Below are positions 1-64,000 of a stretch of 64,000 nt of DNA, piece after piece (the first letter of the stretch is position 1; every line of letters starts with the position of its first letter). The notes under the pieces were generated by a model. The model was not told the DNA's origin. It saw only the letters and a program-made list of their open reading frames with translations, and did not search any database. Position numbers and translations under genes: made by a program. Source of the DNA: Perkinsus olseni (lineage: Eukaryota); NCBI GenBank assembly GCA_013115125.1, contig JABANN010000115.1:1-64000 (forward strand), in the 5' to 3' direction.

Positions 1-1453
1 AGTTCCGTACTCGTCCAGGTGACAGTGCACGAGTCGAAAAACCGGATATGCTAAGAATTTGTGGAGGGGTGTAGTTTGCAGTAAGCGAGCTAGTTTAGCC
101 CATCTTCGAGTCAGCTTCGAGATACTAATTCCCGATCCTATTCGTCTTTTTGAAATCTGTTACCTCCTGTGGGTGCACACCATTTTGTTTTTGCCTCTAC
201 AGCTGGTCGAAAGTACCGGGCGCTAGTGGTAGATGTGATAGACGACATCTGCAACGTGCGGGTAATTCGAATCCTTCGAAGCTGTAACCATGCAGTGCAC
301 TCCTTGTACCATGTCATGGCCGACTTTGCCAGTGCACATAGAGTTCCCGTCCGTAGAAGAACTTCTTTTAACGTCGCCCGAGCTGATCGCCCTCTGGGGC
401 GACCTGGATACTGCATCAAGCTGCCCAGAGAACTTATGGACGCCCGAACCATGCCGTAGCCCCAAGGGCCTAGTAGTCGCTGAACCTGACTGTTTCATTG
501 ATGAAGGTGAGAGCTACCGAGGAGGCTACTGCTCGAAGGGTATAGTCGATGATTGCTCTCCGCGCTGACTCACGCGGGCTCCATTGGCTAATGGCCAATG
601 GCTTTTACCCCAGCACCACTCCCACCGAGCTGACTGTCCTTCAGGGTTGAAATTCTCAGCCCTCTCTCACAACTCAGGTCATCTTCCCTCGAGTCACGAT
701 ATGAAGTCTTGCACAACCTTCGTCGAGTCCACTGGCAAAACCACGTACAAGTCCGAGGCTTCCAAGCTCGAAGGGAACACGTATAGAGATGTTGACGCTA
801 GCATGAAGTCGAACATAAGACCTCAAGGAGGGTATCGTCGACCACGCTATTGTCGTAGCTTCACCTCGGAAGCAGGACGCATTCGGGCAAATCAGACTTA
901 TGGTATCACCATCTGCCACATTGGGACGGCAGTTGACGGGTTTTTCTTTCATTCAGGCTCTCTGTCAGCTGTTGCTGTCCCTGTCGACACCGCTCCGGAG
1001 CGGACTCGGTCAATCTGTCAACTTGCGATTTCGGAGAGGACGACGCATCGCTCAGCTTTGCTCGAGAGGCGAAGAGCTCAACGGAAAGCATCCAAGACGG
1101 CGATGTCACATGACGAATCGACCGACTGGGAAAGACTAAGCCAGTTTTCCGTCCGCGAAAGAGTGTCCAGTGGTGGCTGACACGCCCAGTCCCTCCGACT
1201 TCGTTGGAATCACGAGTTTGCTGCATTTTCATCCACGGGGACAGTGCTTTGAGTGATCACAACGGAACCTGCAGTCTCGGGGACACAGCTATCATGGCTT
1301 TGACGCAGAGCATCTTAGCTGTCCCGTCCCGGCTAATCTTTCGCCTTGTATCATCAGGCTGGGTTTCAGAGTATATAGGCCTTGAATAGTTCTTCTTGGG
1401 GTTTCTCGAACAGTTGTCATTGGGTTGCCGTCAGTTCCTTTTTATTCAGTACA

Positions 1454-3255
1454 ATGTTGTCGCTATCGCTTGCCCTGCTAGCATGCAGCAGCTTCACGTC
1501 GGCTGTGGAAGTCGCCTCTCAGAGCGGACCTCGGCAGCACTTCGCCACCGATGGCCAATGCACAGCAACAGCGGTTGATTGTGCAGCCACGGCCGATGGT
1601 GGCTGCATCGCTGCTAGTACGGCCGATGGCGGGCCGTTGGACTTCAGGGTGGTGTACGTGCCCCCTAAGACTTATGGCCCCGGTCAGAAGCGAGCCGTCT
1701 ACATCAACGAGATCCCTGGTGCCTTCGCCCTCGCTTACCCGAGAATTGTCGACTCCTCGAGAGCTCCTAGTTACGCTCCTGTTGGCGACCAAAAGCCCAG
1801 TGTCGCTACTGGCTACGTTGAGATGCCTGAAGGTACCACCTATGGGTACTGGGATTCTTCCTACGGTATCATGAACGGAGCCGGCGTCTCTATGGGAGAG
1901 AGTACTTGCAGCGCTCGTATGGAGTCTGTCCCTCGTGGTGACGGTCCCGACGGCAAAGGTGCGGTGTTCTGGATCGGCGAGTTGTCTGATATTGGGCTCG
2001 AGCTCTGTGATACCGCAAGGTGTGCCGTTCGGGGCGATCGACGATGGGCGATTATGCTGAGAAATACGGCTACTATGGTTCCGGTGAGGCACTTGTAGTT
2101 GCCGATGGAGAGGAGGTGTGGGTATTCCACGTCACTCCTGACGATACTGCCGAGAGTGCTGTCTGGGCAGCTCAGAGGGTTCCTAAGGGTCATGCTACCA
2201 TCGTCCCGAACACCTTCATCATCCGTGAGATCGATCCTGCAGATGGCGATAACTTCTTGTATTCGACTAATATGTATGACATCGCTCTGAGGTATGGCTG
2301 GTGGGATGGTTCTGGACTACTTGACTTCGCCTATGCTTTCGGTGCCGGCGAACAGGGCCACCCTTACGTCTCTGGCCGACGGATCTGGAGAGGCCTGTCG
2401 CTCTTCGCTCCATCTCTTAACTTGGACCCTACTCTCGGTGTTGAATGGGAGCATCCGACTTATCCGTTCTCGGTGAAACCCGATGAGCCCATCACCATCG
2501 ACTTCATGCGACGCTTGTATCGAGACCACATGGAAGGTACTCCTTATGACTTGACCGACCACGTCGTAGCCGGCGGCCCCTTCAAGACGCCGGTGAGATA
2601 TCCTGGTGGCAGAGCCGAAGAGACCTTCCAACACGGTGCTTGGGAGAGGGCCATCTCTGAGGAGCACTCTTACTACGGCTTCATCGCTGTTACATATAAG
2701 AACAAGTACAACGTGGTTTACTTCGCCCCGTCGTGTCCCCACGGCAGCCTTTTCGTGCCGATAATTGTGAAGCCGAACCAGACCGTTAAGTCCATCCCTT
2801 CTCTTGAATATGCTTGGCAAGGTGCGGTGAACGACAGCTCTCTATGGTGGGCTGCTGAGACTGTTGCTAACGTGATGGACTTGAAGTATATGTATATGAT
2901 TAACGACGTCAGGAAGGCCCAGTTCGAAATTGAGCACAAGATCGATGAAATGATGGCTACCGAATCTCCTGACGATATCGAGAAGAAGATGGCCGACTAC
3001 GACGACAGCATCCAACGTGAATGGATGAATATGCATTACACGTTACTGGGCCAATATCAAAATGGTTACACTAATTGGGGCTACTCAAAGGCTGGCTATG
3101 GGCCGTCTACTGAGTGGTTGCAGGCCGCTGGTTTCCAGGACTTCGAGGCCACACCCGAGCAGTTCGCTGCTTTGAGGAAGAGGTTCGAGGAGACTCAGAA
3201 GCAAGCTGACTCTATCCGTAACGCTGCTCTGGCAAGCGCTAAGGAGGAACTATGA
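1454..3255 (+). pseudogene. Secreted peptidase family C69 (dipeptidase/secernin-like), intronless, one frameshift at about 2033-2040
   Basis: Signal-peptide-like start MLSLSLALLACS; mature N-terminal Cys region (QCTA...DGG); motifs GIMNGAGVSMGESTC, GEALVVADGEEVW, AVWAAQRVP, YVSGRRIW, RDHMEGT, WERAIS. The protein is split between ORFs 1382-2098 and 2020-3255. Could be a true pseudogene or a sequence error. Confidence 0.8.
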
Positions 3256-3453
3256 TTTTAACCTCTTTGCTACTCTGATCTAAGCTATTCAGTGGACTCT
3301 CTCTCGCTCGAGCGGAGGAGTTCCTATTGGCGTCGATTAGGCGCATTTCTGACTTACACAGTACGCAGCGCTTAGCGTTATGCTCCCCGTTGGGAATAAT
3401 TGGGTCGTTGTGTTAGTAACTCATCGCATGCCCGGGAGCTTGGAGAACTCCCA

Positions 3454-3625
3454 ACTCGGAAAACCGTCTTAGAAAGGACACTGGTCCTGATGTGTTCACT
3501 ATCTTACTCGAAAACCGTCTTAAAAAAGAGAGGGGGCGATGAGCCTGATGAGTTCACTACCCCACTCGAAAAACCGTCTTACAAAAGAGAGGGGGCAATG
3601 GGCCTGATGAGTTCACTATTCTACT
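3454..3625. repeat. Three imperfect tandem copies of a 52-58 bp unit
   Basis: ACTCG(G/A)AAAACCGTCTTA...CCTGATG(T/A)GTTCACTA starts at 3454, 3506 and 3564. Confidence 0.9.
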
Positions 3626-3885
3626 TGGGCCGCTACCATGAACATTCGTCTTGCAAACGACACAGAGCGGTGACACAACAGCCACTTCCTCGGCACTACA
3701 ACGCAAGAGCGCACCATCTCAAATGACTTCCACCGCTTTCACGTCGATGTAAATAGTATCAGCTCGAAGTGCTCAGAAAGCTGGTATCATTCACAATAGC
3801 AAAATCTTCCAGGTATCATTATTTTCATGGGCTCGCGCCTCAAGATGTTCAATAATGACGGCAACCACTAAGACCGCCTTCTTCA

Positions 3886-4866
3886 TCACTCATCGTCATC
3901 GTCCTCGTCATCTTCGTCTTCATCCTCATCCTCGTCTGTCGGCGATTCCACTTCGTACACCCAGTACCTTATTACATGGACTAAGGCGAGAGTCATAGCG
4001 CTTCATCGGAATCTACTTACCATTGCCTGCCAGTCACTTTGACAGTCATTGTGGTATAGATAACCTCTTCCTGTGCGAAGTTGATGGTGTACACCGGAAT
4101 GCAAACACCAAAGACAATGATGGTAGGCAGGTAAAAGAACAAGAACTCAACCTTCATAACAAGGTTGTAGTTGCCTGAACATCGAAACTCCCGTCAGCGG
4201 AAAACTGGGCGGCGGCTCACCCCAGACGTTCAGCTTGACCCTCGGGTAGAACGGAATATCTTCCTGTTTAGGACCATAAGTATACCTGCGGTACCACGAA
4301 GATCAACACCATCATAGGAAGGTCGCCACAACGTACTCCATGCTCGGGAGCTCGTAGCCCTTAATCCAAGTCTGGCCCCTCTCATGAACCGTATTGGGGC
4401 CTTTGACGTATACCTGGCCCTTGCTGTCAATCGGAGGATGATAATGATAACCCAGGGCATCGGCTGAGGAATTCACACCCCAGTCAACCTCCCATTTTCG
4501 AGCCATACTTACCCTCTTTGACGGTGTATCTTTTGCTGCGGATACCGTCATCGTTAAGATGCTCCCTAAAAAGGTATTATCGGTCTAGGAAGAGAGCAAC
4601 AACGCCGGGTTACCTTCCAATGGTCTTGGACTCCTGACGATAATCGCCTTCACTCTGAGGGCAACGCCCATGGGTGTGCTGTCCGGGCTTCAGACGATCC
4701 TTGAAATCATCGTAGTAGCTCTTGAATCGCTGCGCCGTCAAGTTGTAAGCAGGAGCGGCCGAGAACCTTGTCAAAAGAAATCCTTAGGTCGACTCGAAAG
4801 ATGCCAAAGAACGGGCGAAAGATACGATCCTTACCTCTTCAACGCCCCGGCCCGTGAAAGTAGCAT
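3886..4866 (-). CDS. cox2a: Cytochrome c oxidase subunit 2a (nucleus-encoded N-terminal half of split COX2), multi-exon
   Basis: Spliced translation: MLLSRAGALKR (transit-peptide-like)...IPFYPRVKLNVWGNYNLVMKVEFLFFYLPTIIVFGVCIPVYTINFAQEEVIYTTMTVKVTGRQWYWVYEVESP, then an acidic tail and TGA at 3886-3888. TVKVTGRQWYWVYE matches the COX2 TIKxxGxQWYWxYE motif; no CuA domain follows. Confidence 0.9.
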
Positions 4867-5045
4867 AAGTTAGGTATAGTATAAATGCTACTGAAAAGGG
4901 AGCGAACGCTGTTTGGGAAGTCCTTCCGATAGGGGTTGAACGCCACCAGGCCATTTCATAACGGGGCATCTTCACGCGCACACTCGAAGAGCTCACGAGA
5001 ATCAGACGCCCATCTTGCGACCTCATATTATCTTGCGTTTCCTCA

Positions 5046-5820
5046 ATGGATCTGCGAACTCTTGAAGCGAGAGCGCTTGCTGCTCTCGAGATGGTGTGGA
5101 GGAATTCCCCAATTTCCGATGACGAAACTCTCAACGCAAGCGACTGTTGGCAATGTAGGGACGTCTTTTTTGTCTATCTCGCGGCCCTGATGATGAGCAG
5201 CCTCATCCACCGACTTTTTTCTCCTCCCAAGACTCAGTGCGAGGCCAAGGCCGAGCCCGAGGCGACGAAGGCTGGGGTCAAGGACTACTCCGAGTCTGAT
5301 ATGGGCTATGATGCTGATACTTGGTAGGGCGTACAACCGCCTCAAAGTCGGTAACAGATCCGCAGGTACCGTGTGTACGAGGCTGTTCCTAAGTCCGAAG
5401 CCGAGAAGAACTACGAGATCGTCAAAGAGTGTGGTCTTGGCGAGGTAGTCTTATCTAGTTTGTGATGGTATAAGTGGCGAGGATGGCGAGGTGTCCCCTT
5501 CAGATTTGGGGTGGCCCGGAGCCGCCAGCACCAGCCCCGCCGAAGCCCCAGCCACACACGTTTGGTTCGGACTGGGAGAGGGAAGTTGGCAAACACTACG
5601 GTAGGTCGAGGGTTGTGGACGGCTGAGGAGCACTTAGGGCTTAGGTCTTGTCCCGAGCGAGGCTGAGCCTCGAACGTCAAGCGAGATCCGGGAGGCTACG
5701 GCGGACTACGCTAAGAGAGTCCATCAGTCGGATCCTGATGATGCGTGCAAGTAAGCGGTCGACTGAGAGGTTGGGAGTGATGAGGCTCGTTAATGAGAGG
5801 TACTTGGCGATAGAGGAGTA
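5046..5820 (+). CDS. Hypothetical multi-exon protein with one hydrophobic segment (3' end approximate)
   Basis: ORF 5046-5327 containing VFFVYLAALMMSSLI, followed by further plausible GT-AG bounded exons (YRVYEAVPKSEAEKNYEIVKECGLGE). No recognised family. Confidence 0.4.
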
Positions 5821-6589
5821 TCGCTGCCTGTTGACAGCCCAGGCTGAGATCGAGACCGAGGAGGCAGCAACCAAATGCTTCAAGTGGAATGATGGTAGGG
5901 TAGTGCTGAGTTGATGGGTGCGTGATGATGATCCTTCTTCTAGAATGGCGTCGTTGTCAATGGGACCAGTATAAGTTCAATGAAGGTCTCACTTATATTG
6001 AAGGGCCACAGATCAGGAAGGCGTATCGTTTCGCCCCGAACTACAAGTAGGACATCATCAACATTCAAGAGACACTCTAACGCCAGTCCAATGGCCATTA
6101 CTCTGTCATCGTAGGTACGCGTAATAACAGGAATCGCTATTGTCGCTTGGACAGGAGGATGTGCTGGAAGTGCTTTGGACTATCGTTTCTTCGTGGCCGA
6201 GAGATGTTGGTTGAGTTGTGAAGTTGTCAAGTACCGTCGAGGCAGCGCCGCTTTACAGTATGATGTTCGAGACGGCCAGCCGTGCGCATGATCTCCGACC
6301 GAGAGATTCCGGCCAACAACAACAACAGGGATCTAACCAGCGGAGACAGGGGCAACGAGGCGGGTCGTCTAAAACCAGTAACAGTAGCAGAGGTAGTAGA
6401 TACTGGATATCCAGTTATCAATTGAACGTAGCTTGCCAAATCATACAAGCCTTTGCTTCGCCTACCGTGAGAGCATCCCGATGGTCCTGTTAGCTCTTGA
6501 TGGGGAGCAGGGGTGGGATGCCATCAGTAGGACCGTGATTGCACCTAAGTCCTGCTGAACTGCCGCTCCCTCTGTGACGTTCTGCTCCA

Positions 6590-7923
6590 ATGGATATACC
6601 CCCTGGAGCAGCGTTGATGGAGGCTCTCACAGAGGGCACACTTTTGTTAACCAAACGTAGTTAGTTAGCTGGGATTGAGCTGGGGGGATTCGACTCGCGG
6701 CGTTACGTCTTCTCTTGCAGGATCGATGGGCGTGAGTGATAGGAGAAACTGGGAGGAGCACGAGGACGGCATCATCAGGTGGGCTCTTCGAGATCGACTC
6801 GGAGCTCTCCAGTAAATGGCCTGTCTTCAGGGACATGGTCCAGAACAGCGGAACTCGCAACTGGACGTTGATTGCTGATGCCTTGGCGCAATTCAACGCG
6901 GCCGCCGGAGGCTGCTACGCTGCCAGGACGGCTAAGCAGTGCCGGGAACGCTGGCACAATCATTTGGATCCCCAAGTGGGCCACTCTGAGCGCTCTAGCT
7001 TGGCCACGAGACCGGCGGCTAGGTTAATAAGAGGCCGTGGACGAGCGAGGAGCACAGGATAATATTCGAGGCTCATAGGCGTTTCGGCAACCGTTGGGCT
7101 GAGATAGCGAAGTTGCTGCCCGGAAGGACCGACAATGCCATCAAAAATCTGTGGTGAGGCCAGTGAAGCAGGAAGAGGGGGCCATGTTGCATCCAGCGCT
7201 ATACTACTCATTTCTGATTATTCACACCTACCCGGGTATCACTCCGTGGCCCGTGACGGTTCCGACGCCAGGTACTCCACTGTTCGCAGGAATTCTCGCA
7301 AGATCTCGCGGGAGGTCGCCACCACTGAAGAAAGTGATGGTACTGTGAGAGGAGAGAGAAAGAGAAGTGGTGAGAGCTGCCAGCTCCAGGCGTCTCGAGT
7401 CGTTACCATCAGCTCGGCGACGCGGTGGCGGTCGTCGTGATGATCCGCCTCCTTCCAGCAACGCCATTGGCGTGCACGAGGACATCACTCTAGCTGGTCA
7501 AAGTAGAAGCGACTGGATTCGTTCGAGTTTTACCTCGGAATTGTGCTGCTGTAGATATGGACATGTCCCTATTCTTCAACTGGGCCTCAGCGACGACTGC
7601 TGACTTGTCCTCGTATGCTTCCCAACCTGCCGAGACCAGTATCAGCAGTGCGGAGCAATATGGTAGGGATGTTGTTCGCTGGGACCTGACACTGGGCGTA
7701 CCGCTCTCTGTTTTTTACAGTTTCCTCAGGTATGTCTCCTGCACAGCGTCTATCGTTATTAAGCATATCTGACGGGGCCGAGGAGCCGGAACCAGAAGGA
7801 ACGCCAGAGCTTAGACGGTCCGTTTTCGAGTGTCGTGCTGGCCCTGAGGTATGCAGGAGTGCGCTGGAAGGGTTGGGGAGTACTTCACTCCTGTCGCTCG
7901 GAACTTCCTGCGAAATTGCCTAG
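6590..7923 (+). CDS. R2R3 Myb-domain transcription factor (multi-exon; ends approximate)
   Basis: Spliced repeats [26 protein letters not shown]...[61 protein letters not shown] at about 6745-7153. Confidence 0.85.
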
Positions 7924-10148
7924 TGCGATGTGGCGGCCGTTTCATGCGTGCGACCGTTTCAAGATACGAGTATCTTCGCACATCTTTCCCATTACAAGTT
8001 GTGATGCATGAACTCGGTCTTTGTAGGTGGGGCTCTTTTCGACGGCATCGGAAGGCTCTGCGGGACCTCTCCTGGACCCGGGACTTGGCTGCAAAGTGGA
8101 CGGTGTGGCGTCGTATATCGACAGCATCGACGCCAGGTTCACGCAAGGGTATGGGACTGCTGATTCGCCTGCGTTGCTCTTAATAATGGGTTCCCCCCAG
8201 GCTCGGCGAGAGCGCACTCGCGGCGATGTCCGAGGCCTCAGGGGCAGCATCAGGTCCGTTGTTTGAGCTTGGCATCGGTGAGTTCAACAGAAGTGGGCTC
8301 TTTCTCGTATTCTGCTGCGTCTTATTTTTGCGTCCCTGCAGCGTCCGAAGGCATCGGCCCTCGGAGTGTGCGGAAGAGGCCGACCGAGGTGCCCACTGGT
8401 GTGGAAGAAGAACCGCCTACGAAGCGGTCGAACATTACTGGTATGTGCAGTATTGATCTCCTGCTGTTCTGAAATGACACTGTAATAGACATACTCTATT
8501 TGCATGTATACCATAGTCCTAGCCTCATCATCGTTATTATCATACCATATTTCCCACCACTTGTGGCCTGGGTACCCTTCTGCCCGCCTCAGCCATCCCC
8601 GACGCTGCGGACGACATCGTCCTCTCTGCGTGCGAAGCTCTTTCCCTGGCTGCTGGCATTCCCATGCAGCAACAGATGGATACTGCGACCCAGACTGACT
8701 GGCAGACCGGCCAGATAGGGCATGTACGTTGACGATTTCCGCTCGGGTCGCTGATTGCTCTACTCATCAGGGGTCTCTGCAGCCTGCGACCGGCCATCTG
8801 TGGTTGCCCACGCAGCAGCCGGGTTCGATGATGTATCGCGAGGTTGACATGCTGCTCATGCCGGACGACACTCCAAGTGTTGCTACATGTAGTAGGGCGA
8901 AATTGATGACAACGGCGGTTGCAACCTTGGGAGCCTTCATCCTTTGCAAGGCACGACTCAGGAAGGCTACTCACCATTTTCCACGGAGAGCATGGTCTCA
9001 CAGTTCTCTGCTGCCCTCCTTTCCGACGGACTTGCCGTGAGCAAATCGGACCAAGCGTGAGCAGCGCCTTTCTCGATATGGCTGGTCTCCCACAAGGCGC
9101 CGCCTTGAATAGCCTGCTGCTGCACAGTTTGTTAAGCGAGTACTTGTAGCTCGCTGAGCGGTATTGCCATGAGCAGCACTCGCGGGCCTTCAGGATGGTG
9201 GGGGAGGGACACTGCGGCTATTGGAAAAGTCTTCGCATAGCTTTTAGCTCGACAGAGAGTGCTCGCTCGAATTCTGCTAGCTTCGATGGATATGATACTG
9301 GACATACCCATGATACTAGCATCGCATGGAATGCGACTGCTCCGTTATCACCATGTTCGTTTAGGACGGGAGGCTTCCTCGAGAGTGGCTACCTTGGGCA
9401 CATGCAGTGTGATAATAAAGATAACGTCAATGAGGTCATCCCAGGGGGCGGCGTAGGTGGTCGGCCTTCCGTGGCGGGGATCTATTGAAATTCTGAATCG
9501 GAATGTGAAGCTGCTCGCTCTATGGTGATGAGAATCCTCCCTGAGTGTTTGTGTTAGATATCGGAAGACATCATTTGCTTTCCTTTCTCAGAACGGCAGT
9601 CAGTTCTGCCTAACGCCACTGGCAGGCGGTATCAATTCCTGTATATTTCCGTCGTGAAGCGAAGTGCCGTCCCATCCGGTGCTTCGTCCCGGCCCCCTAT
9701 GGGTTCGCCTTCTCTCGTCGTCCATGGCTCCATGTGTTAGCAGTCTCCTGTGAGTTAAGTATTCTACCATTGATATGCCCTGTTGTCGAAGTGTTTTGTC
9801 TTCGTCATTGTCATCTGTTTTATTGCACATTAGGGCTCTTGGGTAGTCCTGGTAGTCCTAGGAGAGTAGGCGAAGATGTAGATCAATATCCCTGTCATTA
9901 CTATGCTATTGTTAAGTCAGAAATTAGTAGTAATTTGCTTTACGACGAGGGAGGGGGTATACTTTTTCTGCATGCACGGTGAAGTCCGCGGCCCTCGGTC
10001 TGCGTTGCTCATCCAGAAACGCCTTGCGTTATCTCAGTGGCGGGTTGGGTGTCTTCTCCTTGAAGCAAGCGAACTCGTGATTAACGTGATCCTATCAATT
10101 CGAATGTGTGTTGTGTTCTCGGAAGCATCAATTGCTCTTCTTGCCTGA

Positions 10149-12095
10149 TGAGGCCGGAAGCCCGAGACTCGTATTCTTCACAGTGTTTTGTGATAGCCCT
10201 TTTGTGATGGTGATTCGATCGTCATCGAGGCAGGGAGCAGAGATCTCTGTGGGGACGCTTGGTTTTGATCGAGGAAGTCAGCATGCGGCTAGGCAGCAGC
10301 GTTTATGCAATTATCCCCTCCCCAGCACCCACCACGGCATCGCTGGGTACCGTACTGTATTTCCGAGATGAACAGGCTGAGGAGGAGAGGATCTCTGCAC
10401 TTAAGGCTGAGGATCCTATTGCGTGGCAGGACTGGTAGTACTGTACTTCGGTGATTCACGTCGGGGTATTTACCAAGCCTTCCTAGTAAAGTACGGGAGT
10501 GAGCGGTCTCGAATGACGACGGTGACGAGCTCGTTGGCCACGAGTCGCCTAGTAGTGCAAAGAAGGCCACAAGTCGGCCACTACTGGGCTATCGTCCTAT
10601 GTGTAACTTCGCTATCCTGCTCAGTTACGTAACTTCCCTTGCTCTACGTAAGGCATGCGAAGCGGGGTTAAAGGAGGATGTGAAGGAGATCTTAGCTGCA
10701 GCGCACTCTGGCGATTTCGTAACCACACCACGACTCGGGATGGAACCCTTCTGCTTCTTGTGGTCAGGTCCCGAGTTTGGTTCACTCAGCCTTCCTCGAC
10801 GCGTGCGTGATCAGATTGGACGCTGAGATCGCGAGAATCCTCGTGCGTCACGGCGGGCTCCGAGTCAAAGGCATTCCGGGCAACGAAAATCTGGTAGTGT
10901 CGAAAGGACCGCTAGCGCTGCTGGTGGTCAAATCCCTGGCCGTCATTCTGTCGTTCAGTCGACTATTTGGACTCGAACCAATCGGATGCGTTCTCCCCAG
11001 GTGCATCGAGTATGTGAGCGCGCGACCCCAGAGGATTTTACGAAGGCCAAGCATATGTTACAAACGCTGGTAGTGGACTTATCGATGGACATCAACGCTT
11101 ATTGCACCCTCGAGAAGCGGTAGGCTAGATGGCGATGCTGTGAGCAGACCGGGCCGGCAGCACACCTCTAGACTACGCTTTCGGGAGACCAACCCTCGGC
11201 GCTTCGCGTGATCAGCTCGAAAAGTCGCTCAACTAGTCTTAATTCTCCGCGTTGAAGCCACATGGTGATGAGCTGAGGTCTTTCTTCGTCTGGATCCGCC
11301 CCGCCAGGGGGTTATGCGTCGAATGGTCGTAAAACTTTCCACCTACCCTCTCTTTTCCTCTGCACGTCCGGTACTACAGCTCGTGAAGTAGTTCTCTTCT
11401 TAGTCCCGATATCTTCGGCTATACTGCATTGGCCCTAGCGGCACGGTGGAGGAACCCTCCCTTGGCCTTCGAGCTGCTAGCTCTAGGAGCCGACCCTAAT
11501 AAAGGGCACCGGTAAGGGAGTCGGCCTTACAGCGTGCCTTGACGTAGGGCACCTCCTTCTTTCTACGATTTTCTAATAACTGGATCGCGTTGTAGCCCGC
11601 AATGGTGTTCCTGATGCTCCGCTTCGTCGTTCGATCAGGAGAGGCTGCACCCCTCTGGGCATGCTCCAGGAAGTAGACCCCCGTGGCGAAACTGTAAGGA
11701 ATATCGTGAGATCACGTAGCCTCGCGCTTGGCACCTGAGAGCATGCCACTCTCATCGCGGTTGTAGTCCCCTGAGTAATCGACTCGCCGCGTCAGGACTA
11801 GGAGTCGGTCGTAATCCTGAGAAATCTTCTGGAAGCAAAGGGAGGGAAATTGCAGTCCAGCGTGATTGGTAAAGACACACCAGTCACCGGTAAGGAAGAG
11901 AGAGACTCGGCGGGTAGCCAGTACCGTCGTCCTGTTGGCCACTGTAGGAGGCCTATCTGTCTACAGAAGGACCTCGACACACACGTCGTACCGAGGCTAG
12001 CCGCCATGCTGACACATGTATTGTTCAACTCACCGTCGTATCACATGCTCTTGCGTGAGGGAATGAGTGGGAGATTTGCAGGTCTTGGAGGTTGA
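10149..12095 (+). CDS. Ankyrin-repeat protein (multi-exon; ends approximate)
   Basis: Exon at about 11404-11511 reads PDIFGYTALALAARWRNPPLAFELLALGADPNKG (ankyrin consensus). Other repeat-like pieces: AEIARILVRHG, MDINAY, TPLDYA. Confidence 0.55.
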
Positions 12096-12194
12096 TGACA
12101 GAATGGGAGCGACCAAGCGGGAGCACAGCAGCTCATGGACAGCTCGGGCGATTTCCTCATTCAGCAGCTCTGCTCCGTTTGCTGAACTTCCACC

Positions 12195-15100
12195 ATGTCC
12201 TCGGGCAAAGAGCATCAGCTAGATGCAGTTTACGTGGATCTGCAAGACGCCCTCGCACTGAGGGAGAAGTACATTGGAGTCGGGGTGAGTAGTGCGCCTT
12301 TGACTAGTTTTCACGATCGTTATCAGATACACGACTACTCTCGAGGAAACCGTCGGTCGATCGAACTATCTCCCCACATCCGCTACGTTGCGCCCAACGG
12401 TGAGGGGGTGGCCGAATCGCGGGCATTTGAATTCTGTTTTTTACTGCGGGAGCCGTTTCTGGTTTCGGTTTTGGATGAGGCGTAACAAACTGTTGCTCTT
12501 CGCGATGACCCTGCCTCGGGTTTTTTGGCTGTGTATTATTGACTACTACGCTGTAAATGGCCCCGTTGTCTTTCAGCGAGATTCCCGGGATTCTTCGTCC
12601 TCGAGGAGGGAGTTTATCACATCTACAGCGACCCAGAAAACCCTGCTGAGGAGGACATGGCCTTCGAAATCCCTACTTTGGGGGAATACTACGAGGACAT
12701 GAACACGTTGTTCAGGTTAGATAGTTCGAAACATATCTTACAGCTCTGTGAGTGACGGTCTTGCGAGACTGTTGTGTTCTCTCAGGATACGTACGTCTGG
12801 GCCTACTGCTAGTTTCTCCTTTCTGCGCCTGCGAATGCTGGAGACGAAGTTCGAGCTCTATGGTATGACTTGTGCCGAACAGGTAGGTGGTGCGCTCTGG
12901 AACGACAAAAGAGCCGATTCGACCCTCTCCACCGGCTGTTCTATATCGTATCTATTCTCGGTATTTTCTATGCTCTCCGTTGTAGCCTATTCGACAGGGT
13001 TCGTGACGTTGAATGGGCATACTTGTAAACTTCTTACGTCAGCCTCATCTGTTAGACGGTGGGGCATTCGTTCTGGGTTCGCACGGGGGCCGGGCCCCCG
13101 TGACGAGGCGCTAGGCCGATTGCCTCGATCCGGCGTCGGCGCTCGCCGACGGCGCTCGCCGAGTTCACTCGATCCTGCGCGTGAGGCCCCGTGACGGGGC
13201 CTCTCTCGTCCCCCTTCTACCTGAGAGACTAGCACGTGGTTTCTGCTCGTCGGTGGTGGCGATAGTTGCTGGCATCTCGGGAATTGGAGTACTGAGCTAA
13301 CCGATACCTGGTTACCAGACCGCGCAGTCATAGTGCAGACTAGAACTCAGGAATAGACTGATCAGCGCCATTGATAATTTGTTTTAATACTGCGGAGTGA
13401 ATCATACACTTCCCGCCTGAGGATCTCTAGGAGTCATGTATCAGCGGTAGTTGTATTTCCGTGTAGGAGAACACTCAATGTGGCGCGATCCCTCACCGCG
13501 ATTTTTACAACGTCAGAAAAGTCGACACGCATATTCATCACTCGGCTGCCATGAATGGTAAGCCTCCGATCCGGACGACGACCGGATGGCTGTGGTTATC
13601 ACTGCCTCGTGTCAGCGAAGCATCTGCTGCGGTTCATCAAACGTAAAGTTGCCAATCACCCTGACGACGAAGTCCTCCCAGGCGAGACGCTGGGCCAGGT
13701 AACTGCGACTGCTTTCACCATCACCCTCACGTGCGAAGCGACACAGGTTTTCGACCAGCTAGGAGTGAAGCCCTACGATCTGTCGCTGGACAAGCTCAAC
13801 GTACTCGCAGACAAGAGCACACTCTACAGGTAACGTGCTGTATTCAACCGCAGTGTACTCCGAGATTCGTCCATACTTCAGATTCGACCGCTTCAATGCG
13901 AAGTATTCTCCCCTAGGAGAGCCCATGCTAAGGACGATCTTCCTGAAAACTGACAACTACATGGGGGGCCGGTGAGCTGACTTGTGGTAGGTCAAGAGCA
14001 CAGTTTTCCTTTGTAGGTACCTCGCTGAGCTCACTAAGGAGCTACTTGACGACTTGAAAGAAAATAAATATCAGAACACCGAATGGCGTCTGTCGATATA
14101 TGGTCGCTCGAGAGATGAGTGGCTCAAGCTCTCACGTGTAAGCGCAGCCGTGCCTAGGAGCATTTCTCTGATTCAGTCGAGTTGCTCGCGAGTCAACTCG
14201 GACACCAGCCAACCCCTCTTGAACCAATCTTCCCAAAATTGCCAGAAATTTTGGCGTTGGACTTGAAAGTGACGCGCACGCCTACCAGTTCCGTGAATTT
14301 TACGGTGTGGGTCTTCTCTTATACTGGTGTCCGGGTCCGCTTGGTGCCTTCGTCACTGTGGAAGTGCCCCCAATGATCCTTCGGTGAGGGTGATTTGCTT
14401 GCGTGCTTCAGTGGGTCCTCAATCACGGCCTGATCCATGAGAACAACAGGTGGATGATCCAGATACCGCGACTGTATTCGATATATAAAAAAAATGGGGA
14501 GGTGGGCTCTTCTTCGCCTTAGCGGGGCCACGCATTCCGCCGGTTTTCAGATTCAAAATTTCCAGCAATTCCTTTCAAACATCTTTGAGCCCCTCTTCGA
14601 AGCCACCTTCGATCCCGAGGCTCATCCAGAGGTGTATAAGTTCATGGACCAAGTGAGTCATCAGCCCGGTCGTAGTGTACTTCGACTGGCTGGATGGAAT
14701 CAGGTATCTGGTTTCGACACGGTTGACGATGAATCGAAGTCTCCCATGCCCAACGATCGTTATTTCTCGAGCCGCCAGCTCACCCCCGACAGATGGGATC
14801 TTGCGGATAACCCGAGCTACAAATACTATAGGTGAACCACATAGGGGATCAACATCACTGTGGATGGACCCCTGCGAAGAGATTGGTGACAATGGAGTTA
14901 TGACCGCGGCTCCTGCTTTCAGTTACTACATCTACGCCAACATCAGAGTCCTCAACATGCTTCGGGAACATCGCGGTCTGCGTCCCTTCGACTTCAGGTA
15001 TGTCGATTGCTGAACACGCGCTCATCACATTCTTTCAATGATCGCGCTATCTCTGCCACTTCTCAATCGCTCTGCTGAACGGGGGGGTTTTGCCAACTCT

Positions 15101-16133
15101 TGGACATACAAACGGTCTTTTCGCGTCGCGCCTTCGTCGTCGGCGTCATTTGTTTCACTCAGGCCGCACTGTGGGGAGGCTGGAGAGATACACCATTTGG
15201 ATACGGCCTTCTTGCTCGCTCATAACATCTCCCACGGCATCAACCTCAGGAAGAGTCCCGTCCTGCAGTATCTGTTCTACCTCGCTCAAATCGGTACCAC
15301 CAGCGCGTTATCGTTGAAGGCGTCTCGTCTTGAAGTGTCGTTCATCAGGCATCGCCGTTTCGCCTTGCTCCAACAACCAGTTGTTCTTGTCCTACAACAA
15401 GAATCCCTTCCCAGCATTCTTTGCCCGGGGGCTCAACGTCAGTCTTTCCAGCGATGATCCGCTCATGTTTCACCAGACAAGGGAACCGTTGGTTGAGGAG
15501 TACAGCATCGCCAAACAGGTGAGAGAAGGGGTCAGCATTCACGTTTCAGTCGCATTCGCTACTCCTGCAGGTCTGGCGGCTCAACTCAGTTGACATGTGC
15601 GAAATCGCCAGAAACTCGGTTCTGATGTCAGGGTAAGTTTCGCCCGTTGTTGGGAGTGATTTCCTTCGATCGAAACGCATACGAACTCATACCGCAGATT
15701 CCCTGACGACGATAAGATTCACTGGGTGGGTTCTCTGGACCGGTCGCGGAACGACGTACATAAGACAAACGTTCCCAGCATAAGGCACAAGTACGGCTGT
15801 ACAGAAGCGAGGCGACTGTCTAGCACTACCTCTCGGGTGCAGGTTCCGTGTCCGAACCTATCAAGAAGAATGGACGATAATCCAAGGCGAGCGTCCTAAG
15901 GGCGACTCACTGATGGGATACGCTGAAAAACAGTTCCTAAGGCAACTCCCGGAGGCCAACAGCTCTATAGTTATTTTTCCAATCTCAGATCCCCGTCATT
16001 CCGTGCTCCTATGGTACCACATGCCCTTCCCGAGGAGTTCCCGCTCAACGACCTTCAAATGGAGGCAGCCACAGGAGAAGAAGTAAGCAGCATGTCTCCA
16101 GCCACTTCGGACGAATGTTTGAGACTGCAGTGA
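12195..16133 (+). CDS. AMPD: AMP deaminase (many exons; 3' end approximate)
   Basis: Motifs [116 protein letters not shown]. Confidence 0.97.
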
Positions 16134-17612
16134 GATGCACTCTCGGTCCTCGGCCGCTGTTCTCTTGTCCGCGCCTTGAAATTTGTGCCTGACCGGTCCA
16201 CCAGCGGGCGAGTTTCATGTTTTGTGTTCAGATGGAGTCTCAAGAGCAAGTTCCCGATGATGGTAACGTGGCGAGCGTCCAATACGGTAGGACCCTCTAT
16301 TAGCCTCCACTTCATTTCGTATAGTTCGGTCGTGTTCATTATCCAAGATGCATCTTCGTCGAGATCCCCTCCGGTTCCGCGTGGCGCTTGCAACTAACCA
16401 CCTGCCCGACTCCCTACGACATCATAGCTTCAGCGACGTTTCCTGTTTTCCAGGAAACAGTACGCTGCATCATCAAGCGTCCCGACAGAGTATTCGTATA
16501 AACACCTCGCCTTCGTCATCGTCCCTGAGCCCGAGGAGGTCCACCCTTCGTGCGAGTATCGTCCTCCCGTAAGCCACTCTGGCGTCTCTCAGTTCCTCTT
16601 CACGTCAACGATTCCTTCGATCTTTGTTCCTAAGTGTTCTGTGGCCCTTGAGTTGTGAATGATGCTAGTGCTGGATCTGGTCAGTGCCTTGGAACCTACG
16701 TCCGCTTCGACCGAATCCGAGAACAGTGACGAGATGAAGGACGACAAGCTCCGGGGGATGATCATTTTCTCCAAGGAGTGAGCCTCCTTCGGGGACGCAG
16801 CGCGAGTCTGTGTGGAGTCCGGTTCGATATGGCTCAGGTATCTGACGGGTGCGTTTGCTGGTGTGCTGGCGAGTGCAGTTCTCATGGCAGGGCTGCTCAC
16901 GATGAGCAACGTCCGTAGATAATTTGTGTTCTTCCCGCATAGAAGACCATTGATTCTGGCCCGCCAAAAACGGTCGCGTTGTAAACGTCAGCGCTACCAC
17001 TCACATTCGCAGCTTATCTCTGGGAAGGCATCTTCAACCACGCAGCGGCCATGGATGCGCGTACAAGAACGATCTAGTGCTCGTCGCCTCTATAAGTTTC
17101 TCGTACTTCTCGTTCTGGAGCGCCGTAACTATTCGTACTCGTTCTATACAGATGATGGAGCAGACGGGTAGACAAGAGTCGTTCCGGAAACAGCTTCTCA
17201 TGCCATGAACCCATTGCCGCTGGGGGAACTCCTACAGTTTGTCCGGATTAAACAGCTAGTCGAGTGAATCCGCACAGCTCTTTGGCATTCACACTATCGT
17301 GTTACAATGATGCCTGTTGTGAGGGCAGCGAAATCGCGCTCATCGCGGAGTCGCGGCCCGATAGTGCTGGCTACCAGCCCCGCGGAAGAGCTTGTTTGCC
17401 TTGTCACTACTGAACTCGATCATTTTTGCATGCTTATAACATCTTATTACCACAACGAGGCAAGAACCCGCATATCGAATTTCACACACAGTAGTCAAAC
17501 CTACACGTCTGAGGACAGGCTACGGCACGAATTGTCAACGACAACAGACTGCACCGATTGGCTCCATCAGCAGTCCCTCTTCGAGCTTAGAATGGATAAC
17601 GTCGGACTCAGC

Positions 17613-19807
17613 TCAAACAGCGCCTTCATGTCTCGCACTCGCCGCATTCTCGAAAGCATCCATATTGAAGTCAGTTGGACTCCAAGGAGGGGTACTCGAG
17701 GCTTCGTGGGACCAAAGGTCTAAGGGAAGTTCAAAATCTTCCCATGCCTCGGCCGAGGTCTGCGAGATCTGGGTGTGTTCGGCTGCGCCAGTACTTGCCA
17801 CTGGAATGGCTCGAGATGAGTCATCACCACCAAGCTGACGGTAGCCGTTCTGAGGGAACCACTGGTCGCCATTAGAGGAGGCAGGTCGCATTGCAGCCGG
17901 TCTGGTCTGACTCTCTACTTGGTATCGCAGCCATTGGTTAGGGTTGATGACAGTATCCCCGGCCAAGTCTTTCCTAGTAACCAGGCCAGACGGCCGCCTC
18001 CCTTGAACACTACTGGTGGAGGCAGAGCTCGGAGACGATCTCTGGGCTCCCCACAACTCTAACGGCTCGTTCTCCGAATGAAATTCAGCAGCTCCTCTTT
18101 CGGCACCGGTCGTTGCAGAGGTTGTAGAGGAAGAATGCGAGGGAACTATATTCGCGAAGAAATCCAGCAGCTAAGTTGAACTCGAAGGACTCAGATTCAA
18201 ATCGTCCTGGGGCTCGAGATCGTCGAAAAAATCTAAAATATCCGAATCTTCCCACCCCAAAGCTGGATTTTGTGGGGGCTGAGTGATTCCACCGTTTCCA
18301 GTATTGGTCACCGCAGGTTCTGGAGGTTCTTCCCCACTGAGCTGGCGATTCGCACCTGAAGCGGATCTCTCCTTGTGTGAGGTCTTTCGGCGCTTGGCCT
18401 CCGTTTTGAGAGTGGATCTCCGTGACTTTCCTCTTTCTGGAGTTATCAGTGTCATCGGGTAACGTATCCCCACGATACACAGCTCCACCTTCGACGACTG
18501 TGAGTAGCAAACCTTTACATCAGTTGCTTCGATGCCTTCGAACCCTTTTTCCTCGAACTCGTCGGCCAGCTTCTTGAAAGCCCAGCGTACTTTCAAGCGC
18601 TTCGCTCGGTCCCTGGTATCGAATACGGAGCAACTGGTCATATCGTCGTAGATCATGCCCAAGGGACGGACCGAAACTGGCTCCATTCTCCAAGGGAGCG
18701 AAAGCTTGAGAGAACACCGGGGGCCTGCCGTCACAGTCATCATCACCTTCGTAAAACCAAGGATAGAGGAGACGTTTTGGTAGACGCCAACCGGCGGCTG
18801 CAGAGCCGGGATCGCGACGGAGCTGCTCCGAATTTGAGGAACCAGAATGTTTCCTCCAGTGTCGATTGAGGCGAACCCAGTAGTAGCGAGGTGCGAGCGA
18901 TCTTCAGCGTCACGCCCTCCTGGCGTCGCCATTCTATACCGTCCTGTTCCGAGGAACAGTTCTGCTTGGGAATGGTGAAGCAGAGCGATACACCAGACGC
19001 GGATATGTGCCCGATCTCATCACCGGTGAGTGATTTGAAGAGGGCATAAAACTCCCAGGCAACCTTTCGGTAGTGATCGCTGGTGTCGTACTTGAGGCAC
19101 CCGCTCAGGACATCAACAGCCATTTTGTAGGGACCTATTTTCCTGGAGGGTAAATCCTCGGGAAAATAGAATTCGAAGAAGCACAGAAGCCCCTTTGACA
19201 CACTGAATGTCACCTTCGTGAAGCCTAATATGGGGTCAACATTCTCATAGGTAGCATTGAGGAGAAGCTCTGCAATGGACCCTTTGCCCTTAGTTGCCCG
19301 CTTCCGCTGATTCTGAGTCTGATGTGTTGTCCTTCTGGATTGCTTGCTCGTTGTAACCACCGGTTGGACTTCAGCAGCTCTATGTAGCACATGCGCTTGC
19401 CCGTGAAGCACTGAAGCAACAGTCGTATCAGTGGCTGGGCAGACTCTCACATCACGCCAATCAAGGCTCGGGGAGGAATCCTTGCCGAGCATCTTGTTCA
19501 ACCTTTCGAAGCCCGAATCAAGCTTCTGGGTATCACTGAACTTCCCAGTATAATACTTCAGACATCCGGCTCAGTCGGGCTCGACCCTATGGCTGCCGAC
19601 GGAAAGTGACCGGGCCAAACCGGGCAGGGAGAACGTGAAAAACGTCGTCATATCCGTATGCAGCATCATAACGACCGTCGTGAAATTGCCGATGGGAGCT
19701 GTGCTCTGGTATATCCCAGCTCTGATGGTGCTGCTACCAGTGGCTGAGGTGTACGGCTGGATCAACTCGAGGAGGATGAGTTGGATGGTTAGGAGTTCTC
19801 GAACCAT
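17613..19807 (-). pseudogene. Signal-peptide protein with three copies of a ~110-aa lineage-specific domain; in-frame TGA and a frameshift (3' end approximate)
   Basis: Repeats G(I/V)YQ...IGNFTTV / ATYENVDPILGFTKVTF / GVYQNVSSILGFTKVMM, each followed by C(L/S)xYxT...V(R/S/K)(V/L)C. TGA at 19571-19573 is in frame with ORF 18743-19501; the frame changes near 18960. Confidence 0.6.
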
Positions 19808-21586
19808 TGACTGACTGTGAGATGGCGACGCTGAAGTGGAAATTTTCTATCGTGTCTCCTGTCTCCGAAAGGCAGTCTCCTCGCAACCTTCCAGAACACG
19901 CCTCACATGATTCCTCACAGGTCATGTCGCGTCATTCGATGGCTCGCGACTAATAATTGTAATGACTCAACGGTTCCTCTTACGTGAGAGTGGGAGATCG
20001 ACCTCCCTGTTTCCCCTGCCGAGTGCGAATTCACCAACCGTGTAACCCCGTGCTGTGTACGGCAAGTGATGATTGGCGAGAGTTTTTCGGCAATACACAG
20101 TGATAAATTTTTTGCATTAGTACTTGACAACGGTACAGTGATACCAGTGTTCGGTACCTTGATAACCGTTGTATTACTACTGGTCAAGACGATCGCGTGT
20201 ACACTCCCTAACTGGCCGTTATTCCCCGATAGTCATATCGGTCAAGCTCCTCTGATCCAGCTGAGAGAAGTTGCGTTGGCAACGCCGGAACCAACATGTT
20301 AAAGGTCTGCCCAGTTGCGCCAAGTACGCGGTGCAATCTGGCCTTCACAGCATATTTTCAGGCCCTACTCCACCTGCACTGTGTGAGCAAGCTGGATAGG
20401 AACCCGAACGACCTCGACAGTGTCGATGACTCTCATGGCCAGAAAAGGATGGCGACATATCGGCACGAACATGTTGTTGGGAACAAGTTTGGCACCGTGG
20501 GGCTTATGGCGATTCGCCATTGGTGAAGATGTATCTACGCACTTGAAGTGAGAGTTACATCGTTGCTCGTGTGATGGAATTGCATATTACTCAGAGTAGT
20601 AGAATCTGACTCACGTACTCTGCATCACCACCTGATTTTACTCACACATCGGGATTACAGGGTGATTTAGCTCAGGGCTAGTGATGCAAGCATCAGGATC
20701 CGCATACGGGCTCATATCGTGCTTCAATGCAGCATACTCAGACGCGAGGTACGTTTAATGCGTTACATCAGGGATTTCTCTTTCGGTCACACCTACGTTA
20801 TCAGCTGTTCTACACGAGTCCCACTAAGGGCAAATGCTGACCTTTTCCGACCTTGTCGTATTCACCCAGTACGACTTAGCAACGCGACAGTTTCTTCGGG
20901 ACATCACATCTTCACAAAAACACCGGTAAAACGAGGTTACATGCAAATAGGGAATGGGTCACTGACCCAGTGACCGTCATGACCGTTCTATCTGACCGTT
21001 CGGCCGCTAAAAGAAAAAAAGACCTAGTGGAGTACTGACCGTAACCCCCGTCAACCCAAAACCCGACTCAGGTCGCCCTTCGGGCGACCATCACCTCAAA
21101 CCCGGAGGCCTAGGGTTATAGGTCATAGGTTATCCGAGAGTCAATAGCGTGGTCCCAATCCTCTCCCGGGCGAGCGCGAACGTTCTTTAGAAAATGGCCA
21201 CATTCTTTAGAAATATGGTTTTTCCCGACACGGGCCAACGGAGCCTGAGGAAAGGTATCCTCACAGACGAGAGAGTTTATCCCGCTGGAATGTCACCATA
21301 CGTCAGCATTCTGTGAAGCATTCTTAAAGTGAAATTCAACTCCGTCAGAACACACTTGGATGCACAGTTCCCGTTCTCCAGTCTCGCGTCCAGACTCGAA
21401 GAGCAAAGCGATATCGGTCGTTATATGAGGTCTTGCTTGTCGAAGTTTCGGGCCGACCACGGGCCGGTACTGAAGTCGGGGTCAGTGGAAAGTTTCCACT
21501 GGAAACGCAATCACGTCTGCCGTGGCAGATTATGCAAATCGCAAGTGAAACTTATATTTACGTGCCCCAGTGTAATCGCGTTAATC

Positions 21587-22419
21587 ATGCCCAAGGCTCC
21601 TCGCAAGTCTAGAAGCGCGGGTAAGAAGAAGAGAGCTACCCCTTTCGAGTCGACGGCTATGGACGTCGATGCAGCTGTGGAGGTCGAAGCCGATGTACAG
21701 CAGCAAGAACAAAAACCGGACTTTGAGAAGGTAGTGGTGCGTCGACCTTGCTGCCGAGAGCGTGAAGAAAAGTGAAGAGTGTGAAGGGAAAAGTCGGTCG
21801 GCCGTGGTCTTGGTAGTTCTTGTTGGACTTGACGGATTGACTCGAGCCGGATAGACGTGAAATTCATTCGTGCTTTCTACAGGCCGCTGCAGAGAGCGCC
21901 GCGGATGAAGGTGACATGACGGTTTCCAATCATGAGATATTCCGAAGGCATACCGAGGAGTGGAAGAAGATGAAAGTCCGAGTAGCGGATCTTAAGAGGC
22001 AGCGGTAGTGTGGTATCGTTTACGGCCGTAGCGTTCTCAAGGCCTGGCCCCTGGAGTGAGGCTGGGCCATGGTGAAGCTCGAGTCGTTGGAGAGGTCCTT
22101 CTCGTTGCACTCGGCTTGGGTTCAGGATGAGATTGCCGAAGAAGGGCAACAAGGACAAGAAGAAGCTGATTAGTCAAGAGATCAAGAAGCTCCTCGCCGA
22201 TCTCAGAGAAAAGCACGACCGGGAGCTTGAGGATGCGGGTAGTGCGAGGGGAGGCGTCGGTATCTCAGGAGCTCATCGCCAGCCGCAATGAGCGTGACTT
22301 TTCACATCGGTCGTGGTGGTCGGATTAACCGCCGTTACTACTTAGGAATCGTCAGCGGATCTGTGAAGTACAAAAAGATGGAAATTGAAGTCGATGAGAA
22401 CGACGAGGACGCTATCTAA
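21587..22419 (+). CDS. Small charged coiled-coil protein resembling the N-terminal region of OTUD6/Otu2
   Basis: Spliced: MPKAPRKSRS...FRRHTEEWKKMK...LPKKGNKDKKKLISQEIKKLLADLREKHDRELED...DENDEDAI*. Confidence 0.6.
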
Positions 22420-22558
22420 TAGAACCTTGATCAACGCCAGAGGAGATCTACGTTTACCACGTTTACTTACTCCGTGCTTTCCCGCGTTCTAGTTCGGGGT
22501 CAATGGGACTGCCTCGATACGGCCTACTTGATACGACAGTTCGTTTCTCCGAGGGGCA

Positions 22559-23427
22559 ATGCCGGCAGGAGAACTGAAGAGTCGCCTTCACCGGCGTCGA
22601 GCGTCAGTGGCTGATGACCGGCCGTTGCCCATGTCACCGTTGCAGACCTTGTACCAGTCCACGACAGCAGAGCCTACGTCCCCAGGAAGCAAGTCGGTGG
22701 AGGTGTACGGGTTCGTGTCATGGGTCGCCTGTCTGGTTGCTGGAGTCATCTATCTGGCTTGGGCCTTCATTCCCGATAAGTGTTTGAGAGAGGTAAGCCC
22801 GGTCGTATCAGAGCGCTTACCGTTATATCATAGAATCAATCGACGTTAGCACTTTTCCAGAACTAGTCGTACCTGTTTCCGCACACGTCGTGTCAATGAC
22901 TACTTTCGGATTGACCAGACGTGCAACTGGGGGGGGGATGAAGTCGAATGAACATTCGCTGAAGTCGAAGTTCATTTTCCTTCGAGTTTCCAGTAGCATC
23001 ATCGTGTCCAGCCTTATGTAGTCTGCACGTCGAAAGCCTTACATCCTTTGCAGATGGGCATAACGTACTACCCATCAAAATGGTGGGCCGTGGTGATCCC
23101 CACAATTTTCCTCCTCATAATTTTCTGGACTGCCGGAGTCGTCCTACCGTCCCTCTCCTGGGCCCTGGCCCCACCCCTCACTGACAAGGGGCTCATTGAG
23201 GACCCTTCTCGAGGCGACAATCAATTCGTCTCCAGCGACACGTAAGTTGAATTTGCTTCCCGCTGCTTCCTGAGGTATCCTTTTTTCCCAGGGAATCGTT
23301 GAAGTTCGACATCCCGACAGCAGTGGACATAAAGTTGAGCGAGGTCAACGCGTGGAAATTTCGAGAGTTTCGTCGGAAGCGTCGTCATAATCATCACAAC
23401 AACGAGGCCCACCCCCTTCCTGAGTGA
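22559..23427 (+). CDS. PIGP: GPI-GlcNAc transferase subunit P (PIG-P/Gpi19)
   Basis: EVYGFVSW...YLAWAFIPDKCLRE/MGITYYPSKWWAVVIP is the PIG-P signature; two TM segments. Confidence 0.92.
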
Positions 23428-23679
23428 ATTACTGAGGCTTGCGTTGTGCCGTCTGTCTCCTCCGCTCCTCTCAAAAATTTTGAATCGAAATTAGTGAGCC
23501 CGGACCGTGTTCCCCGACTTAGTCTTGGGGTCTTCACAAGCCCTTTCCTCATGCAAGTTGGGGCTCATTCTGATTGGTTTGTGCTTAATCGCCCACTTTT
23601 TTTCGGCGCGGGGGAATAACGCCTGAGTGGCTCCACGCGCCCCCTGCAAGTTATTGTCTTGTCCATAAACTAACTCCTG

Positions 23680-24864
23680 ATGTCCTCTCCCCTCAATATC
23701 GGATTCATCGGCGGTGGTAACATGTGCGAAGCTCTGTTGAAGGGGATGCTCACTTCTCGCATCACGGTCGAGAAGAATGTGATTATCAGTGAACCCTTGC
23801 AAGCTCGTGGCGAGTAAGCGTCACCGCCTCGCTCAACGGCCATGGACGTACTCGCTGCAGGTACCTGCTAAAGACCTATCCCGGTATCCACATCACCACC
23901 AACAGCGCTGATGTAGCCACGGCTCAGTGCATCGTCGTGTTTATCGCCGTCAAACCACAGTAAGTTCAAATGAACGTTTGCGTGGTGATTGACTCGCACA
24001 ACTCAGAATGTTGAAGGCGGCCCTCAGCGGACTGTCCTTCGCCCACAAGCCTCTTATCGTCTCCATTTGTGCCGGCGTTGCTCTGGAGACCCTCGCCCAG
24101 CTACTGCCGTCCCAGAGAATCGTAAGCTTGGTGGAATCACCAGTATGTGATAGTCTTCTCATCCGCGTCAGGTTCGTGTTATGCCGAACACCCCGGCTCT
24201 CGTTGGCGCTGGAGCTTCCGCCTTCTGCATGGGACCAGGCTGTAATACCCACTCTGGAACTTGTGAATATTCGCTGTTTCTAACCCCCCCGGAGCGGTTA
24301 ATTTTCATTCACTCGTCACACCTCTCTACTCTCAGGTACGGATCAGGACCGTGCTCTTGCGAGCAAAATGCTTGAATGTTTCTCTGGAGTCGTCGTTCCC
24401 GTTGATGAGAAGCTCATCGACGCCGTTACTGGTCTTTCGGGAAGCGGCCCTGCGTGAGTCCACTCCCCTTCTCTCACTTTCCACTCCGTTAATGTACCAG
24501 ATACTTCTTCCTCTTCATCGAAGCGCTCGCTGATGGAGGTGTTCAACAGGGGCTTCCTCGGGCCCAGGCATTGAAGCTCGCAGCGCAAACGTGTGTTGGA
24601 GCTGGCAAGATGGTACATCCCATAAGCCTCTCCTGCTGGTTATTGCTGTTTTCAGGTCTTAGAGTCTGGCAGACATCCCGGCGAGCTCAAGGACAGTGTT
24701 TGCAGCCCGGCCGGTAGTAAACTTCTCAAAATTCCAAGGTGACGCTTCAATCAGGTACGACAATTGCCGGCGTGGCGGCTTTGGAGCGCAACGGATTCCG
24801 CAGCGCTGCGATAGATGCAGTCAAGGCAGCCACGGAGAGGAGCCGAGAGTTGTCCAAGATATAA
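23680..24864 (+). CDS. proC: Pyrroline-5-carboxylate reductase
   Basis: [66 protein letters not shown]. Confidence 0.96.
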
Positions 24865-25428
24865 CTCTGAGCGTTTTGTGACGTGTGGGCTGATTACTCC
24901 ACTGTGGTGAAGATTTGCTTCTCAAAGTGCGATGCGTTGCTTTAGTAGTCTAAACTCATTAGGGGCAACTCTAGGGTTCTTCGGGTAGGATTGAACGCCC
25001 AACATCTCAAGGCAAACAGACACCAATTCCCAATACCGTTCAGTATTTCCCGTGAGGCTCAGGAAACACGAACGCGAACTCTGTTGAGGATGGGGCACGC
25101 AGTGTTGCACTTCTCACTTTGGGTAACGGAAACGAATGGCCACTGGGTGAGCTGCTACGATCCCCGTTGCTCTTATTGGTACGTAATCTGGGCGTTCCGT
25201 GACTTTTAGAATACTAAAACACAACCCTTGTCCGTGTTGACTAAGATGTCCATCAATGCAGATAATAAAAGTAGTAGTATGGCGCGTAAAATAATGATGC
25301 ATTCTCCTTGAAGTTCATATTGAATCCAGGCACGAGGGTGAGGATGCAATGAGAGAAAAAGACACCGCAGTGAAGCAATTATGATTTCGTCGGGCCCTGA
25401 AAACACATAAGGCGATGTGTGTGAGTTT

Positions 25429-26450
25429 AAAGTCCAACGCCGAAAGCCGGCTTAGTCAGGCACATAAGGCGGACCGTTACTCCGCCGAACACAGGCCCTG
25501 GAAGTACCTTGACTTTTTCCAACCCTGGGGGCGGTGGTACAGAAGGTGGGGCCTTCACCCGTCGGGAGAAGAGGACCTCACATCCCTGGATAGAGGTATC
25601 ATACAGTTTCCCAATACGTACCTAGTGTCAACGCTTCGTAACCGATGCTGAATACCCAAAATGACCAGTACCAGCTGGTCGATGTCCGTCCGGCACTTGG
25701 GGCAACAACTGCCTCCAACAGCTTCGTTACTCGCTATGTGCACCGCACACGACTGGCAAATTCCCGCGTGCCCACAGGGTAAAATAACCTGTGAATTTCC
25801 ATGACGATCTCGAGACATGGTCGCGTCACTGACCATATCTCCTGGGTTATCGAGGCACACGGAACACGGCGTGATGGTCTTCGTCATCACTTCGCTGCTC
25901 ACCGGGACGACTCCTGTTACATTATCCAGAATCACCTAGAAAGGGACTGATGCTGGCAATAGGGTCGAGAACGGAACTCACGGTCGGTTCAGGGACGGTG
26001 CTCAGCCTGCGCTCTCCTGCGACCAGGTAGACCCTATTGACCGATCGGCACGTTTCACAGACAAACACATTCGCTCCAGCCCTGACGAACGACACCACCA
26101 AATACCTTTACCCATCAATGAAAAGTTGAAAATTACGAAAGCGACTGCACCGCGTGGCAGACATCACACGCCACTTGGTCAGTGACAAGGTTCGGCTGCT
26201 TCTTTTTCGATTTCGATTTACCGCCGCATATCGGGGAGCAGGACAGCTTCCCACCCATAAAGCAGCGAACAAAGAGACTGAGAACACTCCGGCCGTTCCC
26301 ATTCACGCGCCACGCAAACGCTCAGAAGTAGGAGAAACTGAAAGCCCGAACGGTACACCGTACAACAGAGGAACAGATGGCCCCAAAAATGTGGGAACCT
26401 CGGGTCTGCGGCAGGACCGATCCGCCGAGCCCGAAGGACTTATACAAATT
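25429..26450 (-). CDS. C3HC4 RING-finger protein (multi-exon; ends approximate)
   Basis: CSVCLDNPGDM/VILPCGHAGICQSCA...CPKCRTDI, with a further CxxC (VCETC) in an upstream exon. Confidence 0.75.
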
Positions 26451-26641
26451 CAACAATAACCAGAACAGCATGCCTTCAAGATGACGACGATCTTGAAGGC
26501 AGTAGCATCAGTTGCTAGTAAGGCGTGTATCGTATTAACGAGAGTGACGGTTCGGCAAAAGTGGCTTTTACAGCGAGAGTTGGATGACGTCGTCAATGGG
26601 TCACGAAAGTGTGTGATAAAGAGAGTCTAAGTTGGCCTCCT

Positions 26642-29358
26642 TCAGGCGAGAGGGTTCGAGTCGCTTGTTCCCCTCGGTCTGATGTGTTCTTGGACCTGAA
26701 GGCGCAAAGTGAATCGGAATCGAGAAGCCGGGCGAGGGCTCACGAAGGCAGCCATGGTCCCCAAGGCCCTGCGGGGAGCGTCCCTTTCAGAGGTACAGAA
26801 ACTGAATAGCTGGAAGCAGTGGACCTGAAACATCACAATTTCGTGGCGCAGTGACAGAATGTCCATACTACCATCTCCTCGTATTCTTGGAACTGCAGGT
26901 GAGTATCCGGGCTCTTCATAGCTGACATCTTAGCAGCGAACCTCTCGATTTGAGGAAGGAAAAGTTCATCCTGACCGGCCTGGATCTGAGGTAAAGCGTC
27001 ATCAGAAGGCGTACGTACTCCCCGTGCTGAACCAAAGAGCTTACCAGCATGTTCGGCAGGCCGCTAAGATCGGCATAGTAAGGCGAAACCTCTTGCGAGT
27101 TCGGACAGCAGTTGCCGATAGCATACTGTGCTACACTGGACACCTACCCGTCGACGACACATCACCCAGCAGGAGTGATAGTACCACAAACTCACCAGAT
27201 CACGCTGAACGTAATCAACACACTCCTTCTTCTCCGGCGGCGGCACTGGTTTTGGCGGCGCCGGTGTGGCAGCAGGGGCAGCGGCTTCCGCGGGTTTCTC
27301 ATCGCTACCCTCGGATTTCGACACGCTCTTTTCCTCTTCAGTATTCGCTTTCGAGCTTTCAGACTTCGACGACTTAGGCTGACCTCCATCGGGCTCCTTC
27401 GCAGTTTCACCCGTCGCCTCGCTGTTCACGATGTCATCTCCAAGGCCGCCAGTCTCCTCGTCCTTTTTCGTGTCGGCCGAATCATCCTTAGCCGTGTCCG
27501 CCGCTTCAGAGGGCTTCTCCGTAATACCATCGACGCTAGACGACTTCGTATCGTCGAGGACTGCGGACTCTCCTCCCGCAGAAGAACTAAAGTCGTCGGA
27601 GTCGTCATCGACCTGGTCAGCCAAGTCCGTAATGGGCGACATCAGGCAGGCACTGTTCGGCAGCGGCACCTAAGTATCAAGTTACTGACACCTCTAGCTA
27701 GCATGTGACAGGCACCTACTCCTTCGTCCCTGAGGCCCGCCAGAGCCAAGGTCGCCATGCCAGCACCGAGAGAGTCTCCTGCAATCGACATGCAGCCTGG
27801 GTCCACTCCGATGTCATCGATGAAATGCTTGTATCTGGACACAAGGCGAAGTCATTCTCCCATACTTATACCGAGCCTTCCTCCTACACGGCCTTGACGT
27901 CGCACACCCCTTCCTCCAAAGAGCAAGCTGGCGGTAGCGAGTTGTTCGATATGCAGCACCTGGCAATGTAAGGTGGAAGGCCTTCGGGCTCACTACGGTT
28001 GGCAACGGACTCGTCGTCGCTTACACAATAGCGCCCGCCCTCTTGGCCAGGAGATACAGCATGTAGCGATGAACACCCTTGCCCCACACACAGAAGGGAG
28101 TTCCGGGGACATATCTAGAGGAGAGGAAAAACGTTAGCTAGAGGTGTCAGAAAACACTTCCGCTCACAGTATGATCGGGTTCGTCTTGAGAACGCTGATA
28201 CTGGGTCCGATCTCCTGGACGGCTAGCTCCGGAGGTCTCTTGGGCGTGATGTCGTTGGGCCAAATCCAAGCTGAAGCAAAGACGACGACGAGTCAGCGTC
28301 CTTCCCGACTGTGCGTGATGGCGAAGATACTACTCAGATGGAGAGGCTCCTTGTGGCCCTCGATGTTCAGAGACTGAGCGAAGCGAAACTGAAGATAAGG
28401 TCCATCGGGAAAATAGGTGGAAGAGACGTTCCTATTAGTACCACTCCCTTCGGAAGCATCATATTAGGTAACGGTTTCTCGGCAAGCTTCCTCACACGAT
28501 CCACGCTCATGCCGGAAAGATGCTTCCCCACGGAGCGCAAGGCACTGATGTATCTATTAAAGGCAGGAAAAGAAGTGATGCCTCTGGGATTCGAACCCAC
28601 GACCACGCGTTTACGGGAGGCTGAACGACCCTGCCGATTCTTACGATTCCATATTGGAGTTCCACGACTTTCTCTTGGAGTGACCCATGAACCGACGCAA
28701 CGGGACCTATAAACGACGCCGAAACGCCGTAACCAGGATTCGAACCCGGGAGTTTCTATAGAAGGACAGGAGAGACCCCGACTTCAACTAGTCCACCATG
28801 GTGTTAATACCTTGAGCATCGTGCCTGCAGCTCTCGGGCCGATTGTTGAGGCCCACATCGATTCACCCAATGAGCTGTGAGCTCTCAAAGGCTTGCCTCC
28901 GCCAAGTGTGCAAATGCTCGCATCAGAAGAGCGACCTGACGCACACGGGAAAATTCCACAACATTCTTTCAAAAATAAGCGGAGCGATGCACGGTAATCT
29001 TACCGTAAACGCTAACATCTCCAACTCCGATGTCCACAGTAGCAGAGCTGGCTGAGGACATGGACGTACTCAGCGACGGGGCATTTCCCACAGATTGGTC
29101 CTCAGACTGAGGCAGCTCTGGGGAGCTAGCCGCCGCCTTCATCGTCTCCTGGCTGCCTCTACTAGGCAGCATCTTTTCCGTCTTTACATCAGACCACTTG
29201 GGGCTGCTGCTTTCCTCAGGCGCATGACCAAGCAGATCAGCCATTGAAAGAGTGTTGAGAGGGTCGGCAAGCTCGTCAGTAATAGCCGAGCTGGTAGCCC
29301 TTGAAAGAGCAGGTGTGACCTCCGCGGGGACTGTCACCTTTTCGGGTGCCTCCGTCAT
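26642..29358 (-). CDS. Alpha/beta hydrolase, hormone-sensitive-lipase-like family, with a large acidic insertion (start approximate)
   Basis: IAGDSLGAGMATLAL nucleophile elbow, LMSPITDL, SPYYADLSGLPNML, GQDELF, YEEMVHCFQLF. Confidence 0.85.
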
Positions 29359-29541
29359 TAGAAAAGTATGTGAATAAATAGCTGACAACATGAGGGGTGT
29401 CCAGCAACCCCTCCGGCATCCAGAAGCAACAAGCACGACGACCGAGAGAAACTGTAGTAAGCTTATCAAGGGACGCAGCAGAGATCGTCCCCGGGGTAAG
29501 TATCAAACACGTGGGAGGCCTCTCCTCGCCACTACCATCAG

Positions 29542-32216
29542 TCAATCCATCCGTATCATATAGCTTTGGCTCTGCGTCACATACCGTACCCACCGGTATC
29601 TGATGACGAATATCCGTTATCATGAAGCAATCTCGAGCGGAGCGGAGCGAAGCAAACTCACGGATTGCCCTGAGCCCCCTGAGGTGCTTGTGTCGATCCA
29701 TAGGGCATGCCCTGATACCGATCCGCTATCCGGAGGTATCTAAGGTTGACCCGTGACAGACACGGAATGCCGAATTGGTATTACTTCACTTGAAGGCCGC
29801 TAACCACGTACATGGGGACTTCGAAGGTGAGAGCGAGAGGGCCTATCCTCGGCTTCCCAGTCACGGGCTGAGCGAAATTCAAACGCGCTCGAAGGGTACC
29901 TGAGGTCAGCCTCTGTACAAGCGGCCACCCCTATACCAATCCCCTTCAAATCAAGGTACATCGGCGCTAGTCTGACTAAGCCGGCTCTCGCCGTACACAA
30001 GGGAGCGCAGTTCGAGTCCGGGCCCACCGACAGTGGCAAGTAGACCGCCTGGTATTACACTCATGGCCTCCCTGCAGCTTCTTGATATTCCAATATAGTT
30101 TCCTCTCAGACTCGACAAAGTCAGCGCTCTGCTGCACCGGCGGAGGCTTCTGCATCCCTCTCGGGCCTGCCCCCACGAACGCACCTGAGTACAACGGAGT
30201 GGACGCAACCCAAGCCGACTAAAGACCCCCCTCGAGCAGGCCTACGACTACTCACCTCCAACAGCGGACATGTCACAATTGACGGAGGCCGTGCCAAGCG
30301 GGGTCGGTATCGTCATCTGGATATTCCCGCCATAGTTAGACTCCGGCACCTACTCAGTCGAAATTGCGCACAGCGAAGAATTCTAAGATACCATTACCTC
30401 AGCCCGTATCTTAATCACTAGTTCGACCTTGTACTGCGACACCGAGTCCACGAACGGCGTCACGCGGAAGGGCGGACGGAATTCTGAGATGAACGAAAGT
30501 AGTGCAGGAATCTTAACCGAGGATGAAACCCAGGGTCGCGAGATTGAGGTCGACCCTAGGCAGATCCAGAAGCAAGGATATGCACCGAGGGCAGCTTCGA
30601 CCTTCCTGACCTACCCGAGTCGATGCGGTAGTTCATAACGCTGAACTCTCCATCAGGTGGGACGAAGGAGAGGATCCGCTGGGAGTCGAAATCGTTGAGG
30701 TCCACTCTGGGATGGAACGTGCCTGCAGAAGATGACAGAAGTTTTCTGACACCTCTAGCTGCGAATATTACAATCGTCCAACGGCACGACAGCCTGCTGC
30801 GGCCCCCCGCCGTAGTTCGGCATCGGAGCGGCCTCCCTAGGCTGACTGAGGATCTCCAAATCGTCATTCAGCGCTAGCCGCAGCTCAGGATTGCCTGTGA
30901 GATACCTGCGACCACGAAAGATACCCTCGAAAGGCCCTCAACAACATTACGATTTCATCTGGATCGAGCCATCTATGCTGCTATTGAGCACTTGACCCTG
31001 GGCGTTCATCAAAACCTACGGGAAGTCACATCAAACTCCAAATGGTAGGGCGAGGAAGTGTCTCACCGTCAACCGTTCGAGGATATCAACGAAGATCTCA
31101 TTCTTCTGGTCTCCAGCAGCAGCCTTGCCTGGTATGTGTCCAGCCGCCATACTTGAGACCGCCGAAGTCGCTGTGGAGAGGACCTGCAATGGCGCCTCTC
31201 ATGAACCACAACGCACCCGCAGAGCCCACTGATGACGCCACACTCTGAGCAGCCGCTATGGTAGAGTTGGCTGCAGAGACCGGGACTTGAGGAGGAGCTT
31301 GTGGAACGTGCTGGGCTACCGGGCCGATAGGACGATGAACCTAGACTCGCACTCGTGAGTACGAAGGGTTTTCCCAGAAGGCATCTTACCGCAGTGGATG
31401 GCATCGTCCGGCTAGTATTGAAGGTGGGCAGTGAAGACAATATACCCCCACCTGTCGCCGTGCCGGGGCTATCAGAAACCATAATCGCCTCGTTGTGCAC
31501 GCAGCTTCGGAGGACCTGATTTTGCAGTGAAGGAGTGGTACTACCAAAGAAGGGCGAGGTACCTCAGTATTAGTAGTCTGGGGGATTCCAAAGTCTATCA
31601 TCTCGTCCAAGATCTCGTAAACCAGTACGAAGTTCTTTCGTAGGGATTCCTCGTTGAGGACACCGCAATAGTCCTTGATAACCTGAGCTGGAGAGTGCCC
31701 CTGCCTCGGATTGAACCCGAGACCTCACCTTGATCATGTTGTTGAGTAGTTCTATTGCCCACATAGGGCTCACGTTACATTGGGTGGTGAGGACGAAGTA
31801 TAGGCCCGATCGTTTGACGTAAATGAAAGATATCCCATCTAGATTCTGGCAAGATACAAAATAGGTCAAGACCGAGTCCATGAACGAGCATGATATATCC
31901 CTTAGAGGGGCAGCATCGAGAAAAACGATTCCGTTTATATTACGAAGATCGGCGGTGGCTCTCCGCCATTCCAAAACTTCGCTTTCCGGAAGAAGATCTC
32001 AGCCGTACCTTTGACGATATCGCCGCGGACTGAAGGAGAATATTCAGTACTGACGAAAGCAAAGCGAGCAGACGACAACTCTGTGAACCTATTTTGCATC
32101 TTGCACGACGTAACCTAAGATTCCCCCGCATTACAGTCCCTTGTGATGATGGTATCTCCTCGTGGTGACAGTATATAAAACTGGGAGACCGAGTCGAGGA
32201 CCGTCGCCGGTGTCAT
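29542..32216 (-). CDS. AP4M1: Adaptor protein complex AP-4 mu subunit
   Basis: [125 protein letters not shown]. Confidence 0.93.
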
Positions 32217-32693
32217 CCGTCGGGACTTGGAATCAAAAAAACGCAAAGCGAGGTTCCGCCGGAAAGGCTGCCCGAAGATCCATATCCAATCCAATCCTCC
32301 TAGCCCGCGCCCCCATCCCAGACGCTCGTTAAAAAATCGACTTCGACGACTGAGTCCTGCGCATCAAACTGCTCAGCTGCCGCTGCAAAGTGGCGTATCT
32401 TTGAGAAAATTCCACCTCAAGAAATGAGGTCAACCTTTCTGGATACGTCCATGGACGCCTCAAGATACTCCCCTTCAAAATGATTAAAAGCCTTCGCAAT
32501 CCACCATCACCACATTGATAATGATGTGCTCTTCTTACTAAGCCGGCCTATTTCGTGGCGCGGTGAAGTTGAAAATTCTAGCGGAGCGAAGCGATGCATG
32601 TCTCGCACTTTGGAAGTCGTGACCCTTGGCGTTGTCCGCATGGACAGATTCGTTCCTAAGGCGCAAGTTTCAGCTCCTGTCCGATCTATTAAA

Positions 32694-35600
32694 ATGGCAA
32701 GGCGCTCTAGAAAGGTCAGACGACAGCAAGCTTTCATTAAGGGGGCTCATCAGAAGAAGGCAGAGCCTGAAGAGCAGGCGGAGCCAGAGGAGGTGATGCT
32801 GGCCGTAGCGGAGGGGTGGGAATCGAACGCCATCCCTCAGGTCCCCACTCAGAAGGTTCCTGACGAGGTAGAGGACCAGGGGACTGTCGAGGAGCCTGTA
32901 GGGGCTACTTCACTGCCTGAGGAAGAGGAGGTCGAAGAAAAAGCCGCCGAAGAGGAGGAGGCTGAAGAGGAAGTGGCCGCCGAAGAGGAGGCAGAAGAAG
33001 AAGAGGAAGTCGAGGATGCTGAGCACCATCAGGAGAACCTTCTAGGTAGGCAACGTGAATGGATCACTGGGTTTAGGAGCTTGCTGGGTTGGCCAGGTGA
33101 TGATGACGACGAAGAGGAGGACCTTGATGAAGGCCTGTTGGTCCGTGCCAGTAAGAAGAGGCTCCGTGAGGATGATGATGAGGAAGAGGAAGAGGAGGAA
33201 GCTGGCTTTGGCAGTGATGATGATGAAGAAGAGGATGCGTATGTTGATGAGGAGGAGCTGCCAGACGAAGCTGATGAGGAGGATCTTAAGGAGGCAGCGG
33301 CGGTAAGGAAAGCAAATTGCGTGGAATTCTGCGGGGGCGCCGAGTGTCTATTACCAGTCCTATGACGACATCGGGATTCCGTTGATGATCTCAGATGGAG
33401 GAGTTTGAGGAGGCGGAGGAGGCTGGAGAGGCGGCCGCGACCTCGGCTGCCGTTGTGGATATCCCTTCCCTTAAGAAACGTAGTACGGGAACGTCTTAGT
33501 GCTGGGTCGTGCGGACGGCGTGTGAAAACGTATAGTGCTAGGATAGAACCTGGGTCATTTGATGGTTAATCAGGCCTGGAGGAGGTCATCCGTCTATTGG
33601 CTGCTGGCAAGGAAGCTATTCGGAAGCAAGGGTGCACCAGCAAGGAACTCCGCGAGGAACTGGTAACGACCTGGGCGGAGCGAAGCTGCTTTTTCGATTT
33701 GGCCTCTCCTCAGGCACGCTTGTGCGCCAACTACTACGGTTACAACGAGGAGCTTGCAGCGTACGATCGCCAAGTGTCAGCTTCAACCTAAGATTCCTCT
33801 CCAGGTACATCCTGGATATGTTCGCCCCGGGAGAGGCCGTCCAGCTTTTCGAGGCTAACGATCGGCCGAGACCGATGACCATCCGGGCCAATACTATCAA
33901 GGTGAGGAGAAGGCAACGGCGGAGCGAAGTTTATATCATTATTTTTGTGGTAGACTCGTCGACGCCTTCTTGCACAGCAGCTGATTGCTCGGGGATGCCA
34001 GGTAGAACCCACGGGAGAATGGACCAAGGTAGGGCTTGGGAATTTCTGCAGCTCTCGAGGACTTCGCGTCATTAGGTGGGCCTCACTGTGAAGGAGTCCA
34101 CGGTACCGATCGGCGCCACTCCGGAGTATCTTTCCGGTCGTTATATGCTGCAGGTGAGTGCGCAGCCGGAAGGTTTTTTCGGAATGATATCTTTGGCTTT
34201 TAGTCCGCCTCGTCCTTCGTCCCTGTTCAAGCTCTCAATGCTCAACCAGGCGAGACTGTCCTTGATATGAGTGCAGGTAGAATAGTTGGGAGGGGGTCGG
34301 AATTGAACCCACGACCGTTCGACCACCCCTCAGCTCCTGGAGGCAAGACCACCTACATCGGTCAGATGATGCAGAACCAAGGTGTCCTCTTTGCCAACGA
34401 TCTCAGAGAGGATCGGTAGGTCGATCTTGTCTGCGCCCAGCGTAACCCCAAGATACGCCATTCTCAGGTGCAAGGCCCTCATCGCCAACGTACACCGCCT
34501 GGGGCTCTCTAATGTCGTTGTCACTGCTATGGACGGAAGGAAGTTGAAGGATATGTTACCGAAGTTGGATAGGGTAGGGTTCGAGGGTATTAGGAATTTG
34601 GATACAGTTGGAATGCTGCTACGAACCTCCTGTGAGTTGACGTGCGTTATGGGAACCTGCGCAGGTGCTCTTGGATGCCCCGTGCAGTGGTTCTGGTATC
34701 ATCGCTCGTGACCCGAAGATCAAGGTTAAGAGGAGTAAGACCATCGACAAGACATCCAAAGGTCGTTGGTTCGACCCCCACGGCTTGCTTTTCTACTTTA
34801 GACGTGAAGGAGTTCACTGAGCATGCGGCGCTTCAACGTGAGCTGCTTTTGACGGCGATCGATATGGTTGATGCTGACACCAAAACTACCGGCGAGGGCG
34901 GCGTTATTGTCTATAGTAAGGGGGCACTCGTGGTCTTGCTCCGAAGTGCTTTTTGAAGCAACCGTTGGGCACCTCTTCATGACAGGTACGTGCTCCATGG
35001 CAGTCGAGGAGGACGAGATGGTCATAGACGCGGTAGGAGCCGTCTCCTCCTCCTGCTGCCGTACGCCGTTGTTGGCAGATTTTGAAGGCCCGCAACGTCC
35101 GTGTGGTTCCCTTCGATGACGTCGTCAGCTTCGGCTCTGAGGGCTTTACCTCCTTCCGCGGCAAGCAGTTCCATCCCAGCCTCAAACATTCTAGAAGATT
35201 CTTCCCTCATGTAATATAGGATATCGAATAGTCGTACCTTGTAGCTCTTATTACTAGCGAAAGTAGGAAAACGATCTCGCTGGCTGCTCAATGGCTGAAT
35301 TATCTACTCTATAGCGCTGCCCAGTGAATGAGGGAATTGCCACCGCTTCTATCGTCTATAGGCGTGACGGCCGGCGATGTCTTTTGTGCTAGGAGACGTG
35401 TCGATTATAGCATGCACAGCGTGATGTATAAGAAGACCTTCTATCGTATCGTCGAGGTCCTCTCATTTCCTCCGACAGGTGCATAACATGGATGGCTTCT
35501 TCGTTTGCAAACTGCAGAAGTTCAGCAATGAGATCCCTCAGCGTAAGGCTCCAGCGGAGCATCTTGTTTTACTTACGAGTTTCTTGTAGGTGTCCGGAAG

Positions 35601-36144
35601 GACCGTCGACCGACCGAGGCCGTCACACATGCTTGGGGAGAGGATAAATGGTAAAAGCGAATCTTCGCTGTGCGCAATCGGTCAAGAAAGATATGCTTCC
35701 AGGAAAACTGAGTTCATGGATACCGTGATGACCGACTTCCCGCAAGAGGAGGGCAAACTTCCCCCGCCGGAGGAGAAGAAAGTGCAGCCTAAGATTTCGA
35801 AGAAAAAGCGGAAGTTGGAAAAGCAGCAACAACAGTAGTAGAATTGATGGGGGGATTTTTTGAAGTATTTGAACGATTTTCAGGGCCGAGAAAGCTGAGG
35901 AGAAAGTAGAGCCCAGCAAGGAGAAGGTGAGTTTACATGACGGTTATCGATCGTCATGGCGCGCGCTTCGTACTCGGAGGGTGTATGTTTGTAGGTTGAG
36001 AAACCCACGAGTGGGAAGCCAGCTACTCAGAAGGGGAAGTCGTTCAAAAAACGGAAATTCCAGGTGAGGGCCGCCCAGTTCCGAGACCTGTGCGGACGGT
36101 TGGTCTCTCAGAAGAAGGTCGGCAAGGCCAAGGCATCGGCGTGA
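32694..36144 (+). CDS. NOP2: Nucleolar rRNA cytosine-C5 methyltransferase NOP2/NSUN1
   Basis: Acidic N-terminus; YYGYNEELA, EANDRPRPMTIRANTIK, PIGATPEYLSGRYMLQ, APGGKTTYI, VLLDAPCSGSG, YSTCS, RRFFPHVHNMDGFFVCKL; Lys-rich tail. Confidence 0.96.
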
Positions 36145-36345
36145 TTGATGCAGGCCTCTCACCTTCGGTACCTTCTTACCAAACGTTGTCCATTACAAAC
36201 GTAAATCATCTATTACTACCACGTAATTGTTTCTAGTTGCTCGCTGAGAGCCCAAGCGTAGCGTTACAGTGCTTAACGGCATTGGATGCGGGAAGACGAT
36301 CTCGCTTCTCAGTTCGGTGTCCTCTTGCCGATCTCCGTATCAATT

Positions 36346-37100
36346 ATGGCCAGCATGAGCGAAGACAGGTATTTCCCAGCGATTCACTAGAGTGCTGCGG
36401 AGCCGTCCGATCAGGTACTCAGGGAAGTCGGGTGTGTTCGACTCCCTTGACTCTGGCGCTGAAGGGGCCACCTCCATGGACACTGACTCGGAGTCTTCGG
36501 CTGCCGCTCAGCCCGGTGCCCCCGCTAGATGTAATATACGGCACGCCGGTAGGTCCAGGGATTTGATGCTCGTTGTCAGCTATCGAGGGATGGGTCATCT
36601 TCCTTACCGGCCTCCATGAGGAGACTCAAGAGGATGATGTGTTCGAGGTAGGTCGAGGGGCTGGAAATCTCTCGGTAGGGCTGCTTTTAGGTTGCACAAG
36701 AGTACGGAGATGTCCGCAACTTGCACTTGAATCTGGACCGACGAACAGGTGAGTTTCGATAGGGACATGCTGCTCAGTAGCTACTGAGCAGCATGTCCCT
36801 ATCGAAACTACTGAGTCAGTAGTGCTTTTCTTGTCAGGCTTCGTGAAGGGGTACTGCCTCATCGAGTACGAGAGCAAGACTGAAGCCTCCAGTGCTATTT
36901 CGGGTAGGGGAGGGAGGCATGGAAATGAGATTATGGTGGGATTTGTCTTAGGATTGAGTGGCAAGATGATCTTGGAGACACCGGTGACTGCTGACTGGGC
37001 CTTCGTCCGCCCTCCTCCGATGGGTAAGCGAAGGTCGCGGGTTCGAATCTCCCCTGGGTTATTTTATCTTCCAGGCTCAATGAGGAGTAGACGTCTGTAA
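36346..37100 (+). CDS. RBM8A: Exon junction complex RRM protein Y14/RBM8A
   Basis: [57 protein letters not shown]. Confidence 0.95.
36752..36809. repeat. Perfect 58-bp palindrome (29+29, no spacer) in a Y14 intron
   Basis: AGTTTCGATAGGGACATGCTGCTCAGTAG followed directly by CTACTGAGCAGCATGTCCCTATCGAAACT. Confidence 0.97.
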
Positions 37101-37241
37101 GGAAGAAAAGCAGAGGAATTACGAAGCATTGATATGAGACAGTAGAATGGAGAAACGATAGGACATTAGTATCTGACATCACACCCGGGAGTGTTGGGTT
37201 GCGATACCTATTCGACGGCAAAAGCAGGCCCTTTCCTCACT

Positions 37242-37749
37242 ATGACTGACTCCAAGGCTGCTTCGGCACAGCAGCCTTCCGCAGCCGATGACAGCGCTGG
37301 CCTGTCGAGTGCTGTGAGCAAGCTAAGATTCATGAGTCGAGGGGCTGAGCTAACAGCTAAACAGAAGTTGGAGCAGGAGCAGAGAGCGGTGATAATGACT
37401 TACGGCTTCGATGAATTTGTACGGGGTTGTCGGCTAGATACGGAAGAGGTTGGAGTGGAGCGTGCCAGGGTTCAAGGATACCAAGTCGGCCGAGGTGCAA
37501 ATACGACAACCTGGGGAACCTCTCAAGCAGGTCCTGCTGCATGGACGCAGGTAAAACTGAGGGCTCAAAGTATGAGTGATTTCCACGTGCATCATCTTTT
37601 GGGAGGTTCGAGGCGGGCTGGCTGGCTGTCCTCTCCCTAGCGCCATCGTGGTCAGCAGGTCCTACGGTGGGTTTAACCCCTACGTCGAGTCGATGATGGC
37701 GGAAGTGACTAAACGGTCGTCCAAATTGAAGCGAAAGCGCATTGGTTGA
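37242..37749 (+). CDS. MPP6: Exosome cofactor MPP6 (M-phase phosphoprotein 6)-like
   Basis: LSSAVSKLRFMSR near the N-terminus and GRRSYGGFNPYVE, the two conserved MPP6 blocks. Confidence 0.75.
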
Positions 37750-38227
37750 GTTGCGACCTGATGAGACTTCCTCTTGTGTTCATTGAGTCGTCAGAAGTAG
37801 CTCCTAAAGAGCAAAGGGGATCGGCTGCGCTTCGGGCGAGTATGCACTAGAATGGATTTAGTTAAGTCCATTGGTACAAGTCAACCCTTCGAAAAAATCA
37901 AGGGTTCGCGATGAGCATTGGGTCACCCAATACACCCGATTTCGGTATAAGGCTACGGGCCGGAAGGACCGGCCTTACAGCCTCTGTCTCCACTCGCTCG
38001 AGTGAAATAGAAAACGCAGCTAATTTTCTGCTGCTAATGCCCTTAAGGCATTGCTTCGCTCCAGTCCGCGTTGTGTGAATGAAAGACTATAGTGTCACTC
38101 GAGCTGCAGCTGAACTGTGTTGAAAGATACTGTCTGCTTCCTCCTAGTGTACTTACTCCATTGAACACAACAACATTATCAGCACACAGCAACACCATCA
38201 CAACGGCATGCATGATGAGCGTGTTTA

Positions 38228-39010
38228 TCAATCTAAGATACCGCCGTGCTTGCCTGCTAACTCCAAGGCTTCAGGCATTTTGTCTTCAATGAACTTTTGC
38301 AGCCAGGGCTTCACCTGCTTGTACTCTTTGGGTGGGTTTTGTAGGACGCGCTTCATTAGTATGGAGCATTTATCCTCAGTCATACGCCCATCGAATAACT
38401 GTTTTATTTTTGGCATCAAATCGGTGAGGTTAAATGGGATGACCGGAGAGAATAACCTCTTCACAGCTTCGGGCGTCCCCTCGAAAGCTCGGTGCTTCTT
38501 AACGTTAAGATCTATGAAGGAGATCTCCGCATCCACGCTTTCCCTGACGAAGACGTTCAACATGGAGGATGCAAGTCGCATGAGAATATGTACTCACCAG
38601 TAAGTGATGAGTCTACCATTGCCCTTCCAGGCGATTGAATAATCTTTTTCGCCCTTCTTGAAGCTCAGAGACCCGTCCACGAATAGAGCACTGCAGGTTC
38701 TGTCGACAGCGGCTTCGACTTCTATCTACCATAGAAAAATCCAGCGCAGTTATCGCAGTGGGGTTTATACCTTGTACGTGAAAGCGGTCATTGCCGACAT
38801 TTGAGCGACTAGCTTGTCAACTTTGCCAGCCAGGCCAGTGAGTTGCTTCTCCAGACGGTCAAGCCTCCTTGTTGTAGGATTCCCCGCCTGAAGGGGATGT
38901 ACGAAGGACTCGTCAGTTGAAGCTCTCACCTGAACGGCGGTGTGCAGAGCCATCGCCGAGGTTACAGCTAACACTAGTGACAGGACGAAAACAGCGGAGT
39001 AACGTGACAT
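38228..39010 (-). CDS. Hypothetical secreted protein with a short coiled coil
   Basis: Signal peptide MSRYSAVFVLSLVLAVTSAMA; RLDRLEKQLTGLAGKVDKL; GT-AG bounded exons continuing into ORF 38228-38581. Confidence 0.65.
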
Positions 39011-39212
39011 AACAGAGAGTGTATGATCTGTACCATCACGAAACCATTCTCTCGGTGGCGGAAAACTCAGGGGGAAAACTCAACAGGTTGAAGGACACGA
39101 CAACAACTCGACTTGTACAGATGCAGAGCATAACGAACAACTAAGGACAACTGCACAACACATGACTCTCATGTGGACTTCACGTGGAGGGCACCAGCGT
39201 CACCTAAAGGCA

Positions 39213-42200
39213 TCAATTCAGCAGGCACAGGTTCGATCCGCACAGCCTACGTTTTAGTGTATCGAGTATCTTTTCGGCCAGCCTGTCTTCCCCAGTGTGA
39301 ATAACAACCTCATCGTTCTCAGTATCGACGCTCGAGATGCTCTTATCTCCGCGCTTCAACGCTCTCAAGTTGAGCTTTAACTCCTTCAGCTGACCTTTCT
39401 CCGACTCAGAGGGGTTCAGCACCAACTGCTTGTACTGCTTGTGACCTGTATTGTGATCGACCACCTCAACGACCATATCCTTGGCAACGTCTCCAGTGGG
39501 GAGGGCGATGCTCGTCTGAAAGGAAGAAGGCTCAGAGGCGTATCTAAGCTCGACCCTAGGGACCGATAAACGCCACCGGACTCACATTGTTAAGCGGGGC
39601 CGGGTCTCCCCATACATGAGCTGCTTCCTCCACTTCCACCTCGCCCTCGCAGATAAGGGACACTCTGATATTATAGCCATTCTCCGTGGAGGCAGCAGGT
39701 GTTGCTGGGTCGCGGCACTGCTGTCGCACAGTGTAACGAGCTGCCAATCCCCGAGGAGGGAGAGTGAATCCCGTACACTCGTAGGTGACTAATTGCGGAC
39801 CGGTCCTTTGAAGGTAGGTAGTGTCGGGCAGCTCGACCTGATCACCGCCGCAATTCCGCTCATAGAGCGGCAGATCATTGACTTTTTCCGCTGCGAAGAT
39901 CGGATATTCTCGTCCGCCACTCCGTGGACAGAGTCGGAGACTAGCGCTACGTACGAAATTATTATTTCCACGTCCGAGGTCTCCAAACTCCGGGCAGGCG
40001 TTTATCTCAGAGCAAGATGCGATGCAAGATGCCTCAACGCCTACTGTTATAGAGCCCTTATGGATCTCCTTAACTTCAACGATACCAGCGCCCAGAACAG
40101 AGGCCTGGGAGCACCTCTCTTCTTCAGCCTGAAGACACGCCATTCGAATCGACAACCCTCAACTCGTGTAGCCTACGTGCGGTCCGGAATTGATTGCCTT
40201 GGATGGGGCTTTGGGAGTAGGGGCTGGCCATCCCCGATATACCATTTGGGAGTCGTCGTGAGGTTTCACGTCAATTTCGCGGCGCGGTGACGCAGCATCT
40301 TGCCCAGACTCCTCCCAGACTCCTCCCAGACTCTTGCCCTGAGTGTTATACGTGTACCGCGGGCCAGCCGTGATACCCTCCCTCACCTGCGCGACATCAG
40401 GCGGAGACGACGGCCTCGGATGGGACACCGGAGCGTCCCACTCGGCAGCTAGGAAGGCCGCGGCGTTATTCGAAGAGCATTGGATTTTAATATTCGCGTC
40501 ATCGCAGGTGACAGGCAGAGCTCCAGCGTCCGTAGGGTGAGAAGTGGCGGAGTGGCAGCGGAGGGCGGGGCTGCTCGGTTCCGCGAACTGAGGCCATCGG
40601 TGAAAGCCGAGATTATTAGCTTGAAGATCGTCACCTCAATTTCACGCTTGTCGTTGTTGAGCTCTCCGATCTCCTCGGTGCGATCACCGAAGTCAACGGT
40701 GGTGCACTCCGCTGTTATCCTGGCATCCTGAAAGACGTCGGCAAAGCGATGAGCGGGTAAGCACGGGGAGACAGATTTCCTTACCGAGTATGTGTTCCAC
40801 TTCCGGGCCACAGTATTAGCTGCTTCCTTGTTGAAGCATTTGAGGCTGACCCAAGTGTCGAACGCCCCCTCCGAGCCGGGCTTCCGGCAGAGGGCCGAAA
40901 CCTCAGGGTAGCGAGCGTCGGGCTCGTGTCGGGACTCGGCTCCGGCGCACTCGATCTTGTCGAAGGATTGGCCTTCGCCTTGCTCTCGAGGTATCTGAAG
41001 GCACATTAGAGTCGGGAGTGAGTGGTCGAGGAGAATCTCACCATGAAGCCACCATCCGAAATGGAGGAAATCTTGGAGTACGGATGGCCCTCGAATGAGA
41101 CAGCAGGGCAGTGGTCAACGAGTTCATCCTGTCAACATCGCGTTCCAGTTTTGTCAGTAGGAGGGTAGCTCACAAGGGGCATGTGTGGCTGCTTCTCAGC
41201 CGTGTCCTCCTCTCCACCATTTACATCAGCAGGTTCGTCCGACTCCTCCTCAACGGCTCCCTGATAAGCGTCGTCGGCCGGTGCCCCATCGCCGCTGGTG
41301 GATTCAACCTGAGTACGAAGTCTCAGTGGGGAGGACAAAAGAAGCAAAGCCTGATCGCCTCACGTCTCCTTCCTCCGATTCGCCGGCATCGGCATCCACC
41401 TGCGAACATTACAAGTCCGTTACTGTGATGACGTTACGATATGAATGGGTATCCATGCGAGCAGCGGAGGTGCAACCCACCTCAGCCGAAGAGTCCTCGT
41501 CAGTATTAGCCTCATCCGAGGGTTCCTCAGTATCGTCTATATCATCGTCCGAGAGGGCGTCGTGCTCTTCATTTGGAGCTCTGTCGTCGTCTTCGAGGTC
41601 GTCGCCAGCCGCATCATTTTCTTGCCCAGACGTGTCATCCTCTTCCTCACTGCTGATATCATCGGACGTATCATCGATTGCCTCTGCAGCCTGCAGGTCG
41701 TTGGTATCGGCAGTATCGCTGTACGGGGGTGTTTGTGCCTCCTCAGAGATGTCGGGCATCTCTGGGTTCACGGCTTCCTCGGCGACAACTGGCTCGGCAT
41801 CAGCCGTGAGGCCCTCAGAGCCCTCAGAGACTCCATCATAGCTCGTCGTATGTGGTGGTTCTTCGCCGGAGCTTTCGGCCTGCGAGAAGCAGAAGTGAAC
41901 GCGTGCTCTCAAGAGCAGCGTAAGGCACATTTGTCTCGTAAATGCGGCCTGCGAGGATCGAACTCGCGACCTTAGGATTATGAGACCTACGCGCTACCTA
42001 CTGCGCCAAAGCCGCTTGAAAAAGTAGGTCATTGTTTGTCGGACTCAAACCCCACAGTATGCATGACTTACCGAGCCGAGATCGACTACAGGTGTCTCGA
42101 ACTCTTGCTCTGGGATCTGATAAGCATACAACTACTCGAATTCAACAATCCCGATCAGCGACCTCTACCGAGTTCAGCTGAGCATCAGCGGCTTGAAGAC

Positions 42201-42924
42201 ATCGGCCTACCTGATCTCTTTCTACGTGATCGGAGTCGGGCTCATCACCAGCGGAGGCTATCATGGATTCCTCATCGGTCGGCAGGTCATCAGTGAATGA
42301 ATCATCGGTCTCATCACGGGCCATATCGTCGTACGACTCCTCCTGTGCGTCAGTGGATGTAATCTGAACATTCGAAACGGTTTCCCACGCTGGCTGCAGT
42401 CGAGCCAGTCGAGGTGAAGCAGAGAAGAGGGACAAGCTACCGAATGATCAGCAGAAGCTGAAGGGCTCTCGTCGATTGTCGGGAACTCTTCGTCCAATTG
42501 GTCAGGGCCGAGGCTCTCCGACTGACACGATACAAAAAACTCGAGGATGGTATCATCAAGGATACGGCGACATTTCGCTAATGATTTGATGAACGAGAAT
42601 CGGGACGGGGCTTACAGAGAGATCCGCCGCGTCGGAAAAAGTCGGCAAAGTCTCCCCAAAGCTTTGAGGAGCAGCTTCGATATCTTTCAGATCCATTTCC
42701 TCCCCGTCCTCTGCTCCCGCTGAACTCTGCGGTTCGCCGAAGTCAAGGTCCGGGATCTCTGGCATGTCAGGTATATCGGCACTGGCGGGGCCTAGCGAAT
42801 CGCCAGGCCGACTCGCAGCCTGAGGAGAGAGCTACAGGACTGTCGTCCCCGGCGAGCAGTAGCTCACCTGGCTGTTGGCCAAGGCTGCGATAAGAACGAA
42901 TAAGGGCGCGTGAGAGCGGAGCAT
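39213..42924 (-). CDS. Secreted protein: acidic low-complexity N-half plus two divergent Cys/WG-type domains (multi-exon)
   Basis: Signal peptide MLRSHAPLFVLIAALANS; D/E-rich exons at 41100-42800; domains ending CFNKEAANTVARKW and ICEGEVEVEEAAHVWG. Confidence 0.65.
41943..42015 (-). tRNA. tRNA-Met (CAU), probably elongator, inside an intron
   Basis: GCGGCTTTGGCGCAGTAGGTAGCGCGTAGGTCTCATAATCCTAAGGTCGCGAGTTCGATCCTCGCAGGCCGCA folds to a cloverleaf with CAT anticodon, GTTCGA T-loop and a G1:C72 pair. Confidence 0.95.
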
Positions 42925-43219
42925 ACGGTAACACCAAAATAACCACAACTGTATCATTTCAAGTTTCTTGAGGTAACAAGAACTCAATAGAAGGACTACT
43001 GGAGCACCTCGCATAACATCAACATGCAGCTATAGATGGTTAGAGTAAATTGATAGAAAAACCGTAAAAGGAATAAGATCAAAGCGCGCAAGAGGGCACA
43101 CCAAGTACATCGTGTCTCGACGGCCAAGCAGAGCGAAGAATTACCAGGCCTGACCAGTAGGTCCAGTCTTCTCGATAAAATCATCATTCCCGGTAGATCT
43201 CCGTCTGACCACAGAAAAA

Positions 43220-45649
43220 TTAGTAACTCTCACACATTAAGTGTCTTACGTTTCTTATGCGAGAGCTAAGCAGACGAAAGCCTTCCTGCGCCGCGTCATC
43301 AGTGGGGTAATAGATCACCACACTCCTCCCAGTAATGTCCCTGCCGACGATCGAGGCCCCGGCATGCTGAAGCAGCTCTACATGAATGGTATCCGCCAGG
43401 ATCTTCACCTGACAGCGCGAGAGAGCTTGCAACCCCGAGCGTCCCCGCTAGTACTCCCAGTGGAAAGTTCAAGCGGCAGTAGGCATCAGGCGACCCCCGG
43501 CTAACGTCGAGGGAGGAGAGAGTTGCTGTGGCAGCTCACCTCAGTGGATTGACGTCGTTCGTCCATCGAGGGACTTGTGTAGACGAACTTCGGCGCCCCG
43601 TCGATCTGCCCGGGGAGCATTGGCGGAAGGACAGGAGCTAAAAAGCAGCCATATCCCAATACGGTAGATGCTGAGCTCCCTTACCGTGCGGCGAGCCCCC
43701 GGATGACCAGCCGTGGGAGGAGAAGGCGAAGGCCGAGTGCTGCACGTGATGGGCGCCGCCGCTGCGCTCCAACTCTGCGTTGTGGGCAGCCTTCACGGGT
43801 CTTATACCACGCAAAGTTCGACCCGTTGGGATTGGAGTGGTAGGCTCCGAGTTCTGAATGCTTTCCTCTCGAGTTGTGCTTGCATCCTCATCATCATCTT
43901 CCTCGTCAGCGCTGGAAACACCGCCCTCACGGCCTTCGGGCTCATCACTATCATCCGCCTTCTCATCACTCCTCCCGTCCGATCCCTCGCCCCGACCAGA
44001 GCGAGAAGCGTTTGTGTCTCCATCATTTGGCGGCTCTGTGGACACCTGCGGTGGCGGAGTCTCCACAGCTGCATCACCATTCATCGTCTCCTGAAGGCAG
44101 CTTCCTTTAGACACGGATGAGTGTTCAGCTCACCCTAGGAAGATCATCATTAGCGTCTCCTGCCGGGAAGAAGTCGCTCGAAAAATCAGGGATATCAGGG
44201 AGGTCGGGTTGCCACTCGGCTGAGGAAAAACAGATTCATGCAGCAAGTCCATGGCGATACTACCTCCTGAATCAGCGGTACCAACCGGTCGATCTCTTGG
44301 CAAGGGCCAAGTCCCGCCCGCTCGAGCCTTGCTGGCGAACTCGGGTTTCCCTGGGTCCGCCCTTTCATGGCCAGTCGGCAGCGGGTCGAACATCTCTCCA
44401 TCGTCATCGAAGTCCGGAATACTCACCTCGGTGTCACGGTGAGCGAGGTCGGAATCGCTGGTCTCGTAGAGACTCTCAGGTGATGGTGGGCTTCCATCGC
44501 CCAGAGAAGGGCTTTCTTCTGTTCTGTGCTCATCATCCACAGCCTCAGCCTCATCCTCGTCCTCGTCCTCACTCTCCCGTGTCATGTGATCGACACTCTC
44601 CAAGCCTTCATCACTCTCATTCTGATCATCGGTGACATCTCCCAGGAGTTCAGGAGTTCCCTCATCAGCGACCCCGTCTCTCTCCCTAGCAGGGAGCTCC
44701 CCGTCACTCTCCTCTACCGAGGGGAACTCTGCCTCATCAACATCCCCATCCATGCCCTCTGAGGTGTCCGTTTCGTCCTCACCGCTCCCTCCAGCCTCGT
44801 CCTCGTCCACCGCGGCCTCCCCAGGGACCTCCTCAGCATCGACATCATCCTCAGACCCATCACTCCTCTCTGTAGCAAGCTCCGTAGCATCGTTCTCTTT
44901 TTTGAGCTCCTCCGACTCGTCAACATCAACATCATCCTCGTCAGGAGAAAACGTGCCATCTTCGGCATTCTCTTCTTCCGAAGCCCCATCAGCAGCCCGA
45001 GGCTCGCCTTCATCTTCTGACTCAGGCTCCCGTCCTTCAACTTCCTCCTCGTTCGTACCGTCCTCCTCGGTGATAGCCTCGGATCGTTCTGCCTCCGTGT
45101 CTGTGCTCTCGTTTGTACTGCCTGCTTCGACCGTCTCATTATCCTCCGGAAAAGGTGAGGGCGATACGTCCATACTAGGTGCCTACAACCACAGAAAACG
45201 GCCCTCATCAGTCTAAGATGTACTTTGACGGGCGTACCAGGCCAGCTGGAAGGGCCTCAGCATCATCCTCGACTACTGAGCTTTCCCCGAGCATCTCTGT
45301 GGCGGCCTCATCCGTGCTTGCCAGCTCCGCGGCGACGTCCACTGAGTCCACTGAGTCCTTGTCGATAGTTTGCTCAGCTTCATCCTGAGGGTCGGACGGC
45401 TCGAGAACCTAACAGGGAAGACGGCTATGGTAGGTCGAGGTTACCCTCGGGACGGGTACATCAGGATCCCCATCGGACCCCTCCGGGGCTCCCCATGCTG
45501 CTGTAGAGAGCTTCCCATCAATCTGGTTCTGAGAGGAATCACCCGAATGACGTCCCACTGCCCGGTGGCAAAGCCAGCCTTACTGCGAGGTGGGGCTCCC
45601 TCGATGTTGTTAGCGGCAGAGCAACAACCAGGAGAAAATAGATCAACAT
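43220..45649 (-). CDS. Secreted, highly acidic low-complexity protein (multi-exon; 3' end approximate)
   Basis: Signal peptide MLIYFLLVVALPLTTS at 45649; long D/E-rich exons (ORFs 44130-45173 and 43638-44114). Confidence 0.6.
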
Positions 45650-45665
45650 GAGCCCTCCAAACAAA

Positions 45666-48600
45666 CTAAGGCAAACTGGTGAAGAGAGCCTTGGCACTGC
45701 GACCACTGGGAGCGGCGCCGCCGCCGGCGGCAACCTTATTGGTGAACTCAAGAGAATGAAGCAAGGACATCCATGAAGGCTTGACAACATCTAACATCAT
45801 GATAAGTACAAAGACACCAACACAACGAAGAGAGCAGCTCTCTTCACCAGACGGCAGTGTACGGCTCCCCAGGGGGTAGAGGAGGGTCGGGTCACTTCCT
45901 TCTAGTAACCTTGGTAGCCCTCCAGCCTGAACAGCAGCAGCAGTCCCCACGATGGCTGCCTGCCGCAGGGAGGCCGGTCCTACCCCGACGGGATTGCTGG
46001 TCGGCGGTCTGCCGTTGCCCTACTGGACTCCTTGCCTTGGACAGACTCCTTACACCGAGAGCCTGTGCGAATCGAGTGATATCAGTGGTGACCTGAAGGG
46101 AACGCGAAGTCTTATCCGGCAAGGGCGATCGGACCCCACCTCCTGGACGCGGCCCGAGAACTGCCGCATGAGCAGCTCTGCCATGCCGGGCTCCTCGAAA
46201 ATTATGTTCACCTTCTTGCCATCTAGAGTCTCGCCCCAGATGTTCTTCTCGCCGGACCTGCACAGAGGAAAGCTAAGAGTTCAGCAAGGTGGTCTGACCG
46301 AGGATCCCTACCGTAGGCTGTCGTAAAGGATGTGCATCTCATGCCAGTTAGCGCGCTCCTTCGGAGTAGGGTCAACCGCCCCTACGCGGCTCACCACCTC
46401 CGACCCAAGCCGCGTTACCCGGACATTGAGGTGATGCGGTAACACAGCCGAGGGACCTAAGAGCAGCGTTGGTGACCACGAGGGGCGGGCGTAGTTTCTG
46501 ACCTTCAGCTGGAGCATTGGCGAGTGGCAGAACCTAAGACGGGGACCAAGTACAAGCGCGCCGAAGCGTTGAGAGCTCACTGGTTTGGGCGTGTATCCTC
46601 CCCAGATCACAGAGAGCATCTGGGCATCCCGGAAGGTGTTGCAGATGATGTTGCCCTTGATAACATCGGGTGAATCTGGGGAAATGTGGTACGACGAAAC
46701 GCTAGAGATTAGCAGAACTCACTAAAGCCCTCATGGCAGCCAACACGGACCCTCCACTTGCCGTCTCCCCCTCTACTCGATACAGGACTCGAGCTCACCG
46801 CGTCGCAGGTCAAGCGGCGCAGAAGGCTTGCCTGGTCCTGGGCGGCGCGTATCTGTTGACAGTGTTTGTGCCTGGATCAACCTCGTCACAGTCCTACTGT
46901 GAGCATCCTCCCAGCGGTCTTGAGGTCGAGGAGGTCATCGGCGATGCCGGGAGTAGCTTCCCGTTGGAGCTGAGCACAGCTTCCGAACGGCACCTGCATA
47001 CCATCGTACTAACCGAGCGCTCGGGTGGGATGTCCTACCAGAGGCTCGCCGGGTGGAGGGGTCATCACTTGAGGAGCGCTGCCGCTGCTGCTGGAGGACT
47101 GAGACCGAGAGGGCTGAGAGGTGACCACACCTTCTGAGAACTCACCGAAGATCCCCAGCCGAAGTGAGCGAAATTGAACCAGCCTCCGCTGGTGCTGCTC
47201 GACACAGGAGCTGGCGTGGTAGCCGGCGGGGCGGTAGTGGTCGTGGTCGTTGGCGCGGTCGTAGCCTCCTGAAAGCGACAGGATGGTCGAAAAGTGCTGG
47301 CCCCAACGCGGGCCTTACTGATGATGAAGAGGCCCCCCAACTGAAGTGGAAGAGCCCAGCCTGGTGGGTGTACTGCCTGCCTTGGGCCGGGGGTGGGGCG
47401 GATGTGGTGGGCGGCATCGGCGGCATCTTAGCCTACACCAAACACATCACCAAGTGGGCCCTGGCGGCACGATCCTACTGGTCTGTATCCGCCCCAGAGG
47501 ATCGACAGGAACTCTGCGTCCCAGTAGGTACCGCAGACGATACGGTAGGTCACGCCAACGTCCCAACCTGACAGCATTGTGAGCAACACTCGACCGAATC
47601 GGTAACCAGCCTTCCCACCTTGGGCGTCGTGGCACTTGGTCCGGATCTGCCACTTGCCGCTCCCCTCCCACTCAGTCGGCTGCCCCTGTACTCCGTCACA
47701 GGACAATGAAACGGCATCCGGGAAGCCGAAAGGGGTGAGCTGAGCGAGCGATGAAGGAATGCCTCGGAATCTTTCCTGTAGCGTTACCTTCATTATCCGG
47801 CCGGGGTCCATCGCCAAGTCCATGATCTCATCCAACTCAGCAGCCACTGCGAACTCCGGCTGAGCTGCTGTACAGCTGGGGTACCGAGTCTAAGCGAGAG
47901 CACACTTGATCGGTCGCCAGAGGAGATGGAAAGCAGCTCACATGCGGACGAGGAGGCGGAGGAGCGGTGCCCGTCGGCAGTGGCTTCGGCGGCGCCAACT
48001 TTTCGCTGGCTGAAGCCTGGGTTGAGCCAGAAGTCTGAATTTGAGATGCATGTCACGGCTCCGGAGTTACCGCACTTACCATCCACCCGAACTGCGGGAA
48101 CCCGCTCCACCAGCCAGCACTCTGTGTGGGGGCCTGTGTGGTTGTGGTTGTCGTCGTCGTAGTGGTGGTGGTGGTTGAACTGGTCGTAGGTGGTAGTTCC
48201 TGAGGCAAACCCAGTCAGTAGAACGCAGTATGAGTACCAATATCGACCGAGGCCGCCACGCCGACTGGAGCGTGCTGCAACGGGCCCTCTCTCTGTGGGC
48301 GAAGCGACCCACCACTGGAGACTTACCGGCTGATAACCTCCCCAGAGTATTGCAAACATCTCCGCCTCCCAATAGGATCCGCAGATCACGTTGCCGTCAC
48401 CAGAACTCTCGGGATCTGAACCAGACAAGAAATCACCAGGGCGGCCGCCATCATCAGCCCGTCCTCACGGTCATAGTCTTCGCAGTTCACCGGGACATAC
48501 CACTGCCCCTGCCACGCCGTGGGGTTCAGCTTCACTCTGTCGCAGAACAGCGAGTGCGCCCTGCGCAGCCCAGCCGGTAGAACCTGGAGCACGGATGAAG

Positions 48601-51270
48601 GCCGCGATGCGTAGCACCTCCCATACCTTGAGCTCTCGACCTGACGCCAGAGCATCGACCAGAGTATCGTAGGATGGTGCCATCGAGAACATTCCGCCAG
48701 ACTGCATCCTCGTACAGCTGCCGAAACGACCCTGAGAAGCGAGGCGATTCCCCGAGGTTTCCAGTCAAAGCGCCCTCGCCTTGGTCGTAGTAGTCCTCGT
48801 AGTTGTGGTAGTGGTGGGCGTGGTAGTACTAGTCGTAGGTCGAGGAGCCTGTGAAGAGGAAATAATCACGACAAGGGGATGGTGTCAATTTACCACCGCC
48901 TGGGAGTGAGCTCCGAATCCTGAGTAGTAGTAATACCAAGACCGTTGGTGGGCCCTCGCAGCAGTTGTCGATTTTGTGGTCGTTGTAGTGGTAGTGGTGG
49001 TCGAAGTGATCGTTGTCGGCTAACACCATCAAGTGAACTCACCGCCAAGCCTAGGGGACCTACGGGTCTGTATCCGCCCCAGTGTATGGCAAGGAGCTGG
49101 GCATCATAGTAAGCCGCACAGTAGATCCTCCCCTGGCTGACGAAGCCTTGCCCTAACAAAGCACACCTTGAAACCACCAAAAGAACCGCAGAAATGCCAC
49201 TCACCTTCAGAGTCACCGCACTTCACCGGAACAGACCACTGCTCCCCTCCCCCTCCTCCTCCGCCAACAGCATAGTCCTTCCTCGGCAGCTCCATGACTT
49301 GCTCACAGGTGAGGGACAGGATACCCTCCGCGTAGAAGGGCCGCACCTGCGCCGGCGGCTCCCCCACAAGCATGGTCTCTTTGAGCCCACCTGGAGCCGC
49401 CGCCCATAAGGCAGGATATCGAGGACCTCATCCACTTGCCCGCCGTCGGACCAGTCAGGCCGCATGGTCTCGCAAGTAGGGTACCAAGTCTGAAGACGGC
49501 GCTGCGTGAGCCACAAGCGCGGCGCAACTCACTCTGGGCTTCCTAGTAGTAGTCGTGGTAGTGGTGGTCGTTGTAGTGCTAGTGGTAGTAGGGCGGGGCT
49601 GAGAAACAGCAAGTCCTTAGATGACGTGTCATGGGGCTCACCGTGGGAGGGTGGTTCCAAGTGTAACTTCCAGCAGCATGTACCATCCACCAGGCCGACT
49701 GCTGCCTGTGAACCCTCGGGGCCTGGGTTGTGGTGGTTGTAGTGGTAGGAGGAGGCTCTGTGGGTGGGGCGCTCTGAAGCGGCAACAATCTCGTGAGACC
49801 GAACCCATAGAGTAAAATCGCGGACGGAGAAGCGGTGACCGCTAGGCTATTCTCAGTAGCAATTTTTTTCGATAGAAAAGCAGCCGACGACGGTACTAGG
49901 GTCGGTTGTCAACCCCTCCAGGCACCACTCGACAGCCCCGATACGAGCGCGTTAATCCCATCACAAAAAACCTTTGAACTTGTAATGGCCCCTGCTGTCG
50001 TGACGCGTACCAAACTCCACCAAACTCACCGCCTCATAGCCTCCCCACATAACCGCCAGGAGCTGAGCATCCCAATAGGAGCCACAAACTATCCCCTCCT
50101 CCTCAACATGAGCATACACCCTCGAGGATGCAGCCATGTAGCAGCTTGCAGAGACGCGGTAACGGCCATCTCCCTCCTTGGCAGGAGGGGCTCGGACTGG
50201 GTCGCAGGCCATGGTCCGAGCCTGACCTCCCTTCTCTCCCCAGGGCGACACCTGCAGGCACAAGTCCGCCGTCGAGAACTGGGCCGAGAGTTTCACTCAC
50301 GGATAGGCCGCGGTTGTCGAAGAGGAAGTTGGCGATGTGCTGAGGCATGTGGTTCGGGCCGGACAGGGGAATCATCTCCTGGCAGCTTCCAAGGAACGAC
50401 TGACGAGAGCAACGATCGCCGAAGCGCTGCATATCACTTCGCACCCTCTGAGTGGTGGTAGTGGTCGTCGGGGTGGTGGTCGTGGTAGTAGTCGTCGTAG
50501 TGGTCGTGACGACCTGAGGCAGGTATCTTACAGAAGGCTGCGCGGCAAGGGTAACCTACTGTTGTGAACCCTGACCAGGCGAAGTGCTTGAACTGGTACC
50601 ACCACGAGCGCGTCGTCGGGGCCGGCGTTGTGGTAGTGGTTGTTGGCGTGGTCGTTGTAGTCGTGGAGGCCCTTACCTCCTCCTTATGGTACATCACAAC
50701 ATGCTGGAACCATCCCGAGGAGTGCGAGGACCTCGCCCCGCTGGGAACTGGGCCGGCCCCCACCCCGCCCTGAGGGACCGATAGAGGAGGAGAAACCAGT
50801 AACACAGGCTTACTTGGAAGCCGCCCCAGGCCCTCGCCAAGACCTCAGCATCACCGCGATTGCCGCATACCACAACTCCCCCACCCGATCGGCCGTGACC
50901 TAGCAGAATTCCATACCGCAAATCTCCCAAATCTCCTTCAGACCCACCATCATAATCCCGACAGTCCACACGGACCAGCCAGGTAGCTCCCTTGCCCTCC
51001 GGAGGCACCTCTACTGGCTGGCACCTCAACTGCAGTGGATGTATCATCTGTGGTGGGAGGACCTGCTTCAGGAAACTCAGTCCCACACAATACTAAGCCT
51101 CGGTTCTACTGTGAGTTCCCGCTTTCGATCGTCGAAGTCGATGATATCATCTGCCTGTCCCTTCGAAAAGTCCGCTATGAGTTTGTTGCAGGACTGAAGA
51201 AGGACTACAGGTGGGAGCCCACCAACACTCACTAAGAGCAATGAGAGAGCAACTTGCTGCTGTCCCTTAG
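45666..51270 (-). CDS. Large multi-exon protein with six Cys/WGG domains separated by Thr-rich mucin-like linkers (ends approximate)
   Basis: Six repeats ending C(G/A/N)x(Y/F/R)x(D/E)Axx(L/F)xxxWGG(Y/F) at about 46600, 47490, 48335, 49075, 50040 and 50820, with poly-Thr tracts between them. Confidence 0.7.
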
Positions 51271-51339
51271 CGAGTTTCGATCAGCATATTGAAATATACA
51301 ACGACGCCATTTACGGGTGAACCGCCCACGCTCTCCTCT

Positions 51340-54300
51340 CACCTCCGCTGCCGGTAGACCGGCCGACGGCTGCGATTTCGCCCCCTGAGAGACAGAGAGG
51401 GTGAGCTAAATAAGATCGTCTCCATCCTTACGGTGGCGTGGTGGCCCCAGGAGCCTCCAGCGTAGGTGTACCACGACCCGCTGCTGCTGGCTTCCACCCC
51501 ATCCGGTAACCGCATGCCGTTACCAACCATACCAGGGAGTGAATATGGGCCAGGGACCCAAGAGGGATCCTGGACAAAAAGCAGGCTCCGAGGATCGAAC
51601 CCGGGACCTCGCTAGCTCACATCGAAGCCGCCCCACAGCTTGGCGAGTGTCCTAGCCTCGTACTCCGAGTCGCACCGAATCTTCCCCTCCACTGTCTCGA
51701 CGCCACCGATGCCAATGATGTTGCACTTCACCGGAATGAGCCAGTCGTTTAGGTCAGCCCGGTGCTTCGGTCGCGTGACCACCTCCTCGCAAGCTGCTAC
51801 TTCGGGCTCTCCTTTGTACTGGCGTCGAACCTGCCCTGCCAGAGTCAGGCCCACCCGATGAGGAAGACTGACCTTAAACCTCCTCCCCGAGGTATCAAAG
51901 GCGGTGATCTTGCCGTATTTATAGCTGTGGCGCGGGCGAAACTCCCGACAGGTACCAAAGCCAGCCTGAGCACCATCCAATGCTCGACCGCCGCGCCGAA
52001 TGGCAGCAGTCTATTACTTCATCAGTGGGCACGAACGAACCGCCACTCCCCTCAGAAGGAGATGGGCCGAACGCTTCCTCAGACTAACATTCGACCGTTA
52101 GGCATGGTTATCGCACTGCGGCAATTCTTACCTCTGTACTATGCTCTTCTTCTGACGAGTCGAGCAGGCCCTCTTCCTCACCCTCCTCGACCGCAGCGGT
52201 GTCGGCCTCTTGCTCATCACTACTGTGTGCTTCATCATCGAAGGAGGTCTGACCGATGGGAGCCGTGACGAAGGACCCCGACTGCGGCAGGGGCTGCTTA
52301 TGACTTTCCACCCACCTTGTAGCGGTCGACCCTATTATCCTCCGAAAAATGCCTCACCTCGGGCTCCCCGTGACCAGAGCTCTCCTACAGGACCACCATC
52401 GCTGGAAAGGCGATCGCTCGAAAGACTCACCTCATCTCCCGGAGAGAACCCCTCCCCGATTCCCGATGAGAGTCTCGCGAGATGGTGAACCTGAGGTCTT
52501 CCATACTACGGCTACAGAGCCCACGCTACGAATTCCTCGACGAATCATCGTTGGCATATAGCTGCCATGCCGGCCCCAAGAGAACCCTCACGTCCTGGCC
52601 GGTGGTTACCTCATCTGCGTCCTCAAAACTCGGCAGGTCCTCTGGGACACCGTCCTCCTCCTCATCCTCTTGATCGCCGCTATCGCTGTTATAGCCTCGC
52701 AGCGAGGAAGCCTCAGGCTCGGTAGCAGCTACCTCGGGCGCCTGATTGAGAAGAAACATGAGAGCCCCCTCGAGACCTCCGCAGGACGACCAGACGCTCA
52801 TTGCGCCAGCAACTGGCAACAATCACAACGGACCGCAATGACCGGGGAATGGCTGGCGACCCATCGGCAATTGACGAAAAAAGGCGATCGAAGTTGGAGC
52901 CGACATCAAAGCTCCACCAGGCAGGACAACCTCGGCAGCGGCAGCACGAACCAGTCTACCTCGTCGTCGTAACGCGGACTCTCTCCTAAAGAATCTTCCA
53001 GCTCATCTTCGTCACTATCCAGGGCTCGTTCGCCATGGCCATCCTCCTCGGAATTGACCAGCCCGTCAGCGGCAGGGAAGGTCGGTGGCAGCGGCGCCTG
53101 ATGAGCCGTATAGTCGACAACCATGACTGTCGCCTTCCCCAAGGTGGCTCACCTCAGGATACTTCTCCGAAGTGCTTCGCTGAGCCGAAGCCGATGAGGG
53201 CTGGTCGATAGAGTCACCCTCATCACCCTTTGGCGGAGGAGTGTCCTCGAAGCCCTCAACGCTCGGTCCCTGGCAGAACGGGCTATAATTGAGCGCACGT
53301 TTCCTCCAGTGAGCCCGCATGGCAAGTAAGTGGATCGATACGATAACGAGACGCTCCGGGAGGGGTACTCACACTGCGACCTACTGTACCTCTTCCGAAG
53401 AATCCTCAACAGTATTGGACTCATCCTTCGGCTCCTCTGTACCCTCCTCCTCGTCGTCGTCGTCGCCACCTTCAGTTTCCTCCTCATCCCCCTCCGAGTA
53501 GCCCTCAGTCGCACCGCCTTCACGGTTATCCTCAGAAGTCTGGTTCTTCGAGCCCTCCCCAGCGGCATCCTCATCACCAACCGTATCGTCCTCATCGCCG
53601 CTGCTACTCTCATCAGGAGTATCGTCGGTCGCCTTAATGCTCGTTGGTTCACCCTGCCCATCGGCAGCAGGCTTACTCTCTGAGTCCTCGCCAGTCCCTT
53701 CCTCCTTCCCTGCACCACTAACATCATCCTCGCTCCCCTCGGGCGTCACCACATCTTCGCTATCGCCCGACTCGGTGCTCCCCTCGTCTGGGGTATCGTC
53801 GATCGCCTCAACACCCGCTGGCTCATCCTGCTCATTGTCAGCCATGCTAGTCCCTTCTTTCTCCCTCTCACTTTCGCTGCCATTCTCGTTCCCCTCAGGT
53901 GTCACCTCGCCTTTAGACTCGGTACTCCCCTCGTCGAGCAGCCCACCCGACTCCAGGACTTTCGTTTCGGGAGCTTCATCCGCCACCGCCTCGGACCCGG
54001 AAGTGGAAGCTTCACCGCTGCTGCCATCCGCCGAAGGACCCAGAGCGCTGGTAGCACTGCTATCCTCAGTATTACCCGTCTCCGACTCCAGCCTCGGCGG
54101 AGCGATGCTGCCCCCTGCTGAGCTATCATTACTCGCTCGATAGCTCGACTCGAGTGCAGCACCAGTCCTTCCCTTCTTCAAGGCCTTCACGCTTCCCACT
54201 GCGAAAGGCGCTCCCCAACTCTCAGCGAAGTAAACTGCATCGCCCTGCGCATCAAAGTGCAGGACGAACAGAAACTTTTTCTTCGGCTCCTCTGGCCTCG

Positions 54301-54562
54301 CGCACTTAGCGTCTATGAAAGTCCCCCACGGCTTAGAGACAATATCGTCGCAGTAGAAGGTCTCCTGCAGGTCCCAAAGGTTGGCCTTCTGCTCCACGAG
54401 CTTCAACAACCGCACGCCGGCCTTTTCGTCCCGGTAAGCGTGCGTCGCAACGAACTTGTCCCCATCTGAACCGACCCGGACGTACTTCACTGGGCCCGCG
54501 TAGTTTACCTGAGATGATTGGAGGAGATTGCCTTTCCCCGAAAATTGCGCTGTAACGAACAA
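51340..54562 (-). CDS. Protein with N- and C-terminal Cys/WG domains and an acidic linker (ends approximate; may join the adjacent gene)
   Basis: ORF 53381-54562 (FYCDDI...KC...HFDAQGDAVYFAESWG, then E/D/G/S-rich) and ORF 51612-51980 (IRCDSEYEARTLAKLWGG). Confidence 0.65.
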
Positions 54563-54805
54563 AATGCAGCATGCAAAATTGAGGCCACTATGCCATCACT
54601 ATGTATAGTGATGAATTTTGATATACATCAACAATTGCAGAGCGATAGGACACTACATTATCCATACAATATCGACCGCCGTTCTCGCGCCACGTGGCAT
54701 AGTGGTCTCACTTTTGTGGATTGCATTTTTTCGTTACAGACTGTATAGCAGTAGTACAACACAGAATATTGCAACTCCCACAGTACAGGGAAGAGTCGTT
54801 CAACT

Positions 54806-56320
54806 CTACGGTAGTGCGCAAGTCAATTCACCAAGAGTATGAGAAGGGAAACCTTGACCAATAGAAGCCATATAAAACCCACCACACCCTACCACTCCAT
54901 CAGCTTCGACAACTTTCGACCTCGTCCTGTTCAGTACCGCCTCCCAATCCTCGCGGACTTGCTGATCATCCGGTATCTCCTTGGTCAGTTCCACCGGCGT
55001 CTTATGCCGATGAACATTCCCCCAGAGCTCCGCGAACTCCACCGCGTCTTCATGCGTCGGAAAGTGGAAGTACACCGAGCGCTTGTCAGCTGCTTTCCCG
55101 CCAGGCTTGGTACATATCGTGGCAGCAATCGTCGAACCTTCCGGTGGCCTTCGTTGCACCATACTGCAGTAGTAGGGCCGGAGAATCTTCTTCGTAAAGG
55201 AGCTCCTTATCTTCACTCGCATCGCTCGACTGGCTCCCCGCTTGAAGGCAGTGAGAACCTCCCACTTCATCGGGTCATCACCGATGTGAGCGTACAACAC
55301 TTTAGTCGCCAGATTCGGCGGGTCCAACTTAGCTCGTACCTGAGCAAGCGAAGACCGCATAATACAGCTTCTACAAGCTATGCATGGGGAATACAGTACA
55401 GATCCATCTAAAAATCGACGTGGCGATACCACATCTTACCCCACTCGTCAAGCTGAGAAGGGCCATCACGAGGGCCCGCAGGCCAGGTGACGTCAGCATT
55501 CACAGGGCCGACCAAATTAGACAAAACAACTTCGCAAGGACAGACGAGTCAGTGGCCGAGGCCGAGCGGCATCCCACTGCATTCGGCCGAGGCTCCGGCG
55601 CGGGTCGAGAAGAACTCCTGGTGATTGACGAACGCCACAGCAACAGATGGAGACATCACACAAGGGACAGCGCGAACACCGTGCATAACATTAACGCACG
55701 CTACCACTTGAACGTGTAAGAGGCCTGCTCGGTAATGCCACAGAGAGCTTTGTGGACGGGCCGCTATGAGAGGCCGAGCCTGGGTTACACCAGACACTCC
55801 TTAGCGGAAAATCCCCCCTGGGAGTTGCCAGAGTCTTCCAGCGCACCGTCGGCTTTTACCACTCAACGCCGACCTTCGGGCGCGCCGCCGGTAGCGCTGA
55901 AACCTGAGACATAGCGAGACTGAGTAACGGCAATGGCAGCAGTCTGAGACTCACCTCCTCGGAAACATCTCTTTTCGAATAAGGCAGGACCAGCTTAGGA
56001 GGAGCCGAACTTCCCGCCGGTAGAGGCCCTCCCCACTTTCCTTCAAATTTGTGCGCATCCTCTACGGTCTCAAAGTGGAAGGTCAGTGTAACCGCATCCC
56101 GGGCAGCCCATCCCTCCGGTATGCACCGGGCCGTGACCAGCCCGCCCACCTCAAGGCTAACGTCAACACAGGTGTAATCTTCCCTTACGTCCCACAGCCA
56201 AGGACGGTGTCTCACCAGCCGAGCTATCCGCGTGTTTGCTAAGCGGTATGCTCGGGTGAGGATAAAGATATCTTTTGAAGCTCAAATTGTCACGTACTTG
56301 ACGGTTGAACCGAGATTAAT
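54806..56320 (-). CDS. One gene with two Cys/WG domains, or two paralogues; in-frame TGA at 56282-56284
   Basis: YTCVDV...RC...FHFETVEDAHKFEGKWGG and YYCSMV...IC...FHFPTHEDAVEFAELWG align with the domain at 54200-54510. Confidence 0.6.
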
Positions 56321-57408
56321 CTGAAATGGTTTTTGGTGAAACCACAGTCCCGAAAATTGATTCAATACCAGAATTTCCGTAACTCAATGGGAACCGACAA
56401 GTACCACGAAATCTTACAACGCATAGCGAATGCCAGATCCAGAGCAGCGAGTCATGGTGCTCTGCTGCAGTTGGAGGAGTCGCCTCACGCCACTGGTCAG
56501 CATATTACAGAGATGAGAGAGCAAGCCGACGGAGCGATGCGAAACAGACGCATCTCACCTCATCATTGGCCTCAGCAAATTTGACCCTATTTTCCTCGAG
56601 GAGCTCCTCCCAGTTTTTCCGCTTTTGCCTCCCTACCGCGTCGACTGGCACGTCAGTTGCCAACGCCCAAGGAGTGTGGAAATTGCGGTAATCACCCCAG
56701 ACATTTTGCGAAGGTCATCTCCTCCACGTGGTTAATAAAATAGAACAAAATAGAACCCTAGCGTGCTCTTCAACAGCAAGCCTTGGTCGGGCGAACTGCA
56801 TGCTGCTTCAACCACGGTCTCTTCGGGGACCGGGGCTGCCAGGACCTCCTTCAGGGGCCTCCTTCGGACCTCCTTCGTGCTCTTCAGGGGCGCAGGAGAG
56901 AGTGAGCCTCTCAGCCGATGCTGAGGCGTGCCTCGTGCTCCATCTCGTCAACACGACAAAGCGGCTCTGCAGACGCCGGAGGAGCCCAGTCGGGCGAATA
57001 GCGCTTCGCTGCCAAGGTTGGGGGGGCTCCAATGGGAGACGCTCCGGACTGCCAGGCCGAGACGAGGCCGAGGACCTTCCCAGGGCCCCTCCGGACTGAG
57101 CCGCCACCATCAGCCACCACGATGATGTTTAGCATGCCCAAAAGCGAAAGTGGCCCGGCAACAGCGTCGAGAACTACAGGGTGCGTCTCTCAAATTTCAG
57201 GAGCGCTCCCAGAATGAAACTTAACGAGTAGAAGACGACCCTGCGAGCGCTCCTGAAGCTCAGGACAGGCCTATTGAACACCCGGGCATCTTCGCACTGT
57301 GATTGACAGTAACGCAAGGACCTGCGTGTACTCGAACATCGTCTTGAACATGCATGGAGACACATAAAATATTGTAATGGTAGTAAACTTCTAATGCCAT
57401 GCTCGTTT

Positions 57409-58548
57409 CTATTCCTGCGCACTGAAGACGCTGCCGTAGACCGTGAAGCGGTCGCCCACGCCAAAGACGTCGGCGGCCTTCTTTCGTGTCTTGTAGGGCT
57501 CCCGGCTGACCAAGCGTGGTACGATCTCTGCCGCCGCCGCCGCCCGATCGATAGATTGTGGTGATGCCGGAGGCGAGGCTGCAAAGAGCTCCGGATGCGG
57601 CTTCGAGTGGATCCAAATGACGACCATCAGCTGGGCGCCGTTCAAGAACACACCAACGAGGTTGGGGATCAGGTACGGCAAGGAGTGCATGAGGATGCTG
57701 CACTGCGCCCAAAGGCAACAGGATATGAAGCCCGCCACCGTCAATGCTGTAGGGTATCCCTCCAACGACTTCGACCGGACCACCGTGACGATCTGGGGCG
57801 TCGGAGCTGCACAGAGGATGATACTGAGAGTCGTGGCACTGTAAGCGAAAACCTGGACCTTGAGCTTGGTGTCAGAAAGGCTGGTGTTGCAGATGAGAGC
57901 ACCAACAACCACTGCCATCACCGACAGCAGCGTAGCGGCTTTGCTCACAACATGGCCGTCGTAGGAGGCGAAAACGGCGACGTAAAAAGCCGAGATGAAC
58001 ACCGTTAGGAGGTTGATGTGGACGATATCCCAGTGGGCCGTCAGGTAGCCGTACCACACCCACAAGTACGCCTGAGAAAGTCGACAAAAATATCGCAAAA
58101 ACCCGGGGGCATTGCCGACCTGCGTGAACAGGGTCGAGTAGGGCAACGCGGATCCCTTCGCTCGCTTAGCTCGGAGCATCTCTATGAAGTCTGGCAGAGG
58201 AGATAGCACCGATAGCGCTGAAAGCGCCATGGCCATGTACCTGTATATTCGACCAAGCAGCGGAAGCACAGCAGAGCAGCATTCTCACGTCAGAGTTCGT
58301 AGCCAGTCTAGACCGCCCAAGTCGTCATGGTGATGGTAATGATGCTGCTGCTGGGCTCCGAGAGCAGCAAGGTCGGCGGGCTGATGGTGATGATGAGTGG
58401 CAGAAGCCTGACGACACTCACGGACTGCGTTGTGGGTACAGAGGGAGAGGCTTACCGTGTCACCGCTATTGAAGAGGCTCAACAGCAGCTGGCGCCCAGG
58501 GTCGTAGTATCTACTTTCCACTACTGCACAATCTAAGTTTCTTTTCAT
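57409..58548 (-). CDS. SWEET: SWEET/MtN3-saliva family sugar transporter (start approximate)
   Basis: LSPLPDF...SALPY...LWVWYGYL; second repeat APTPQIVTVVRSKSLEGYP...YLIPNLVG; about 7 TM segments. Confidence 0.9.
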
Positions 58549-58590
58549 AGACTTAATATATACATATATACATTGATGCATATCATACTA

Positions 58591-58630
58591 AAATTTTCAG
58601 GAAATTTTCAGAAATTTTCAGAAATTTTTG
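58591..58630. repeat. Short tandem repeat (GAAATTTTCA) x about 4
   Basis: aaattttcag gaaattttca gaaattttca gaaatttttg. Confidence 0.85.
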
Positions 58631-61600
58631 GGATTTTGTCTGAGCCAGAAAATTTATTCCAGACTCTTACACGCAGTAGGCGCTGAGATGTACTGGCATC
58701 AGTGATTTGCATATCAAGTTGGAACAGGTTGTATGCTTACCGTGGACCCTCAGCCATGATGCTTGTCACTCTTTTCCGCGAACGAGGAGGCCGATCCCGA
58801 AAAAGGAAATGAACTGCAATGGCAGTCCCCCCCCGGTGATTGACAAGCCCAAGCCATCAGTCTGTACACATGAAACTCCATGGTGTTACTGTCCATCCGC
58901 GACTTTGTCACGCGCCACGAAATTACAAAAGTACTAATAATGGAGGCGCTCACAGCAGGAGAAGGATGATGGCAACAGCCGCACAGTCACCGACTTGCAC
59001 AACAGAGCAAGACGGGCCGATGGTTACTTTATAGTGAAAAAACGCTAACACCTATATACTGAGGAGTAGCATACCTTTTCGAAAACAACTGTGGGCGTAG
59101 CGATAAGAGACGACACGAGAAAGAAAACTTATTCTCATCAATAGGGACGAGCCTCAGCGTCTTCTGGTGATATCATACTTGCATATTGGGCAGCGATGAT
59201 TCACTCGAAGCCAATGGTCGATGCTGAAGAGGAACTAGGAATAGTAACGTATCTTTCTCACTCATCATGGCTCATGGTCAAGCTAAGATATGTAGCAGTA
59301 GTTGCACACGCACGCGCAAGATGACACAAGAAGTCCAGCCGCAGTCCCAGTAGCAGCAGCAGGCTACCATTTAGTGTGGAAGGTGTGGAGACACGGCAGA
59401 CCCTTGACGAGGTCTCCACTCCTGAGCTCATCCATGCATATTGAGCATTTCACGCCACCGATGTCGCTGTAGTATCTGAAAACCCGCTACTGAGATACAG
59501 AAGTACGATAACTCCCTTGAAGTGCCGCGAGATTTGACGGCATATTTCCTAGAGAATTCAGTGCCTCGATCTCAGCTGATAGGCTTCTATCCACACGAGA
59601 CGCTTGAGAGTATCTTAGGTTCAAGGTTGACCTATTCCGTAAGGTTGCATTGCGGCAAGATACGCCAACCTATCCCCACCCCACATAACTGCTCTGACCC
59701 AGTCAGGAACAGCGCTCCAATATAAAACCACGCGCGAACGACGAGAAGATACCAAAAATTCCGCAAATCACCTGTGGCTAACAATAGCATCTATTCTGTA
59801 GTTATCAAGTCCCTTCTTGGAGCTCCTGTCCGTATCAGCCTCCAGAATCTCAATCAGTGATTTCAAGCCGGCGGTCAGCTGCACGCCGGAGGCTTCGAAG
59901 GGCACAGAACTCTCTGGCACTCGGCCAGTCGTCGGTGCACCAACCTCGCTACCCTCGCTCCTTTTGTCTCCAGTACCTGTCGTAACCACTGGCGACGGCA
60001 GCACGCTCCGAGAAAGGGCGTTGAATCCCCCTACACCATATGTCAGCAACAAGCTCCTCACTATTATCGTCGTTCTTCCGACCCCTCAGACGATACTGCA
60101 TGAATGTCCCACACAGACGGCAGCCACAAGCATCTGCGGGAGGAAACATGATCGCCGGTGACCTCGAGCGTAGAAAATATACCGGCCAATGCCTCTTCCC
60201 CTTCTATCTTGATACTATCCCTTCTGTTAGCCTGCTCGCTTACAGCGCCTCCCTTGTGCACTACTTCTACGACGAAGGTCCCTCAACCTAGTTGGCTGCG
60301 TACCTTACCTCCACCTGCGGACGACGCGAGCAGGTCGCCGCTCCTTACTCCCTTCACTGAGCTTCCTGAAAACTGATCCACGGAGGGTAACTTATGTTGA
60401 CCGGCGGGAGACATACTTGATTGCTCTTCCAAGCATCCCTTCTATCACGATAGCCACCATAAGCAGCCAGCAGCTGCTTCACTCCCCCTCCACGAAGGCT
60501 CGATCGAATACTCGAAGCCCTCCCCTGGGGAAAACCACCTATCCATACCACACCACGCTGAACTCTCATTCAAATAAGTGTAACGGTATTCCCTTAATTG
60601 CCCATCATCGTTCTCTCCTTAGCGGAGCGATGCCCCATCACCCCTGCACGTACCGAAGATGCCCCGCTCTTGGTCATAGCAATGCTAGGAGACACTATAC
60701 TTGAGGATGATGACGAGAAGCTTCCCAGACTGCCCCGCCCCCTGCTGACCGCATCGGAGGGAGTTCTGTCGAAAAAGCCGGCCTGAAAGGCTGATAATCT
60801 TCCAGTCTAACAACAAAGGGGCCATTACGGTTCTGCCATGCTTGCTGAAGTACGGCGTCGAGTACACCCCCGAGCTCAGGGACGAACGTGACCGGGATCG
60901 ACCGAAGCGATCAAGGTCGGGAGACCGAGAGCTTTGCTGAGTTGCAGGGGGCGTATCCAACGTCGAAGGGCGCCTTTCCTACACCCACCGTCCATTCCGC
61001 AGAATACCCTGTTTCCTCCCGGCGCGTCGATGGGTAGACTAAAAAGACCCCCCGTTCCCCTATACCACTTAAAGGTCTACACAGACCCTCATTAGCCTCT
61101 GCATGCCGACGTTGCTGCACCATCCACATGTAGTTTGGCGAGTGGACCTTCGACCCCCTCTCCTGATCGTCAAGGGCTGCCCGACACCCGAGGGCGGATC
61201 AAGTCTCACCAGATTCGCGGACAGACCAAATTCGTCCAGAAGGGAGGTGTCCTGAACACGGCCATTGCCCTAAAATGCAGTACCGCGTCTAAGCCTTACC
61301 ATGATTCTCTTGTACTTGTTACTACTACTACTACTGCCACCACCGACGAGAGTCCTTCCTGAGAGAGAACTAACGGAGCCTCCCCCCGGCCCTCAACTAC
61401 CCTCCTTCTCATCAGACAGACGACCGAGGTCCTGCTGTGACATTCTATGGGTGAAAACACTGCAGCTGGTCTTCACCGCGGTTCTCAACGCCCTCAGGCC
61501 CCACACGATGGAGGGCAACCCTCCTTGCTGTCAAAAACAGCGCTTCGACGCGTCTTGTACTGCTCAGATGCAAACGACTTCTCCTGGCGAGAATGAGGCG

Positions 61601-62584
61601 GTTGGAGCGAGGATACGATGGGCCTTTACGGTGATCTTGAAGCGGGGGTTGAGACGAAGGAAATGTCCCCGATGCTATTCCCAGCGGAATCGTCAGCCGC
61701 GCTCGAGCAATCTTGCTCACTTACCATTCCTCAACGCTAGACTCGCCGTTCTGCGCGCGCGTTGTGGTGAGGCTCTGATACAGTGTCTTCGTTAGTGCTG
61801 TAAAGTCGAAGGGGCAGCTCAGCATACGGAGGGTAGAAAGCGCTAGTTGGACCGCTTATATTTTTCCCACTACTCTTGTGGCAGTGTAGGGCGTTCACCT
61901 CCCCCAAAGGCGAGAAAAATGGGATACCTTTCTCGTAGAAAAGATCTACATCGTTGGTGGAAATGTGGTACTCAGCATTGGAAGGGCGGGCAAGGCTGCC
62001 ATTGACAATCCTGCGTGCCTGCTGGTGACCCATGCCAGGTTTCGTTGATGTATCACCACGGATCGGAGGTAGAGGGCAGCCCCTCCAATGGAGGGCCTCC
62101 ATCGCTCTCAGATGACCCTCTCGGTTGTCTCGCTTATGTCGACCCGCGTGGTCGGAATACGCCAATAGTGTCACACTAGCAACAGCGTCTATAAGAGTTC
62201 TAGTGCCGCAGAGTCACCACCCATGTTAGTTTTATTCCTTCTATTATGACATCCTCCTCTTCCCCGCAGGACGATGACGAAGGGAAGTCCTGCATGCCCG
62301 TTCCTGGCTTCTGGAATTCCCTTACCGACTGGCTTGGTGGCATGTGCGTTGAACACCGAGAGGTACAATTTCGTGGCGCGTGACGGGTTCTCGGTGGTCA
62401 GGAGTAATTTTGGCATACTAGACAGTCTTCAAAGCCGTTTCACGACGGAAATAGTAACGTCGTGAGGTTTGGTTATGACGATAAATCTGGTCTCGCTCAA
62501 GACGCGGTGGATGTAGCAAATTTGACTGCCATCATATCCGCCGTTTAATTATGATCTGGGCGAAGTTTGGTAGTGTGCGAGGTG

Positions 62585-63191
62585 ATGATGGACTTGAGTA
62601 ATGGGCCATTCCTGAAGGCTCTATCGTGGCGGATGGTAGTACTAGAGTGAGGCGACTGAAAGTGTGGCTTTGACGATCATCTTGGTTGGGTCAAAAAAAT
62701 TCCATCACCTACGACCATTCAGGTCGGAGTGGAGAACCGTTACTACTTCGACGAGAGCAGCAAAACCTGGGAATTACGTGGTGGCGAGACTGAGGAGGAC
62801 CGACAGGCCAATCTTGCCATACAGACGGGCGCCCAAGGTAGGCTGCATCTGATTTTTCTGGTCATCCTTTCTCTCCGTCCCATCTTGTGTTCCCTCTGTG
62901 ATTTTTTACTCAGGTGAGCTCCCTGGAGAGCGGCCTGCCTGGCGTACTGGAGCCCCAATGGCTGACGAGAAGGACTTAGCTCCCCCGCCTACCGACATTC
63001 CCGTTTGCACGCGGCAATACAATCAGACGCCCTCTAAGAAGTTACCTTCTGACGAGTTCCTCGAGCATCCGGTGTATGCTCCCAAATCCTTCGCGGTGCG
63101 GGAGGATCTCACGGATCCGCGACCAGTTCATGACCTGCCTCCCCAGCCAAAGCCAAACGTTTACTCTAACCCGTTCGGAGCCGCCTCGTAG
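62585..63191 (+). CDS. Small Pro-rich protein with a Sec16 C-terminal-like motif (upstream exons possible)
   Basis: Three GT-AG linked exons: ...VGVENRYYFDESSKTWELRG...DLAPPPTD...YSNPFGAAS*. Confidence 0.55.
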
Positions 63192-63417
63192 CCGTTGTCT
63201 CATAGTCTTAGGAGATCTCCTCTCCTTCTCTTCCGCCAACAATAGATTTTGTATTCAACTGGTATCGTTCTACAGTGTATACAATTTACGCTCCACCCTC
63301 GATGTTTTGTTCCTAGTGCAACCGAGACGTCCGCTTCTGGTCGAGAGACGTCTCGAGATGGATATCATTCTTATGGAGTCCGTCTATCGTTTTGGGCGGA
63401 AATGGAGTGGGAGCGAC

Positions 63418-64000
63418 TTAGAGACGCAAATTGCTGACGAAATGAAAGGCGCCGACAGAAGCTTGTGAGGAAATCGTATCAGAGACAGGTGTGTTGTTCC
63501 AAACACCGAGCCCGCCAAGTCGCTCGGAGACTTCCCTGATGAAGTTCGACAGGCCCTGTAGTACTTCATCAGGGAAGACCAGCGGATCACTCCGAAAGGG
63601 GAGGGGACGACAGAGAGAGTCCGCAACCCGATCCCCATCCTGGAGAGATCCGGGGGCGTGCCCTTCGGCACATGGCAAGAGGTGACAACCGACAGAGGTG
63701 TCCTGAGTCGCGTAGTCTTGAAGCGTCACCTAGCCTCAGTACAGGCTTTGTAGTACAGGGTCTTTCGATATGATATGCAAACGAGTAGAACTAGCTCATC
63801 TCAGCACATACTGCGTGTTCAAGTCTGAAGCTTTAGTATCGCTGATCGTTCAACCGGCGTGGAACGCCGGTTCCGGCTTAGACTCCTGCCGATTTGCACA
63901 ATTGTAGACTTTCTGTAGCGTTGGCATGCAGCGCAATCAGACAGATTGTCAAGAAGTTTCCCCTATCTGTAGCGCTGTGGGTGGTGGCCCTTCCCCGACT
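63418..64000 (-). CDS. Probable 3' end of a hypothetical gene running off the window
   Basis: ORF 63418-63729 begins right after an AG acceptor; no recognised motif. Confidence 0.3.

Follow-up and report, generated by a model that had tools for sequence, protein, structure and literature searches.

T-arm-like tRNA fragments in short spliceosomal introns of unrelated genes in Perkinsus olseni

Host genes and the status of their introns

Perkinsus olseni, a parasite of molluscs, is an intron-rich alveolate. In the 64,000 nt of its DNA analysed here (JABANN010000115.1:1-64000, hereafter the window), seven strong copies of a motif resembling the T arm of tRNA lie within introns of protein-coding genes, and the same window holds a genuine tRNA gene and weaker T-arm-like stretches. 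The features are as follows, with sense and antisense referring to the host gene.

28554..28644, minus strand: intron of 91 nt in an alpha/beta-hydrolase gene; T arm at 28586-28604 (minus), sense; after it come 7 nt, a discriminator-like A and a T run
28707..28810, minus strand: second intron of the alpha/beta-hydrolase gene, 104 nt; T arm at 28733-28753 (minus), sense
31683..31728, minus strand: intron of 46 nt in the AP-4 mu gene; T arm at 31706-31725 (minus), sense, starting 3 nt past the donor GT and with a T loop one base short
32793..32840, plus strand: RNA-verified NOP2 intron of 48 nt; degraded antisense T-arm-like stretch at 32819-32836 (minus)
34277..34333, plus strand: NOP2 intron of 57 nt, in frame and without a stop; T arm at 34299-34316 (minus), antisense
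34735..34801, plus strand: NOP2 intron of 67 nt; T arm at 34761-34782 (plus), sense, with a T run after a further 7 nt
37024..37074, plus strand: last intron, 51 nt, of an RRM (Y14-like) gene; T arm at 37033-37052 (plus), sense, followed by 8 nt and a T run
41943..42015, minus strand: genuine tRNA-Met(CAT) gene, found with Rfam RF00005 (67.6 bits) and ARAGORN
42039..42057, minus strand: weak relic resembling a T arm, 24 nt upstream of tRNA-Met; a T5 run comes after it
51570..51620, minus strand: intron of 51 nt in a repeat-domain gene; T arm at 51588-51609 (minus), sense

The first-pass annotation had placed such motifs inside introns of unrelated genes, and all seven hosts are indeed true introns, as judged from an RNA joint in one case, from transcript-length arithmetic together with homology for the two in NOP2 (34277-34333 and 34735-34801), and from homology for 28554-28644, 28707-28810, 31683-31728 and 51570-51620. 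The RRM intron is skipped by the joint 37022->37074 (GT..AG, 51 nt), which is among the 15 of 60 joints listed, occurs in three RNA runs (X7, X8 and X12) and is absent from the DNA run X2. The NOP2 RNA contig lacks 813 nt, precisely the summed length of the introns of that gene, and the spliced frame is open. Residues 326-348 and 348-374 of the Nop2 chain 8esq_q flank a 19-residue stretch at 34277-34333 that has no counterpart, and the exons on either side of 34735-34801 correspond to positions 82-105 and 109-139 of the Pfam profile PF01189.

For the hydrolase gene, the peptides NSNMES/YISALRS, interrupted at 28554-28644, and TMLK/VPLRR, interrupted at 28707-28810, run without interruption in the orthologues of P. 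marinus and P. chesapeaki (P0123 and P0124 for the first). When metagenome contigs were scanned for hydrolase orthologues from Perkinsus, 272 pattern stretches matched and no relative emerged. The AP-4 mu chain 9u9i_M is matched up to residue 86 by the exon upstream of 31683-31728 and from residue 90 by the exon downstream; when these matches are extended to the exon ends they reach residues 88 and 89, contiguous across the intron. By eye, this intron is flanked by a 7-nt direct repeat. The intron at 51570-51620 follows WGGFD in the first of seven internal repeats, with an open frame on either side and paralogous introns. The census of introns in the window (173) is approximate because the two-strand gene finder merges genes, with five of the eight untrained NOP2 introns exact.

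Enrichment of the motif and its likeness to tRNA

When up to two mismatches are allowed, the 18-nt pattern GGTCNNGGGTTCRANYCC occurs eight times in the window, compared to a mean of 0.67 and a largest count of 3 in 60 dinucleotide shuffles; with at most one mismatch it occurs six times, compared to a mean of 0.017 and a largest count of 1. One of the eight matches is the tRNA-Met gene; spliceosomal introns of 46-104 nt contain the remaining seven, each at the position that the first-pass annotation had given for a strong site. That annotation had proposed a scan against shuffled controls, which within the window finds intronic enrichment, with seven GGTCNNGGGTTCRANYCC matches in the 173 introns against 0.095 in intron shuffles. 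In a leave-one-out PWM, every one of the seven sites (15.6-26.6 bits) ranks in the top 8 of 128,000 window positions, the best non-member scoring 12.3 bits. Taken on its own, the 11-nt B box GGTTCRANYCC with at most one mismatch is weakly enriched (26 against 15.8, with 26 reached in 3 of 100 shuffles) and GTTCGAATC is not (17 matches against 15.4). The weak enrichment of the bare B box would suit an origin of the seven sites in chance resemblance or composition, but the shuffles, the intron shuffles and the leave-one-out ranks refute such an origin, which we regard as next to impossible. The clustering of the seven copies in 28.5-51.7 kb carries no meaning, because 100 of the 173 introns fall there.

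The scores are bimodal: with model R1, eight members lie at 30.9-42.2 bits, followed by the next match at 11.9 bits. A halo of decayed copies was sought among the 21 matches of this model (E up to 10) and none was found. Its 13 non-members have E values of 0.9-8.7 and include the palindromic partner of the 28586 site; four of the remaining 12 touch predicted introns, about as the 17% intron share predicts. The degraded T-arm-like stretches at 32819, 10967, 30009 and 33524 are antisense to their host introns and score at background. The first of these, with three mismatches and 12.2 bits in the leave-one-out PWM, is near background, and by eye it is similar to the 34299 copy in the T loop, the 3' stem and the acceptor-like part, which would make it a weak member.

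The part common to the copies corresponds to tRNA positions of about 44-65 and is followed by an acceptor-like stretch of 7-8 nt. Over the variable loop and the T arm, the consensus of the seven copies agrees with that of Rfam for tRNA, and the GGTC upstream of the B box is conserved too. GGTTCRANYCC, the B-box consensus expected at an ETC-type site, is exact at 28587, 28736, 34299 and 34768 (four of the seven copies) and has one mismatch at 31707, 37040 and 51591. None of the seven copies has a CCA, and TTTT occurs in the last 30 nt of four of the seven motif introns compared to 31 of the 166 others; this gene-type 3' end fits an origin from a tRNA gene or its primary transcript. The T stems vary among copies, yet 85% of their cells pair, with seven double-sided changes compared to 3.2 in shuffles (reached in 1 of 500); six of 40 stem cells are unpaired when tRNA-Met is included (eight sequences), and stem mismatches occur in four of the seven copies. 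That the stems differ but stay paired points to several tRNA species as the probable sources. The single tRNA gene of the window, the sole local source for comparison, is identical to the 51588 copy at 27 of 33 nt, from position 43 into the trailer (family D14).

A tRNA derivation had been suggested from the start, and the variable loop, the T arm, the acceptor-like 7-8 nt and the frequent T run bear it out. Equally, the rest of a tRNA is absent from the seven sites, as had been stated. A complete cloverleaf or functional tRNA gene is found in the window at 41943-42015 alone. Rfam RF00005 with E up to 10 over 27-53 kb matched none of the seven intron sites, the gathering-threshold search likewise gave no intron sites, and a 101-nt search at the 37033 site gave no tRNA match; a D-arm-like intron module had no Rfam match either. 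The A-box scan of the window gave 106 matches against 86.6, barely above chance, and none of the matches listed precedes one of the seven B boxes by 30-60 nt. An ARAGORN call of tRNA-Glu at 28724-28803, over the 28736 site, was rejected as poor, with a mismatched acceptor stem and no Rfam support. At lowered thresholds ARAGORN makes calls at the rate seen in shuffled sequence, and at 95% thresholds shuffled windows give 0-1.

Proposed fragment capture and the competing explanations

The repeat-domain gene at 46.5-51.7 kb allows the age of one host intron to be compared with that of its T arm. In each of the seven internal repeats a donor follows WGG[YF] by 1-4 codons, and a T arm is present in one of the seven homologous introns (51570-51620). 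The fragment therefore entered an existing intron: this T arm arrived after the intron and did not create it. A link to intron birth, which the first-pass annotation had offered, thus fails in the one case that can be tested. Three of the host introns, at 46, 51 and 51 nt, have a normal length (the median is 51), and the tRNA-like part fills about two thirds of them; the fragment must therefore have replaced intron sequence and not merely been added to it.

The explanation that we favour, tentatively and with somewhat less than even confidence, is that the seven T arms are 3' pieces of tRNA genes that became embedded in spliceosomal introns of an ordinary kind already in place. Each fragment would comprise approximately tRNA positions 44-76 (variable loop, T arm and 3' acceptor strand) and a 3' trailer with a Pol III T run. 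Perkinsus genomes, with hundreds of tRNA gene copies, would provide abundant source DNA; one study gives 349 tRNA-Leu and 116 tRNA-Gly genes, among others, for P. marinus (PMC3706591). Short pieces of tRNA-gene DNA, or of untrimmed pre-tRNA, would be copied into breaks in transcribed genes as filler or templated patches, of which those in exons would be lost and those in introns would survive where splicing still works. Sense orientation would be favoured because the T run could also serve as the pyrimidine tract upstream of the 3' splice site, and the B box and T loop would be passengers, not devices. The mechanism of capture, the filter by splicing and the neutrality of the fragments are what we infer.

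At least one strong copy is antisense (34299), which argues for insertion at the DNA level. Other unrelated introns share exact modules of 17-20 nt in either orientation, an all-against-all BLAST of the introns gives 21 pairs compared to 1-6 in five shuffles, and the DNA-run contigs diverge at the edges of one shared module. Three observations sit less easily with capture. The first is the replacement of sequence in introns of normal length, noted above. All seven copies are in introns and none is in predicted intergenic DNA, and with short introns at about 31% of predicted non-coding DNA the chance of seven in seven is roughly 2.5e-4 under a rough gene model, so a neutral model needs capture linked to transcription or faster loss elsewhere. 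Against capture, too, stand the bimodal scores, since a neutral family of relics should show intermediates.

Among known sequences, tRNA pseudogene fragments, 5'-truncated retrocopies and break-repair filler likewise consist of partial sequences from several tRNA species in either orientation and need no function. The Perkinsus copies differ in being confined to introns, in replacing most of a normal-length intron and in showing neither CCA, poly(A) nor target duplications. A SINE origin, which had also been proposed, is not supported. As in tRNA-derived SINEs, a tRNA-like B box occurs repeatedly in introns, but the Perkinsus copies are 20-35 nt long, come from several tRNA sources and lack an A box and a tRNA-unrelated body or tail. 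The motif introns are 46-104 nt long and resemble one another over 12-20 nt at best, and tRNA-Met over 33 nt, never over a whole intron. Dada DNA transposons of P. marinus, a member of the same genus, target tRNA genes, inserting at the A box of intact genes, and are 4.7-11 kb long (PMC3706591). They illustrate how strongly tRNA genes have been amplified there and how central these genes are to mobile-DNA activity, but nothing resembling Dada adjoins the T-arm introns of P. olseni.

Lone B boxes bound by TFIIIC (ETC/COC sites) are known from yeasts and animals and are probably relics of tRNA genes. The seven copies could likewise be putative TFIIIC sites, derived from tRNA genes and kept by selection in gene bodies to act on chromatin or on the passage of Pol II, a reading that we consider unlikely. 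Like ETC sites, they have the B-box consensus with neither an A box nor a transcribed tRNA. The box is exact or one mismatch away in all copies, its invariant T-loop letters are intact in spite of the unpaired stem cells, and the discrete score class is free of decayed intermediates. However, the intact loop letters are also what the search selected for, and the GGTC that is conserved as well lies outside the B box. Furthermore, a DNA site would have no need to avoid intergenic DNA, and seven per 64 kb implies thousands of sites, far above known ETC numbers. The Perkinsus copies are far denser than ETC sites, and differ from them also in lying exclusively in short spliceosomal introns and in keeping the variable-loop GGTC and a trailer-like T run.

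Intron-creating mobile elements of the introner type, with a tRNA-derived core that would bring a ready-made 3' half (T run and AG), appear to us quite unlikely. In PMC7789003, introners are described in Amoebophrya, a related alveolate parasite, and in Micromonas and Aureococcus, and as there, a repeated sequence occurs in many short introns of an alveolate parasite. The share of the 46-51 nt introns that is tRNA-like, the short modules common to introns above chance and the direct repeat around 31683-31728 would all suit such elements. Introners as that source describes them nevertheless differ, in that the Perkinsus likeness is a patch and never an entire intron, with no inverted ends or consistent direct or target repeats by eye, that the T stems come from different tRNAs, and that the intron position at 51570-51620 is older than its T arm. 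Neither whole-intron likeness nor a new intron position was found, the latter in the one intron, 51570-51620, where position could be compared.

Slightly less probable still, and in our view very unlikely, is a T-arm mimic acting in the pre-mRNA, which tRNA enzymes (for instance pseudouridine-55 synthase) or tRNA-end processing factors would bind or modify and which would affect splicing or intron decay. The stem pairs covary, the hairpin, with its stem of 5 bp and loop of 7 nt, is shaped like a T arm, and six of the seven strong copies are sense, as was originally reported. The sense bias is not significant, though (two-sided binomial, 0.125), the degraded stretches are mostly antisense, albeit scoring at background, and stem mismatches are frequent among the strong copies. 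Folding lends no support to the splicing element suggested in the first-pass annotation: most minimum-energy folds of the motif introns lack the T hairpin, and the z-scores of these introns, from -1.9 to +0.3, are ordinary (all introns: mean 0.09, sd 1.26). Moreover, only about 4% of introns carry a T arm.

Possible turnover of intron interiors, and the tRNA-Met locus

Capture of tRNA-gene fragments may be one face of a broader process, in our view unlikely, whereby Perkinsus introns would be continually overwritten, their position and length class being kept, by patches of 17-35 nt from multicopy small-RNA genes or transcripts. Template-copying repair linked to transcription would be responsible, and would seed thousands of B boxes within gene bodies. 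The T arm would be the most recognisable patch, and at least two other exact modules are common to unrelated introns in either orientation. Literature searches turned up no published account of T arms within introns of Perkinsus.

Should the whole genome follow this pattern, tRNA-gene fragments would be present in about 4% of the introns of this intron-rich alveolate parasite. Turnover inside minimal introns (about 50 nt) could then be traced, and it could be tested whether new intron sequence stems from break repair templated by abundant small-RNA genes. Such a pattern would also mean thousands of potential TFIIIC sites in Pol II genes, with a bearing on the origin and role of lone B boxes. 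Even as neutral debris, the fragments would be a useful marker with which to date intron changes among Perkinsus species.

A weaker site had been annotated at 42039-42057, and a T-arm-like stretch does lie there, though the tRNA-Met gene that it adjoins had been missed. This gene is multi-copy in the genome, with a DNA word depth of 2016 compared to about 97 in neighbouring bins, and the DNA-run contigs diverge exactly at 41943 and 42015. The weak site, which is not among the 21 matches of model R1 (E up to 10), is possibly what remains of a tandem tRNA gene.

Recurrence and tRNA character of the element

The genes of the window are split by very many short GT..AG introns, and 15 joints listed from RNA contigs of three runs skip 43–108 nt. 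Our own rough two-strand gene finder predicted 189 introns, and 173 short introns remain after hand curation (median 51 nt; 10,763 nt in total); these figures are approximate, since the finder fuses adjacent genes and placed only five of eight untrained NOP2 introns exactly. The 414-residue open frame at 2011–3255 is 99%, 91% and 72% identical to dipeptidases of P. olseni, P. chesapeaki and P. marinus.

A re-scan confirmed the seven T-arm sites of the first-pass annotation (28586, 28733, 31706, 34299, 34761, 37033 and 51588). The pattern GGTCNNGGGTTCRANYCC occurs eight times in the window at up to two mismatches and six times at up to one, compared with means of 0.67 and 0.017 in 60 dinucleotide shuffles. 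The comparison of introns with shuffled controls also bore out the pattern, with seven matches in the 173 introns and a mean of 0.095 (largest 1) in 200 intron shuffles. A covariance model built from the eight members gives them 30.9–42.2 bits, with 11.9 bits for the best match outside the set, and in a leave-one-out PWM all members (15.6–26.6 bits) lie above the best non-member (12.3 bits). This gap makes the class a discrete one, without a trail of half-decayed copies. The model's 13 weaker matches include the palindromic counterpart of the site at 28586, and four of the remaining 12 touch predicted introns, near the 17% intron share. The feature is real and non-random.

The eighth match lies in a genuine tRNA gene:

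41943–42015, minus strand, tRNA-Met gene (Rfam, 67.6 bits)

DNA word depth reaches about 2016 here, compared with about 97 in adjacent bins (about twenty-fold), and DNA-run contigs branch exactly at both gene ends (41943, 42015); depth and branching show dozens of dispersed genomic copies. Position 41985 carries one A/G variant. The weaker element of the first-pass annotation, at 42039–42057, lies 24 nt upstream of this gene. For P. marinus, PMC3706591 reports near-identical tRNA genes (349 tRNA-Leu, 116 tRNA-Gly, 46 and 9 tRNA-Ile, 23 tRNA-Tyr) and tRNA-targeting Dada transposons.

The stretch common to the copies is a tRNA variable loop (A/G-GGTC) plus T arm, throughout which their consensus tracks that of Rfam tRNA. 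The T stem is followed by 7–8 unconserved nucleotides at the place of the 3′ acceptor strand, after which CCA is absent in all seven copies; a T run comes next in four of seven (TTTT occurs in the last 30 nt of 31 of 166 other introns). The copies end as a tRNA gene or a primary transcript does, not as mature tRNA does. Compared with the tRNA-Met gene, the copy at 51588 matches at 27 of 33 nucleotides, from position 43 into the trailer, with a double-sided change in the T stem. Across the set 85% of T-stem cells are paired, with seven double-sided changes compared with 3.2 in shuffles, which points to several tRNA species as sources. The claim that none has the rest of a tRNA stands, as the sites gave no Rfam tRNA match and a scan found no A box at the right distance from the intron B boxes. 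An ARAGORN tRNA-Glu call over the 28736 site was rejected: the fold is poor, and shuffled sequence occasionally yields such calls.

Introns that carry the element

An RNA joint, a transcript-length sum, homology and paralogous introns together place all seven sites inside introns, as first proposed. The Y14-like RRM gene provides the joint: RNA contigs from three runs lack 37024–37074, which the DNA run contains. In a NOP2 transcript contig, 33301 and 35078 correspond to positions 533 and 1497, which means that splicing takes out 813 nt; a set of thirteen GT..AG introns adds up to exactly this length and leaves a 433-codon open frame.

NOP2 introns with the element, from transcript-length arithmetic
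34277–34333, plus strand, 57 nt
34735–34801, plus strand, 67 nt

Residues 326–348 and 348–374 of solved Nop2 chains align on the two sides of the 19-residue read-through of the first, and Pfam PF01189 positions 82–105 and 109–139 flank the second. AP-4 mu is matched to residue 86 on one side of 31683–31728 and from residue 90 on the other; extended to the exon ends, the alignment puts the junction at 88|89. [quoted passage not shown] The P. chesapeaki orthologue of this alpha/beta-hydrolase carries PF07859, yet its source record calls it 'AP-4 complex subunit mu-1', a label probably borrowed from the AP-4 mu gene next to it.

The intron at 51570–51620 has open frame on either side and six paralogous introns. 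Its gene (46.5–51.7 kb) holds seven diverged internal repeats, each with a donor 1–4 codons after a conserved WGG[YF]; the T arm occurs only in the first repeat's intron, and the remaining six have unrelated sequences. A donor common to all seven repeats with a T arm in one shows that the intron was in place before the fragment, so that the suggested link to intron birth fails for the one intron dated. With its T arm this intron is 51 nt, the median length, which means that the fragment replaced most of the interior and was not a mere addition. The gene (46500–51700, minus strand) has Thr/Pro/His-rich linkers and repeats ending ...C..Y[WY][DE]A..L....WGG[YF] before a phase-0 intron; the two exons searched against Pfam gave no match.

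Origin of the fragments

The feature is a patch of tRNA origin, apparently in introns already in place, and a variation on known tRNA relics and lone B boxes; any function is putative. A literature search on introns, tRNA, introners and SINEs of Perkinsus and on tRNA-derived intron gain, mostly at record level, found nothing describing T arms in Perkinsus introns; related papers treat intron prevalence in P. marinus (PMC3101222) and introners of Amoebophrya (PMC7789003). The worth of the finding hinges on genome-wide and cross-species comparison.

Our tentative explanation, to which we give somewhat under an even chance, is capture: 3′ fragments of tRNA genes would enter breaks inside transcribed genes and persist only where splicing was retained. 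It is consistent with several source tRNAs, the gene-type 3′ end, other patch-like modules in unrelated introns and the dated intron being older than its fragment; the strong copies include at least one in antisense, making insertion in either orientation plausible. Against capture, predicted intergenic DNA contains none of the seven copies (roughly 2.5e-4 under an even spread of patches over non-coding DNA), scores lack intermediates, and the T loop keeps all its invariant letters while pairing is lost in 6 of 40 stem cells (eight sequences including tRNA-Met), partly an effect of how copies were found. These same observations keep alive two functional readings, a B box bound by TFIIIC within introns, which we consider unlikely, and a T-loop acting in RNA. 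An introner-like origin is improbable, as whole-intron similarity fails and the dated intron predates its T arm. The putative RNA T-loop is likewise improbable: six of seven copies are indeed sense to their hosts, as first counted, but the bias is not significant, degraded T-arm-like stretches are mostly antisense (though scoring at background), and for most introns folding predicts something other than the T hairpin.

Other modules and repeats

All-against-all BLAST of the introns gave 21 pairs, four below 1e-3, compared with 1–6 pairs and none below 1e-3 in five shuffles.

Further modules and repeats
27680–27699 (minus), 28136–28155 (plus), 30741–30760 (minus): 20-nt module in three introns of neighbouring genes
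30363–30379 (minus), 35662–35678 (plus): exact 17-nt module, in sense orientation in one intron each of two unrelated genes
36749–36837 (plus): RNA-verified 89-nt intron with perfect 29-bp palindrome (arms 36752–36780 and 36781–36809)
54561–54595 and 54695–54729: 35-nt inverted repeat, arms 80% complementary, 99 nt apart

Two copies of the 20-nt module agree exactly, and one lies inverted with respect to its host. DNA-run contigs diverge exactly at the module's edges (30743 and 30760/30761), which, with the tRNA-Met edges and depth, marks both sequences as multicopy in the genome. The 17-nt module, which we take to resemble an acceptor-plus-D-arm piece of a tRNA, had no Rfam tRNA match. The palindrome has the form of a hairpin or foldback-like insert. 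The inverted-repeat arms carry the window's only perfect A-box-like TGGCATAGTGGT, and no tRNA was called there.

RNA contigs of one run begin at 32672 and 36311 (plus strand) with the same nine letters, CTTGGCTCA, absent from the DNA; presumably these letters are the 3′ terminus of the spliced leader of Perkinsus and mark the sites where NOP2 and the RRM gene accept it by trans-splicing.

Follow-up and report, generated by a model that had tools for sequence, protein, structure and literature searches.

The question raised by this locus is what kind of protein is encoded by the Cys- and Trp-containing units that recur along one strand of a Perkinsus olseni contig. An original prediction, made from the DNA letters, had proposed about 11 copies of a domain of about 100 aa in probably secreted proteins. 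In the stretch of DNA that was analysed (the window, 64,000 nucleotides), the minus strand between 39.2 and 57.1 kb was found to carry 14 copies of a single, intron-split domain type of about 100-110 aa. A copy was present at all 12 of the minus-strand positions originally given, and a2 and dA were found in addition. The original count was too low, and the notion of some 11 separate proteins was wrong: three or four genes contain these copies as exons.

Scanning all six frames of the entire window for the helix motif [DEK][AV]xx[LFMIVA]xxxWG gave 12 matches. All but one fall within minus-strand open reading frames of at least 25 aa, from 39,607 to 56,059 (11 matches); the remaining match, at 61,901, is a stray in a frame of 18 aa. 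When single bases were permuted inside 2-kb blocks (n = 100), the shuffled windows averaged 0.45 motifs (at most 2) versus the 11 in the cluster, and the extended pattern C..C..motif was observed 8 times versus a shuffle mean of 0.02. A local HMM trained on eight domain copies recovered both parts of each of the three copies that an intron divides, at 46.6, 48.4 and 49.1 kb (E values from 2.6e-6 to 0.06), matched the divergent copy at 40.8 kb (E 1.2e-3) and gave no match below E 0.7 in the window outside the cluster. Similarly, domain a3 was found at E 3.6e-5 by an HMM built without it. The observation of a repeated domain cluster is confirmed.

The cysteines divide the copies into two subtypes, with four conserved Cys in 10 of the 14 domains and two in the other four. 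Cys2 and Cys3 are kept in all 14, and Cys1 and Cys4 co-occur in 10 domains and are both missing in four. The larger subtype had been described as having three Cys; Cys1 is encoded in the upstream exon, about 40 residues before the portion then described. A plain HMM search did not link the subtypes; profile-profile alignment with hhalign joined them with a probability of 90.9% (E 1.2e-6, 58 columns). The recovery of held-out copies by HMM and the hhalign link between the subtypes support the reality of the repeat.

The features of the cluster are collected in the table. For gene a, tblastn of the P. olseni model P0016 (832 aa, KAF4660425) placed exons from 42924 to 39172 at 84-100% identity, and exon 1 agrees with the N-terminus of P0016; domain a2 is one of three stretches matched in P0003. 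Gene c encodes a putative signal peptide, two domains and an acidic tail, and its first exon is 87% identical to the N-terminus of P0001, a model labelled 'partial' whose last four residues agree with the next exon at about 53,095. The chain of small acidic exons that follows runs up to the first domain of the array, so gene c may continue into the array as a single gene. The array itself consists of seven 4-Cys domains with poly-Thr and Trp-rich linkers as spacers. The nine poly-Thr runs, of 6-18 Thr each on the coding strand, give these spacers a mucin-like character, and the rest of the window's minus strand held no comparable poly-Thr run. The intron after the second strand has the same position in gene a and in the array, and the array would have grown as a unit of two or three exons was duplicated. 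At its 3' end the array is incomplete. Gene d is disrupted in the window: its frame is shifted several times, 10 nt are duplicated in tandem and a TGA lies in frame. Its relatives P0020 (P. olseni) and P0002 (P. chesapeaki) are intact; because gene d is broken here, part of the cluster may be decaying.

Table. Features of the domain cluster in the window, in ascending coordinates
Feature	Position	Strand	Remarks
Gene a: putative signal peptide, acidic region of ~350 aa, three 4-Cys domains, C-terminal module lacking Cys	39172..42924	-	tblastn of P0016
Domain a3, 4 Cys, two exons	39586..40131	-	HMM
Domain a2, 4 Cys, two exons, W-D at helix end	40432..40736	-	absent from the original prediction
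Domain a1, 4 Cys, two exons, W-N at helix end	40794..41128	-	97% to P0016 slice; HMM E 1.2e-3, weak
Gene a exon 1, signal-peptide-like, 19 aa, then GTGAGC donor	42868..42924	-	maximum Kyte-Doolittle(10) 2.67
Array domain 7, 4 Cys, folded as P0011	46578..46990	-	
Inter-domain linkers with nine poly-Thr runs and five copies of the Trp-rich mini-motif W[WFY]..[FY]....W	47155..51476	-	
Array domain 6, 4 Cys, short in-frame intron per P0007	47479..47889	-	HMM
Array domain 5, 4 Cys; P0007 shows the spliced form	48327..48764	-	HMM
Array domain 4, 4 Cys, three exons	49064..49489	-	HMM
Array domain 3, 4 conserved Cys and one extra in N exon	50030..50450	-	local HMM
Array domain 2, 4 Cys; split into an N exon (51110-51199) and a C exon (50811-51062)	50811..51199	-	local HMM
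Array domain 1, 4 Cys	51618..51959	-	local HMM
Gene c acidic tail, then chain of small acidic exons each ending ...E, then GT	52010..54175	-	
Domain cB, 2 Cys, single exon	54176..54499	-	94% to P0001
Domain cA, 2 Cys, single exon	54995..55330	-	99% to P0001
Gene c exon 1, signal-peptide-like, 20 aa, then GTAAGA donor	55440..55499	-	maximum Kyte-Doolittle(10) 2.34
Gene d: dA (~56547-57041), dB (56042-56323)	55859..57135	-	compared with P0020 and P0002

In genes a and c, exon 1 encodes a Met, a charged start and a hydrophobic core of 9-11 residues, followed by a canonical GT donor. Both score as signal peptides by a hydrophobicity heuristic (values in the table), and the N-termini of P0002 and P0020 are likewise hydrophobic. 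The proposal that the proteins are extracellular fits the signal-peptide-like exons, the public gene models, the poly-Thr linkers and the fact that Cys1 and Cys4 are lost together, all of which suggest that the products are probably secreted.

Run against 1.84 billion protein representatives, the family profile gave 15 matches at E <= 1e-3, 10 of which are family members (six from P. olseni, one from P. chesapeaki and three from further assemblies). The other five are long bacterial or metagenomic repeat proteins, four of which match profile positions 35-76 only, the fifth, P0015, being without a listed stretch. Word-indexed searches contributed just one further member, P0020. As judged from these searches, the family is restricted to Perkinsus. 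Every named member is annotated 'hypothetical protein', and no Pfam family reached the gathering cut-off for 12 window ORFs, 8 public gene models and 8 domain pieces, in agreement with the earlier failure to assign a named family. Pfam families of the PH clan (PH, WH1/EVH1, Ran_BP1, PID and others) gave no match in the same sequences even at E <= 1-10.

A PH-like fold had been guessed from the last strand and the helix, and two template-free AlphaFold2 models were built for P0011 (4-Cys) and P0002 (2-Cys, two domains) from 14-row alignments, mostly of paralogues. The predicted domains have six or seven strands and a C-terminal helix (domain pLDDT 80-97), that is, a beta sandwich closed by a C-terminal helix as in PH-like domains. 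The P0011 model reaches a pLDDT of about 87-97 over residues 40-150 and has strands at 45-48, 55-62, 67-71, 80-85, 102-110 and 118-124 and the helix at 127-137; both domains of P0002 have six strands and the helix, with pLDDT mostly 80-94. Some models show six clear strands rather than seven, plus a two-residue bridge. In the model, Cys1 is placed ahead of beta1 and Cys4 closes the last strand, whereas beta4 ends at Cys2 and Cys3 lies within beta5. A predicted Cys2-Cys3 disulfide would staple the module at the base of the beta4-beta5 loop, and a second, Cys1-Cys4, would tie the N-terminus to the last strand in 10 of the 14 copies; this pairing is suggested by the joint presence or absence of Cys1 and Cys4 and by the places of the four Cys in the model.

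Structure searches were run with both models. VIA-align, which searched 48,161 chains and lists the best 50 rows, placed domain B of P0002 closest to the RanBD of RanBP3 (Z 8.6, rmsd 3.0 A, 102 aligned) and to RanBP2 (8.4), followed by Akt PH (8.0), IRS-1 PTB (7.7) and Homer3 EVH1 (7.4), and P0011 closest to Sin1 PH (6.5) and USP37 PH (6.2), Z of 6.5-8.6 being a range common for models without a clear match. For domain B, 33 of the best 50 titles name PH, PTB, EVH1/Homer, Ran-binding or FERM and none of the 50 names another fold; for P0011, 34 of the best 50 titles are of the PH-superfold kind and a competing fold is absent among those rows. With Foldseek, six of the seven matches of the two-domain P0002 model at E <= 1e-3 were to the tandem-PH protein Rtt106 (E 1.3e-4 to 9.9e-4, probability 0.92-0.94). 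As the alignments span both domains, the Foldseek matches of this model have TM values of 0.12-0.23 and an rmsd near 16 A. The single-domain P0011 model had no Foldseek match at E <= 0.001, its top probabilities, all above that E, being ICAP1 PTB (0.90) and TgAPH PH (0.80). The fold guess is thus backed by two predicted models and three of the four structure searches. At the sequence level, the support for a PH-like fold is sub-threshold and unstable: against PDB sequences, profile A1 matched Mena/ENAH EVH1 (E 0.05-0.13, 8 distinct sequences) and TFIIH p62 PH (E 1.4), both sub-threshold, and the best match of the 2-Cys profile A6 was NDUFS4 (E 0.37) and not EVH1.

The closest predicted structural likeness is to RanBD and EVH1 domains. 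As in those domains, the last strand of the Perkinsus domain leads into an acidic-Ala-x-x-aromatic helix, and Mena EVH1 is the sole near-threshold sequence match of the family profile, over 70 residues (chain 33-102) with strand and helix in register. However, the Perkinsus family has no significant sequence similarity or Pfam match to these domains, its invariant Trp is at the C-terminal end of the helix, and it has one or two conserved Cys pairs, a signal peptide and a mucin-like and acidic context. Ran-binding domains bind Ran-GTP in nucleocytoplasmic proteins, and the putative signal-peptide exons and mucin linkers argue against such a role. With PH and PTB domains, which bind lipids or peptides in the cytosol and have no disulfides, the models would share the beta sandwich and a C-terminal helix with a conserved Trp (many entries at Z 5-8), but some have six clear strands and not seven. 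The histone chaperone modules Rtt106, Spt16M and Pob3M also have two consecutive PH-like domains, but are nuclear and lack Cys pairs, and the low TM (0.14-0.23) and large rmsd indicate that domain packing is not common to P0002 and Rtt106. Signal peptides, Thr-rich stretches, repeated Cys-containing modules and a lineage-restricted distribution are also features of alveolate mucin-like surface or wall glycoproteins, such as the Cryptosporidium mucins and Toxoplasma cyst-wall CST1, but these are built on other modules (e.g., SRS domains in CST1). To our knowledge, no PH-like module has been described in a mucin-like glycoprotein setting.

The repeats, their homology, narrow distribution and lack of a named family, and the predicted fold are established here. 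We consider, with moderate confidence, that the cluster encodes a Perkinsus-restricted family of secretory-pathway proteins whose modules make up a family new by sequence within the PH-like superfold. The earlier idea of disulfide-stabilised extracellular PH-like modules outside any named family is supported, as a prediction. Each gene would open with a small exon for the signal peptide, and would combine long regions that are acidic and probably disordered, poly-Thr (mucin-type) spacers, or both, with 2 to 7 (perhaps 9) modules, each a six- or seven-stranded beta sandwich with a C-terminal helix ending in an invariant Trp. The products would be extracellular wall, matrix or surface-coat glycoproteins. 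By analogy with EVH1, PTB and Ran-binding domains, the modules would serve as non-catalytic binding units, presented on presumably glycosylated Thr-rich stalks to a peptide or glycan of the parasite's wall or of the host.

The same architecture and fold could instead be host-directed, as adhesins for haemocyte or tissue ligands of clams and oysters or as released effectors, which we regard as possible but rather unlikely. Signal peptides, tandem modules on mucin-like stalks and confinement to a parasite genus would suit such a role, as would marked differences between P. olseni alleles (P0001 versus the window: domain A 88%, domain B with the tail 73%), but these differences are overstated, as they were measured through introns and gaps, no host-binding motif was found, and the acidic and Thr-rich composition is equally suited to a matrix protein. 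A role in wall or matrix may be the better candidate, at somewhat less than an even chance, with a host-directed role a little less probable.

The domain could also be real and its PH-like model an artefact of shallow alignments, the true fold being a different or new small beta-plus-helix. The 14 rows of each alignment, a best model without a significant Foldseek match and a strand-helix motif that also matches NDUFS4, which is not PH-like, point that way; two models with different targets and alignments nevertheless reached the same topology at pLDDT above 85-90, and neither VIA-align search had a competing fold among its best 50 rows, making an artefact improbable. That the proteins are intracellular, with ordinary cytosolic PH-like modules whose four Cys bind metal, is very improbable. 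The cytosol is the typical location of PH-like domains, and secretion is deduced, but genes a and c have hydrophobic N-terminal exons and poly-Thr spacers are present; moreover, four copies retain Cys2 and Cys3 alone, making a four-ligand site impossible there, and in the modelled strand order Cys1-Cys4 and Cys2-Cys3 would lie at opposite parts. It is just as improbable that the cluster is largely a decaying pseudogene array yielding little or no protein, as the state of gene d might suggest, since the other 12 domains retain open frames, every conserved Cys, the Trp and canonical splice sites, and orthologues or alleles are maintained in P. chesapeaki and other P. olseni assemblies; the defects of gene d could be assembly errors or one dead allele.

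Beyond the preferred reading of a secreted Perkinsus family, a bolder one seems unlikely but deserves mention. The domains would be extracellular PH-like (EVH1/RanBD-like) units stapled by disulfides, the first family of this kind. A fold known as an intracellular adaptor would have entered the perkinsid secretory pathway, where duplication of exons multiplied it along a mucin stalk. The nine modules of a single protein (gene c and the array), perhaps of more than 2,000 residues, would recognise peptides rich in proline or Trp, from the host or from the protein's own linkers. If true, such binding of modules to linkers or host peptides would cross-link the parasite's wall or attach the parasite to host cells.

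The window has the G+C content (50-60%) and numerous short GT..AG introns of eukaryotic DNA. A search of its six frames for the helix motif of the Cys domain ([DEK][AV]xx[LFMIVA]xxxWG) returned 12 matches. One, at 61,901, is a stray in a frame of 18 aa; the other 11 fall on the minus strand, from 39,607 to 56,059. In 100 shuffles the motif occurred 0.45 times on average and at most twice. A local HMM, built from eight uninterrupted copies of the domain, picked up the separate halves of three intron-split copies as well as the divergent copy at 40.8 kb, and found no convincing further copy in the rest of the window. By motif search and HMM, all 12 positions listed in the original prediction are genuine copies of the domain. 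The repeat is therefore real, but the count of about 11 was too low: spliced gene models give a total of 14, domains a2 and dA having been overlooked. Public models mapped on the window, together with three-frame reading, show the copies to be exons of a few genes.

Genes of the domain cluster and conserved flanking genes, with positions in the window
Feature	Position	Strand	Description
Gene a	42,924 to 39,172	-	19-aa signal-peptide-like exon, ~350 acidic residues, domains a1, a2, a3
Gene b	43223-45408	-	very acidic; between gene a and array
Array	51,959 to ~46,160	-	seven domains
Gene c	starts 55,499	-	20-aa signal-peptide-like exon, domains cA and cB, then acidic tail
Gene d	57,135 to 55,859	-	two domains, dA and dB
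Peptidase family C69 ORF	2011-3255	+	E 1.5e-26; conserved flanking gene
SWEET/MtN3 sugar transporter ORF	57409-58284	-	E 9e-16; conserved flanking gene

The domains fall into two subtypes. What had been described as a three-Cys type has four conserved cysteines in the spliced models, the extra one being encoded in an upstream exon. All four (Cys1-Cys4) are present in ten domains, namely a1-a3 and all seven of the array; four domains (cA, cB, dA and dB) have Cys2 and Cys3 only. Cys1 and Cys4 are thus kept or lost jointly, as Cys1-Cys4 and Cys2-Cys3 disulfides would predict. The helix ends in an invariant Trp, and the Gly that follows is substituted in a1 and a2. An intron after the N-terminal part of the domain occupies an identical position in gene a and the array, which suggests that a unit of several exons was duplicated; cA and cB each occupy a single exon. 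A plain HMM cross-search of the 4-Cys against the 2-Cys subtype gave no match at E < 1, and the two were linked by hhalign of their sub-alignments (probability 90.9%, E 1.2e-6, 58 columns, from Cys2 to WG).

When the eight-copy profile was compared by HMMER with 1.84 billion protein representatives, 15 matches were obtained at E <= 1e-3, and ten of these are true relatives: six from P. olseni, one from P. chesapeaki and three from further assemblies. Those from P. olseni and P. chesapeaki are all annotated as 'hypothetical protein'. The other five matches are to repeat proteins of great length, from bacteria or metagenomes (e.g., a Brucella 'putative Ig domain-containing protein'), which we rejected as relatives because many weak repeats match the Cys2-Cys3 hairpin part only (four of the five; the fifth, P0015, lists no stretch). 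Word-indexed searches, which are non-exhaustive, added a single further P. olseni protein; the matches listed include no P. marinus protein and no longer or near-length relatives beyond P. olseni and P. chesapeaki. In searches with 12 window ORFs, eight public gene models and eight domain pieces, every Pfam family stayed below its cut-off, in keeping with the original prediction that no named family could be assigned. Since the sequence test failed for every Pfam family, the domain represents a new sequence family. Several weak matches were dismissed as due to chance or to a shared motif: DUF5093 with the cB-like protein P0005 (E 0.0065; 17 bits, below the cut-off of 27), NDUS4 with P0005 and the partial gene c model P0001, the Pfam families GTP_CH_N, GGGtGRT and SSP160, and the NDUFS4 PDB chains matched by the 2-Cys profile.

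The fold was predicted from two template-free AlphaFold2 models, each made with a 14-row alignment of public models and window pieces. The model of the last array domain (P0011) has a pLDDT of ~87-97 over residues 40-150, with strands at 45-48, 55-62, 67-71, 80-85, 102-110 and 118-124 and a helix at 127-137. That of P0002, a P. chesapeaki protein with two 2-Cys domains, is mostly at pLDDT 80-94, and each domain has six strands and a C-terminal helix. Among 48,161 PDB representatives, the best VIA-align match of P0002 domain B was the Ran-binding domain of RanBP3 (Z 8.6, 3.0 A, 102 residues), with RanBP2 (8.4), Akt PH (8.0), IRS-1 PTB (7.7) and Homer3 EVH1 (7.4) further down; a PH-superfold-type domain is named in 33 of the best 50 titles and another fold in none. 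P0011 matched the PH domains of Sin1 (Z 6.5) and USP37 (6.2) and Yrb2 (6.1), a PH-superfold-type domain being named in 34 of its best 50 VIA-align titles. Foldseek placed the tandem-PH chaperone Rtt106 first for P0002 (6 of 7 matches at E <= 1e-3, probability up to 0.94), with poor TM-scores because the alignment covers both domains. For P0011, Foldseek returned nothing at E <= 1e-3, PTB and PH entries ranking highest by probability, and a search for look-alikes of its domain in the ESM Atlas gave no usable match. At the sequence level, the family profile weakly matched Mena EVH1 (E 0.05) and the TFIIH p62 PH domain (E 1.4), and the 2-Cys profile weakly matched NDUFS4 (E 0.37), this match being confined to the strand-helix motif.

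The AlphaFold2 models, VIA-align and Foldseek on P0002 agree, which supports, as a prediction, the earlier guess of a PH-like domain. In predicted shape and probable mode of action the domain resembles the PH superfold, with Ran-binding and EVH1 domains as its likely nearest counterparts. In the models, Cys1 lies just ahead of beta1 and Cys4 ends the last strand, while Cys2 ends beta4 and Cys3 lies within beta5; Cys1-Cys4 and Cys2-Cys3 disulfides would each connect adjacent elements of the PH-like sandwich.

In the array, a splice donor immediately follows WGG[YF]xx in each domain. The domains are separated by poly-Thr runs (nine in total) and by a short Trp-rich motif that approximates to [GS]W[WFY]x[FY]xxxxW and occurs five times (47155-51476, minus strand), once per inter-domain linker and each time in its own mini-exon with poly-Thr runs on either side. 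The motif copy ahead of the domain in the P0011 model is disordered, with a pLDDT below 50. The public gene c model carries the label 'partial'. We lean towards gene c and the array being one gene, perhaps of more than 2,000 codons, because the final residues of this partial model match the next small exon and from there small acidic exons that each end in Glu directly before GT follow one another down to the first array domain. Between 52010 and 53400 on the minus strand, nearly all of these exons end in Glu and a strong donor (GTGAG, GTAAG or GTAGA), and it looks as if an acidic mini-exon had been duplicated repeatedly. P0005, which has an acidic tail, and P0006, which resembles the first array domain, are encoded on one 8,386-bp contig and are 72-82% identical to the window; this suggests that gene c is followed by the array in another strain or species of Perkinsus as well.

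Gene d is disrupted in the window by frameshifts, a 10-nt tandem duplication near 56,750 and an in-frame TGA. Domain dA has at least four frame changes and a gap of ~9 codons, and the TGA lies near 56,285 in dB, at a position that is Gly in P0020. The gene is intact in P0020, from another P. olseni assembly, and in P0002 of P. chesapeaki. The window copy looks like a pseudogene or a dead allele, or alternatively could reflect an assembly error.

The P. olseni model of gene a (P0016, KAF4660425) is 100% identical to the window in parts, which identifies the window as P. olseni DNA, and the gene ends, after its three domains, in a Cys-less C-terminal module. A Cys-less strand-helix module also closes gene b and is similar to those at the C-termini of gene a (39249-39515) and the array (46164-46440). 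These modules were considered as degenerate copies of the domain and rejected (hhalign probability 1.3%, P 0.039); at that probability, hhalign places their last strand and helix in register with the Cys domain. Contigs of one sequencing run, which we guess may be RNA, match genes a, b and c in a few places, with 100% identity. They contain one 55-nt CT..AC joint (45,181/45,237) consistent with a minus-strand intron in gene b, and they span 39,809-40,128, an intron in the public model. A minus-strand ORF (45539-45790) in the interval from the array's 3' end to gene b has a transmembrane-like hydrophobic stretch; it could either anchor the array protein at its C-terminus or form the N-terminal part of the gene b product.

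On the best-supported explanation, the cluster encodes secretory-pathway proteins of a family restricted to Perkinsus, in which disulfide-stapled PH-like modules would be combined with acidic, disordered stretches and spacers of the mucin type. Judging by what EVH1, PTB and Ran-binding domains do, the modules most likely serve binding rather than catalysis. We infer that the family proteins are secreted, disulfide-bonded, glycosylated and engaged in binding. Their architecture suggests wall, matrix or surface-coat glycoproteins; the main rival to this reading is that they are host-directed adhesins.

Few intracellular adaptor folds are as common as that of PH-like domains, and we know of no eukaryotic PH-like domain described as both extracellular and disulfide-bonded. 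Among the papers listed by full-text literature searches, none was found to describe this domain family or an extracellular disulfide-bonded PH-like domain. A secreted, disulfide-bonded and tandemly amplified version, if true, would broaden the known range of the superfold. Public annotations split the genes of the cluster into partial 'hypothetical proteins', and the family could serve as a marker setting P. olseni and P. chesapeaki apart from other species. P. olseni and related species are the agents of perkinsosis in clams, oysters and abalone; to our knowledge, little is known of Perkinsus wall and surface proteins. If the interpretation as a secreted glycoprotein family is true, the family would offer a concrete, lineage-specific target for studies of the parasite wall and the host interface.
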